Positions 1 to 64,000 of a DNA stretch of 64,000 nucleotides are shown piece after piece. Under the pieces are notes generated by a model. It saw nothing but the letters and a program-made list of their open reading frames with translations. It had not been told where the DNA came from and did not search any database. The stretch's first letter is position 1; each line of letters opens with the position of its first letter. The stretch spans positions 1,344,001 to 1,408,000 of the forward strand of contig CBDCWC010000003.1 of assembly GCA_965223295.1 (NCBI GenBank), written 5' to 3'. The position numbers and the translations under genes are program-made. Source of the DNA: Nitrospirales bacterium. GTDB taxonomy: Bacteria > Nitrospirota > Nitrospiria > Nitrospirales > UBA8639.

Positions 1-13423: not shown

Positions 13424-15229
13424 CTAACTAGCTGTAAACGTTGGTGGGATCGGAACCAGTGGCCTGCGCGGCGGCAGTTGCGGACGCACAATCGGCTGAA
13501 TAGTTTCGACATCCATGGTCAGATGCCCATCCGCACCGGTCGCAGTGTAGACCGCGGTCACCACCAGTTGCTGCGTGCTGACAATTTCGAGGAAACCAAT
13601 CGTCAGTGGCAAGCTGCCTTCGACCGGCGCGCCGTAGTGCAGTTCGGCCAGTCGTTTGCAATCGTCCATCGTCGCCGCATGCGTGCGCAGCTTGATGCGG
13701 TCAGCGCCGACCGGGTTGTGCGCCCGTGGTTCGCGGGCCACGCCGATGCCTGCTGACACGATAGGCGTCACCAGTTTGGATACCGCTGCCGTGTTTCGTC
13801 CTGGATTGTGGATGTTGATGTCAGTTGCATAGCGCCCTGGTCGTACTGTCGCCTCGTCGCAACCGCAGTCGGGGGCGGTGCCGCAGACATATTTGACCGA
13901 ATAAACGAACTCAGGCGGACAGGCTGGGATTGTGATGGTAACAGGCTTGCGCACGATCACCGTGCCATCGGCTACCGCATTCAGCCCGCCTTTGACCACC
14001 ACATCCTCGTCTCCGCAGGGTTTTATCCCGCGCCATTTTACCTTATAAGGTAGCACGTGGGTTTCCTTGCCAGACAGCGGGCCGTAGGAGGTAGGTGTGA
14101 TCGACTCGACAAACGGTGCTACCGCCGCCGTCGGCTCCAGCGTTACCTGGTCAATGGCCAGCACGGCCGCCTCGATCAGATCGATAATGGTATCGACAAT
14201 AGCCGCCGCATTGATTCCCAGGACATGTTGCCCGCCGGTCATATCCGCAAAACGGGTTGCCTGCCCCGCGCCGCCGCCGACGGTACAGGTTCCAGCATAG
14301 CTAACAGCGCCGATTGTCGGATCGCCGTCAAGCGCATCGGGAGTGCCGGTGTCGGTGCTGATCGCCACGATCACCATATCGTCCTGCATCGCGAGTTTGG
14401 CGGTGACAGAAGCTTCGGAAATGTCATATGGCAGTCCAGAGATTCCCGAACAGATCGGATCATGTCCAGGGGCGTCCCCGAACCAGACGATGATGCGTTT
14501 GGAATCGCTGCGCCAGCCAATCGGACCGCCGGGATCTTCCGCCAAGGCGTCCAAGGCAAAGAGCTGACCTTCGGGGGTGTCTCCGCCCCCGCCTGCCGTC
14601 CAGGTGTTGATGGCGGCGGTCACGGCTGCGGTGTTGGTATCTGGAGCCAACTGGTTCGTGAAGGGCGGATTATCGCCCGGCAGGTCACGGTAGTTGCCGA
14701 CCCCGAATGCAATATCGATCGGCCCGTAGTCCGCGCTTTGTATCGCATCTGCCCCTGCCTGCACTGCCGCCAGAATGCTGCTCATGCTGCCGGTTGTATC
14801 GGCCAGTAGATAAACGTCGGCCTTGCTCACTCCCGCATTAGGGGGGATGGTGACGGTCACGATTTCCTCTTCGGTCTCGCCCAGCTCCAGCACCAGATCG
14901 TTGCTGGTCGGGTCAATCGTTGCGCCGGCGCCCGGAGGGGCCATCGGGCGGACGACGGGTTTGCCGATGACCGCCTCGCCAAGCGAGGCTTTCACGCTGT
15001 CCGACAGTGTATCCGCAGAGACCTCTTTGCCGTCATCATCGACAATCGCCACATGGCGCGCGCCATTAGGATCGGCGCGGTCGAACGTAATGAACCGATG
15101 CAGAGTGCGACCGTCCTCGGCCACCGTGAACCGTGCAGAGCGCGTCATTGTCGCACTGTCGCCCTTGACCTTACTTTCGGCCAGCTTGGCCACTGCTGCA
15201 AGACACTTTTTCGATGGGGATTTTTCCAT
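13424..15229 (-). CDS. von Willebrand factor A (VWA) domain protein with Cys-containing C-terminal domain
   Basis: MIDAS-like DVYLLADTTGSM, GGGGDTPE and WRSDSKRIIVWFGDAPGH; C-terminal FVYSVKYVCG...YATDINIHNP...GFLEI; RBS aaggag; strongly GC-rich. Confidence 0.85.
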   Translation of the reverse strand: MEKSPSKKCLAAVAKLAESKVKGDSATMTRSARFTVAEDGRTLHRFITFDRADPNGARHVAIVDDDGKEVSADTLSDSVKASLGEAVIGKPVVRPMAPPGAGATIDPTSNDLVLELGETEEEIVTVTIPPNAGVSKADVYLLADTTGSMSSILAAVQAGADAIQSADYGPIDIAFGVGNYRDLPGDNPPFTNQLAPDTNTAAVTAAINTWTAGGGGDTPEGQLFALDALAEDPGGPIGWRSDSKRIIVWFGDAPGHDPICSGISGLPYDISEASVTAKLAMQDDMVIVAISTDTGTPDALDGDPTIGAVSYAGTCTVGGGAGQATRFADMTGGQHVLGINAAAIVDTIIDLIEAAVLAIDQVTLEPTAAVAPFVESITPTSYGPLSGKETHVLPYKVKWRGIKPCGDEDVVVKGGLNAVADGTVIVRKPVTITIPACPPEFVYSVKYVCGTAPDCGCDEATVRPGRYATDINIHNPGRNTAAVSKLVTPIVSAGIGVAREPRAHNPVGADRIKLRTHAATMDDCKRLAELHYGAPVEGSLPLTIGFLEIVSTQQLVVTAVYTATGADGHLTMDVETIQPIVRPQLPPRRPLVPIPPTFTAS

Positions 15230-15366
15230 AATTTTGCTCCTTTTCTAAATTTGTGAAATATTCGCGCCAATAACCATCAGTGAGTGCATAGCGAGTACCC
15301 TCAGGTTGTTTCTCCTTTACGCGAGGGGGTTGTTAATAGAAGTCTTGATTCTGATGAGCCATATTG

Positions 15367-15383
15367 AGCAAAACCCGGACCTT
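15367..15383 (-). promoter_or_regulatory. Possible sigma54 (-24/-12) promoter for the VWA gene
   Basis: Minus strand aGGtccgggttttGCt has GG-N10-GC spacing with TTTGC, ~140 bp upstream of the ATG. Confidence 0.4.
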
Positions 15384-16125
15384 TCCCAACCACCTCAAGT
15401 ATGGAATTCCTAACTATTTGAATCTATATGGCTTTAGGGGTAAAGAGACAGCTTGAACAATTGTGCCAGGAGGGAGATGGAAAAGGACTGGAGGATCCAA
15501 TCAGATACGTTTTGTATCCAATTGGATAGCAAGAATCATTGTGGGTGACTGGTAATGTTTTCTTGATGGCGTCACTTGCGGAATGACTGTGTTCATTGTT
15601 GGGTCATACAAGGAGACTAGGTCTGTGAGAAAAAGAACTTTCCTCGAATTCGATAAAACAAAGTTAGCGCGGAGTTTTGAGAGACTGGCTCTTTTCTCAT
15701 TACCGTATGACACTCCTGTTACCTTGAATGCGTCAGTAAGAACAAAATCTGAGAATATCTTCAACCACGTCTGGTAATTTACGAACACACCGAATAGGTC
15801 AAGATACGAAAACTTTTTTCAAGGCATGTTGAATTGGGATATCTATTTTGCTTCTTCTCAATTTGAAGCTATGTTGCCCTTCCCTCTCCATTTCATTGCG
15901 CATATTCTATGAACACTATCAGCTGCTCGAATTGTGTGTAACTAACTAAAACCCCGTAGTGTTAGATCGTCAGAGCCTTCTAGGTCATGTTTTAACTTAC
16001 ATCTATTGTCATTCCAGAGGCATTGCGATTTTCCAGCTCATCAGGGTACTCTTACTAGACTAAGGGAGATAATGCTGTGAAAGGGTTAACGGATGAAGGA
16101 GGGTCGCAAATAATGGAGAAATTTT

Positions 16126-16593
16126 ATGAAACATCTTTGGGTTTTAGTGCTGATCTGCTGTCTGGCATTTGGGCTATCTTCTCAATCTTATGCTGACTTT
16201 TTTGACAAGTTGGGCGAGGTCGTCGACCGGGTCACAGACCGCGCAGAAAAAAAGGCGGAAGATAGAGTCAATGAAGCAGCGGATGATGCGGTAGATGATA
16301 CTTTTAACAAGACGGAGGAAGCGGTTGATTGTGCTTTAACAGATAAAGTGTGTATTCAGAAAGAAGAGGCGAAAAAGTCACAACAGATGCCCGCCGTAAG
16401 CACAGGGAGTTCAGCAGCTACAATGAAATGCGTAGTAACGGATGTGGTATGTCTCAAAGAGGCCAAGTCGCTTGGGAAGCAAGTTGAGATTGTGGATGAA
16501 GAAGATTTGGATAAACTCCGCTGTGCGGTGACGGATGTCGCCTGTCTCCAAAAAGCCAAGCAGCTAGGCAAGCAAGTCGAACTGATTGATTGA
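16126..16593 (+). CDS. Secreted protein with three C-x-x-T-D-x-x-C repeats
   Basis: Signal peptide ending SYA-D; CALTDKVC, CVVTDVVC, CAVTDVAC; RBS ggag. Confidence 0.8.
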   Translation: MKHLWVLVLICCLAFGLSSQSYADFFDKLGEVVDRVTDRAEKKAEDRVNEAADDAVDDTFNKTEEAVDCALTDKVCIQKEEAKKSQQMPAVSTGSSAATMKCVVTDVVCLKEAKSLGKQVEIVDEEDLDKLRCAVTDVACLQKAKQLGKQVELID

Positions 16594-16629
16594 GCTCTAC
16601 ATCATAATGGTCGAAAGTTCCACATGAAA

Positions 16630-16662
16630 AAGAGCCGGATTTCCGATGAGATCCGGCCCTTA
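16630..16662. terminator. Probable bidirectional terminator between convergent genes
   Basis: gccggat...atccggc stem flanked by A- and T-rich tracts. Confidence 0.6.
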
Positions 16663-16712
16663 CTTTTGAGACATCGAAACAAGAACTTGTTAAAAGAAAA
16701 GCTTACTTCCCA

Positions 16713-16952
16713 TTAATCATCGTCATCATCATCGTCGTCCTCGGCTTCGAGGGCGGCCTGCCGCATTTGTTCTTCCATCGCATTGTGGATAAGCATACGG
16801 ATGAACATGGAAATGACGGAGCCTTTTTCTAGTGTTCCACCTGGAGGAATGGCGATGCGTCCTTCTTCCACCATTTTATCCAGCCATTTCTTTTGATCAG
16901 GGGTGAGATGTAGTGGGATTTCAACTAACGGCACTTTGCCAAACATATCCAT
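16713..16952 (-). CDS. Hypothetical protein (79 aa, acidic tail)
   Basis: RBS ggaga and ATG; poly-Asp C-terminus. Confidence 0.7.
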   Translation of the reverse strand: MDMFGKVPLVEIPLHLTPDQKKWLDKMVEEGRIAIPPGGTLEKGSVISMFIRMLIHNAMEEQMRQAALEAEDDDDDDDD

Positions 16953-17108
16953 AAAGACGCTCTCCTATCATGCAATAAGAATGAAGTAGTTTGATAGATC
17001 AACCTTGATCGATATCACCATGCGGTCTTTTTGTTTGTCAATGCAAAAAGAGCAAAGCTTTGATCCTAAGAGATGATGTTTGGGTGAACGAAGAAGAACG
17101 AGAAAATA

Positions 17109-17912
17109 TTACTCAAGATTGAGGACATCAGCCATGGAATAGAGATTGGGCGGTTGTTGGACTACCCAGGCAGCGGCTCTCAGAGCGCCACGGGCAAAGG
17201 TATCGCGGGTATGGGCCCGGTGGGTGACTTCGATGCGTTCGCCGGGTCCACCAAAGAGCACCGTATGATCGCCCACGATATCGCCAGCCCGGATGGTTTG
17301 CATCCCAATTTCACGAGTCTTGCGTTCCCCTGTGATACCCTGGCGAGCATAGACGCCGACTTCTTGGAGGTCCCATTCCATTCCTTCTGCTAAAGCTTCA
17401 GCTAATCTGAGAGCGGTTCCGCTAGGCGCGTCTTTTTTCTTATTATGATGAGCTTCGATGACTTCGATGTTGTAGGACTCTCCCAAAGATTTGGCGATTT
17501 TTCCAATTGTATTCACGAGGACATTAACGCCTACACTCATATTTGGCGAAAAGACACAGGGAATTTTACTGGCCAATGTTTTCAGTTGCATAAGTTCTTG
17601 ATCAGAAAACCCTGTGGTGCCAATGACCATGGCTTTTGATGCCTTGACTGCTTTTTCAAGGTTAGTCAGGCATGAAGCTGGGCCAGTGAAATCAATAACG
17701 ACGTCACTTTGACCAAAGCAGGCATCAAGGTTGTCACTGAGAGGAACTCCTGTTTTCCCAATTTGCGCAATTTCTCCCGCGTCTCTTCCCAGCGATGGGT
17801 GCCCTTTCATCTCAATTGCGCCAGTAAGAGTAAGTCCTTCGGTTTCCCGTGTTAAGGCGACGAGGCGCATGCCCATTCGACCGGCTGCGCCAACAATAAT
17901 CGTTCGCACCAT
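17109..17912 (-). CDS. dapB: 4-hydroxy-tetrahydrodipicolinate reductase
   Basis: GAAGRMG, IGTTG, EAHHNKKKDAPSGTA and RAGDIVGDH motifs. Confidence 0.97.
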   Translation of the reverse strand: MVRTIIVGAAGRMGMRLVALTRETEGLTLTGAIEMKGHPSLGRDAGEIAQIGKTGVPLSDNLDACFGQSDVVIDFTGPASCLTNLEKAVKASKAMVIGTTGFSDQELMQLKTLASKIPCVFSPNMSVGVNVLVNTIGKIAKSLGESYNIEVIEAHHNKKKDAPSGTALRLAEALAEGMEWDLQEVGVYARQGITGERKTREIGMQTIRAGDIVGDHTVLFGGPGERIEVTHRAHTRDTFARGALRAAAWVVQQPPNLYSMADVLNLE

Positions 17913-17929
17913 GCTAGGGCTTCCTACAT

Positions 17930-18051
17930 GGGTCTGTTGAAAAAAGCCGCCAGCGGCGTTCTCGCCCTTTTTCCGTGCTCACGTAGTACCAGTACGCTCC
18001 GCGTGCAAAAATGGCTGCGGCCTTGCTGGGCGGACTTTTTTGAACAGCCCC
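17930..18051 (-). mobile_element. MITE-like hairpin repeat, copy C (inverted), between dapA and dapB
   Basis: gggtctgttgaaaaaa...ttttttgaacagcccc; the reverse complement matches copy D almost exactly. Confidence 0.82.
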
Positions 18052-18119
18052 GACGCTGCTGATCGCCAAGGGCTTCCTGGCGAAATGTGGCTTTTGATCT
18101 TTGCACTATTCGACACTCT

Positions 18120-18992
18120 CTACAGAATTGACGCTTGCTGTAAAGCGTCTCTGAGTTTTTGATGGTATTGCTCGGCAAGGGGCGTGAGAGGAAGTCGAAC
18201 TTCATTCGACATTTTACCCATGAATCCCAGGGCTGTTTTGACAGGAATCGGGTTGGTTTCTAGGAACAGGGCACTAAACAAAGGCGTTAACTTGTAGTGA
18301 AATGTTCTGGCCTGTTCATAATCACCTTTGAGTGCAGCGGAAACCAGGTTAGCCATGGCTGCTGGAGCCACATTGGCCGTCACGGTAATGACACCTTTGG
18401 CACCAAGGGCCATCATGGGAAGTGTTAAGGGATCATCACCGGAAAGGATAAGAAAGCCAGCTTTTGATTGATGAATGATTTCTGACACTTGTTGGAGTGA
18501 TCCGCTGCCTTCTTTAATGCCAACGATATTGGGAATCTGGGATAGCCGAGCTGTGGTGGCTGGGAGCATGTTCACGCTCGTGCGACCAGGAATGTTATAC
18601 AAAATTTGTGGTAAGTCCACGGCTTTCGCCACTGTTTCAAAATGGCGGAAAAGTCCTTCTTGAGTCGGCTTATTGTAGTAGGGAGTAATGAGCAGAGCTC
18701 CATCGGCTCCAACGGCCTTCGCATGTTTGGTAAAGGTCACGGCCTCGTCTGTAGAGTTGGAGCCTGCCCCGGCGATAACGGGAATCCGTTTATTCACGAC
18801 CTCTACAGTTACGGCGACCACGCGTTCATGTTCTTTAGGCGTGAGTGTTGCCGACTCTCCTGTTGTTCCACAAGGCACAATGCCATGCGTGCCATTGGCG
18901 ATATGAAACTCGATGAGGTTAGCCATGGCTTGTTCATCAAATTTCCCATGAGAGAAGGGTGTGACGATGGCAACTAAGGATCCAGAAAACAT
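18120..18992 (-). CDS. dapA: 4-hydroxy-tetrahydrodipicolinate synthase
   Basis: GTTGES, PYYNKP, LYNIPGRT, GIKE and ETNPIPVK motifs. Confidence 0.97.
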   Translation of the reverse strand: MFSGSLVAIVTPFSHGKFDEQAMANLIEFHIANGTHGIVPCGTTGESATLTPKEHERVVAVTVEVVNKRIPVIAGAGSNSTDEAVTFTKHAKAVGADGALLITPYYNKPTQEGLFRHFETVAKAVDLPQILYNIPGRTSVNMLPATTARLSQIPNIVGIKEGSGSLQQVSEIIHQSKAGFLILSGDDPLTLPMMALGAKGVITVTANVAPAAMANLVSAALKGDYEQARTFHYKLTPLFSALFLETNPIPVKTALGFMGKMSNEVRLPLTPLAEQYHQKLRDALQQASIL

Positions 18993-19008
18993 AATAGCGT
19001 GCTTGTCT

Positions 19009-20268
19009 CTAGAGAAAAATTTCGGGTATGGATTCTCTGCGAATCAAATCTTCGTAGGTTTCTCGTTCTCGAATCACCATCATTTCGTCGTCTTTCACCA
19101 GGACTTCCGGTATCTTGGGTCGAGAATTGTAGTTTGAGGCCATCGTAAATCCGTAGGCTCCTGCACTCATCACCGCTAAGAGGTCTCCGGATTGTGCCTG
19201 CGGCATCTTCCGGTCTTTGGCTAAAAAATCTCCTGATTCGCAAATTGGGCCAACCACATCAACGGTATTGACGGGAGCCGATTCATTTTTGAGCACGGGT
19301 TGAATGTCATGATGCGCCTCATACAAGCTTGGGCGCAGCAGATCGTTCATGGCGGCATCCACAATGACAAAGTGTTTGTTAGAACCTGTTTTGTTGTAGA
19401 GAACCTTAGTCACCAGTACTCCGGCGTTTCCAGCAATGGATCGCCCGGGTTCCATAATAATTTGGCACGGGGTCTTTTGAAGAAGTGGAGAAATGGCGGC
19501 AGCCAGTTCATTTGGGTGTGGAGGCGTTTCATCTGAATAGGTAATCCCTAACCCGCCTCCGATGTTCATATAGCGAATATCAAGTCCCTGGGACTTCAGT
19601 GCCTGGATGAGGTCTAGCACTTTTTTGATGGCATCAACAAAAGGTGTGACTTGCGTTAATTGTGAGCCGATATGGCAATGCACACCCACCACATCGACAT
19701 GCGAGAGTTGCCTGGCGAGTTCAAACTCTTTGAGGGCCTGGTCAGCGGCAATCCCAAACTTACTTTTTTTCAGGCCAGTAGAAATGTAGGGGTGTGTCTG
19801 TGGATCGATATCGGGATTGATACGCAAGGCCACCGGCGCCTGCCGCCCTGTGGTTTTGGCAACTTCGTTCATGAGCTGAAGCTCATCAGGGGATTCGACA
19901 TTGAACATGAGAATTTCAGATTCTAAGGCGTAACGGATTTCTTCAGGAGACTTTCCTACTCCAGCAAAGACAATCTTGTTGGATGGCACTCCGGCTTTTA
20001 AGGCTCGGAATAGCTCCCCCCCTGACACAATATCTGCTCCGCTTCCCTCTTTAGCTAATAATTTTAATATCGCGATATTTGAGTTAGCTTTCATGGCATA
20101 CGCCACAACATGGGGGACGTTTTTGAAGGCGTCATCAAAGGCATGGAAATGACGAATTAATGTTCGGTGGCTGTAGACATAGCACGGGGTCCCTACTTGT
20201 TCAACAATCTGTTTGAGGGAAACGTCTTCGCAAAAAAGCTCATCGCCCTTGTAATGAAAATCATGCAT
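19009..20268 (-). CDS. lysA: Diaminopimelate decarboxylase
   Basis: YAMKAN (PLP Lys), HCHIGSQ, EPGRS, GPICESGD and GAYGFTMASNYNSR; start set at MHDF. Confidence 0.96.
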   Translation of the reverse strand: MHDFHYKGDELFCEDVSLKQIVEQVGTPCYVYSHRTLIRHFHAFDDAFKNVPHVVAYAMKANSNIAILKLLAKEGSGADIVSGGELFRALKAGVPSNKIVFAGVGKSPEEIRYALESEILMFNVESPDELQLMNEVAKTTGRQAPVALRINPDIDPQTHPYISTGLKKSKFGIAADQALKEFELARQLSHVDVVGVHCHIGSQLTQVTPFVDAIKKVLDLIQALKSQGLDIRYMNIGGGLGITYSDETPPHPNELAAAISPLLQKTPCQIIMEPGRSIAGNAGVLVTKVLYNKTGSNKHFVIVDAAMNDLLRPSLYEAHHDIQPVLKNESAPVNTVDVVGPICESGDFLAKDRKMPQAQSGDLLAVMSAGAYGFTMASNYNSRPKIPEVLVKDDEMMVIRERETYEDLIRRESIPEIFL

Positions 20269-22138
20269 GACTTGGCATCTCTTCAAAAATATCCCAGTCA
20301 TCCAGCCCCAATTCCGCAACCGTGGCCTGAAAGGCTTCCTTCAATTTGAGATAGCGCAAGTTGACATGGGGTGTAATGGCTTTGAGGATTTCCCCGTCTA
20401 ACAGCGTCTGAATGGCTTTTGGTGTTGCATGTTTGAGATGTTCAAAGTTGACGACAATATCCATTTTTGCATCCAGGGCGGCTTGCTTAATGCGCCCCAA
20501 CAGTTCCTTGGCGTTTAAATGATCTAATGTTCCTTCGAGTTCAATAAAGAGAGCGGCAAACGCGTCATGCCGCCGGGCTGTGACATTCAAGCACAGGTCC
20601 TGTTTTTTGGCTGGTTGAGAAGCTTGCGGAAACAGGGCATTAGGAATCAATTGTTGCGTTTCAAATGTCGGAAGCTTAGCTTGAAGATTTTTGAGCACAT
20701 CAGCTAAAGGAGAGAGTCGGCCTTTTGGCGTGGACCGGCGTATGAGTTTTCGAAATTCCCAATTCATTTCCAAACGCGGAATGAAGCGTTGGCTGGTGTG
20801 GGCGACACGTTTCCAAATGCAAGGCCAGGAATAAAATTCATGGTTAGCCCAGAAAAACCCTTCTTGCAATTGTTCTGGCGTCATCCGCTTAGGTTTGTAG
20901 ACGACATGTTTGCCGTCGTATTTTGACCAATCTTGATCAAAAATACGCCCTTCTTGTTTATAACGCTCAAACAACGCCGTGCCGGGAAGTGGGGTGAGAA
21001 CATTGAAGTATGCTAACTCTACTTTATTGCGTGTGAGAAAATTAATAGCCGTTTCAAACACAGATTCATCATCATTGTCGAAGCCAAATACGATGCCGGG
21101 GTTGACCATGATGCCGTGGTCGTGAAACATCTTGATTTGATCTTCAAATTTTCGAACTTGGTTAAAGCCCTTATTCGTTTCACCCAAGGAATCTTCAGAT
21201 AATGACTCCAAACCTACAAAGACGGAGACGCATCCGCTGTCCGCCGCCAATTTCACCATGTCGGGATCATCTCCAAGGAACAGGGTGGACTGGCAGCCCC
21301 ATTTAATGTTGAGGGCTTTCAGAGCTTGCCAGAGTTCCCGACAATAGGCTCGATGGCTATTGTGCAAGTCGTCCACAAAGGCCACAATCGATCCTTCTTC
21401 TAGCCCGACCCAAATCTTTAAAGACGTAAATAAGGCGTTGAGTAAGGAGCCCTGGGTCATGCGTTCGACAATATCAGAACGCAGCCATTCTTTAGCATGT
21501 TTCAATTCTTCGATCACTTCAGGTACCGGTCGGCGTCGTGTGGTTTTTCCATTAAATGGCGACACGCTGCAAAACTCGCAATCAAAGTGACATCCGCGTG
21601 TTGTAAAGCTACATAATCGAGTCATATAGGAATCGGGACTGAGAAGTTCAATGCGTGGAGGTTTGTAGTCGTGTAAAGCTGGGAACTGATCCATTCTGTA
21701 CAGACGTTTTAAGGTGCCTGCTTCGAAATCAGCAACGACCTGTGGCCAGAGATATTCGGCTTCGCCACAGACAATGGCATCGCAATGCTGGAGCGCTTCA
21801 TCAGGGCAATAGGTGGGATGCACCCCTCCCAACACCACCTTTTTGCCTCTGGCGCGAAACTCCTCCGCAATTTCGTAAGCTCGTGGGGCATAGCAGGTCA
21901 TGACGGACAAGCCGACTAAATCACAGGGGGTTTCAAAATTAATGTCTGTTGTCGCCTCATCCACAAGTTCGATGTCCCAGGATGATGGCGTATACGCGGC
22001 AATCACTGGCAAAGAAAGTTTGGGAAACCAGATAGACCGGCGTTCACTGGCGGTCATATGGTACGGGTTGTTGCGCGGGTATGGATCTAATAATAAGAGC
22101 TTGGGGCGTGTCACGCATGGGGATTCCTGAGCAGACAT
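20261..22138 (-). CDS. Cobalamin-binding (class B) radical SAM protein with C-terminal STAS-like domain
   Basis: B12-binding N-terminus (LGGVHPT, IVCGEAE), CHFDCEFC, TPLPGT; C-terminal IELEGTLD...IVVNFEHLKH; start at MSAQ with ggagg RBS. Confidence 0.88.
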   Translation of the reverse strand: MSAQESPCVTRPKLLLLDPYPRNNPYHMTASERRSIWFPKLSLPVIAAYTPSSWDIELVDEATTDINFETPCDLVGLSVMTCYAPRAYEIAEEFRARGKKVVLGGVHPTYCPDEALQHCDAIVCGEAEYLWPQVVADFEAGTLKRLYRMDQFPALHDYKPPRIELLSPDSYMTRLCSFTTRGCHFDCEFCSVSPFNGKTTRRRPVPEVIEELKHAKEWLRSDIVERMTQGSLLNALFTSLKIWVGLEEGSIVAFVDDLHNSHRAYCRELWQALKALNIKWGCQSTLFLGDDPDMVKLAADSGCVSVFVGLESLSEDSLGETNKGFNQVRKFEDQIKMFHDHGIMVNPGIVFGFDNDDESVFETAINFLTRNKVELAYFNVLTPLPGTALFERYKQEGRIFDQDWSKYDGKHVVYKPKRMTPEQLQEGFFWANHEFYSWPCIWKRVAHTSQRFIPRLEMNWEFRKLIRRSTPKGRLSPLADVLKNLQAKLPTFETQQLIPNALFPQASQPAKKQDLCLNVTARRHDAFAALFIELEGTLDHLNAKELLGRIKQAALDAKMDIVVNFEHLKHATPKAIQTLLDGEILKAITPHVNLRYLKLKEAFQATVAELGLDDWDIFEEMPSHA

Positions 22139-22235
22139 TTTTAATAGTCCTCCACAAACACAAACAGTCGAAAAAAGATGTGATTCTACCTTGAAACGTA
22201 TTCTGTGAACAAATCCTTCGTATTGGAGCGCCGTT

Positions 22236-22487
22236 TTATCGTGTGCCAATTGGATAAAAGACTGGAAGTTCAATTGTTTCGTCTTCAGCAACAGGAGTTC
22301 CTGGGTATTCAGGGCTTGTTCCCTGTGCTTGATTCTCTTTTTGATGTTTTCTGATCTTGGCTTCAATGCCGACTTCTTCTGGTGCAATGGGTGGACCCAC
22401 GGCGGCACAGCCCTTCAAGACAGTCATGAGGACGAACAAACCTGTTATCACCATCTGCCGACTCACAATTTGATTATGGACATTCAC
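22236..22487 (-). CDS. Small lipoprotein (LptM/YifL-like position between argH and lysA)
   Basis: Lipobox LKG-C followed by AAVGPPIAPE; gene context. Confidence 0.65.
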   Translation of the reverse strand: MNVHNQIVSRQMVITGLFVLMTVLKGCAAVGPPIAPEEVGIEAKIRKHQKENQAQGTSPEYPGTPVAEDETIELPVFYPIGTR

Positions 22488-22488
22488 G

Positions 22489-23970
22489 CTAGTGTTTTTT
22501 CTTTCTAGCGGCACTGGGTTTTGCTCGCAGTCTCTTCTTCCAAGAATGAATCTGCGTCTGGACTTGTGCGGTGGCGGTGCCTCCAACCACATTTTTCTGG
22601 TCCACGGCAGCTTCCGGAGTTAAGACTCGAAGGGCGTTCTTGTCAAATACCGGAGAAGCCTTGAATAAATCCTCCTGCGAAAGGTGGAGAAGATCTTTCC
22701 CTTTGCTGAGGCATTCTCTGACGAGGTTCCCAACAATGTGATGTGATTCTCGAAAGGGCACACCTTTCAGCACGAGATAGTCAGCTAGTTCCGTAGCCAG
22801 GAGAAAGCCTTCGGAGACCGCCGTGTTCATGGGTTCAGACCGCACCGTAAGCTGCGCCAAAAGTTCTGCATAAATTTTGACAGATATTGTCACGGTATCA
22901 ATCGTATCAAACAGAGGCTCTTTGTCTTCTTGTAAATCTCGATTATAGCTGAGGGGTAATCCCTTCAAAGTGGTCAACAGGCTGAACAAGTGCCCATAGA
23001 CGCGACCAGTTTTCCCGCGTATCAGTTCGGGAATATCTGGATTTTTTTTCTGTGGCATCATGCTGCTGCCGGTACAGAATCCATCGGGCAAATCTACGAA
23101 TTGAAACTCCTGTGACGACCACAAGATCAGCTCTTCACTCAGGCGAGAAAGGTGCATCATCACAATGGCGCAACTGCTTAGGACTTCCACCACATAGTCG
23201 CGGTCTGATACCCCATCCAGGCTATTTTGGGTGATGTCAGGAAATTTCAATAAGGCCGCGGTGTATTGTCGATCAAGGGGATAATTTGTTCCCGCAAGCG
23301 CACCAGAGCCGAGCGGCATGATATTGATGCGCGTCAATGCATCCTGCAGTCGACCTTTGTCCCGTTCTACCATTTCCACATAGGCGAGGGCATGATGCGA
23401 AAAAAGAACAGGTTGCGCACGTTGCAAGTGCGTATATCCCGGCATCATGACCTTCTTGTAGCGCTCGGCAAGAGTCACAAGCGATTGTTGAAGACATCGA
23501 AGGTCTTGGTGCAAGTGTTGCAGGACATCCCTGAGATAGAGGCGAAGATCAAGGGTAATTTGGTCATTCCGGCTTCGACCGGTATGCAACTTTCCTCCTA
23601 GTGGACCGATGAGTTGTGTAAGGCGGCGCTCAATGCTCATATGAACATCTTCGTCCTCCACTTGCCATTGATGCCGGCCGGACCGAATGTCTTCTCGAAT
23701 GTGGAGTAGCCCTTCGATGATTGTCTGGCTTTCGCGGGCGGATAGCACCTTTGCTCGGCGTAGTGTTTTGCAATGAGCCACACTGCCTTCAAGGTCGTAT
23801 TCGTAGAGACGGCAATCAAATCCTATGGAGGCAGTGAAGGATTCAACCAACGCGTGAGTGTGACCTTCAAATCGTCCCCCCCAAAGCTTAACCTTACCTG
23901 TTTTGTTGGGCGCCTTACGTTTGGAGGAACGAGGAGTCTGGTTTGGTCTTGTTGATTGAGATGATTTCAT
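22489..23970 (-). CDS. argH: Argininosuccinate lyase
   Basis: LWGGRF, HTGRSRNDQ, PGYTHLQRAQP and GSSMMPQKKNPD motifs. Confidence 0.97.
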   Translation of the reverse strand: MKSSQSTRPNQTPRSSKRKAPNKTGKVKLWGGRFEGHTHALVESFTASIGFDCRLYEYDLEGSVAHCKTLRRAKVLSARESQTIIEGLLHIREDIRSGRHQWQVEDEDVHMSIERRLTQLIGPLGGKLHTGRSRNDQITLDLRLYLRDVLQHLHQDLRCLQQSLVTLAERYKKVMMPGYTHLQRAQPVLFSHHALAYVEMVERDKGRLQDALTRINIMPLGSGALAGTNYPLDRQYTAALLKFPDITQNSLDGVSDRDYVVEVLSSCAIVMMHLSRLSEELILWSSQEFQFVDLPDGFCTGSSMMPQKKNPDIPELIRGKTGRVYGHLFSLLTTLKGLPLSYNRDLQEDKEPLFDTIDTVTISVKIYAELLAQLTVRSEPMNTAVSEGFLLATELADYLVLKGVPFRESHHIVGNLVRECLSKGKDLLHLSQEDLFKASPVFDKNALRVLTPEAAVDQKNVVGGTATAQVQTQIHSWKKRLRAKPSAARKKKH

Positions 23971-24023
23971 TACATATAAATGTTATCAGTTTGCACGATT
24001 GATATTCTGGTGTTGGGTGCTCG

Positions 24024-25022
24024 TTATCTTGATTTTCCTAACCATTCAAGCAAAATGGCTTTTTGAACATGTAAGCGGTTTTCTGCTTGGTCTAAGACCG
24101 CGGATTGTGGGCCATCCAAAACATCTGCGGTAATCTCTTCCCCACGATGAGCAGGGAGACAATGAAGGACTATGGCATTGGGGTTGGCTTGTTTCATAAG
24201 CTGACTATTGACCTGATAAGGTCCGAATGCCGCCTTGCGGGCTCGACTTTCCTTTTCCTGCCCCATACTGATCCACACGTCGGTGTAGACCGCATCCGCG
24301 TTTTTTGTAGCCTTTTTTGGATCATGCGTGACTTCAATAATAGAGCCTGTAACCTGTCCTTCTGACATAGCCTGTTCAACGATTGTTCTATCAGGTTCGT
24401 ATCCTGGTGGACATCCCACGGATACATGCATGCCGACTTTGGCCCCAATTTCTAAGAGGGAATGGGTAATATTGTTTCCATCTCCAATGTATGTCAGTTT
24501 CAATCCTTTGGCCCGTCCCTTTTTCTCGATGATAGTGAGGAGGTCAGCAAAGGCTTGGCAAGGATGGCAGTGATCCGTCAGGCCGTTAATCACGGGAATG
24601 GAGGTATGCTGTCCCCATTCCTCTAACGCAGATTGATCAAAGGTTCTGACGACTAACCCATCGAGATAGCGAGACAATACTTTGGCGGTATCAGCTAAAC
24701 TTTCTCCTCTACTGAGTTGAATTTTCTCTGATGCGAGGAATAACGCTTGTCCACCCAATTGGTTTATGCCAGCTTCGAAGGAAACGCGCGTACGTGTCGA
24801 CGGTTTCTCGAAAATAAGGCCAAGAGTCTTTCCTTTGAGCGGAAAGGTTGGTCTGCCTTTACCATGGGCAGCTTTCAGCTTTTTGGCAAGTTGAATTAAA
24901 TCTCGTACCTTTTTTCTTGAAAGGTCTGCAATGGTCAACAAGTCCTTGGGCTGTTGTTGTGTCTTGGACTTAGAAACAGGGGTAGAGCGAGGCGTTTTTG
25001 GCAGTCGACGAGTTGGAGACAT
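24024..25022 (-). CDS. argF: Ornithine carbamoyltransferase
   Basis: FEKPSTRTR, HPCQ, WISMGQE and HCLPAHRGEE motifs. Confidence 0.97.
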   Translation of the reverse strand: MSPTRRLPKTPRSTPVSKSKTQQQPKDLLTIADLSRKKVRDLIQLAKKLKAAHGKGRPTFPLKGKTLGLIFEKPSTRTRVSFEAGINQLGGQALFLASEKIQLSRGESLADTAKVLSRYLDGLVVRTFDQSALEEWGQHTSIPVINGLTDHCHPCQAFADLLTIIEKKGRAKGLKLTYIGDGNNITHSLLEIGAKVGMHVSVGCPPGYEPDRTIVEQAMSEGQVTGSIIEVTHDPKKATKNADAVYTDVWISMGQEKESRARKAAFGPYQVNSQLMKQANPNAIVLHCLPAHRGEEITADVLDGPQSAVLDQAENRLHVQKAILLEWLGKSR

Positions 25023-25026
25023 GATG

Positions 25027-26220
25027 CTATTTCTGTTTGGACAACACGTCAGAGAGAACGTTGACTAGACGATCAATCTGCGGATTGCTGACTATCAAAG
25101 GAGGGATAAATCGAAGAATGTTGCCCATGGTACAATTAATGAGGACTCGGTGCGCCAAGCATTCCATCACTAGGGGTTTCCCATCTATTGATAACTCTAT
25201 CCCTTGTAACAGCCCCATGCCACGAACTTCCTGGATGCAAGAAAACTTGTTGGACAATGTTGTTAAACTTTTGGATAAGTACTCCCCGGCCAATCGGCCT
25301 TGCTCAAGTTTCTTGCCATCCAGAAGTACATCCAATACTTTTAATCCCGCAGCACAGGCCAGCGGGTTCCCACCAAATGTCGAGGCATGGGTGCCGGGTT
25401 CAAAGGCTTCAGCCACAGTATTTGTGGCAAGACAGGCGCCGATAGGGATTCCGCCTCCAAGGCCTTTGGCCAGGGTCATGATGTCCGGCTGCATATTGAA
25501 ATGTTCGTACGCAAACAAGGTTCCCGTACGTCCCATTCCGGTTTGCACTTCATCAAAAATGAGAAGGAGATTTCGTTCTGTGCAAAGATCCCGCACCGCC
25601 TTTAAATATCCGGGATCAGGCATGACCACACCGCCCTCAGCTTGAATGGGTTCGAGCATGATGGCGGCGGTCTGAGGAGTGATGTTTGACTGTATGGCCT
25701 CGAGATCATTAAAGGGAATATATCGAAATCCTGGAACCAGAGGACCGAAACCTTCATGTAATGTTGGTTGGCCTGTTGCGGAAAGACTTCCCAGCGTCCG
25801 TCCATGAAAGGACTTGAGCATCGTCAGAATTTCAGTCCGTTGAGGCCCGTAGGTCTTGATGGCATGACGCCTTGCTAATTTAATTGCCGCTTCGTTGGCT
25901 TCTGTTCCGCTATTACAAAAGAAAACCTTGTCCGCAAATGAATGTGCGACCAAGCTCTTGGCCAAGCTGGTTTGTGGTTCGGTAAAAAACAAATTAGAGG
26001 TATGAATGAGTTGTCGGGCTTGACGGCTGATGGCTTCTACAATATCTGGATGGGCATGCCCAAGGATGTTCACCGCGATGCCGGCTATGCAGTCCAGATA
26101 TTCTCGCCCTTCAGCGTCGTAGACAAAACATCCCTGCCCACGTTCTACCGTCAGTGGAAGCCGCATATAGGTATTCATCATAAATTGATGAGCGTCTTCT
26201 TGTATTTCAGTTGCAATCAT
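25027..26220 (-). CDS. argD: Acetylornithine aminotransferase
   Basis: FHGRT, DEVQTGMGRTG, AKGLGGG and HASTFGGNP motifs; upstream of argF. Confidence 0.93.
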   Translation of the reverse strand: MIATEIQEDAHQFMMNTYMRLPLTVERGQGCFVYDAEGREYLDCIAGIAVNILGHAHPDIVEAISRQARQLIHTSNLFFTEPQTSLAKSLVAHSFADKVFFCNSGTEANEAAIKLARRHAIKTYGPQRTEILTMLKSFHGRTLGSLSATGQPTLHEGFGPLVPGFRYIPFNDLEAIQSNITPQTAAIMLEPIQAEGGVVMPDPGYLKAVRDLCTERNLLLIFDEVQTGMGRTGTLFAYEHFNMQPDIMTLAKGLGGGIPIGACLATNTVAEAFEPGTHASTFGGNPLACAAGLKVLDVLLDGKKLEQGRLAGEYLSKSLTTLSNKFSCIQEVRGMGLLQGIELSIDGKPLVMECLAHRVLINCTMGNILRFIPPLIVSNPQIDRLVNVLSDVLSKQK

Positions 26221-26393
26221 GATTCAAAAACCCTCGTAAACGCGCGCGAATTTATCACAGGGTTTCTTGTCTGCGCAATGAGAGGATATCGATCAAGTGG
26301 GAGATGCTACAGTCTCAAGAAAAGAAAAACAACCGCGCACGTGTTTCCGGAGCACAGAAGATTCAGAGTTGTAGTAGTGAAAAGGAAAGAACG

Positions 26394-27254
26394 TTAATTT
26401 GGGCTTGGAGTATGGCGACGTAGATCGTAGGCTAGCCCGATCTTGCTGAGCGTCCAGATCAACCATTTTGAAGGATCAAAGTTATACCATTTGACGCCAT
26501 TGCGGTAGTCACTCTGATACATATGATGGTAGTTGTGGTAACCCTCGCCGAAGGTAAGTAAGGAAATCCACCAGCTATCACGGCTGGAGTCCGAAGTGCC
26601 ATGAGGTTGATCTCCCCAGATATGGCAAATGGAATTAATGAAAAAAGTCGAATTTAAGACAAAAAAGGTGCGGGCCAACCCTGCTAAGAGAAAACAGCCA
26701 ATTCCGCCAATCCAGCCGTTGTAGAGCAGTCCAACAACAAAAGGCAGAAATAGGCCAGTCAAAACAATAGGGAGATAATACTTATCTTGCCACACAATCA
26801 AAGGATCTTGTAAGAGACGAGTAGCGTATTTGGGATCACGATTTGGATCTTTCCAGAAAATCCACCCACAATGGCTATGCCAAAATCCAAGCGTGGCGTT
26901 ATAGGGGTCTTCTTTTTGGTCGCATCGGGCATGATGCCTAATGTGATCTCCCGCCCATCGTAGCGCAGAATTTTCAAGAGCCATGCCTCCTGCAATGAGA
27001 AAGGCCAAGCGCACCCAATCTGGGCATTTAAAACTTCGATGTGTGATCAGACGATGATAGCCCACGGTGATACCAAGTCCGGTAATCATGTACAACGACA
27101 CAAACATGGTCCAGTCGACCCAGGTAAAGTCGTAATAATAAGCATAGACTGGTAAGCCTATCACGGTGGCGGCGACGATGAGCCCAAAAAGGAACATTGT
27201 GGGGTAATCTCGTTGCGGTGTTCCGGCTTGAGAAGGGTCTAGAGTTCTTGACAT
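26394..27254 (-). CDS. Delta-9 type membrane fatty acid desaturase
   Basis: Three His boxes: HRLITH, HIRHH, HNYHH. Confidence 0.93.
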   Translation of the reverse strand: MSRTLDPSQAGTPQRDYPTMFLFGLIVAATVIGLPVYAYYYDFTWVDWTMFVSLYMITGLGITVGYHRLITHRSFKCPDWVRLAFLIAGGMALENSALRWAGDHIRHHARCDQKEDPYNATLGFWHSHCGWIFWKDPNRDPKYATRLLQDPLIVWQDKYYLPIVLTGLFLPFVVGLLYNGWIGGIGCFLLAGLARTFFVLNSTFFINSICHIWGDQPHGTSDSSRDSWWISLLTFGEGYHNYHHMYQSDYRNGVKWYNFDPSKWLIWTLSKIGLAYDLRRHTPSPN

Positions 27255-27613
27255 GGCAGCGATATCCTTGTGGATCTCTCCTTACTAGAAAGCTGGAATT
27301 TTTTCCGGCAGTGATCTACTGCGTCAACAAAAGATCAAATAATAGAGACAACATTTAAAATGGTAACTCTTTTACAGGAAAGTAGTTGGCGAACTTCAAA
27401 GCTTACAGGTTGAGACCTGCCCCATATAAAAGAGCTGTTTGAGAATACACACTGGCAGGTTCCTTGTAAAGAGTCAGGAAATATTCATTTTCTGACTCTC
27501 TTTAGAGACAGCATACCAGACTTATTCGAAAAATCTAGTAGCTGACTTTTCAGATACACTACCTTCATCGCATGAACAGCAGGCAAGTCCCCTCAATTCG
27601 AGGCCATGATTCA

Positions 27614-28999
27614 TTAGTATTTGTAGGTGTCTTCTTTAAATGGCCCATCTATTGAGACATGGATGTAATCGGCTTGCTCTGGCGTCAGTTTCGTTAAGAC
27701 TCCACCAAATCCACGGACCATATGAGCCGCGACCTCTTCATCCAAAATCTTGGGAAGAACTTGAACCGTTGGAGCTTCAGGTTCTACATGGTCAGCATAC
27801 TTTCGTTCGTATAGGTAAATTTGGGCCAAAACCTGATTGGAAAATGAGCCATCCATAATGCGGGAAGGATGACCAGTGGCATTGCCCAGATTCACCAGAC
27901 GTCCTTCAGACAGAAGGATTAAATGATCGTTGGCGGCTTTGTTACGATGGACTTTGTGAACTTGAGGCTTCACTTCTTCCCATTCCCAGTTTTTTCTCAT
28001 GTAGGCCGTGTCAATTTCATTGTCAAAATGTCCAATGTTGCAGACGACGGCGCCATTTTTTAAGGTTTGTAGCATGGCTGAATCACAGACATTGAGGTTC
28101 CCAGTCGTCGTCACAACTAAATCTGTATTGCCAAGAAGGTTGACATTGATATCTTCAATTTGCCCAGTATTATTTCCATTGTTGTAGGGGGACACAATTT
28201 CAAATCCGTCCATGCAAGCTTGCATGGCACAAATGGGATCAATTTCGGAAATTTTGACAATCATGCCTTCTTGCCGGAGTGATTGTGCTGACCCTTTCCC
28301 AACATCACCGTAGCCGATCACCAATGCTTTCTTTCCGGCGAGCAAATGGTCGGTTCCGCGTTTAATCGCGTCATTTAAGCTATGACGGCAGCCATATTTG
28401 TTGTCATTTTTGGATTTGGTTACAGAGTCATTTACGTTGATTGCCGGGACTTTTAATGTGCCGTTTTTCAACATTTCCTGTAATCGATGAACACCAGTTG
28501 TTGTTTCTTCAGTAATGCCGTGAACATTGTCTAAGACAGCAGGATATTTTTCATGAAGCATCAATGTCAGATCGCCTCCGTCATCCAGTACCATGTTGGC
28601 ATCCCAGGGTTTGCCATCTTTTAAAATCGTCTGTTCAAGGCACCAATCATATTCTTCGTTGGTCTCGCCCTTCCAGGCAAACACGGGAATGCCTTTGGCG
28701 GCGATCGCGGCTGCGGCATGGTCTTGTGTTGAAAAAATGTTGCAGGATGACCAGCGGACTTCTGCTCCAAGCTCGATGAGGGTTTCAATGAGCACGCCGG
28801 TTTGAATCGTCATGTGAATGCAGCCCAATATTTTGGCTCCCTTTAAGGGTTGGGTTTTCCGATATTTGTTGCGAAGAGCCATTAACGCAGGCATTTCAGT
28901 TTCAGCTATTTGCAGTTCCTTCCGTCCCCAGGCAGCCAAGTTGATATCGGCAACTTTATAATCCTGTGTGACTTTTTCTAATGTGCTTGCTGTGCTCAT
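27614..28999 (-). CDS. ahcY: Adenosylhomocysteinase (Pseudomonas SahH-type)
   Basis: [31 protein letters not shown] and [13 protein letters not shown]; start at MSTA with gagga RBS. Confidence 0.97.
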
Positions 29000-29124
29000 A
29001 ATGTATGCTCTCCTCTTTGATGTGTGTAACAAACCTGGGTTTCAAATACAAAAACTCACCTGAATGAGTAGCAGACGCTTTCCCCCATTTCTAAATAGCG
29101 AAATCAATAACGTGTTTGAAAAAG

Positions 29125-30276
29125 TTATACTCCGGCTTCCCGTCGAAGCAAATTCGCTTTGTCCGTTTTTTCCCACGAAAAACCTGGTTCATTTCGGCCA
29201 AAATGGCCATAAGCCGCAGTTTGTTTATAGATAGGACGCCGGAGTTTGAGGTGTTCGATAATACCCTTCGGAGTCAAGGAAAAATGCTTGCGAACAAGTT
29301 TTTCAATGCGTTCCACGTTGACTTTTTCTGTGCCTTTGGTGTCCACCAAGACTGAGACAGGTTCAGCCACCCCAATGGCGTAGGCCAATTGCACTTCGCA
29401 TTTTTCAGCCAACTTGGCGGCAATGATATTTTTTGCGATGTAGCGGGCCATGTATGAGGCTGACCGATCGACTTTGCTGGGATCTTTTCCAGAAAATGCT
29501 CCTCCGCCGTGGCTGCCAACTCCACCGTAGGTGTCCACAATAATTTTACGGCCTGTGAGTCCTGCGTCACCCATCGGCCCTCCAACGACAAACCGTCCTG
29601 TTGGATTAATATGAAATTTCACGGTTTTAGGGTTAAACAGTCTCTTGGGCATGACGGGGATAATGACTTTTTCCATGATATCTTTTTCAATTTTCTTGGA
29701 TGTGACGGCGTCGCTATGTTGTGTCGAAACCACGATGGTGTCAATTCTGACTGGCTTGCCATTTTTATACTCAATGGTGACTTGAGCTTTTCCATCTGGA
29801 CGGACCCAATTTAAAATATTTTTCTTTCGTACTTCGGATAATCGTCGAGTCAGTTTGTGGGCGAGCACAATGGTCATAGGCATTAGTTCTGTGGTTTCAT
29901 TGGAGGCATACCCAAACATGAGCCCTTGATCTCCTGCTCCTCCAGTGTCCACGCCCATCGCGATATCGCCAGACTGATTATCAATTGACGTCAAGACGGA
30001 GCATGTCCGATGATCGAATCCCCATGTGGCATCTGAATAGCCAACCTCTTTAATGGTCTCTCGAATAATCTCCGGAATTTCCACATAAGCTTTGGTGGAG
30101 ATTTCCCCGGCAACAAAGGCAATTCCGGTAGTAATTAACGTTTCACAAGCCACCCGGCAGTTCTTATCTTTAGCCATGATTGCATCCAAGATACCATCAG
30201 AAATCTGGTCAGCAATTTTATCTGGATGACCTTCTGTGACCGATTCTGACGTAAACAGATAATTACTTTGTCTCAT
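29125..30276 (-). CDS. metK: S-adenosylmethionine synthetase
   Basis: [19 protein letters not shown] and GGGAFSGKD motifs. Confidence 0.98.
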
Positions 30277-30889
30277 TGAATCCCCCTACAGACTAGGTTG
30301 AGCCTCATGCTCCTCTCGGACCAAGACCCTCAGTGAATAATGCAAAAACCAAAATCCTTAGTATATCTTACCGAAATGTTTGTTCGCAATTGCGCAGTTG
30401 TACGAAGCGCGGTGAATAGGATAAGTGCGTTAGTTTAGAGAGTGATGCTGATGACGGCGACTCTTCTGTCTTTCGGAAAGAATGAGAAAAGCTTGAATCT
30501 AAGAATTCTGGAACTGCCTATTTAAGAGGAGGGCTATCTTCAATTTTGCCTGTACTTGTGCTTTAGTGGATATCTGAATTTTTAATACGAATATATACTT
30601 AGCTGTTTTGTCCATGAATTCTACGAACAACTTCAGACAATCTATGGCTGGACACCTAGATAGTTAACCGAAGATTTCATTTGAGAAACTAATTGTTTTT
30701 CAAAGGAATTCCGTGACTCTTGTGAACTGCACTTTCTGTTGCATAACAGAAATTCAGGGTGGTAAGATCCCAACTTATTTTATTTGGAGAAGGAGAAAGA
30801 AAGCCTACAGGCATTTCGCGGAGCTGAAGGTGCTGGGCTAGGTGTCGCTTTTTTCATAGAAATTCTGGGTCAGTTAAGGAGGCCAGTGA

Positions 30890-32986
30890 ATGTATAAGAC
30901 CATATATGTCCCGGTTGACAATTCAGACCATTCTAATATGGCTGTGGAACTGGGTGTTCAATTTGCCAAAGTGTTTGGATCAAAAATGGTGGGAAGCCAT
31001 GTCTATGCGGCAAAGATGCATGATAAGCGGTTTAAACAAATGGAGGCCGGTCTCCCAGAAGAATATCATGATGAAAAGGAATTAGACCGGCAGCGGCAAA
31101 TTCATGATTCGCTGATTACAAGAGGTCTTCAAATCATTACTGATTCTTATTTAGATTATGTCGATGAGAAATGTACAGAAGCCAATATTCCGCTTGAACG
31201 GCGGTCTTTGGAAGGACGGAATTGGAAAGCGCTAGCTGAAGATATTACGAAAAATGGGTATGACCTGACTATCATGGGCGCGTTGGGTGTCGGTGCTGTC
31301 AAGGACTCTACGATAGGGAGTAATACGGAACGCGTCATTCGGCGGGTTCGTAATTCCGACATGTTCATTGTAAAAGATACTAAGCCTATGAATGGTGGAA
31401 AAATTGTGGTGGCGGTAGATGGAAGCCATTACTCCTTTGGTGGTCTGAAGACGGCCTTGGCTTTAGGAAAAGCCTTGAACAAGCCTGTTGAAGCGATCTC
31501 AGCATTTGATCCCTATTTCCACTATGCCGCATTCCATAGCATTTCAGGTGTGTTGAACGAAGAAGCTGGGAAAGTCTTCCGATTTAAAGAACAAGAAAAA
31601 CTGCATGAAGAAGTGATTGATAGTGGATTAGCAAAAATCTACCAGTCACATTTAGACGTATCCCGCGATGTTGCGCAGGATGAAGGAGCGGACATCAAAA
31701 CGACGCTTTTGGATGGTAAAGCCTTTGAGAAGGTTATCCAATATGTGCGGAAAGAGCAGCCGTGGCTCCTCATCGTCGGACGCATTGGCGTTCATAGTGA
31801 TGATGATATGGATATCGGGAGCAACGCTGAAAATCTCTTGCGATCAGCACCCTGTAATATTTTGATCTCTAATAAAAAATTTGTGCCTCCTATTGATACG
31901 CAAGCGGAATACACCATTGCCTGGACGGAAGAGGCCTTGCGCCGTATGGAGAAAATCCCGATTTTTGCCAGAGGTGTCGCAAAGACAGCCATTCATCGCT
32001 ATGCCATTGAAAAAGGGCATACCATTATCAGTAATTCCGTCATTGATGATGCTGTTGGAGATATTCTTCCAAAGGGAGCGATGGACGCCATGAAAACTCT
32101 TGGTGGAAACTTGGATGCAGCTGGTGTTGATCGGAATACGATGCAAGCGGACAATCAGGTGGCACAAGACTTAATGGGATCGACCATGAGTGGCATGATG
32201 TCTCAAGTTGTAGAAGAAAAACCAGTTACCGCTAGCCCGTTGAGTCCGGTGAATCAGAATTATTTAGATCGCATGTCGCGTGATTATTATGTCTGCGGGG
32301 GATGCGGCTATATTGGAAAAGGGGCCCATCCCGTTTTATGCCCGGTCTGTGGCCTTGATGGAGCACAATTTAAACAAGTGGACAAATCCATTTTTGACGC
32401 AGCGGCACAAGCCGAGGGCAATCTGGAAACGGAAGTTGCGTACGACGATATTCCCATGCAATGGACGAAAGATTCCCGTGAAGCAATCCGGGCCGTCCCT
32501 GCGGGATTTCAGCGTCGACGAGCCAAAGCCAAAATTGAGAAATCTGCAAGAAAGTTAGGAATGACTACGATCACGTTGGAGTATGCGGCCCCAATTATCA
32601 AAGAGGCGGCGGCTGAAGACTATACTCCAATCTTTGCTAATAAAACTCCCGAGGAGGCTTCAAATATGGGTTCTGATTCAACGACTAATCAAGAAGCAGA
32701 AGCCAATGGAGCAGATCCCTACACATGGGAGCCTGAGGCAGTTCAACGGCTAGAGCGGGCACCGGCGGGTTTTATGAGAGATTGTACCAAAGCGTTAATT
32801 ATCAAACATGCTGAAAAAATTGGGACGACAACGATTACCCTCGACGTGGCGAATCAAGGAATCGAACAAGCAAAGGAAACAATGGAAGAAGCCATGAAAA
32901 CGGGAAATGTCAAAGATATTGTTGGACGGTTGACCGGTTCAGGGACTCCATCGGAAGCCCAATCCGGAGCCGGACACCATGGGTAA
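30890..32986 (+). CDS. Tandem universal-stress-protein domains + three PCP_red domains + rubredoxin-like Cys4 domain
   Basis: YKTIYVPVDNS and IVVAVDGS USP starts; GSNTERV and GSNAENL; W-starting PCP_red motifs at ~31922, ~32462 and ~32726; CGGCGY...CPVCG at ~32293-32352. Confidence 0.85.
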   Translation: MYKTIYVPVDNSDHSNMAVELGVQFAKVFGSKMVGSHVYAAKMHDKRFKQMEAGLPEEYHDEKELDRQRQIHDSLITRGLQIITDSYLDYVDEKCTEANIPLERRSLEGRNWKALAEDITKNGYDLTIMGALGVGAVKDSTIGSNTERVIRRVRNSDMFIVKDTKPMNGGKIVVAVDGSHYSFGGLKTALALGKALNKPVEAISAFDPYFHYAAFHSISGVLNEEAGKVFRFKEQEKLHEEVIDSGLAKIYQSHLDVSRDVAQDEGADIKTTLLDGKAFEKVIQYVRKEQPWLLIVGRIGVHSDDDMDIGSNAENLLRSAPCNILISNKKFVPPIDTQAEYTIAWTEEALRRMEKIPIFARGVAKTAIHRYAIEKGHTIISNSVIDDAVGDILPKGAMDAMKTLGGNLDAAGVDRNTMQADNQVAQDLMGSTMSGMMSQVVEEKPVTASPLSPVNQNYLDRMSRDYYVCGGCGYIGKGAHPVLCPVCGLDGAQFKQVDKSIFDAAAQAEGNLETEVAYDDIPMQWTKDSREAIRAVPAGFQRRRAKAKIEKSARKLGMTTITLEYAAPIIKEAAAEDYTPIFANKTPEEASNMGSDSTTNQEAEANGADPYTWEPEAVQRLERAPAGFMRDCTKALIIKHAEKIGTTTITLDVANQGIEQAKETMEEAMKTGNVKDIVGRLTGSGTPSEAQSGAGHHG

Positions 32987-34367
32987 ATCCCTTCCGGTTC
33001 TCAATTCACTTTTAGATAATTTGTCATCATTAGGGGCAAATGCGGTCTCGCGTTTCGAATCGTTGCGACCGGGGCCCGGAATTGATGCACCTGGCGATGG
33101 GCGGACGGTCGATGATTTCAAGCCGTACCTTATTGCCCTGAATCTCACCAGTCGATGTAATCTGAAATGTGATCATTGCTATCTGGATGCCACCACGAAA
33201 ATGAGTGGCGGGCAGGATGAGCTTTCCACGGAAGAATGTTTCCGTTTGATTGATCAAATCGCCGAAGTGAATCGTGGAAGTCTTCTGGTGATCACCGGCG
33301 GTGAACCGTTAGTACGCCCTGATATTTTGGATATTGCTCGCCACGCGGTAAAGCAGCAGTTTATGGTGGTGTTTGGAACTAATGGCATGTTGATTGACGA
33401 TGCCATGGCGAAGGAAATGGTAGACATCGGGGTGATGGGAGTAGGTATCAGCATCGATTCGCTGGACCCGGACAAGCATAATGCGTTTCGAGGGTTGCCA
33501 CATGCTTGGGAGGGCGCGTTGGCAGGTATCGAAGCCTGTAAGCGTAATGGCCTGCAATTTCAGGTGCATTTCAGTGCTCAACCCATGAATTATCAAGAAT
33601 TACCGTCTGTCATTGATTGGTCCCATAATCTTGGCGCCAAGGTGCTGAACGTATTCTTCATGGTGTGTACGGGGCGCGGTGAAGAGCTGACGGATATTAC
33701 GCCGTCTCAATATGAAGAAGTCTTAAGCTATTTGATTGAATCTCAAGATAAATACCAAGATATGTTGGTGCGGGCGAGATGTGCACCACATTTCAAGCGG
33801 CTAGCTTATGAAAAGGATCCGAATTCTCCGATTACAAAAGCCCAAGGTTATATGGGAGGCGGTTGTCTTGCAGGAACCAACTACGCTCGAGTGACTCCGA
33901 ATGGTGATTTGACGCCATGTCCATATATGCCTCTATCCGCTGGAAATGTGCGAGATAAGAGTTTTGTGGATTTGTGGGAAAAGTCAGAAATTTTTGATTC
34001 ATTTCGATACCCGCACTTAAAAGGTAAATGCGGGGATTGTGAATACAGTGAAATTTGCGGGGGATGTCGAGCGCGGCCGTATGTGGATCATGGCGATTGG
34101 ATGGATGAAGATGAATGGTGTCTGTATACTCCTAAAGGTGGCGACAAGATTCAGGTAGCCTTTAATGTCCCAGAAGCATCGTCTATTGAATGGGATCAAG
34201 CTTCTGAGGAACGGTTAGGCCGAATCCCGTACTTTTTGCGGGCCATGGTGAAAAAAGGTGTGGAACGTCATGCAGCGGAACAGGGGATATCAGTTATCAC
34301 CATCGAATTAATGGAAGAACTTCGCAAGCGTCGGTTTGGCAACGAAAAGCCCGTCTTTAAGTTCTAA
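32979..34367 (+). CDS. Radical SAM/SPASM protein (AhbC/AhbD/NirJ-like) with C-terminal PCP_red domain
   Basis: CNLKCDHC, TGGEP, CLAG...PCP...CGDC...CGGCRAR; C-terminal WDQASEERLGRIPYFLRAMVKKGVE; overlaps the upstream gene. Confidence 0.88.
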   Translation: MGKSLPVLNSLLDNLSSLGANAVSRFESLRPGPGIDAPGDGRTVDDFKPYLIALNLTSRCNLKCDHCYLDATTKMSGGQDELSTEECFRLIDQIAEVNRGSLLVITGGEPLVRPDILDIARHAVKQQFMVVFGTNGMLIDDAMAKEMVDIGVMGVGISIDSLDPDKHNAFRGLPHAWEGALAGIEACKRNGLQFQVHFSAQPMNYQELPSVIDWSHNLGAKVLNVFFMVCTGRGEELTDITPSQYEEVLSYLIESQDKYQDMLVRARCAPHFKRLAYEKDPNSPITKAQGYMGGGCLAGTNYARVTPNGDLTPCPYMPLSAGNVRDKSFVDLWEKSEIFDSFRYPHLKGKCGDCEYSEICGGCRARPYVDHGDWMDEDEWCLYTPKGGDKIQVAFNVPEASSIEWDQASEERLGRIPYFLRAMVKKGVERHAAEQGISVITIELMEELRKRRFGNEKPVFKF

Positions 34368-34894
34368 TGGAATCCCTTCTTGGGGTCCTTACTGACCTCA
34401 ACCAACTCATCCCCATATTGGTGCATTGGTTGCACTTGCTCTCCGCCGTTGTGTGGATTGGGGGCCTCGCCTTTCTGGTTATGGCCGTCACCCCTTGTCT
34501 AAAAACAACCGTTCCCAAAGAATATATCAAACCCATATCGGAAACCTTTTATAAGCAATACAAACGCGTGGTGGGAATGCTCTTAGTCGTCATTCTCTTT
34601 ACCGGTGGGGCAAATCTCCATTATGTGAGTCAAGGGATGATCATGGCGACTGGGGAAGGTGTCGCTCACCATGCGAAATATCTCACTGTTTTTTTTATCA
34701 AGTTGTTTCTAGTGCTCGGTGTATTGACCATTTTCCTTTACACAATAATTTTTCAAAATGACCCCACGGGTCATGAAGATGAAGAAGAGTTAGAAGAAAT
34801 GGCTGTTGAGCCTGTACCTTTTCAGCGGGTGGGCTTGTGGATGGGTGTGTTTATCATTCTCTGCGCCGCTGCAATGAAACATCTTCATACCTGA
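34367..34894 (+). CDS. CopD/DUF4149-like four-helix membrane protein
   Basis: HWLHLLSAVVWIGG motif and ~4 hydrophobic segments; TAATG coupling to the upstream gene. Confidence 0.7.
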   Translation: MESLLGVLTDLNQLIPILVHWLHLLSAVVWIGGLAFLVMAVTPCLKTTVPKEYIKPISETFYKQYKRVVGMLLVVILFTGGANLHYVSQGMIMATGEGVAHHAKYLTVFFIKLFLVLGVLTIFLYTIIFQNDPTGHEDEEELEEMAVEPVPFQRVGLWMGVFIILCAAAMKHLHT

Positions 34895-34909
34895 TAAGAG
34901 AATCGAGAC

Positions 34910-35794
34910 ATGTTCGATCTGCCGTTTGGTTGTAGACAATTAGGCGCAACAAAAATACTGCTGCTTCTCTTGGTAGTCCTTTTTGGAGAAGGCCAAACTG
35001 CCTGGGCAAATACTCCCGGCGATGTAGATGATCCAGAAACTGTTATTCGAATGATTGTCAAAGCCAATGCAGAAATGGATATGAAGACTCTTGAAAGGTA
35101 TATGGCTGCTGATGATGATACGGTGGGATATACCATAGGTGGTCGAAAATACATTGGATGGAAAGATGTTGAACAAGCCTTCAAGGAAGAATTTTCCATG
35201 CTTAGTGGCTTAACCATCGATATCTTAGATCTGAAAGTCTGGCAGAAAGGTGAAGTTGCTTGGTTCGCTATGGAAATTGATTACAACCGGGAGGTAGAAA
35301 CGTCTGATGGCTCAGTAAGAAAAACATGGCCTTTGCGAGACACAGGTGTGTTAAATCGTCGGGATGGTGCCTGGATGTTAGTCAATTGGCATGAGTCTAT
35401 GCGCGAACCCGTCAAACCATTGTCAGTAGCACAACAAGCATTGGCACCCAAGGCCGAAACCAATCTTGTCGAAGTCGATCTTACTGGAGAATGGGAGATA
35501 CAAGAAGAAGATAAGGCCTACCAAGCTACGCTTGATGCGAAGGGTAATGGTCCATATACTTGGCAGGAAGGGCGGCTCCAAACTGAGAAAGTCGCTAACC
35601 GCCTCTGGTCAGGAACATGGCATCAAAAAGGCAATGACCGAGAAGGAGGCTTTGAAGTTCTGTTATCAGAAGACGGAAATACAGCAGAAGGCGTGTGGTG
35701 GTATTTGCGAGTTGGGACTCAAGAAAATATCCCACCTCGAGAATGGGGTGGCACATACAAAATCAAGCGTTTGTCGTCTTCCTCCACTCCTTAA
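34910..35794 (+). CDS. Secreted SnoaL/NTF2-like domain protein with second beta-rich domain
   Basis: Signal peptide; YIGWKDV...GEVAW...RDTGVL...WMLVNWHES NTF2-like pattern. Confidence 0.7.
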   Translation: MFDLPFGCRQLGATKILLLLLVVLFGEGQTAWANTPGDVDDPETVIRMIVKANAEMDMKTLERYMAADDDTVGYTIGGRKYIGWKDVEQAFKEEFSMLSGLTIDILDLKVWQKGEVAWFAMEIDYNREVETSDGSVRKTWPLRDTGVLNRRDGAWMLVNWHESMREPVKPLSVAQQALAPKAETNLVEVDLTGEWEIQEEDKAYQATLDAKGNGPYTWQEGRLQTEKVANRLWSGTWHQKGNDREGGFEVLLSEDGNTAEGVWWYLRVGTQENIPPREWGGTYKIKRLSSSSTP

Positions 35795-35992
35795 CCAATT
35801 GGATGCAAGTCTAAGTTGTAGAGTATTTTCCTCCTGCAAATCTGTCGTTTCATCTGTAATTGAGAGCAAACCCTCATCAGGGTGTGGGTCTCGGTCTACC
35901 TCCGCTATTTCCTGAAGATTATGGGCCTGTTGATTGATGATGATATCAACGGCCACATTTCGTCTCTGTGACGTCACATGTCAGAGGCCTCA

Positions 35993-36110
35993 GTCTGTTC
36001 GAAAAAGTCCGTTCAGCAAGGCCGCAGCCATTTTTGCGCGCGGAGCGTACTGGTCTTACGTGAGCACGGAAAAGGGCGAGAACGCCGCTGGCGGCTTTTT
36101 TCAACAGACC
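35993..36110 (+). mobile_element. MITE-like hairpin repeat, copy D
   Basis: gtctgttcgaaaaag...cttttttcaacagacc. Confidence 0.82.
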
Positions 36111-36302
36111 CATTATGAATCTTCACAAAACACACGTATTCCTGTTCAACAGCATAAATTTTCAGTGAAAATTTCTCATTCGTTCGGGGAATGGTTTGTC
36201 ACCTTTGGGTCAATTATCGTGTGGAGCATGTTGCGTTCAAAGACTTAGTGCCGACGACAAGTTTCGTTTTTGGCCATTCTTACAAACAGGAGGAAGTTAT
36301 CA

Positions 36303-36635
36303 ATGAAAGAATCACGTTATTCCAAAATTATGGCTCATTCTGTACGAAGTATGAAAGCGGCTGCTCTTCTGAGTTGTGTGTTATTCATGGGGGCTCAAAC
36401 AGTTTGGGCCGGAGCGCCAAGTGATTCCATGCAGAGTGATAGACAGGTGGTTGAGCAACAACGGGTTGAAAAGAATATTCCTGGTTCTTACCACTATCAA
36501 TCAGAATATGAAATGACGAAAGATGAAGAGGGCACGTATCGCTCCACCTATGAAAGCCGGAAAAATGAATGGTTTTGCTGTCTCAATTGGTTTTCCTCAA
36601 AAGATGAAACATCCACTGACTCCGAGAAATCCTAA
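36303..36635 (+). CDS. Small secreted hypothetical protein
   Basis: aggagg RBS, signal-like stretch ending VWA-G, downstream terminator. Confidence 0.65.
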   Translation: MKESRYSKIMAHSVRSMKAAALLSCVLFMGAQTVWAGAPSDSMQSDRQVVEQQRVEKNIPGSYHYQSEYEMTKDEEGTYRSTYESRKNEWFCCLNWFSSKDETSTDSEKS

Positions 36636-36662
36636 GGTATTTTCTGATAAATTTTGCTATAC

Positions 36663-36697
36663 GAAAGGCGGCCTGTCCCATGGACAGCCGCCTTTTA
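36663..36697 (+). terminator. Rho-independent terminator
   Basis: aaaggcggc-ctgtcc-cat-ggacag-ccgcctttt. Confidence 0.8.
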
Positions 36698-36836
36698 CGC
36701 TTCTCCTCTAAACACTCCTTAAAGCATTGACCTTGTTCGTCGATTCCTGAAACAGAGATTTGCTACAGTGTGGAGTGCAAGGATTTGCCGGTTTAACTTC
36801 TTTTGCCTATTAGTCCTTACGGTATCGTCTTTGTTT

Positions 36837-38264
36837 ATGGTTCGAGCATCACAATCTCGAGTACGTCCCAAACGGTCAAGGAATGGCCAGGCTTCAACAG
36901 CAGAGCCTCTCCCTTTGGAATTTCCAAATGCTGAGAATGTTAAAGGTCTAGTGGCAGATAAACCCATAGTGGTCATAGTGGGCCGACCGAATGTCGGTAA
37001 ATCTACCTTGTTTAACCGGATTGTGGGGCACCGTACTGCCATTGTCGATGATGTGTCCGGGGTCACACGTGACCGGAATATGGCGGAATGTGACTATCAA
37101 AATCGCATGTTCACGTTAGTGGATACAGGGGGCTTAGACCTTCATGCCGAAGACGTCATTGTCTCCCAAATAAAAGAGCAAACCCAAATGGCAATGGCCG
37201 AAGCGGACCTAGTCATTGCTGTGATGGATGGCCGTGTCGGTCTCTCTCCGTTGGATGCTGAACTAGCTGAGCTCTTGCGTCCAGTTGCCAAGCCGGTATT
37301 CCTGGCAATCAATAAAATTGATACGCCGAAATCCGAACCCCTTCTTGCAGATTTTTATAAGTTGGGGCTGAAAGATATCTACCCAATTTCTGCTGAAGGC
37401 GGTATGGGTGTAGATGAACTACTTGAAGCCATCATGCCCTATCTGCCTACCGTTCCAGAGGAATCAGGCCAACTTGATATTCCCCGTATCGCCGTCGTAG
37501 GACGGCCTAATGTTGGAAAATCCACCTTGGTGAATGCCATATTGGGCGAACAACGTCTCATCGTGAGCGATGTTCCCGGGACCACCCGCGATCCCATCGA
37601 CTCTCTGCTCACGCGTGATGGCCAACGCTATATTTTTACTGATACGGCTGGCATTCGCAGGCGAGGGCGTATTGATCGAGGGATTGAAGGCTACAGTGTG
37701 TTGCGCGCCATGCGGGCCTTGGGTCGGTCCGATGTGGCTGTCTTGGTATTAGATGGAATTGAAGGCGTGACGGAGCAAGATACCAAAATTGCTGGATTGA
37801 TCAATAAACAAGGCCGTGGATGCGTCATGTTGGTGAACAAATGGGATGTGCGTGAAGATGACGCTGATGCACACCCTGCTTATAGTCTTGCGCTCTCTCG
37901 TCGATTTCCGTTTTTTGCGCACGTCCCCGTGCTGTTTGGCTCGGCCGTACAATCTGAAACGCTTCCGCGTTTGTTTTCGAAAATTGATCAGGTGGTTGGG
38001 TTTTTTAGTAAACGAGTTCAGACACGGAAGCTAAATGTGTTTTTCCAGCATCTCCTCGAAAAAAACCCAATTTCTCTTCGTCGTGGGAATCACAAGAAGT
38101 CCATGTTCATCACACAGGTCGCGACGAAACCGCCAACATTTGCCTTATTTGTGAAAGGTGCCGAGAAAATCCCTGCCTCGTACCTTCGCTATTTAGAAAA
38201 TGCCATCCGAGCTGAATACGGCTTTCAAGGCATCCCCATAAAAATTTTATTGCGAGGCAAGTGA
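36837..38264 (+). CDS. der: Ribosome biogenesis GTPase Der (EngA)
   Basis: Two GRPNVGKST P-loops, DTGG/DTAG, NKID/NKWD and a KH-like C-terminus; start uncertain. Confidence 0.96.
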   Translation: MVRASQSRVRPKRSRNGQASTAEPLPLEFPNAENVKGLVADKPIVVIVGRPNVGKSTLFNRIVGHRTAIVDDVSGVTRDRNMAECDYQNRMFTLVDTGGLDLHAEDVIVSQIKEQTQMAMAEADLVIAVMDGRVGLSPLDAELAELLRPVAKPVFLAINKIDTPKSEPLLADFYKLGLKDIYPISAEGGMGVDELLEAIMPYLPTVPEESGQLDIPRIAVVGRPNVGKSTLVNAILGEQRLIVSDVPGTTRDPIDSLLTRDGQRYIFTDTAGIRRRGRIDRGIEGYSVLRAMRALGRSDVAVLVLDGIEGVTEQDTKIAGLINKQGRGCVMLVNKWDVREDDADAHPAYSLALSRRFPFFAHVPVLFGSAVQSETLPRLFSKIDQVVGFFSKRVQTRKLNVFFQHLLEKNPISLRRGNHKKSMFITQVATKPPTFALFVKGAEKIPASYLRYLENAIRAEYGFQGIPIKILLRGK

Positions 38265-38659
38265 GTGAAATGAGAGAAAACTGGATACAGCAATGTTGGG
38301 TAGCTTTTCTTGTCTTGCTTCTAACGAGCTTCTTAGGTAATTGGAGCATAGTCTTCGCCGATGAGGAAATCGAGGTATCTTCTCAACCGGATATTGAGGA
38401 AGGGCGTGAGATCTACGAGGCACATTGCTTGACTTGTCATGGAGCCCAGGGCCATGGAGACGAGTCCCGCGCCCCGACCCTTGTGCCTTCCCCAGGCAAT
38501 CTTGTCTCTAAAGCTACCGTGATGAAAACCGATGATGAGCTGTTTGCAATTATCACGAAAGGTATTCCCGACACCGCTATGCAGGGGTGGAAAGATCAAT
38601 TGTCCATCGATGATCGTCGCAACGTCCTCGCCTACCTCCGGTCTCTTGCTTTTCCATAA
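38261..38659 (+). CDS. Periplasmic monoheme cytochrome c
   Basis: Signal peptide, CLTCH heme motif, distal Met in TAMQGW. Confidence 0.9.
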   Translation: MSEMRENWIQQCWVAFLVLLLTSFLGNWSIVFADEEIEVSSQPDIEEGREIYEAHCLTCHGAQGHGDESRAPTLVPSPGNLVSKATVMKTDDELFAIITKGIPDTAMQGWKDQLSIDDRRNVLAYLRSLAFP

Positions 38660-38725
38660 AACCTTTAGACCAGTTTTTAGGGATCAGACTCGAATTAATT
38701 AACAGAGAGGATGGGTCCCAAAACG

Positions 38726-40093
38726 TTACATTTGGCTTAAGGCACGGAAATATTCCACGAAGGCATGCATACCGCCAGAGGCTTGCCCCCAATCAAAGTA
38801 TTCATTTGGCGCGTGGTAGCCATGTTCGGGGAGACTCAATCCCATAAATAAGATCGGCACGTTCCAGGCACGTTGTAAGGTGGCTACGGCTCCAATTGAT
38901 CCACCTTCCCTGACAAACACTGGGCGTCGGCCGAACCCCGTTTCAACGGCATCTTTCAGGGCTTCGGCATACGGTCCTTCGGAAATTCCGCGAAAGGGTT
39001 CCAGAGCTCCGTCATTGATCACTTCGATATCCGGATTGCGCTCACGGAGATGCTTTTTCAAGAGACGGAAAATCTTTTGAGGATTCTGATTGGGAACGAG
39101 CCGCATACTGACCTTCAGTTCGCCCCAAGCCGGTACAATGGTTTTCACACCAGGTCCGGTATGTCCGCCTGTTAAGCCATGTATTTCAAAGGTCGGCGAA
39201 GCCCAGATGCGTTTGAGCAACTCTTTGGGATCAGATGTACGTAATGAACGGAGTTGATAGGCTTCTTTGAACTTCCTGACTTGAAAGCCTGAAGCCACAA
39301 AGTCTTTCAATTCTGTCCGGGTAGGCGGCACGACATCATCATAGAATCCTGGGATCTTCACCCGTCCGGTTTTCGCATCCACACAGGAGTAACCGGCATC
39401 ACATAATTCCGCCAAGGGATTACGAGCCCCTCCGCCGGTGAGGCCTGAATGAATATCAGTTTCCCCTGTGCGAAGAAGGAGGCGGGCTCCCAATAATCCA
39501 CGGAGTCCACATGACAGAGCCGGCCGATTTTTCGCGACCCAAATCGTATCAGAGATCAACACCGAATCAGAAGGAGGGACACTTTTTCGCTGCTGCAGGA
39601 CTTGCAAAAAGTTGGGGCTGCCAATTTCTTCCTCTAATTCCCAGAGCACGCGTATATTCAGTGGAATACCAGCTTCTCGGGCAAATCTAGCCGCAAACAA
39701 TGCCGTAAGTGCAGGGCCTTTATCGTCCGTGGCGCCTCGCCCACAATATTTGTCGCCGTCTTTGTGAAAGGCAAATGGGGACTGTCGCCACTCCGGTTCT
39801 AAAGCAGTCTGGACATCTAGATGGTTATAAATAGTGACGGAGGGATATTTTCGGCCGGCCCACCATTCGCCGACAACACTGGGATAGCCTTTGGTTTTGA
39901 CAATCCTCGCTCTGGCACCGAAGTGTCCTAAGTAGTCTTCAGCCAATTTAGCCATCTTTTGCATATCCGATGCGTGGGCAGCGTCAGAGCTTACGGATGG
40001 TGTTTCCACCATGTGAGCTAACATATCTTCAAAATGAGGACGCTGGTCTCGAATGTAATTACGAATATGGGAGTTCGGAAAAGACATGTGCAA
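38726..40093 (-). CDS. M20 family metallopeptidase (dipeptidase-like)
   Basis: YNHLDV, GRGATDDKG, EEEIGS and HAPNE motifs. Confidence 0.92.
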   Translation of the reverse strand: MHMSFPNSHIRNYIRDQRPHFEDMLAHMVETPSVSSDAAHASDMQKMAKLAEDYLGHFGARARIVKTKGYPSVVGEWWAGRKYPSVTIYNHLDVQTALEPEWRQSPFAFHKDGDKYCGRGATDDKGPALTALFAARFAREAGIPLNIRVLWELEEEIGSPNFLQVLQQRKSVPPSDSVLISDTIWVAKNRPALSCGLRGLLGARLLLRTGETDIHSGLTGGGARNPLAELCDAGYSCVDAKTGRVKIPGFYDDVVPPTRTELKDFVASGFQVRKFKEAYQLRSLRTSDPKELLKRIWASPTFEIHGLTGGHTGPGVKTIVPAWGELKVSMRLVPNQNPQKIFRLLKKHLRERNPDIEVINDGALEPFRGISEGPYAEALKDAVETGFGRRPVFVREGGSIGAVATLQRAWNVPILFMGLSLPEHGYHAPNEYFDWGQASGGMHAFVEYFRALSQM

Positions 40094-40198
40094 CCCATTC
40101 TTGCTAATTGACGTTCAGAATAATGCTAGTGGTTTGAGGCGGCTTAAGCTAAGAAATTCTGGACTAGACAATTCTCCAGGATAGTAAATTCTCTTGGT

Positions 40199-41323
40199 TC
40201 AACCTACTGAAAACGGCACTGGAGCAAATGTTACAACAAAAATACACAAGGCAGCCCAGGCCACGAATTGACGCGTTTTCCCCAGCCCCTGATAGGGGTT
40301 TGTCACAGGGGGATGGGCTAGCCCGACCATGGCTGACATCCCAACCCATAGAATCCATCCCGGCCAACCAGTAAAACCCAGATAGAGAAGGACCGGTACG
40401 GTGGCATAGGCTAACTGCCGTTGATGTTGACCAAGAACCGCAAATGCGACATGTCCTCCATCGAGTTGACCTAAGGGTAGCAGATTGATCGCGGTGACGA
40501 AAAATCCAAACCAGGCTGCAAAGGCAATTGGGTGTAATACCAAATCGTGTGTAGTCGGAATAGGTCCAAACATAAGCCAGGCAAATCCTTGCAAGAGGAG
40601 TGGTTCACCGAGTTGGAGGCCGAAAGCATGCTCTTTGGGGACAATATAAGAAAATGAGAGTCCGATAATGGCGGCGATAACTGCAGCGATAAATCCAGCG
40701 ATCGGGCCAGCCACGCCGATATCAAATAACGCTCGTCGCTGCATAATCGGGGAGCGCATGCGGATGACCGCGCCAAAGGTTCCGATGAACTGTGGAGGAC
40801 CGGGGATAAAGAGCGGAAATGAAGCTGGCACCCGATGGATGCGCGATAATGCATAATGCCCAAATTCATGCGTTACTAAAATGCCCAAGAGAGTGACTGC
40901 GAAAGGCAAACCGTTTAACAACGAAGCTGGATATTTCGTGAGAAAATCCCACGCCCCTGTCGCTGGTTTGGTGTTCACCTGATACGCCCCAGCCCATAAG
41001 GTCGTAAAAACTGTGATACCGAAAAGCAAAATGGGTAAACCCGAAGCAGAAAATGTATTTGGTGGCGCGAGGGTGTCCCGATAGGATTGGAATTCAGGTT
41101 GGTCGTTATCCTGAGGGGGTGGTTTTGATAGCCAGTCAATGCGATGAGGAGTCTTCCTCATGTGTTTTTGAATAGCATCCTCTTTGGTTATTGGTTTGAT
41201 AAGGGAACCAGAGGGCGTGTCTTCTGAGGAATCTGATATTGCTGGATCGGAGGGGGGAGAAGTTTGAGAGCTTGAGGGTTGATTACTCGATGGCTGTGGG
41301 TGTTTTGGGGCTGAGTGGTCCAT
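40199..41323 (-). CDS. Site-2 protease (M50 family)
   Basis: HEFGH, AGP and NLLPLGQLDGGH motifs. Confidence 0.92.
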   Translation of the reverse strand: MDHSAPKHPQPSSNQPSSSQTSPPSDPAISDSSEDTPSGSLIKPITKEDAIQKHMRKTPHRIDWLSKPPPQDNDQPEFQSYRDTLAPPNTFSASGLPILLFGITVFTTLWAGAYQVNTKPATGAWDFLTKYPASLLNGLPFAVTLLGILVTHEFGHYALSRIHRVPASFPLFIPGPPQFIGTFGAVIRMRSPIMQRRALFDIGVAGPIAGFIAAVIAAIIGLSFSYIVPKEHAFGLQLGEPLLLQGFAWLMFGPIPTTHDLVLHPIAFAAWFGFFVTAINLLPLGQLDGGHVAFAVLGQHQRQLAYATVPVLLYLGFTGWPGWILWVGMSAMVGLAHPPVTNPYQGLGKTRQFVAWAALCIFVVTFAPVPFSVG

Positions 41324-41375
41324 GAGTTATGATTATCTCATGGATTCGCAAGTGGATCTAGTTACGGACCGTTCC

Positions 41376-42227
41376 TTATCCAAATGGATTGTGTGTTTGT
41401 TCTTCTTCCACGGTTGTTGAAGGCCCATGACCGGGAAATAAGACGGTATCCTTCGAGAGATGTAACACGGTCTGCCGGACAGACTTAAGGTGTTGTGGAT
41501 ACAACGAAAAAGGATTGGATCGTCCAACCGATCCAGAAAACAGGGTGTCGCCCACAAAACAAAGTCCTTGACCTTTTCGTGTTGTGAGATAGCAAAACCC
41601 GCCAGGAGTATGCCCAGGAGTGGCTAAGCATTCAACTGTCAGTTCTCCCAGAGCTATTATCTGATGGTTAGTCGGAATCTTCAATGAGGCCGGGTCGGGC
41701 TTCCAAGGAAGTAAATCGAAGTCTCCGTTGCCAAGATACACCGGTACCGACCATTCCGACAAAATCTTGTCTAAGCCCCCAGCATGATCGGCATGGCCAT
41801 GAGTCAAAGCCACACCAATGAGCGTTAATTCTCGTTCTTGTATGGTCTGTAACATCTTTGACGCATTGTACCCCGTATCTATCATGAGGGTTTGTTTCGT
41901 GTCTGGATCGGTCAGTAGATAGCCTTTCACTTCATATCCACCAATATCGCCATAAATTGTTTCCACTAAACCTTCTTCAGTCGTCCAATCCGGCTGAGGA
42001 GAAGGGACCCATCCGTCCAATGTGATGGCTACTAGAGAATGAAGGCGTAAATGCAGGGCCTGGCTGATGCTTTGAATTTCCGACTTGGTTGGTACGCGAG
42101 CACCCTTTTCGAGGTTTTCCAAGTCTGAAGACTCGATTTGGGTGAGTTCCGCCAAAGCTGCCAAACTATGCTCTTGTCCAAAGCGGGCTTTCTTAAGAAT
42201 ATCGCAAAATTCGTCTTCTAAACTCAT
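41376..42227 (-). CDS. Metallo-beta-lactamase-fold hydrolase with N-terminal XRE-like HTH
   Basis: THGHADH, TPGHT, GDTLF and PGHG motifs; N-terminal LAALAELTQI...LENLEKG helix-turn-helix. Confidence 0.85.
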   Translation of the reverse strand: MSLEDEFCDILKKARFGQEHSLAALAELTQIESSDLENLEKGARVPTKSEIQSISQALHLRLHSLVAITLDGWVPSPQPDWTTEEGLVETIYGDIGGYEVKGYLLTDPDTKQTLMIDTGYNASKMLQTIQERELTLIGVALTHGHADHAGGLDKILSEWSVPVYLGNGDFDLLPWKPDPASLKIPTNHQIIALGELTVECLATPGHTPGGFCYLTTRKGQGLCFVGDTLFSGSVGRSNPFSLYPQHLKSVRQTVLHLSKDTVLFPGHGPSTTVEEEQTHNPFG

Positions 42228-42516
42228 AAGGTCCTCAATGCTTTGCGGTTACCGATTTGAGAATAGCTCATTGAGCGAGATACCATATAACCAAAAAGAG
42301 GTGTCTAGGGAAAGGGGGCCTTCATTCCAGGGAATGTCGAATCGTATCCTCTTCTAGACATGACTAGAAGAATATGTACAATTGATCAAGTTTCCAGGAT
42401 GTTGAACCCTGCACGGCAACCTTCACTGTTTCCGATAATACCAGAAGGCCTTTGGGGGCAGTTGTGCTAAAAATTGTCTCCGTTTTCACAGTTCAGTTTA
42501 ACTTTGCGTAGATTTT

Positions 42517-43848
42517 ATGACTGCTGTACACAACCCTTGTGATGTGTTGGTGCTTGGAGCTGGGCCTGCTGGTTCTTCCCTTGCGGCAATTCTGGCAGAA
42601 AAAGGCTGGAAGGTCGATGTGTGGGAAAAAGCTCGCTATCCTCGCTTTCATATTGGAGAATCCTTATTACCTCACTCACTTCCGTATTTAAGCAGTCTGG
42701 GAGTGTTGGAGGAAGTTGAACGGATAGGGATAAACAAATGGGGTGCGGAACTGGTGGCCCCAGATCACCAAGATCCTATCACGCTATATTTTTCAGGAGC
42801 ATTGAATAAATCTCATCCAAAGGCTTTTCAAGTTCGCCGGTCTGAATTTGATGACATCCTATTACGGAATTGCCAGAAGAAAGGCGCTCGGGTCTGTGAG
42901 GAGCTTGAGGCCATAGCGGTGGATTTTTCGGATCCTGCCTGGGCTACGGTCCATGGAAAAAATGCTCAGGGGGCATCGGTGAGTCAGCAGGCACGGCATG
43001 TCGTTGATGCGACGGGACGGCAGACATTTTTGGCGAATCAATTTGGGGCCAAGCATCGTAATCCCCATCATAGCAGTGCCGCTATTTATGGGCATTTTGA
43101 AGGTGTGACCCGGCATTCAGGAAAAGATGCGGGCAATATCACTATTTGTTGGTTTGAACAAGGATGGTTTTGGATCATTCCTCTCCTAGACGGAATTACC
43201 AGCGTAGGGGCAGTGTGTTGGCCTTCGTACTTAAAGTCTCGGAAAGGGGACTTAGAGGAGTTTTTTTGGAAAACGGTCAAAAGTTCGCCGGCTGTGACGG
43301 AACGAATGAAAAATGCTAAAGCAATTATGCCTATTGAGGCAACGGGGAATTTTTCCTATCAATCTAGCGTGATGTCGGGGCCAAAGTTTCTGTTAGTCGG
43401 GGACGCCTTTGCGTTTGTCGATCCCATCTTTTCAAGCGGTGTTCATTTAGCTCTTCATAGCGGAATTCGAGGTGCGGATGTTGTTGAGGCCTATCTGCAG
43501 ACCAATACTCAGGCTCCTCAAATAGCCAAGAAATTTGAGAAGGCTGTGCGTGATGGCCTCGAGATTTATTCCTGGTTCATCTACCGGTTTACTCAACCAG
43601 CCCTTCGCAAGCTATTTATGGGCCCCAAAAATTATTTTCGGATTCAGGAGGCTATTTCCTCCGTGGTGGCGGGGGACATCTTTGGTAAGACCTCAGTCAA
43701 GCCTCGAATTTTTCTCTTTAAAATTCTGTATTATGTCCTGGTTCTACTTGACCTAAAAACCAATCTGGCTCATCATCGTAGGAAGCAAGTGAATGTGGAC
43801 TGTGATTCCAGGGAACCACAGACACGAGAGCAGACTGTTGCCTCATAG
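42517..43848 (+). CDS. Flavin-dependent halogenase-like oxidoreductase 1
   Basis: GAGPAG, PRFHIGESL, Lys in INKWGA, GWFWIIP (WxWxIP) and FVDPIFSSG. Confidence 0.85.
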   Translation: MTAVHNPCDVLVLGAGPAGSSLAAILAEKGWKVDVWEKARYPRFHIGESLLPHSLPYLSSLGVLEEVERIGINKWGAELVAPDHQDPITLYFSGALNKSHPKAFQVRRSEFDDILLRNCQKKGARVCEELEAIAVDFSDPAWATVHGKNAQGASVSQQARHVVDATGRQTFLANQFGAKHRNPHHSSAAIYGHFEGVTRHSGKDAGNITICWFEQGWFWIIPLLDGITSVGAVCWPSYLKSRKGDLEEFFWKTVKSSPAVTERMKNAKAIMPIEATGNFSYQSSVMSGPKFLLVGDAFAFVDPIFSSGVHLALHSGIRGADVVEAYLQTNTQAPQIAKKFEKAVRDGLEIYSWFIYRFTQPALRKLFMGPKNYFRIQEAISSVVAGDIFGKTSVKPRIFLFKILYYVLVLLDLKTNLAHHRRKQVNVDCDSREPQTREQTVAS

Positions 43849-43875
43849 AAAGAACAAGCAAGTAAAAATAGGGTC

Positions 43876-44973
43876 ATGGATCATCGGTTAACCCCTAACA
43901 AAAATTCCGTTCGATCGATTCTGACCGATCTCCCAGAATGGGATCGGTCAACAGTTCCGACTCCATTAACAGGCTCTTATCCCTTGAAAGTGACCTATGT
44001 TCAACTCGATGATTGTTCTCAGATCGGCAGTTTAGAAACATGTCATATTTTAGCGTCAATGACTTACGGAAATAGTACTTCTCAGGCTGTTTTAGGGAAA
44101 GGGCTCAACGTTCAGGTGAATCTCCCCCACTTGACTCAACCACCTGTTGTGGAAATTTGGGAAACATCAGCTTCGGTTCTTCGAGATCAGTTTCAAGATA
44201 TTCGTCTGGCTGTTTCCAATGGAATCGTTTTTGGTTGCTTGGAAACTCGGGAGTCTCCAGGATGTGTGTTAGAAGACGTCGCTCGGGAAGCCTACGAACA
44301 AATATTTGAGTATTGCACACGATCAGGCTTCTCCCATCTTCTGCGCATGTGGAATTATTTCCCTGACATTAATGCCGATCACCATGGGTTAGAGCGTTAT
44401 AAGCGGTTTTGTATGGGACGGCACCAAGCCTTTTCGGAACAATATCAAGATTTTTGGCCACGCCTTCCAGCAGCCAGTGCAGTTGGCACTTCTAGTGGCC
44501 CCTTCCAGCTATTGTTCTTGGCTGGGTCCCAACCTGGAATTCCAGTTGAAAACCCTCGGCAAGTGAGTGCTTATGTCTATCCTGAGATGTATGGTCCCAA
44601 AAGTCCATCCTTTGCACGGGCGACTCTGTGTCATACCTTATCTGGCAGCCATCTTTTTGTGTCAGGGACCGCCAGCATCGTGGGGCATGCCACTCAACAT
44701 CATGGCGATCCAGCCCAACAGACCTTAGAAACATTGTGCAATATTGAAGCAATTCTGAACCGGGTTCGTGATGAGAGTCCAGAGCTAAGGGACGATGAGC
44801 TAACTCACGGTGTCTTGAAGGTCTTTGTACGTAATCTGGAAGATGTCCCCGCGGTCATGCAAGTGTTAGAGCGCCATGAATTTGGGCAGAGCCCTGTAGT
44901 CTATGTGCAGGCAGACATGTGTCGAAAAGAATTGCTTGTAGAAATTGAAGGCACATGGAGTCAGACATCTTAG
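43876..44973 (+). CDS. Chorismatase, FkbO/Hyg5/XanB2 family (hydroxybenzoate starter supply)
   Basis: LRMWNY, PAASAVG, ENPRQVSAY, SPSFARA, SGTASIVGH and LLVEIEG motifs. Confidence 0.88.
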   Translation: MDHRLTPNKNSVRSILTDLPEWDRSTVPTPLTGSYPLKVTYVQLDDCSQIGSLETCHILASMTYGNSTSQAVLGKGLNVQVNLPHLTQPPVVEIWETSASVLRDQFQDIRLAVSNGIVFGCLETRESPGCVLEDVAREAYEQIFEYCTRSGFSHLLRMWNYFPDINADHHGLERYKRFCMGRHQAFSEQYQDFWPRLPAASAVGTSSGPFQLLFLAGSQPGIPVENPRQVSAYVYPEMYGPKSPSFARATLCHTLSGSHLFVSGTASIVGHATQHHGDPAQQTLETLCNIEAILNRVRDESPELRDDELTHGVLKVFVRNLEDVPAVMQVLERHEFGQSPVVYVQADMCRKELLVEIEGTWSQTS

Positions 44974-45095
44974 CCATTAAATGAATGAGGAATCTAGAAC
45001 TTATTCCCAAATTTATTTATGATGACATGAGGTTTGTGTACGAGAATTAGGTTGTTGTTCATTTTAGGAACTTTCTTACAGAGTTGGAGGATTGG

Positions 45096-45512
45096 ATGAT
45101 GAAAAGTCGATTATTGTCACAATGGGTCTTTTTGTCAGTCGCTATGCTGTTGATTATTGGGTGTGGAGGTGGCGCACCTGTTTTGGATATCACTGATGCT
45201 TCGATAACCACAGTCTCTGGCAAGGAACCAACACTAGAAGATGTCACTCGAGCTATTGTCAGTGCTGCAACGGGTTCAACACCCATATGGAATATGCAGG
45301 TTGTAGAACCCGGTCATATTGTGGCCACGTTGCATAATCGAAGACACATGGCCTCTGTCGATATTAACTACACGACCAAGGGGTATAGTATCACTCGCAA
45401 GGAAACATCAAATTTAAAATATAACGCAGAGAAAGGGACGATTCATCCGGGGTATAACAAATGGATTCGGCGCTTAGATAATAATATTCGAGTCAAACTT
45501 TCCATGTTGTAA
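45096..45512 (+). CDS. Lipoprotein of unknown function
   Basis: ggagg RBS; lipobox IIG-C; C-terminal IHPGYNKWIRRL. Confidence 0.75.
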   Translation: MMKSRLLSQWVFLSVAMLLIIGCGGGAPVLDITDASITTVSGKEPTLEDVTRAIVSAATGSTPIWNMQVVEPGHIVATLHNRRHMASVDINYTTKGYSITRKETSNLKYNAEKGTIHPGYNKWIRRLDNNIRVKLSML

Positions 45513-45536
45513 TAGTAAACAGAAATATCAAAAGGC

Positions 45537-45570
45537 ATAAGCCCTATGGTTGAAAAGCCATAGGGCTTAT
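45537..45570. terminator. Bidirectional terminator between convergent cluster operons
   Basis: ataagccctatgg / ccatagggcttat, a perfect 13 bp stem. Confidence 0.85.
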
Positions 45571-45576
45571 TTGTGT

Positions 45577-46377
45577 TTATTTGTGATACGACTGGGAAGG
45601 AGAAATTTTTGAGATATGAGGCTCCTGTTGAGCAAGAGGTTGACCAAACAACGCATGATAGAGGTTTTGTGGAGCCAGTCCTTTAGCTAAGAGTTTCCCC
45701 GCAATCATGAGAGTGATCCGAGCAATATCCACAACCGGGCGAAAATAACTGGGGCGTGGGGCTTGCCGGGGTTCCGACTCAATGGGGACTGGAAGGCTCC
45801 AAAATTCCAGCTTCGCTCCTTCCACCAAGATCTCACTTTCGAACACAAAGCTACGTTCCAGGGTTGTGGGAATGTTCAACTGAGCAAGTAATGACAACGG
45901 GTAAATCCGAAACCCCGATTGGCTATCAGCTATTGGGTGACCGGCAGCCCAGGATACCCAAAAATCGGCGATTCGGTTAGCCAGAATTCTGTGCCAAGTT
46001 TGTCGGGTCCAAGGTCTCCGACGTGCGCCGATAATAATTCGGTGCGGAGTCCTTTCGATTTGTTGAAGAAGTCGGGGAATATCTGCTGGATCATGTTGTC
46101 CATCCCCGTCCAACGTCACGACAGCAGTGACGCCAAGTTGCTGGGCATATTGAAAACCCTTCCAGAGGCTGGCTGCTTTTCCGCAATTGCTGTTGTTGTG
46201 AAGGATAGTAATGGGCAAATCTTCCAAGACTTGGGCTGTTCGATCGGTGGAGCCGTCATTCACGACGATCACAAACTCGAGATAGCGAAGGGATGCCTGA
46301 ACAACATCAAGTATAGTCGTCTCCTCATTGTAAGCTGGAATCACGACAGCATAGGGTTGTGAAGATTGATGATCCAC
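45577..46377 (-). CDS. Glycosyltransferase family 2
   Basis: IPAYNE, VNDGSTD, DGDGQH and DSQSGFR motifs. Confidence 0.9.
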   Translation of the reverse strand: MDHQSSQPYAVVIPAYNEETTILDVVQASLRYLEFVIVVNDGSTDRTAQVLEDLPITILHNNSNCGKAASLWKGFQYAQQLGVTAVVTLDGDGQHDPADIPRLLQQIERTPHRIIIGARRRPWTRQTWHRILANRIADFWVSWAAGHPIADSQSGFRIYPLSLLAQLNIPTTLERSFVFESEILVEGAKLEFWSLPVPIESEPRQAPRPSYFRPVVDIARITLMIAGKLLAKGLAPQNLYHALFGQPLAQQEPHISKISPSQSYHK

Positions 46378-47096
46378 TAAGCCATGGCTCCATTTACGCC
46401 AATAATTTGTCCAGAAAGATAGCTGGCTCTTTCAGAAGCCAAAAATCCCACGACTGAGGCGACTTCATCAGGTTCTCCTGCACGTTTCATAGGTACCATA
46501 CTCTGTATTTGGTCCTCCGTAAATATGCGTTCAGTCGATGGAGAATGAATGAGTCCAGGTGCGACGACGTTGACCGTAATGCCACGAGAGGCGACTTCTG
46601 TGGCTAATGACCGAACGGCGCCATGCAGGCCAGATTTTGCGGCCGAGTAATTCGTTTGTCCTCGATGCCCGACCATTCCAGAGAGAGAGGAAATCGCAAT
46701 GATGCGTCCCCAGCGTGTACGGATCATGGGGAGCAATAGTGGTTGGGTAATGTGAAAAAATCCATGAAGTGAGACGTCGATGACCTTCTTCCATTGTAAG
46801 GCGCTCATGCCGGCCATGGGGGCATCTTCAAAAATACCCGCGTTATGAACGATCACCTGAAGAGGTCCTGTCTCAAGGAGTGTATTCATAGCGATTTCGG
46901 TTGTCGCTCCGTCTGTCAGATCGCAGCAAATGGCTTCGGCAGACTTGCCATTCTCAAGAAGTTGTGTGACATGTTTATGTGTCATTTCAGGGTGTTGATG
47001 CCCATGGATAATCACATGATAATTCATCGAGGCTAGTTCTCGGCAAATAGCGGAACCGATAGGGCTATTTCCGCCCGTCACTAAAGCGCGTTTCAT
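46377..47096 (-). CDS. fabG: 3-oxoacyl-ACP reductase (FabG-like, aryl-polyene type)
   Basis: TGGNSPIG, HNAG and YSAAK motifs. Confidence 0.85.
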   Translation of the reverse strand: MKRALVTGGNSPIGSAICRELASMNYHVIIHGHQHPEMTHKHVTQLLENGKSAEAICCDLTDGATTEIAMNTLLETGPLQVIVHNAGIFEDAPMAGMSALQWKKVIDVSLHGFFHITQPLLLPMIRTRWGRIIAISSLSGMVGHRGQTNYSAAKSGLHGAVRSLATEVASRGITVNVVAPGLIHSPSTERIFTEDQIQSMVPMKRAGEPDEVASVVGFLASERASYLSGQIIGVNGAMA

Positions 47097-47542
47097 AGGA
47101 TCGTTTCTGTGCCTTGAATGAAAATTGAAGCGCGTCCTTCTAGCAGTGATTGTTCCTTTACTTTGATTGTAAATGCATAGATGAAGCTCGTCTGTTGTGC
47201 GAGTATTAACTTCGCTCCAATAGTTAAATCTTCCGGGAATTGTTGGAAACTGAGGCTGTAAATCCGAAGATCTCGAACCGCTCCAAGATACCCAATTGAC
47301 GCATGGCGTTGGGAAGTGTCTCTGGTAAGACCCACGTGGACGCCCATGGCTTGTGCCGCAAATTCTAACCCTGAGAGGATTCCCAAACGGCCCTCGTGTC
47401 GCAAGGGATTGTCATGGTTTCGGTGAGTAGACGAGAGACAAATGATTGATGTGGCGTCCCACTGTTCGACTGAGTTTAGCATACACATCTCTTTGCCATG
47501 CGGCAAAAAGTTGCAGAGTTCTACTCTCGACAAGGCTGGCAT
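47093..47542 (-). CDS. Hotdog-fold ACP dehydratase-like protein
   Basis: LPHGKEMCML and LEFAAQAMGVH motifs. Confidence 0.75.
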   Translation of the reverse strand: MPALSRVELCNFLPHGKEMCMLNSVEQWDATSIICLSSTHRNHDNPLRHEGRLGILSGLEFAAQAMGVHVGLTRDTSQRHASIGYLGAVRDLRIYSLSFQQFPEDLTIGAKLILAQQTSFIYAFTIKVKEQSLLEGRASIFIQGTETIL

Positions 47543-48345
47543 GGTTGGTGGTCAATCTGCAATTGAAGGTTATCCAAGAAGTTCAGGTGCACCGAAGTGG
47601 TGAGATGATTGGCCATAGCATGTAAGAGTGGAAGGCTTCTGGCTGCTGGGCTACCTGAACGCAATTGTTCCAATGAAGTGTGGGACATTGTTGTGGGTGA
47701 TGTTTCCAGGGGTTCTGACAGCAAGGCAATCGTCAATTTAGACAGGCTCTTCGGTGGCGCATGATGGCTGAGGACCATGGCCACAGCAAACGGGGCGGCC
47801 AGCGGACGTGCCTCATTCAAGGGAAATGGCGCGGCAATATCACAAGCAACGAACAACACATATTCTTCTTGATGTGTAGACAACAAAGTGGCCGACTCAA
47901 GCAAACCGCCACTAAATGAAGCATCGTAACACGACAAACTCGTCGATGGACGTTGAGATCCAGATGCAATACTCCAGTAGCCCACCGCCGCATTGTGAAC
48001 GGATTGATGAAATAAGGTTGGAGAAACCATGGGGGGTGATAAGGTAAGTGAGTGACAAATTTTATGCAGTATTTCCGTTTCGCCACCGGAAGAAGCAAAG
48101 ACCGTGGCCATTTCTTTTGAAGACATGTCGCTTTGTCGCACTGCTTCTTGGGCAACTTGTAAAGCCCAGCGAACCACTCCGCTACTCCGACGGCGTTCAT
48201 TCATGGGAAGAACTGAAGGCATGGGGTCGGGTATCTGTGTGAAACTCTCAGGTATCTGAGAGTCTGGTTGCAGCTGGTTTTGGCATTCTTGCCAATTTGC
48301 TAAGTTTGGCCCTAGCACTCCGATACCATGAACAAAGATTTCCAC
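47521..48345 (-). CDS. Beta-ketoacyl synthase chain-length factor
   Basis: NERRRS, VFASSGGE and SPTLFHQSVHNAAVGYW; catalytic triad absent. Confidence 0.85.
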   Translation of the reverse strand: MEIFVHGIGVLGPNLANWQECQNQLQPDSQIPESFTQIPDPMPSVLPMNERRRSSGVVRWALQVAQEAVRQSDMSSKEMATVFASSGGETEILHKICHSLTLSPPMVSPTLFHQSVHNAAVGYWSIASGSQRPSTSLSCYDASFSGGLLESATLLSTHQEEYVLFVACDIAAPFPLNEARPLAAPFAVAMVLSHHAPPKSLSKLTIALLSEPLETSPTTMSHTSLEQLRSGSPAARSLPLLHAMANHLTTSVHLNFLDNLQLQIDHQPCQPCRE

Positions 48346-49541
48346 TAGCTTTTTCCCAAAATCAACGTGCAGTTATTGCCGCCAAATCCAAAAAAGTTAC
48401 TCATGATATGTTGGAGTGGTCGTTCTTCGTTTTTCAACAGAACGTGACTGGAAAAAGTCGGGTCGATCTGGGTTGTATTCAAGCAGCCAGGAAGAAATCC
48501 ATATTGGAGGCAGAGATCTCCAATGACGGCTTCGACGGCTCCTGCAGCGCCTAATGTATGGCCAGTCCATCCTTTGGTTGAACTACAAGGTGTTTGGGAT
48601 CGAAACAGCGTGGCAATAGCGCGGTCTTCGGTTTGGTCATTGGCCTTCGTTGCTGTTCCATGCATATGAATAAAATCAATGTCAGATGGGGAAAGGTGGC
48701 TGCTCTTCAGCGAAGCTTCCATGGCGATGATTGCACCTTGCCCGGTGGGATGAGGATGGGACATATGGTAAGCATCGCTACTTTCGCCATATCCCAAGAG
48801 AACGGACGTGGATTGATTCTCAGCATGAGGGGTTTTCTCTAAAAAGACAAAGGCGGCCGCTTCACCAATGGTCAATCCATCACGGTCCTTATCACAGGGC
48901 CGGCAGGGCCCAGCAGCAGTTAATTGTAATGAGGAAAATCCATACAAGGTGGTTTGGCAGAGACTATCAACTCCCCCAACGATCGCAGCTTCGCAGAGCC
49001 CCGCCTGAATATACCGCGCAGCGGTGGCAAAAACTTTTGCGCTTGAGGAACAGGCCGTGGAAATGGCAACGGCTGGTCCTGTGAGTTGCAGGTAGTCGCG
49101 GATAAAATGGGCGACAGAAAAGACTTCTTGGGTATACCGGCATCGTGGAAGAAATGTGCTAGGAAGTCGTCCAGTTTCTGGATCCCGGTTTTGGTATGCA
49201 TGTTCCGTTTCCAGAATCCCTGAGGTGCTGGTGCCAATGAGAACAGCAATTCTCTGAGCACCATATTGTTGACGGGCGTCAGCAATACGGTCTTCAAAGC
49301 CATCTTGCTTTAGGCCTAACATGGCCAATCTATTATTTCGACAATCAAAATGGCTAAGACGTGGAATAAGCGATAGCGTATCCAAGCCTTTCACCATACC
49401 CATATAGGTGGGAAGCTTGGTGCCTTCAAAATCGCAAGGCGTGAGACCAGATTGGCCTTTCTGTAGAGCGACAAGATGGTCTTGCTTGCCTCGACCAAGA
49501 GCGGTGACGAGAGTGGAAAGAGAGAATGAGAGAGGGGCCAT
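48345..49541 (-). CDS. Beta-ketoacyl-ACP synthase (aryl-polyene KS)
   Basis: STACSSS, HGTAT and GHTLGAAG (Cys-His-His triad); FGFGGNN. Confidence 0.92.
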   Translation of the reverse strand: MAPLSFSLSTLVTALGRGKQDHLVALQKGQSGLTPCDFEGTKLPTYMGMVKGLDTLSLIPRLSHFDCRNNRLAMLGLKQDGFEDRIADARQQYGAQRIAVLIGTSTSGILETEHAYQNRDPETGRLPSTFLPRCRYTQEVFSVAHFIRDYLQLTGPAVAISTACSSSAKVFATAARYIQAGLCEAAIVGGVDSLCQTTLYGFSSLQLTAAGPCRPCDKDRDGLTIGEAAAFVFLEKTPHAENQSTSVLLGYGESSDAYHMSHPHPTGQGAIIAMEASLKSSHLSPSDIDFIHMHGTATKANDQTEDRAIATLFRSQTPCSSTKGWTGHTLGAAGAVEAVIGDLCLQYGFLPGCLNTTQIDPTFSSHVLLKNEERPLQHIMSNFFGFGGNNCTLILGKS

Positions 49542-49550
49542 GTGTGCGGG

Positions 49551-51080
49551 TTACGCCATCTGTTTGCTTGATTGGGTCTCGAGGAGGGTATTGGCCTGTT
49601 CATAACCATGACGGAAGATAGCCCGGAGACGCGTTACTGATTCATGAGGCGTCAGGGGTTGTCCGATTTCGTTCAACCAATCAATCCCTTCCAGGGCATC
49701 TGTGAAATTCCCCAGGTTCCCCCGGTACAAAGCCTGATTTTTCTGGAGATGTCGTTCAACTTTCTGAAACAGCTGAGAAAATATTGAGAGGGAATTGAGG
49801 ACCTGCTGTTGCTCTTGGACCTGATCAGCAAGGAACTGCTCATTGAGATGAAGGTCTTGCATAAACTCTGATAGCCAGAGGTGATAGTACAAGGGAAGAT
49901 CTAATTGAAACTTCAGCTTGAGCAGCTCATAGCTGGCAAACACGGAATAGAGGTTGTGATACAGGTGCATGTTTGCCTCATAGCGAAAGTGCATGTAGGC
50001 ATTCGAGAGGTTCACGAGATTTTCCAGGTGAGAAGAAGAAGCCCCTTCTTCTTCATGGCGAATAAAATTGGTGATGAAATCATTTTCCAACGCAATAAAG
50101 TCTGATCCTGGGCTATAAAACGGATCGGAAAATGCTGCAGATTCACCGGTTAACCCCCAACGGTTTGAACTGAAAAATTGTTTAGTGGCATAAGTCAGAT
50201 GCTGGAAGCTGCCGATGTCCAGCAATTCAGCTTCCTGGAGCAACGACCATGCAGCATGATGTTGTTTGAGAAAGTTTAAGAATCCTTTTCCTTTTCGCAG
50301 AGTTTCTTGCCAGCCAAAGCGACGGTCCATGACGATACCCACGCTCACAATATCCTGGCTAATGGGAATAAACCAGATCCAATACCCGGGATAGCAAAAA
50401 TGAACCGTCGATGCTCGGCGGCTCGTGCCATTGACCCGTTGGCGGAAAGTCTCTGGACCGATATAGTCCATATCAACCACATTTCTAAATCGCCCCCATA
50501 CGGATCCTACGGTATGGTGTGGGCATGCAATTCGTAAGTCTTCTTGCTTGGCGAGAATGGAAGAACGGCCAGTGGCATCAATCAGCCATCGGCTCTGACC
50601 ATTCAATTGTGTGGTCTCAGTTTCCACAGCAAATGTATGAGGCGAAGAATCGGAACTGAGCTGAATCCCATTCACTCGGCTTCCAAGGTGAAGTTCAACG
50701 CCATCTTCCTGATTCATCTGTAGGAGGTCGGCCTCTAACCGTGAGCGATCAATTTGAAAACTCTTAAAAAAAGGCGTTTGTATTCCCCCAATTTCACTCA
50801 TCTCAGTTAATGGGGCTTGACGGTTTTCCTGATCAAAGAAAAAACGCAGTCCATTCTTCAGGATATGATGTTTGGTGAGATAGTTCTCCAAGCCAAGCCG
50901 CCGAATCAGATAATTTCCCGTGACTTCAACCGTGGATTCTCCCACTTTAAAAGTGGTAGAGCGTTGTTTTTCGAATATCCCCACTTTGAGGTGCGGAACG
51001 GTCTGCCGCAGTTGCCTGGCTAAGAGATTACCGGCTAGCCCTCCACCGAGAATAGCGATATCAAGATGATGGTGTGCCAT
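49551..51080 (-). CDS. Flavin-dependent halogenase-like oxidoreductase 2
   Basis: GGGLAG, KVGESTVE, Lys in ILKNGLRF, YWIWFIP (WxWxIP) and FSDPFYSPG. Confidence 0.8.
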   Translation of the reverse strand: MAHHHLDIAILGGGLAGNLLARQLRQTVPHLKVGIFEKQRSTTFKVGESTVEVTGNYLIRRLGLENYLTKHHILKNGLRFFFDQENRQAPLTEMSEIGGIQTPFFKSFQIDRSRLEADLLQMNQEDGVELHLGSRVNGIQLSSDSSPHTFAVETETTQLNGQSRWLIDATGRSSILAKQEDLRIACPHHTVGSVWGRFRNVVDMDYIGPETFRQRVNGTSRRASTVHFCYPGYWIWFIPISQDIVSVGIVMDRRFGWQETLRKGKGFLNFLKQHHAAWSLLQEAELLDIGSFQHLTYATKQFFSSNRWGLTGESAAFSDPFYSPGSDFIALENDFITNFIRHEEEGASSSHLENLVNLSNAYMHFRYEANMHLYHNLYSVFASYELLKLKFQLDLPLYYHLWLSEFMQDLHLNEQFLADQVQEQQQVLNSLSIFSQLFQKVERHLQKNQALYRGNLGNFTDALEGIDWLNEIGQPLTPHESVTRLRAIFRHGYEQANTLLETQSSKQMA

Positions 51081-51083
51081 AAA

Positions 51084-53426
51084 TTAGGCTGGATATTCCT
51101 TCTGTGCAGGTGAACAGATGGCTGCAAAAACAAAGCAGAGGAGCGCCCCCAAAAATGCTGTAAGCCCAATGCCATGGAGTACAGGCGTCTCAGAGCAGGC
51201 TAGCAGACCAAATATTGTGATAGTTGTGAGACTGCATACGAATATGGCGGAAATAGTTTGCTGACGCTCGGTTGTTGTGTGATGAGGGCGTTGGTAAAAC
51301 AAGGTGTAATCCAAACCAATTCCGAAGACCAATAACAAGGACGCCAGATGAAATAAGGAAAGGCGTTCCCCCAGGGCATGGAGAATGGCTAGGTCGAGCA
51401 TAATCGAGCCTGCGATAGGAAGCAAGACAGTAGCGACTTTGCTAAAAGACTGAAGCCCGAGGCATAAAATGAGGATCAGGAAGCCGATGCCCATCAGTAA
51501 GTATCTCGTGACTTCTTCACGATAGGTTGTGACCATGCCGTTTGATTCGGTTTTCAGGTCCAGGTAATGCACTGACGAGAGAGAGCCCGTTTGAAGGGCT
51601 TGTTGGAGGGCTTGGCGATCGTTGACATCACGGAGAAGAATGGTGCCAACCCATTGCTCCTGATGAGGGTAAAGCAATGACTGGATCTTTGTCCCGAGGG
51701 GTGTGGGTTGTAGAGCCTCGAAATCCAGTGGTCTTAGGTTTTTCGCTTGGGTTATGCTTTCTATGAATGGCTCAAAGAGGCCCTGTTTAAAAGGCAAATC
51801 TTTTTGGGCTTCGATGAGATGCCTTTTTAATGAATTCTCGTCCGGTAATGCCTGTTGTCGTGATATCTGAGCTTTCATACTGGGCAAGTAATCTGCGGCC
51901 ATTTCATACCCAGACAAATGTTTCTGGCTGACCAATTGATCTAATGTGGTTTTCAATGTTTCGCTCTGTTCTAAAACCTGTTGGTCATCTGGTGCGACGA
52001 CCACCATCATGTCCCGCACAGCGGGTGCCCCTAGTTCTTTTCGTAACCAGGCATCGCGGTCACGGAGGGTCTGAGGGACGGGGCTCAGATTCGCGATATC
52101 CACCTCCCAAAAAGGCCTGTCGGACCAACTCAGATACATGAAAGACAAGATCATGCTGATGGGCACGAGGAGCATCAGTTTTGAGCCACCGGGCTGAAGT
52201 GGAAGCCAGGTGGCCCAGGGTAGAGGCGGTTTCACCTTCCCAGGAGCCAGGGTCGGAAGTATCCATCGAGTTGCTGCTGCGGCCGTGAGTAGGCCACTGA
52301 TGGCAAACAATCCCAATTGTGACAGTCCAGGAAAGCCTGAGAATAACATGGCTCCATAACCAATGGCGGTCGTGGTGGCTCCCAGCCGTATCGTAGGCCA
52401 GACTTGTTGAATGGCTGTTTTGGGAGATTCATGAGATTTCAGATGTGCACAAGCATGGAGAGGGTAATCAATCGCCACCCCAATTAACGTGGCGCCAAAG
52501 GCCAAGGTCATGCCGTGGATAAATCCAAACACCAGATACACAGTGATTCCAGCTACGAGGAGCCCCGTGAGAAGAGGCACCAGGCTCAGAAACAGGATTG
52601 TAAATGATCGATAGGTGACCAATAGCAGGGCGATGACGAATCCTCCCCCAAGCATGGAGAGCCAGCGGGCATCCTGCTGAATGACAGAGCGAGCCTGCAC
52701 AGCAAAGACCGAGGGACCTGAGCGAACTAATTCAAGGGCTGCTGGTGATGAATGGCTTGAGAGGGTGGTCCGAATGTCTTTCATTGTCGTTGTCAAAAAC
52801 ACCTGAATAGCTTCTTGTCCATCCAGATCAAATCCCGACGTGGCTGTCTCTGCGAAAAGCAGGGCAAGATCTTCATCAGTAGAAAACCACACCCCATGGA
52901 CCACCTTCATTGCGTTCTTGGACTTCCAGCGACTCAATATGTTTTGAAATTCACCGGTAGGATCTTCAGGGATGCGTTTTTTAAAAAACGCAGGCAGAGG
53001 ATTGGATAGATCTTGGAGCCGATGTTCCAAGCTCTGTCGTAACCTGTCTGTGGTGAATCGTTCGGGAGAAATCGTCGGGCTGAGAAGGTACCGGTATTGA
53101 TAGAGCAGCTCTTGATCGGATCCCAGATTTTGGCCTTCTCCGTTATAGACATGAAGGAATTGATTGTCGTTCCGCATAGCCGCGGCCAGTTTCTTGCTGG
53201 CCTCAGCTAGGAGAGGCGACGGTGCTCCCTGTATTCCTAACAACAGAATTCTGGATGAAGGCCCGGACTGCAGTTGATCCACAAATAATTGTTGTGAAAG
53301 GGACCCTGTTGAGGGAAGCAGGAGAGGCAGTTCTGTTTGAATGGGAATAGACGAGAGGGCAAATGCAGACCCCAGGGTCATAACGAGTAACCACAGAACC
53401 CAGGGTGTGGCTCGGACGTCCGTCAC
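51084..53426 (-). CDS. MMPL/RND-family exporter
   Basis: Two membrane bundles with GVAIDYP and GIGLDYT motifs, separated by large periplasmic loops. Confidence 0.88.
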   Translation of the reverse strand: MTDVRATPWVLWLLVMTLGSAFALSSIPIQTELPLLLPSTGSLSQQLFVDQLQSGPSSRILLLGIQGAPSPLLAEASKKLAAAMRNDNQFLHVYNGEGQNLGSDQELLYQYRYLLSPTISPERFTTDRLRQSLEHRLQDLSNPLPAFFKKRIPEDPTGEFQNILSRWKSKNAMKVVHGVWFSTDEDLALLFAETATSGFDLDGQEAIQVFLTTTMKDIRTTLSSHSSPAALELVRSGPSVFAVQARSVIQQDARWLSMLGGGFVIALLLVTYRSFTILFLSLVPLLTGLLVAGITVYLVFGFIHGMTLAFGATLIGVAIDYPLHACAHLKSHESPKTAIQQVWPTIRLGATTTAIGYGAMLFSGFPGLSQLGLFAISGLLTAAAATRWILPTLAPGKVKPPLPWATWLPLQPGGSKLMLLVPISMILSFMYLSWSDRPFWEVDIANLSPVPQTLRDRDAWLRKELGAPAVRDMMVVVAPDDQQVLEQSETLKTTLDQLVSQKHLSGYEMAADYLPSMKAQISRQQALPDENSLKRHLIEAQKDLPFKQGLFEPFIESITQAKNLRPLDFEALQPTPLGTKIQSLLYPHQEQWVGTILLRDVNDRQALQQALQTGSLSSVHYLDLKTESNGMVTTYREEVTRYLLMGIGFLILILCLGLQSFSKVATVLLPIAGSIMLDLAILHALGERLSLFHLASLLLVFGIGLDYTLFYQRPHHTTTERQQTISAIFVCSLTTITIFGLLACSETPVLHGIGLTAFLGALLCFVFAAICSPAQKEYPA

Positions 53427-54079
53427 GGAACCTTGGGGGCCAGTTGGAGCTCGGATCGATCACCACTCGTTTCATAAATGGCGATGTTGCCAAGGTGTGA
53501 CTGCTGCCCCTTAAGGCGGATACAGTCTACACCTTCTCTGTCCTGATGTGTGATAGGAGCAAGCTGTAGTTGCCAGATTTGGTATGTGCCTGCCATCGAA
53601 ACATGAAAAATTTTTCGAAGAGTGTGTTCGTCTCCGTTAAAAAGGGCTCGTAAGCCTTCAACTAACGTTGCCAGGGACGGGTATTCTCGCAGAGAAAAGG
53701 TTCGGGAGATTTTCCGGGAAAGGTTTTCATACAGTAGGCTATCTCCTTCGATGATGAAGGATTCTTCACTTGGCATGTACACATGCTTTTCTAGGTGGTT
53801 AGGTGGGTGAAAGGCCAACGTGCCTTCCTTGTGTGATGGAGTTGTCAGCATGTGAGAGTGATAGGTCTCATGAAAGGATCGCGCACTGATTGTCGATTGC
53901 TTCAGATTTTCAATAACTTGAGATAATTCAGGATGTTTGTCTGAAAAGGAAATAGATGGTTGGGTGTCTGAACTGGATTCACATCCATAGGCAGACGGAG
54001 AGGCTGCGACCTGTAGGCACAGTCCCCAACAGATGATGCAACAGAAAATTGGCTTACTGATCTGTTTCCCAAAAATCAT
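53423..54079 (-). CDS. LolA-like lipid/lipoprotein carrier protein
   Basis: Signal peptide; FHETY...EGTLAFHPPNHLEK...WQLQLAP; start trimmed. Confidence 0.72.
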   Translation of the reverse strand: MIFGKQISKPIFCCIICWGLCLQVAASPSAYGCESSSDTQPSISFSDKHPELSQVIENLKQSTISARSFHETYHSHMLTTPSHKEGTLAFHPPNHLEKHVYMPSEESFIIEGDSLLYENLSRKISRTFSLREYPSLATLVEGLRALFNGDEHTLRKIFHVSMAGTYQIWQLQLAPITHQDREGVDCIRLKGQQSHLGNIAIYETSGDRSELQLAPKVP

Positions 54080-54950
54080 AAAAATTAAACCAATTGTTTG
54101 GAGCCATCTGGCAGTAATGTTCCAAGCGATGCGCATATCGTTGAGTCCATTTCTGAATCCCTTGGGCTCGATTTTCTCGTGCAATAGATACGAGTTCGGT
54201 AAATAGTTCAAAGTGAATATCATACCGCCCGCCACCACGATACAAACAAAAAAATAACACGACTGGTACCTTGAGGATACTGGCCAGTAACATCGGTCCA
54301 GAAGGAAATTGCGCGCGGTGCCCGAAAAATTCACAATGTACTACCTTTTCATGTTTGAGGGGGCGATCACCTAGCATACCCACGAGGCCACCTGCATCAA
54401 GGCATTCTTTGGCGCGTAACATGGTCTCTGGTTCGCCGACAGGGATAATGCAATCGGGGAGGGAAGGATCAAGTTTCATCAATACCTCATTCAGAATTGG
54501 GGCGTTCTCTTGATGCATCAGTAGCTTAATTGGGACGTTCCTGTGGGCTAACCCTGTGGCTCGGAGTATCTCGAAACTTCCTAAGTGTGAACCAAGAAGG
54601 AGACAGCCCTGTTTGCGGTCAACGCGACTCAAAAGTACGTCTTGATCGCGAATTGTGAGGTCAAATTCGTCGTGGCGTCCAGCTAAAATGAAAGTCCGGT
54701 CTAACAATGTTGAGGCAAAAGCATGATATTGATGAAAAAGATCAGTGAGCGTCACAGGACGCTGCAAGACGCGCCTTAAAAAGGTCTTTATCCCTCTGCT
54801 TGCCGTCCAGGAAAACAACACATAATAGACACATATGGGGTACAGTAAGACGCGGGCAGTTTTTCTTCCCAGCCGGAGTGCCACCCACAGCATGAACTGG
54901 TAGGCCCAGGGTTGTCCCCGTTCCCGCTGTGCCAGCCAACGTTTACTCAT
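54054..54950 (-). CDS. Lipid A lauroyltransferase-like acyltransferase
   Basis: WLAQRERG, LLGSHLGSFE, MLGDR and WFNFYDFW motifs. Confidence 0.87.
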   Translation of the reverse strand: MSKRWLAQRERGQPWAYQFMLWVALRLGRKTARVLLYPICVYYVLFSWTASRGIKTFLRRVLQRPVTLTDLFHQYHAFASTLLDRTFILAGRHDEFDLTIRDQDVLLSRVDRKQGCLLLGSHLGSFEILRATGLAHRNVPIKLLMHQENAPILNEVLMKLDPSLPDCIIPVGEPETMLRAKECLDAGGLVGMLGDRPLKHEKVVHCEFFGHRAQFPSGPMLLASILKVPVVLFFCLYRGGGRYDIHFELFTELVSIARENRAQGIQKWTQRYAHRLEHYCQMAPNNWFNFYDFWETDQ

Positions 54951-55264
54951 GAGGGAAAGTGTCGTTCACTGGCTTGAAAACGGAATTGGCCGGAGGCAAT
55001 TCGCTTTGAGCCAACTTGGCATGTGAAGGTCACCTCATAGTCGGGAAGGATATCGAATGTGAGTTGAACAACTTCGCTTGGGCGGAGAGGGGAATGAAAC
55101 TTAATAGAAGGCACTGCGGAAAGCAGCCAGGGCGTTTCTAGAGACTGGTTTACTCGTCCAAGAATTTCTCCAAGCATGACGACTCCTGGTACAATAGGAT
55201 TCCCTGGGAAATGCCCGGATAACGAAGGGTGCGAAGGAGGTATGGTGAAGGTAGTCATGGGCAT
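54947..55264 (-). CDS. FabZ/FabA-like dehydratase
   Basis: HPSLSGHFPGNPIVPGV and KFHSPLRP motifs. Confidence 0.85.
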   Translation of the reverse strand: MPMTTFTIPPSHPSLSGHFPGNPIVPGVVMLGEILGRVNQSLETPWLLSAVPSIKFHSPLRPSEVVQLTFDILPDYEVTFTCQVGSKRIASGQFRFQASERHFPS

Positions 55265-55280
55265 AACAGGAACCCGTTAT

Positions 55281-56630
55281 TTAGCCGGCGGGTGCTACGA
55301 TTGGGCTTTTGTGGGTCAACATTAACTTATCGATATCATCTTTGAGTAATTTCCCCGTACGGTTACGAGGAAGTGTTTTTACGAGATACATCGGACGTGG
55401 TAAAAATACAGGCGCTATTTTTGTGCGAAGGGCTGTGAGGATAGATTCAGTACTTTTCCCTGGCGCCACCACAAAGGCCATTAAACGTGTCACGGATTCT
55501 TTTTCATCTTCCGGCATATAAAACGTCCCATCGAGGACGCCATCAATAGATAGGAGTTTCACATTCAAATCATCCAGTGATGCGCGATGTCCTCCAATGT
55601 TAATGAGATGGCTAGGGCGTCCTTCCAACGTGAATTGCTGTGGGTTTGTTGCCTGAATGGTATCAGGAATGGGCACAGAGCTTGAAAAATACGGCGTACT
55701 GACGGCATAGCCATCACTATCCCCCACCAGAGCGAGATCAGATAGCAACGTCCAATGATTTTCTTGAACTGGCTGGCGGGTGGCAATGGTGCCCGCCTCC
55801 GCAAACCCATAGATTTCTACCATCGTGGTCTGAAGCAATGTTTCTACGTCCTGTGCTAGAGACTTGGGGAGAGGAGCTGTCGCGGAAAGTACATAGTTCA
55901 CTTCTGGAAATTTGGTTTCTGCCTTCACGCAGGCACGGAGATGAATGGGAGTCGAAACTAAAATTTTTTTAGAGGCATGTTGGTGCAAGACCGTCGCAAT
56001 GTCCTCAGGGAAAAAAGGCCTTCCCGAGTGATATGACCATCCCTGTTGCAGGGGTAACATGATGGATGTTTCTAAACCATACATATGTTGATGAGGGACG
56101 GTGGCTATAATAGTCACTGGACCCTGATCTGAGACAAGCACCCGTTGGGCAGTTTTTTTGGCAATCTGGACCATGGAGCCCCATGATTTGAGATTTGGGC
56201 GAGGAAGGCCGGTTGTTCCAGACGTAAAGGCAATCGCGGCAATATGCGTATCAAGAATGTTGGGATTCTTTAGGGGCGGCTGATCGGGGATGGAATCAAT
56301 TTTGACGGAAAGACCTTCTATGCCTTCAATCTGAATTGGTTCATCTGTTACATAGTAGCAATCTGGATACTCGCGTAGAAGTTGTTGAAAAACCTCTGGT
56401 GATTGATTGGGTGGGAGCAAGGTCGTTTGGTTGTGAGAGAGGGCTGCCGCGAAACTTATTAAAAAGGCATAGCGATCTTGGCACAGATTCATGACGTATT
56501 GGTTGCGAGGCAGTTGATCGTGAATAGATCTGACGTGCGATAAGAAAGTGTGAGCAAACATGGCTCTTCCATGGTACCAAGCAACGGGATCATCCTGTTG
56601 ATATGGACCAAGAAATGGTGAAGTGGTCAT
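55281..56630 (-). CDS. AMP-dependent aryl acid:ACP ligase (XanA2-like)
   Basis: FTSGTTG, TVPHQHMYG, SATAPL, EIYG and LPRNRTGK motifs. Confidence 0.87.
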   Translation of the reverse strand: MTTSPFLGPYQQDDPVAWYHGRAMFAHTFLSHVRSIHDQLPRNQYVMNLCQDRYAFLISFAAALSHNQTTLLPPNQSPEVFQQLLREYPDCYYVTDEPIQIEGIEGLSVKIDSIPDQPPLKNPNILDTHIAAIAFTSGTTGLPRPNLKSWGSMVQIAKKTAQRVLVSDQGPVTIIATVPHQHMYGLETSIMLPLQQGWSYHSGRPFFPEDIATVLHQHASKKILVSTPIHLRACVKAETKFPEVNYVLSATAPLPKSLAQDVETLLQTTMVEIYGFAEAGTIATRQPVQENHWTLLSDLALVGDSDGYAVSTPYFSSSVPIPDTIQATNPQQFTLEGRPSHLINIGGHRASLDDLNVKLLSIDGVLDGTFYMPEDEKESVTRLMAFVVAPGKSTESILTALRTKIAPVFLPRPMYLVKTLPRNRTGKLLKDDIDKLMLTHKSPIVAPAG

Positions 56631-56777
56631 GTGGTGGTTTGAAGGGATGAATCGTGATTGGTGAGGAAGAAGTTGACTGGGCAGGAGGCATCCCTCAAAT
56701 AATAACTGGTCTTCGAAAGAGCAAAGGGTCTTAGGAAAATTTTTATGGGTTGTAGATAGTCCAAGGGTATTCTGCTA

Positions 56778-57047
56778 TTAGGTAGTAACCCTGTTCTTCT
56801 GGATCGTTTCACACAGCGACCGAAGGGATGAAAAGATGGTCGCATTGTCCGGATCATCCGAGCGTAATTTGTATCCGTAATTCTGATGAACGACCAGGGC
56901 AATTTCTAAAGCATCGATGGAATCCAATCCTAAGCCTTCTCCAAATAAGGGATCTAACGGAGGAATGTCTGCTGGTTGTACTTTCAAGTTCAGTGTGGTC
57001 ACAAGGAGTTGAGCGATTTCGGTTTCAAAAGGGGTCTGGTCAGGCAA
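56778..57047 (-). CDS. Acyl carrier protein (XanC-like)
   Basis: LFGEGLGLDSIDALE phosphopantetheine motif; aggagg RBS with TTG start. Confidence 0.93.
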   Translation of the reverse strand: MPDQTPFETEIAQLLVTTLNLKVQPADIPPLDPLFGEGLGLDSIDALEIALVVHQNYGYKLRSDDPDNATIFSSLRSLCETIQKNRVTT

Positions 57048-57262
57048 CGAACGTTCCTCCTTGCATGAGTGATGGTTTGAGACAGATTAATGTCTATCTT
57101 CCGATTGTCCTGTTTGTATTGAGAGATGTCAATATCATGTCCTTTTGCAGGAAAAGTTGGTCTTATTCTGCCTTTTGACACCCCTGACTTTTTAAGAAAC
57201 GAAGAATCAGCATCGTCCCATGATGTTGGAAAACCTGGTGAGGGGGAGCTGTGGAAGATTGC

Positions 57263-57291
57263 TTGACACATGTAAAATGACTCCGTAGGGT
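57263..57291 (+). promoter_or_regulatory. Possible sigma70 promoter of the radical SAM gene
   Basis: TTGACA-17 bp-TAGGGT. Confidence 0.45.
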
Positions 57292-57416
57292 TAGACTTGG
57301 TCGGTGTGGCATTGTTTAGGTGTTATGACCGCCCAGCCCTCTAAGCATCTTTCTTCTTCCGACAATCATCTCCTCATACCAATGGCGAATGCCGACCTAA
57401 CTCCGAGGATGATTCT

Positions 57417-59144
57417 TTGAAAACGAAACAATCATTTCATTTGGTCCTCATTAAACCCTCGCATTATGATGATGATGGATACGTCATCCAATGGGGACGA
57501 TCGGCGATTCCCTCCAATAGCCTTGCTGCCTTGAATGCGCTTGCTAAGGATTGTGTTGAGCGGCAGGTGTTGGGTGAAGAGGTCGATATTCATATCGAGG
57601 TCTATGATGAAACCAATACCGTCATCCCAACGAAGCGTATTATTCAGCGAATACGTCGGGGCAAGAGTGGCATGGTCGGATTCGTTGGAGTACAAACGAA
57701 CCAGTTCCCTCGTTCGCTGGATTTAGGACGGGAGTTTCTTCAAGCCGGGATTCCAGTGGTCATCGGAGGGTTTCATGTCAGTGGATGTTACGCCATGTTG
57801 AAGGAGTTGCCTGTAGATATTCAACAGGCTTTGGCCGAAGGGTTTACGCTGATTGCCGGCGAAGCTGAAGGGCATTTGGATATGATTCTCAAAGATGCGT
57901 ACGAACAGCGCTTAATGCGTTCTTATAATTTTTTAGACCAAACGCCAGAGTTGGCGGGGACGCCTTCGCCTTTTCTTCCTGCCGGTTTGGTGAAAAAAAC
58001 GTTTCGACGGCTTTCCAGTTTCGATGCCGGGCGTGGATGCCCATTTCAATGTAGTTTTTGCACGATTATCAATGTCCAAGGTCGGTCATCTCGATGGAGG
58101 TCGCCTGATGATATTGAGGCCCTCATTAGGGCAAACCTTCAGCAGGGGGTCTGGAGATTTTTTATCACAGATGACGATTTTGCGAGAAATCAAGGCTGGG
58201 AAGCCATTTTGGACAGAATGATTCATCTTCGTGAGCAAGAAGGCTTCCGGCTTTCACTCACCATCCAGGTTGATACCTTGTGCCATAAAGTTCCACGGTT
58301 TATTGAAAAGGCCGTGCGAGCTGGGTGCCATAATGTCTTTCTGGGTTTAGAAAATCTGAATCCGACATCGTTGGCTGGAGCGAAAAAAAGACAAAATAAA
58401 ATCGGGGAATATCGCAAAATGCTGCAAATGTGGAAACACCACGGATGTACAACCGTGGCCGGCTATATTCTTGGATTTCCTGTGGATACTCCAGACAGCA
58501 TTGCCCGTGATATTGAGATCATTCAAAAAGAGCTTCCTGTGGATCTTGTGGAATTTTTTATTCTCACGCCCTTGCCAGGGTCTGAAGATCATCAACGTCT
58601 TTACGAGCAGGGCGTCGAGATGGAGCCTGATATGAATGCCTACGATTTAGAGCATGTCACTATGGCACATCCCCGGATGACCAAAGAAGAACTAGCGCAG
58701 GCCTACCGAATGGCTTGGCGGAAATATTATACATGGGAACATATAGAAATTCTGATGCGCCGGGCTGCTGCAACAGGACAACCAGTCATTAAACTGATGT
58801 TCTTAATTCTGTGTTTTTACGGTTGTATCATGCTTGAGGGTGTTCATCCCTTGGAGGGGGGCGTTGTCCGGTGGCGTGGCAGGAAATCCCGGCGTCCCGG
58901 TCTGGCAGTAGAAGGACGCTGGATTTTCTACCCCACCGAAATTGCTCGTGCATTTACGACCGGATGGCAATGGTGCCGGTTGGGATGGAAATTGAATCAG
59001 CTCCGACGAAAAGTGGAAGGAGATCCGTTAAAGTCTCAATATACCGATGTGGCGCTGATGTCGACTGAAGATGAGTTTGAAGATCAACTTGATTTACATC
59101 AAACTTACAATCCTCTTCTTGGCATAAAAAGCCTTGCCAAATAA
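57417..59144 (+). CDS. Cobalamin-binding radical SAM protein (BchE-like family)
   Basis: LIKPSHYDDDGYVIQW N-terminus, IGGFHVSG, CPFQCSFC and TPLPGSEDH motifs. Confidence 0.88.
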   Translation: MKTKQSFHLVLIKPSHYDDDGYVIQWGRSAIPSNSLAALNALAKDCVERQVLGEEVDIHIEVYDETNTVIPTKRIIQRIRRGKSGMVGFVGVQTNQFPRSLDLGREFLQAGIPVVIGGFHVSGCYAMLKELPVDIQQALAEGFTLIAGEAEGHLDMILKDAYEQRLMRSYNFLDQTPELAGTPSPFLPAGLVKKTFRRLSSFDAGRGCPFQCSFCTIINVQGRSSRWRSPDDIEALIRANLQQGVWRFFITDDDFARNQGWEAILDRMIHLREQEGFRLSLTIQVDTLCHKVPRFIEKAVRAGCHNVFLGLENLNPTSLAGAKKRQNKIGEYRKMLQMWKHHGCTTVAGYILGFPVDTPDSIARDIEIIQKELPVDLVEFFILTPLPGSEDHQRLYEQGVEMEPDMNAYDLEHVTMAHPRMTKEELAQAYRMAWRKYYTWEHIEILMRRAAATGQPVIKLMFLILCFYGCIMLEGVHPLEGGVVRWRGRKSRRPGLAVEGRWIFYPTEIARAFTTGWQWCRLGWKLNQLRRKVEGDPLKSQYTDVALMSTEDEFEDQLDLHQTYNPLLGIKSLAK

Positions 59145-59247
59145 AACCACCTCAGATTCGTTGGCTCACATTGAGAAGCTGGGAAGACGAGAAAAATTTG
59201 GTACAGTATCAGAGAACAACTGGAAGAACCCGAACGTTGGAGGAAGA

Positions 59248-59862
59248 ATGACACCATTGGCTTTGAGACGTGTATGCTGCGCGATCGTTGGGTTTGTCCT
59301 TATTGGCGGGTTTGGCAATAATGTTGAGGCGAAAGCTGGAGAGGATGATTCGGTCCTTATTTCTGGCGGGGGGGGAATTTTTTACCCATTTAAGGGTAAA
59401 TCAGGCTTCAATGCGGTGGTTCAAGCTGCAGGAAAAATTACACCTCAGGAACGAATGGGAGTGGAATTGGAGTATCGTCAATATGAAACGGAGCTGTTTA
59501 ATGCGAAGGATATTGATACACAGTCCTATATTTTTCGCATATTTGGCCACTATCTTTTCCCATTACGGGGGATCACTCCCTATCTGGGGATTGGGTTGAA
59601 TATGGCGGTCAATGTCTTCGACAAGAAAGAAATTGAAAGAAAGCGACCTTCGGTCAATGTAAAACGAGGTTGGGGTTTTGGGTACGGCATTATGGGATTA
59701 GCGGGTGTAGAGGTTCCGGTGGGGAGAGTGATTTTTTTTGGAGAAGGTCGGGTGAGTGGTGATTTTCAACTCTCTAACTATAAAAAGTCCGGGAAGAATA
59801 AAATTAGGATTGAAAATTTTAGTGGTCTTACTGGGATGGGTGGGATTCGCGTTCGCTTTTAG
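59248..59862 (+). CDS. Outer-membrane beta-barrel protein (8-stranded type)
   Basis: ggagg RBS, signal peptide, TPYLGIG, alternating strands and terminal Phe (GIRVRF). Confidence 0.75.
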   Translation: MTPLALRRVCCAIVGFVLIGGFGNNVEAKAGEDDSVLISGGGGIFYPFKGKSGFNAVVQAAGKITPQERMGVELEYRQYETELFNAKDIDTQSYIFRIFGHYLFPLRGITPYLGIGLNMAVNVFDKKEIERKRPSVNVKRGWGFGYGIMGLAGVEVPVGRVIFFGEGRVSGDFQLSNYKKSGKNKIRIENFSGLTGMGGIRVRF

Positions 59863-59894
59863 CACGTAAAAAGAATGGTCGTCTGGAGGGCATT

Positions 59895-60194
59895 TTAGGT
59901 TTTTTGACTCTCCTGTAGGTAAAAACGGGCCCGTTGTATTTTATCGATACAATTTGGATATTTATCAAATTGTTGCTGAATTTTTGCCGTACTCAATAAT
60001 GTCGCCGCCTTTGTCCAGCTGACCGTCCCTCCGAGTCCCTGTATTGTAGCTTCATCAAGTTCCTGAAAAGCTGAATTAAGTCCCTCCCGGCATTCGGTCA
60101 CCAGTTGGAGGTTTGCGGGTGCACCAGCGCAATGGGTCAAAGCCAAGAGAAAGAAGCTGGTGCATACCAGCCAATGGTGAGAGATGATGCCCAT
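59895..60194 (-). CDS. Small lipoprotein with Cys pair
   Basis: Hydrophobic signal with LTH-C; helical domain C...C. Confidence 0.65.
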   Translation of the reverse strand: MGIISHHWLVCTSFFLLALTHCAGAPANLQLVTECREGLNSAFQELDEATIQGLGGTVSWTKAATLLSTAKIQQQFDKYPNCIDKIQRARFYLQESQKT

Positions 60195-60303
60195 CCCTAT
60201 TTTTTCGGTTTCTTTTTATCAGACTTTAATTAAGGAACAGAAGTGTCATAAACATTTAGCGGTGCGTCATAGCTGACAAGACGGGGAAAGAGTGAATATG
60301 TGT

Positions 60304-61068
60304 TTAGAGTTTGCGGCCGTAATAGTCTCTGATTAATCCACCAAATAAGGAAAACTGCTGGCTTTGAGCAAAGCCTGATTGTTCTAGAGCTTGAAGGATG
60401 GCTTGGGGCGGTACACAGGATTCGATCGTATCCCAATAATAACGCATGAGTGACCGAGCCTGTGGATTTTGTGTTCTCACATAGGATACCCAGGGAATCA
60501 CACTTTTTAAGAAGAAGCGGCTGATCTGGTAGTGCAGAGCAGATTCGGGCCGAGAAATTTCCAGAAGGAGAAGTCTCCCTCCAGGTTTCAGGACACGAAG
60601 ATATTCTTTGAATGTCAGGGTGAGGTCTGAAACGTGACGAAGGGCGTAACCCATGCTAATAAAATCAAATCTAGAGTTAGAAAACGGGAGGTCTTCAGCC
60701 TTGCTTTGCAAAACGGATGTGATGCCTTGCTTCTTAGCTTCGGTAATCATTCCGTGACTTGGGTCTAACGCCACGACCTTGCCTGTTTCCCCTACGATCT
60801 GTTGAGCGCACATTGAAACGGTTCCTGGTCCACATGCGACATCCAGAATGGTATGGCCCTCTGAGAGGCCGGATCTTTTGAGCGCTTGCTGTCTATATTG
60901 TTTTCCTGTTCCAAAGGATAAGGCTTGACTGATCCAGTCATAATCTTGGGCGACCTGATCAAATTGTGCTGCGAGAAGTTTTCCGCGTTGCTCTTCAGTC
61001 TGGTAGTAGTCTGAAAGAGGGGGGTGTGGAGCCAGTGAAGAGGTGGAAGGTTTAGAAGCAGAAGCCAT
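60304..61068 (-). CDS. Class I SAM-dependent methyltransferase (UbiE/MenG-like)
   Basis: LDVACGPG, AEDLPF, GYALRHV and RVLKPGG motifs. Confidence 0.88.
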   Translation of the reverse strand: MASASKPSTSSLAPHPPLSDYYQTEEQRGKLLAAQFDQVAQDYDWISQALSFGTGKQYRQQALKRSGLSEGHTILDVACGPGTVSMCAQQIVGETGKVVALDPSHGMITEAKKQGITSVLQSKAEDLPFSNSRFDFISMGYALRHVSDLTLTFKEYLRVLKPGGRLLLLEISRPESALHYQISRFFLKSVIPWVSYVRTQNPQARSLMRYYWDTIESCVPPQAILQALEQSGFAQSQQFSLFGGLIRDYYGRKL

Positions 61069-61211
61069 AGGTGGTAAGCCGTGTCTATTGATAGATGATT
61101 ATCACAAGCTTATCATGAGCCTATCCCGATGAGATAGTCTGCACGTATCATCACCATGGCAATCAACTTCCACTGATTAGACGGAAGCATCTGAGGGGGC
61201 TTAACGGTTGA

Positions 61212-63119
61212 TCAGAAATATCCGTGGAAGACCCCTAGCACTTCGTTGTCCTGATCATGATGTGTCAATGTCGTGCGAAAGGCAAAATTTTTGGCAAAGG
61301 TCCACCGTTGTCCAACCTCAAAACTGATATCATCTGACTGATCTCCCAAGAGATAGCCTAAATATCCGGCAGATATTCGCCATTTCCAACGATCAGTTAT
61401 TGTGGCGAGGATTCCAGCCGAAACTCCTCCTCCGACGCGGTGGTTTTCCTCATAGGCTCTGCTGACATTAGCATCGAATTCCCCGAAAAGAAACAAGACT
61501 TCGCGTTGAAAGACATGCGTTTTGAGTGCTCCCCCTGCCCCGATATTGAAATGCCCATTGGTGCAGAGATCGCATGTCTGTGTTTTAACCGTATTCATCT
61601 CCATTTTTACTTTCCAGGATGGTGATCGAAACCATGAGTCGATGGGAGCGAGCGAAAGAACATTGGCTAACGTGAATTGTTCGATACGGAAATGATTGCG
61701 TTGATGATAATGCCGGAATGATAAGTTCCCCAGTGCAATTTGAGAGTCCAGAGGATAGCCGGGGTCCGGGTCTAGTAGGTCATGATAGACCGCTCGAAGG
61801 CCAACGTGTTCAAAGAGCTCATTGTTTCTCCACCCAAAGCCGATACCCATACGGGTGGTGGCATGTCCATTTTCGGGGGAGAGCGTAAAAGGTTTGATAG
61901 GAAAGGGAGCAGAAGGTACGGTTATTTTGCTTCGATTAACGAGGGTGGCTTGGTTCAGGCTTTTGTATTTGGCCTCATTATTCCGCTCCGTTCGGCTTTT
62001 GTATCGAAGAAAATCTGATGCTAGATCGAGCAAGAATATTTGTCGGGTCTGCGGGAGTTTGCGAAAGTGGTCGCTTGAAGCCGAAGATGGGTCTTCTATT
62101 AACTGATGTAGCCAAGGCATTTCTGAGTGTTGTACGGCCGCTCGTTTGCGTTTGAGGTGGGTGCTCCCGGCCGGGCGATAACTGATGTCGCGGATAAAGC
62201 CCTCCCGTTGGAAAAGTAAACGGATGGTATCTGCAGGAATCGTCCAAAAATGAAATTGGTCCGTCAAATGAAATTGCGGATCCGCGACTTCTAAGAGGGA
62301 AAGGATGTGGTAGGCACAATTTTCTTTGAAGAAGAAATAATCCAGATACGCATTGCCCATTTCCCACGTATGCATGAGCATTCGGTGCATTTGTTCTGGG
62401 GAAAAGTTTAATCGGTACTCCCAGATGTCTCGATTTTCGATATCTCGATATTCTTGGACTTTAATGTAATAGGGGATGGTGGAAAAGTACCCTTGGTAGC
62501 CGCCGAATATGCCTAACAAAGCAAATTCAAGACCGGCATCGGGAGGGACTTCAGCGGCATAGTTAATGGTATAGCCTAAAATTTTGGTCTGGTCGGTTTG
62601 TCCTTTTTGATCAATACGGAGAAAGGTATGACCAAACATAGAAGCAGGATTGTCCATAAACGCAGAGGGAAAGATTAAAGTAATGGATGCCGGGTTCAGT
62701 TCCTTTAGCCAATGTTCAAATCGTTCACATTTTTGAAATGGCATCCGGGTTTCATCAAAATGTAGATGATGTTGAAGCCATTGAAACCGTGCAATGAAGG
62801 CACATTGTGCAACTTGCTTTGATCGCCCTACTAGTTTGGTAGAAAAGAAATGAGTAAGCGTGGCATGAAGTTCAGCCTCAGGGTGTGTTTTCCCTTTTTT
62901 CGATAAGAAAAATCCTGGGGCATCGATTTCGCTGGTCCATCCGCCAAAGAGGTTTTGCCGATAATGAAGGAGGAGTTTCCAGTAGCGTTGTTGATGGAGC
63001 TTTTTTGTCGTGGCTTGCTGAATTAGTTCTCGAAGATATTCAGAAGTGATGGTTTCGGCTTTAGCCATGACAGGGGCAAAGAAGAGCCCCAGGCATAGCA
63101 AAATAATTTGTGTGATCAC
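61212..63119 (-). CDS. DUF4105 (Lnb N-terminal-like) domain protein with C-terminal beta-barrel
   Basis: WKLLLHY, PASMFGHTFLRID, YFFFKENCAY, terminal F; start trimmed to GTG 63119. Confidence 0.8.
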   Translation of the reverse strand: MITQIILLCLGLFFAPVMAKAETITSEYLRELIQQATTKKLHQQRYWKLLLHYRQNLFGGWTSEIDAPGFFLSKKGKTHPEAELHATLTHFFSTKLVGRSKQVAQCAFIARFQWLQHHLHFDETRMPFQKCERFEHWLKELNPASITLIFPSAFMDNPASMFGHTFLRIDQKGQTDQTKILGYTINYAAEVPPDAGLEFALLGIFGGYQGYFSTIPYYIKVQEYRDIENRDIWEYRLNFSPEQMHRMLMHTWEMGNAYLDYFFFKENCAYHILSLLEVADPQFHLTDQFHFWTIPADTIRLLFQREGFIRDISYRPAGSTHLKRKRAAVQHSEMPWLHQLIEDPSSASSDHFRKLPQTRQIFLLDLASDFLRYKSRTERNNEAKYKSLNQATLVNRSKITVPSAPFPIKPFTLSPENGHATTRMGIGFGWRNNELFEHVGLRAVYHDLLDPDPGYPLDSQIALGNLSFRHYHQRNHFRIEQFTLANVLSLAPIDSWFRSPSWKVKMEMNTVKTQTCDLCTNGHFNIGAGGALKTHVFQREVLFLFGEFDANVSRAYEENHRVGGGVSAGILATITDRWKWRISAGYLGYLLGDQSDDISFEVGQRWTFAKNFAFRTTLTHHDQDNEVLGVFHGYF

Positions 63120-63183
63120 ATGTTGAACAGGGAAAAAAAAGGAAAGATAGGCTCCGGCGACCAGCCGGAGCCTAAAGAAAACC

Positions 63184-63699
63184 TTACTTTGCGGTTGTCG
63201 TTTGTGCCAAAACGGGATGGTTATCCATAGCGCTATAGATGGCTTTGACCACAGCTTTCGGTGAGGTCTCACCAGCTTGGATCAAGGTTGTATATTTTTC
63301 TTGCGCCAGGGCAAAAAAGATTTCATGTTGTTCGGTAGGAATTTCCATTAAGGTGGCGAGTGAAGCTAAACTTTCACCTTGGCCTTGGGCCATTTCCTGG
63401 GAGATGTTCTCAAAATTTACCGACGCAAACACATTGACTTTCTCAGAGGCAAAAATAGTTCCATCATTGGTACACCCTGACGTTCCAAAACTAATTCCGA
63501 ATGTTTGAGAGGGAATAACCCCGTTCGTCGTGGACTGTAAAACTTGGGCACCTATGGACTGTTGTCCCGGGTACGCACTCCAAGCCAATTTCCCCAATCC
63601 ACATCCGGGACCATTGTCAGGATGTGCGGCAATAGCGACCCCTGTTGTTCCAAAAAGAAAAAAGACAGTTGCCGATACGAGAAGCGTCTGTTTAACCAT
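63184..63699 (-). CDS. DUF3015 family secreted protein
   Basis: GPGCGLG, STTNG, TFGISFGTSGC and EMAQGQGESL motifs; aggagg RBS. Confidence 0.82.
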   Translation of the reverse strand: MVKQTLLVSATVFFLFGTTGVAIAAHPDNGPGCGLGKLAWSAYPGQQSIGAQVLQSTTNGVIPSQTFGISFGTSGCTNDGTIFASEKVNVFASVNFENISQEMAQGQGESLASLATLMEIPTEQHEIFFALAQEKYTTLIQAGETSPKAVVKAIYSAMDNHPVLAQTTTAK

Positions 63700-63802
63700 G
63701 CGGTTCCTCCTTAATGAATGGTGGTAAACAAGGGGGTGATTGACAATGTACGCCACTATAACAGGATTTCATCTAAGAAAAAGATAGATAATTGATGCCG
63801 CA

Positions 63803-64000
63803 CTAGATAGGGAGTTGATAAAGGGCTGTCACCAGAGCCTGTGCCGTATTATTCTCATCTTGAATAAGTGACGTATACGTTTCTTGAGCCAGGGCAAAAA
63901 AGATCCCATGTTGGTCCGCCGGAATTTCCATTAATGTCGCAAGAGATACTAAATGTTCACCGTAACCTTGGGCTATTTCCTGAGAAATGTTGTGAAAGTT
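63803..64000 (-). CDS. C-terminal part of a second DUF3015 paralogue (runs off the window)
   Basis: Manual translation NFHNISQEIAQGYGEHLVSLATLMEIPADQHGIFFALAQETYTSLIQ...LPI*, which aligns with the neighbouring gene. Confidence 0.8.
   Translation of the reverse strand, partial: NFHNISQEIAQGYGEHLVSLATLMEIPADQHGIFFALAQETYTSLIQDENNTAQALVTALYQLPI

Follow-up and report, generated by a model that had tools for sequence, protein, structure and literature searches.

Gene content and layout of the locus

The window analyzed here is a stretch of 64,000 nucleotides. Between positions 42517 and 57047 it contains 15 intact genes arranged in two convergent operons, with one hairpin between them. These features and two candidate extensions, each with the basis of its assignment, are as follows.

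42517..43848, + strand: Hal1, XCC4013/ArcA-like halogenase adjoining the chorismatase gene, 443 aa (Trp_halogenase)
43876..44973, + strand: predicted FkbO/Hyg5/XanB2-family chorismatase, 365 aa (PF21168, PDB matches)
45096..45512, + strand: small lipoprotein, 138 aa (lipobox)
45537-45570, no strand assigned: hairpin (stem of 15 pairs, loop of 4 nt) with TTTGTGTTTA downstream on the + strand
45577..46377, - strand: GT2 glycosyltransferase, polyprenyl-phosphate sugar synthase-like, 266 aa (Glycos_transf_2)
46377..47096, - strand: 3-oxoacyl-ACP reductase, FabG/XanH-like, 239 aa (NF004200)
47093..47542, - strand: DH2, ApeP-like hot-dog dehydratase subunit, 149 aa (profile search)
47521..48345, - strand: chain-length-factor-like KS partner (CLF), 274 aa (Ketoacyl-synt_2)
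48345..49541, - strand: ketosynthase (KS) of the APE type, 398 aa (NF006618)
49551..51080, - strand: Hal2, second predicted flavin-dependent halogenase, between the MMPL and KS genes, 509 aa (Trp_halogenase)
51084..53426, - strand: MMPL/RND-type exporter, 780 aa (MMPL)
53423..54079, - strand: LolA-like periplasmic carrier, start uncertain (LolA_3)
54054..54950, - strand: LpxL-type (lipid A biosynthesis family) acyltransferase, 298 aa (Lip_A_acyltrans)
54947..55264, - strand: DH1, ApeI/FabZ-like dehydratase subunit, 105 aa (profile search, His motif)
55281..56630, - strand: short AMP-forming aryl acid ligase in the XanA2/ArcT/ApeH position, 449 aa (Pfam)
56778..57047, - strand: dedicated acyl carrier protein (ACP), 89 aa (NF006617, PP-binding)
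57417-59144, + strand: B12-binding radical SAM enzyme, candidate extension (Pfam Radical_SAM and B12-binding)
59134-59862, + strand: outer-membrane beta-barrel-like ORF, candidate extension (Atlas suggestion, a lead only)

All 15 genes were found at the place and on the strand given in a preliminary description of this DNA, and 12 of these ORFs were backed by Pfam matches above the gathering cut-off (Trp_halogenase twice, FkbO_Hyg5-like_N, GT2, adh_short_C2/KR, Ketoacyl-synt_2, ketoacyl-synt N and C, MMPL, LolA_3, Lip_A_acyltrans, AMP-binding and PP-binding). The hairpin separates the two convergent stop codons (45512 and 45577) and was called on both strands in our scan, with a weaker T tract on the minus strand; it is a candidate bidirectional terminator, as had been proposed. 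The mostly overlapping stop and start codons described earlier were also seen, in 7 of the 11 minus-strand junctions (-1, -4, -22, -1, -4, -26 and -4 nt); three junctions are gapped by 3-16 nt and one, from ACP to ligase, by 147 nt. Frameshifts were not seen in the cluster, again as described, and the lengths of KS (398 aa versus 398-399 in homologues), chorismatase (365 versus 365-369) and Hal2 (509 versus 508-521) match those of their homologues. The cluster was thus confirmed as real and intact. Its G+C content (0.46-0.51) is inside the range of the whole window, and promoter-like sites were not enriched (15 found versus 17.3 expected from shuffled sequence). A further ORF, at 56627-56902, is probably not a gene, since it overlaps that of the ACP and matched no family.

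Assignment of the encoded proteins

The gene functions proposed in the preliminary description hold up by family and structure searches. These searches identify the predicted core as an aryl-polyene (APE) type II PKS, composed of ACP, aryl-AMP ligase, KS/CLF and FabG together with a pair of dehydratases, one ApeI-like and the other ApeP-like. The ACP (NCBIfam NF006617, 116 bits, cut-off 70) has the phosphopantetheine-site serine in GLDSID, and its gene is preceded by a GGAGG ribosome-binding site. KS scored 518.5 bits with NF006618 (cut-off 407) and retains C164, H294 and H328 (alignment A1); its closest PDB entries were 6qsp_A (1e-72) and 7f28_B (1e-70), with the best FabF at 2e-51. The CLF (Pfam Ketoacyl-synt_2, 100.5 bits) matched only 6qsp_B (1e-10) and 7f28_A (2e-10) in the PDB, which are the partner chains of the best relatives of KS. 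FabG scored 317 bits with NF004200 (cut-off 273) and 241 bits with the flexirubin FlxB model, under the cut-off of the latter.

DH1 was below the cut-off for the Pfam ApeI-like family (22.8 versus 28.5 bits), but its profile (A3, 17 homologues) matched FabZ structures and 6qsr_A (8.6e-11), and the catalytic His of GHFPGxP is invariant in the 17 sequences. DH2 had no Pfam match at E<=0.01 (ApeP-like, E=0.015, under cut-off); the sole PDB match of its profile (A2, 17 sequences) was 6qsr_B (7.5e-13), and its gene comes after that of CLF in collinear loci. The ligase contains AMP-binding (66 bits) and AMP-binding_C domains in Pfam, and its top NCBIfam model was 4-coumarate-CoA ligase TIGR02372 (106 bits, under cut-off). 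Ligase homologues occurred in 39 of 80 homologous loci and, in the collinear ones, always adjoined ACP and DH1. Pfam and NCBIfam detected no enoyl reductase among the 15 genes.

The chorismatase is predicted to be a hydroxybenzoate synthase. It scored 122 bits with Pfam PF21168 and 227.6 bits with NCBIfam TIGR04444, under the 325 cut-off for that family, and matched Hyg5 (5ag3, 6e-51) and FkbO (4bps, 1.5e-39) in the PDB. Residues G240, C327 and E334 of Hyg5 (PMC7170507) align with Gly, Cys and Glu in the window protein; in FkbO, Ala replaces the Gly and the Cys. The chorismatase product is not readable from the sequence, as noted in PMC3949708.

Both Hal1 and Hal2 are predicted flavin-dependent halogenases by family and motifs, having in common GxGxxG, an aligned Lys, WxWxIP and FxDPxxSxG. 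Hal1 (Pfam Trp_halogenase, 72.7 bits) carries these as GAGPAG, K74 (aligned to the ChlB4 Lys), GWFWIIP and FVDPIFSSG. The five solved structures most similar to it all belong to named halogenases: ChlB4 (7fco, 3e-58), 5buk (Mpy16), PltA (5dbj), CndH (3e1t) and 8zop. ChlB4, Mpy16, PltA and CndH act on carrier-protein-bound substrates. Homologues of Hal1 (42-50% identity) were close to KS in 7 of the 80 loci. Hal2 (Trp_halogenase, 38.4 bits; top PDB match CmlS, 3i3l, 1e-19) has GGGLAG, K75 (aligned to a CmlS Lys), YWIWFIP and FSDPFYSPG, and its homologues (30-36% identity) follow KS-CLF-GT2 in loci of Lysobacteraceae and Rhodanobacteraceae.

Several other genes have predicted roles in lipid anchoring and export. 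Homologues of the acyltransferase (Pfam Lip_A_acyltrans, 49.5 bits) and of MMPL (Pfam, 47.3 bits; best NCBIfam models HpnN-/HAE3-like, under cut-off) were each found in 50 of the 80 loci, and those of GT2 (Pfam Glycos_transf_2, 88 bits; top NCBIfam model PpgS-like, under cut-off) in 48. The LolA-like ORF as listed (53423-54334, GTG start) shares 281 nt with the acyltransferase gene, and its LolA_3 domain (59.9 bits) covers residues 138-294; translation more probably begins at ATG 54079, which gives an N-terminus resembling a signal peptide. The flexirubin LolA2 model gave 27 bits with this protein, under cut-off. The lipoprotein has a signal peptide with a hydrophobic N-terminus and, at its end, a lipobox (LIIGC), and ATG 45096 is a better start than TTG 45084. 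No Pfam or NCBIfam family was found for it; as a lead only, its nearest Atlas clusters are designated "lipoprotein family", one of them mainly from Nitrospirota, and tblastn matches were close to KS in 10 of the 80 loci.

The preliminary description called the cluster complete, but several parts that occur in characterized APE or xanthomonadin clusters are lacking here: a PlsC-type second acyltransferase, thioesterase, second KS and second ACP were not among the 49 window ORFs (Pfam), and no clear O-methyltransferase is present in the window. MipA-like and DUF3261/LolB-like proteins were likewise not among these ORFs. The window has no nxr gene to back the nitrite oxidation attributed to the host earlier. 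A single methyltransferase gene (60304-61068) lies nearby, at a distance of 3.3 kb; its product is UbiE-like and scores under every NCBIfam cut-off. It is possible that the cluster extends to the radical SAM and OMP-like genes (57417..59862), which are divergent from the ACP gene; a B12-radical SAM gene is listed beside the halogenase-chorismatase pair of Dechloromonas in PMC3949708. However, neither ORF had an NCBIfam family above cut-off, and tblastn relatives close to KS (radical SAM, 1 of 80 loci; OMP-like, 0 of 80) count against this extension.

Related clusters and distribution in Nitrospirota

The X. campestris pig cluster published in PMC3949708 shares its parts with the cluster described here, including two halogenases: XCC4013 is beside XanB2 (XCC4014) and the AMP ligase (XCC4015), and XCC4001 follows the glycosyltransferase XCC4000. 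The same paper gives arcA (halogenase)-arcB (chorismatase) in Azoarcus, with arcP-T encoding exporter, LolA, acyltransferase, dehydratase and ligase, and the window acyltransferase sits in the place of ArcR. Among the 80 loci, nine, one of them in a Nitrospira MAG, showed the collinear 10-gene order ACP-ligase-DH1-acyltransferase-LolA-MMPL-KS-CLF-DH2-FabG, and in five the halogenase-chorismatase pair adjoined polyene genes. The one Nitrospira locus inspected (L002) had the core, but neither a chorismatase nor a halogenase was present within 10 kb of it.

A KS tree (84 rows, quick IQ-TREE, LG+G4; 6 of the 80 loci left out at <80% coverage) placed the window KS in a 44-row clade (SH-aLRT 98) of Lysobacteraceae, Rhodanobacteraceae, beta-proteobacterial and Nitrospirales rows, the "xanthomonadin clade" being defined via related families as proxies for Xanthomonas. 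Two other clades stood apart from it: one of 23 rows and of Enterobacteriaceae/Shewanella type (support 100), the other FabF-like, with 12 rows (support 99) from loci without a CLF or MMPL homologue. The tree, together with similarity of KS/CLF and dehydratases to solved APE enzymes and with the parts and gene order shared with Xanthomonas and Azoarcus (PMC3949708), among them a halogenase beside the chorismatase and a second halogenase, supports the xanthomonadin-like character proposed earlier.

The Nitrospirales origin was also borne out. The Nitrospira probe Ntspa662 has an exact match in the 16S gene of the window, and Ntspa712 differs from it by one mismatch (probe table in PMC5256632); the organism-named rows among the best 120 matches (5 for KS, 9 for chorismatase, 4 for Hal2) were all Nitrospirota. 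Contig sharing in Nitrospirota homologues, judged by equal length of the longest contig and not by contig sequence, was found for KS and chorismatase in 12 cases (smallest contig 9,008 bp), KS and Hal2 in 15, chorismatase and Hal2 in 14 and all three in 5. Because KS, chorismatase and Hal2 each have many Nitrospirota homologues, often on equal-length contigs, the cluster seems to be characteristic of the lineage rather than an isolated case. Its novelty had been overstated: antiSMASH surveys had already recorded clusters of the aryl-polyene type in Nitrospira inopinata, N. lenta, N. japonica and a fourth species (PMC9765116), as well as in one MAG of Nitrospiraceae (PMC13055281). In the literature searched, however, no product was described for aryl-polyene clusters of this lineage, and no paper dealt with the chorismatase/two-halogenase subtype in it. 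The preliminary interpretation as a whole is partly supported.

Proposed product and other explanations

We consider that the locus is a xanthomonadin-type aryl-polyene lipid gene cluster of a Nitrospirales lineage (probability about 0.75). By analogy with Xanthomonas, its product may be a membrane-bound yellow aryl-polyene lipid, probably halogenated. The chemical steps, halide, anchor and physiological role are all inferred. Chorismatase would convert chorismate to 3-hydroxybenzoate, possibly with some 4-hydroxybenzoate, and the short AMP ligase would load hydroxybenzoate onto the dedicated ACP. Malonyl extension would involve KS/CLF, FabG and DH1/DH2, with no enoyl reduction and therefore a conjugated polyene. 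Hal1 and Hal2 would introduce at most two halogens, and the substrate of Hal1 is probably the aryl starter while it is bound to the ACP. The LpxL-type acyltransferase and GT2 would join the acyl chain to a (glyco)lipid anchor, and the MMPL transporter, LolA-like carrier and lipoprotein would carry the product to the outer membrane.

It is also possible, though rather unlikely, that the aryl-polyene lipid is not halogenated and that both halogenase-like flavoproteins are inactive, act on other substrates, or are hydroxylases or reductases. Xanthomonas pigments carry 0-2 Br, and XCC4013 is annotated as "reductase/halogenase" in PMC3949708. The xanthomonadin-like pigment of Lysobacter enzymogenes is non-brominated, but this is explained by the absence of a halogenase gene (PMC3691225). 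Hal1 and Hal2 also score, under cut-off, on NCBIfam geranylgeranyl reductase/monooxygenase models, and Pfam and NCBIfam found no flavin reductase encoded in the cluster. However, both proteins keep the Lys and WxWxIP motifs, which tell halogenases from monooxygenases, and WxWxIP is present in 110 of 114 full-length Hal2 homologues.

We regard as improbable a separate plus-strand operon (Hal1, chorismatase, lipoprotein) lying beside the polyene operon by chance and providing 4-hydroxybenzoate for methyl-plastoquinone or a (halogenated) hydroxybenzoate signal. XanB2 also supplies ubiquinone synthesis, and in Xanthomonas 3-HBA acts as a diffusible factor; the UbiE-family methyltransferase is nearby, and the core of L002 lacks a chorismatase within 10 kb. 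By its name, MpqC is presumably a UbiC-type 4-HB synthase. The Nitrospirota methyl-plastoquinone pathway is related to that for ubiquinone, whose starting compound is 4-hydroxybenzoate, but the Mpq proteins with homologues in the PQ/UQ pathways include an MpqC (PMC12998194). Moreover, the halogenase-chorismatase pair adjoins polyene genes in Xanthomonas, Azoarcus and Dechloromonas (PMC3949708) as well as in the five loci above, the Nitrospirota KS and chorismatase homologues appear to share contigs, and the ligase and ACP require an aryl starter for which the cluster encodes no other source. An operon for an ordinary (saturated or hydroxy) acyl lipid, related to fatty acids or lipid A and yielding no polyene pigment, is very improbable. 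FabG, FabZ-like, KS and LpxL-like families are common to primary lipid metabolism; however, the KS is apart from the FabF-like clade, the truncated CLF and ApeP-like subunit match only APE structures in the PDB, and the operon, which has no enoyl reductase, is linked to an aryl-acid ligase, chorismatase and halogenases.

The preferred product, a xanthomonadin-type aryl-polyene lipid, would belong to the outer-membrane pigments that provide protection from light and peroxide damage, and it may have this role in Nitrospirales.

Gene content, layout and predicted polyene synthase

All 15 genes that the preliminary description had assigned to 42517-57047 were found as open reading frames (ORFs) in two convergent groups. 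Pfam gathering cut-offs were exceeded by 12 of the 15 products, and curated NCBIfam cut-offs by three (KS, ACP and FabG).

Genes of the cluster, in transcription order within each operon
42517..43848, plus: Hal1, flavoprotein, predicted flavin-dependent halogenase, 443 aa
43876..44973, plus: chorismatase, 365 aa
third of the plus operon, plus: lipoprotein, 138 aa
56778..57047, minus: acyl carrier protein (ACP)
second of the minus operon, minus: AMP ligase, 449 aa
54947..55264, minus: DH1, ApeI/FabZ-like dehydratase, 105 aa
fourth of the minus operon, minus: LpxL-type acyltransferase
fifth of the minus operon, minus: LolA-like protein
sixth of the minus operon, minus: MMPL transporter
49551..51080, minus: Hal2, flavoprotein, predicted flavin-dependent halogenase, 509 aa, between the MMPL and KS genes
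48345..49541, minus: ketosynthase (KS)
47521..48345, minus: CLF, truncated KS-like, chain-length-factor-like partner
47093..47542, minus: DH2, ApeP-like dehydratase, 149 aa
eleventh of the minus operon, minus: FabG
twelfth of the minus operon, minus: GT2 glycosyltransferase

The two operons end 64 nt apart, and the shared terminator proposed between them corresponds to a single 15-pair hairpin (45537-45570) with a terminator-like score on both strands. Of the 11 junctions on the minus strand, 7 are overlaps of 1-26 nt, in agreement with the earlier statement that most genes overlap; three have gaps of 3-16 nt, and one, between the ACP and ligase genes, is a 147-nt spacer in which a stable fold was looked for and not found (z = -0.32). 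The KS, chorismatase and Hal2 genes have the lengths of their homologs, so the cluster genes appear untruncated, as had also been claimed. Neither promoter-like sites (15 versus 17.3 expected) nor terminator-like sites (18 versus 14.1 expected) were enriched over shuffled sequence, and among these sites we rely on the central hairpin alone. The G+C content of the cluster is unremarkable. A long upstream GTG start of the LolA ORF was rejected, ATG 54079 probably being the true start, and an ORF at 56627-56902, which has no family match and overlaps the ACP gene, is probably not a gene.

The KS scored 518.5 bits against NF006618 (cut-off 407) and 230 bits against the FabF model TIGR03150, below its cut-off of 494. 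Its best PDB matches were 6qsp_A (1e-72) and 7f28_B (1e-70), compared with 2e-51 for the best FabF. The KS gene (PF00109/PF02801) is followed, with a 1-nt overlap, by that of CLF, which has the KS N-terminal domain only (PF13723) and matched only 6qsp_B and 7f28_A in the PDB; such a KS with an adjacent truncated partner is one of the features by which aryl polyene (APE) clusters are recognized. A profile of DH2 and 16 homologs from related loci had 6qsr_B as its sole PDB match (7.5e-13), and a 17-sequence profile of DH1 matched FabZ enzymes and 6qsr_A (8.6e-11), the His of the GHFPGxP motif being invariant in the DH1 alignment. As single sequences, both proteins matched the Pfam ApeI-like and ApeP-like families below cut-off only. 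We take 6qsp/7f28 and 6qsr to be the ApeO:ApeC and ApeI:ApeP complexes of APE synthases. DH1 and DH2 are predicted to form an APE-type two-subunit hot-dog dehydratase, with an ApeI-like subunit carrying the catalytic His and an ApeP-like partner.

FabG exceeded the NF004200 equivalog cut-off (317 versus 273 bits), and no enoyl reductase was found among the 15 cluster genes with Pfam or NCBIfam. Because a ketoreductase is present and an enoyl reductase absent, double bonds would be retained, as in APE synthesis; it is possible that a housekeeping enoyl reductase takes part. The ACP, which has the serine of the DS motif, scored 116 bits against NF006617 (cut-off 70), and the AMP ligase contains AMP-binding and AMP-binding_C domains, so that a dedicated ACP is accompanied by a predicted aryl-acid ligase. 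The acyltransferase, GT2, LolA-like and RND/MMPL proteins, which correspond to the anchoring and export functions of APE clusters, all exceeded Pfam cut-offs. The lipoprotein has a clear lipobox and was assigned to no family, and an Atlas search with it gave leads only; a lipoprotein gene also opens the E. coli ape cluster (PMC8253772; this and the other papers on known clusters are cited from excerpts). The assignment of the cluster to the APE family is well supported by these sequence features, and the predicted product is a yellow aryl polyene bound to the membrane.

Related loci, ketosynthase phylogeny and occurrence in Nitrospirota

Genomes, one per species, were scanned with a 45-sequence KS alignment. 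Of 591 stretches detected, 580 were confirmed, and the best 80 were analyzed by tblastn with the window proteins. These 80 exclude the window's own genome and its close Nitrospirales relatives, and the top match is 61% identical. A collinear 10-gene core was present in 9 of the 80 loci, including beta-proteobacterial ones and one from a Nitrospira MAG (L002), which had no chorismatase, Hal1-type or Hal2-type gene within 10 kb by tblastn. Within the same 80, a chorismatase homolog occurred in 8, a Hal1-type gene in 7, a Hal2-type gene in 14, relatives of the lipoprotein near the KS in 10, and both halogenases together with the chorismatase in two (L011 and L015). Identities between the window proteins and their proteobacterial counterparts in these loci were only 25-61%. 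Two loci were unusual in their taxonomic labels: the contig with the full two-halogenase cluster of L015 was assigned by binning to the actinobacterium Candidatus Planktophila lacus, and L001, whose KS is the nearest among the 80 to the Nitrospirales clade (61% identity), lies on a 14-kb contig of a MAG labeled Gammaproteobacteria. Misbinning or gene transfer may account for both.

A KS tree (quick IQ-TREE, LG+G4) was built from 84 rows: 74 loci, 9 database proteins and the window sequence itself. Coverage below 80% led to the omission of six loci. A 72-row clade with APE context was separated from a 12-row clade without it, with support of 99 on both sides; the latter comprised Bacillota, Bacteroidota and others, whose loci had no CLF or MMPL homolog. 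The preliminary description would have been called into question by a KS grouping with FabB/FabF, which was not observed; in this tree, which has no Xanthomonas, E. coli ApeO or labeled FabF/FabB sequences, the window KS was separate from the 12-row clade (support 99). The rest of the tree split in two: a 23-row clade (support 100) comprised Enterobacteriaceae, Shewanella and others, and a 46-row group enclosed a 44-row clade (support 98) that contained the window and all Nitrospirales rows along with Lysobacteraceae, Rhodanobacteraceae and beta-proteobacteria. At the family level, the KS groups with xanthomonadin producers, XCC3998 of X. campestris and ORF17 of L. enzymogenes themselves being absent from the tree.

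The window contains a complete rRNA operon (5161-10311; 16S, tRNA-Ile GAT, tRNA-Ala TGC, 23S and 5S), whose 16S gene has an exact site for the genus-Nitrospira probe Ntspa662 at 5818-5835 and one mismatch to the phylum probe Ntspa712 (probe sequences from PMC5256632). No nxr gene was found in the window. Among the best 120 matches for each protein, all named organisms were Nitrospirota (5 for KS, 9 for chorismatase, including Candidatus Nitrospira salsa, and 4 for Hal2), and homologs of the cluster genes were spread over dozens of Nitrospirota contigs among the matches listed. Matches between the "longest contig" values of these three lists of 120 number 31, of which 5 extend across every list; some of the contigs concerned are just 9-56 kb. 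Same-contig linkage and gene order in close relatives were read from these identical values and not from the contigs themselves; this indirect evidence suggests that a linked KS-chorismatase-Hal2 arrangement is common in the lineage.

Divergent from the ACP gene are a B12-binding radical SAM gene (57417-59144, plus) and an overlapping ORF of 242 aa (to 59862), which in the Atlas search resembled outer-membrane beta-barrels (a lead only). In Dechloromonas, a B12-radical SAM gene adjoins the halogenase-chorismatase pair (PMC3949708), and by this precedent and the divergent placement the two genes may belong to the cluster; against this, relatives near the KS were found by tblastn in 1 and 0 of the best 80 loci, respectively. 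Further along, at 61212-63756, Lnb_N, DUF7843 and DUF7840 domains are combined in one protein of 686 aa, and the next gene encodes a DUF3015 protein. Another B12-binding radical SAM protein (20261-22408, 715 aa), with no family assigned, adjoins lysA/dapA/dapB and argH/argF/argD. Two adjacent genes at 30890-34367 contain PCP_red, the C-terminal domain of the protochlorophyllide reductase 57 kD subunit, which is odd for a non-phototroph; one (698 aa) has Usp domains and three PCP_red stretches, and its neighbor, a radical SAM/SPASM protein, has a single stretch. A 601-aa ORF at 13424-15229 (minus) has no Pfam family.

Predicted starter unit and possible halogenation

The chorismatase gene adjoins the polyene operon, and its product exceeds the cut-off of PF21168, the FkbO/Hyg5/XanB2 family that distinguishes the xanthomonadin subtype. 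Its nearest solved structure is Hyg5 (6e-51), followed by FkbO (1.5e-39). Gly, Cys and Glu residues align to Hyg5 G240, C327 and E334, of which the first two are replaced by Ala in FkbO, and the same Gly, Cys and Glu are also present in the 8 chorismatase homologs linked to proteobacterial polyene loci among the best 80. The window protein shares with these 8 a PAAxAxG motif, which in Hyg5 and FkbO is PAATGIG. According to excerpts of PMC7170507, a Gly-Gly-Cys set marks chorismatases that form 3-hydroxybenzoate (3-HBA), and the Glu is the essential acid; one Gly and the Cys of this set were placed in our alignment. XanB2-type enzymes form both 3-HBA and 4-hydroxybenzoate (4-HBA). The product is considered unpredictable from alignment (PMC3949708). 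Our reading is that the window enzyme would make 3-HBA, perhaps together with 4-HBA.

It is possible that the chorismatase could supply quinone synthesis too. The methyl-plastoquinone of Nitrospirota is made by a pathway related to that of ubiquinone, which starts from 4-hydroxybenzoate (PMC12998194, excerpts), and in Xanthomonas XanB2 supplies both pigment and quinone synthesis. However, the same source lists among the methyl-plastoquinone proteins MpqC, a name that suggests a UbiC-type 4-hydroxybenzoate synthase, and the chorismatase is linked to polyene genes across phyla; therefore, a sole role in quinone synthesis is unlikely, and provision of the starter for the polyene is the preferred reading. 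The only candidate methyltransferase for the O-methylation expected of a xanthomonadin-type product, a protein of the UbiE/MenG family, is encoded 3.3 kb beyond the ACP gene (60304-61068); it was below all NCBIfam cut-offs (114 versus 335 bits for the methyl-plastoquinone MpqE model) and could act either in quinone synthesis or in O-methylation of the pigment.

Both Hal1 and Hal2 contain the GxGxxG, WxWxIP and FxDPxxSxG motifs and a Lys aligned to that of ChlB4 or CmlS. The best solved relatives of Hal1 are ChlB4, 5buk, PltA, 3e1t and 8zop, of which ChlB4, 5buk (Mpy16), PltA and 3e1t (CndH) presumably act on substrates bound to carrier proteins. Hal2 is more divergent, with CmlS as its best solved match (1e-19) and 25% identity to Hal1. 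Homologs of Hal1 (42-50% identity) adjoin chorismatase homologs in 5 of the best 80 of the 580 confirmed loci, and Hal1 itself is a predicted halogenase beside a chorismatase, the XCC4013/ArcA type of pair that characterizes the subtype. Halogenase-like genes located after KS-CLF-GT2 in Lysobacteraceae and Rhodanobacteraceae loci among the best 80 show 30-36% identity to Hal2; this location corresponds to that of XCC4001 after XCC4000, a match by position made without the Xanthomonas sequence. None of the other genomes with a collinear locus (9 among the best 80) showed the order MMPL-Hal2-KS. If both enzymes are active, the product would be halogenated.

Relation to known pigments and possible significance for nitrite oxidizers

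In X. campestris, the halogenase XCC4013 adjoins XanB2 (XCC4014) and the AMP ligase XCC4015, and a second halogenase, XCC4001, directly follows the glycosyltransferase XCC4000 (Schoner et al., PMC3949708); XanA2 is reported to be a 3-HBA:ACP ligase and XanC the ACP (Cao et al. 2018, cited in PMC6859482). The window cluster agrees in its functional parts with this pig/xan cluster, whose named members also include the KS XCC3998 and FabG3/XanH: one halogenase lies beside the chorismatase and another farther away, and KS/CLF and FabG are accompanied by a single ACP, a short AMP ligase, a pair of hot-dog dehydratases, GT2, an acyltransferase, a LolA-like protein and an MMPL exporter. Two related families, Lysobacteraceae and Rhodanobacteraceae, are represented in the clade of the window KS. 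In contrast to X. campestris, the window cluster belongs to another phylum, its genes form two tight convergent operons with Hal2 between MMPL and KS, a lipoprotein and not an AMP ligase follows the chorismatase, and no PlsC-type acyltransferase was found among the window ORFs searched with Pfam; the likeness to Xanthomonas is one of parts. Xanthomonadins carry 0-2 Br, and in L. enzymogenes a pigment without Br goes with a cluster without halogenase (PMC3691225).

The arcuflavin genes of Azoarcus sp. BH72 share with the window the halogenase-chorismatase pair in the same order (arcA and the XanB2-type arcB) and, in arcP-T, the order exporter-LolA-acyltransferase-dehydratase-AMP ligase; related clusters occur in Dechloromonas, Variovorax and Sideroxydans (PMC3949708). 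However, arcuflavin is a polyene-dialkylresorcinol hybrid that requires DarA/DarB, and its genes lie in two unlinked loci (PMC3949708). Hybrids of this kind are marked by DarA/DarB, and flexirubin also by a tyrosine ammonia-lyase. A Pfam search of the 49 window ORFs detected no Dar gene, FabH-type KS III or ammonia-lyase, although such genes may lie elsewhere in the genome, and FabG and LolA matched the flexirubin FlxB and LolA2 models below cut-off only. The same search detected no PlsC-type acyltransferase or MipA-like protein, which as ArcD and ArcC stand beside the chorismatase in the Azoarcus table (PMC3949708). As the literature consulted does not show either to be essential, their absence bears on the word "complete" in the preliminary description and not on the class; the cluster may be complete.

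With the ape clusters of E. coli CFT073 and Xenorhabdus doucetiae, the window shares KS and truncated CLF, an ApeI/ApeP-type pair, ketoreductase, ligase and ACP, as well as glycosyltransferase, acyltransferase, LolA-like, RND/MMPL and lipoprotein genes (PMC8253772), and the nearest solved structures of its KS, CLF, DH1 and DH2 come from this group. Its KS, in contrast, belongs to another clade, clearly set apart. In the E. coli type, synthesis begins with 4-HBA from ubiquinone metabolism, chorismatase and halogenase are absent, and there are additional proteins, ApeB, F, G, K, N and R (methyltransferase, second ACP, COG4648, thioesterase, DUF3261 and second KS; PMC8253772), none of which was found in the window.

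The novelty claimed in the preliminary description stands in part. An antiSMASH survey had already flagged APE clusters in N. inopinata, N. lenta, N. japonica and N. sp011405515 (PMC9765116), and one was noted in a Nitrospiraceae MAG (PMC13055281); the excerpts of both papers concern the same lineage and cluster class and give the class label only, without gene content, chorismatase, halogenases or product. In the literature searched, which covered excerpts outside subscription journals, no Nitrospira APE product and no chorismatase/two-halogenase subtype was described. Since no biosynthetic cluster family is considered more widespread in Gram-negative bacteria than the APE clusters (bioRxiv 10.1101/2020.12.19.423268, excerpt), finding one in a Nitrospira-like genome is unsurprising. 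What is new here is that the predicted gene functions place the Nitrospirales version in the xanthomonadin subtype, and that it has a chorismatase of its own and a pair of predicted halogenases. The cluster is a lineage-specific addition to a well-known family, and the gain is incremental, with no new kind of system opened.

Nitrite oxidizers are known to be sensitive to light and peroxide. It is possible, at a probability of roughly 0.35, that a large clade of Nitrospirales nitrite oxidizers makes a di-halogenated, xanthomonadin-like outer-membrane lipid as a standing antioxidant and photoprotectant. If true, nitrifiers would have their first halogenated lipid pigment, one with a bearing on that sensitivity. 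A halogenated antioxidant lipid would mean that aryl polyenes with bromine or chlorine also occur outside Proteobacteria, and would be a testable contributor to the way in which nitrite oxidizers cope with light and reactive oxygen.
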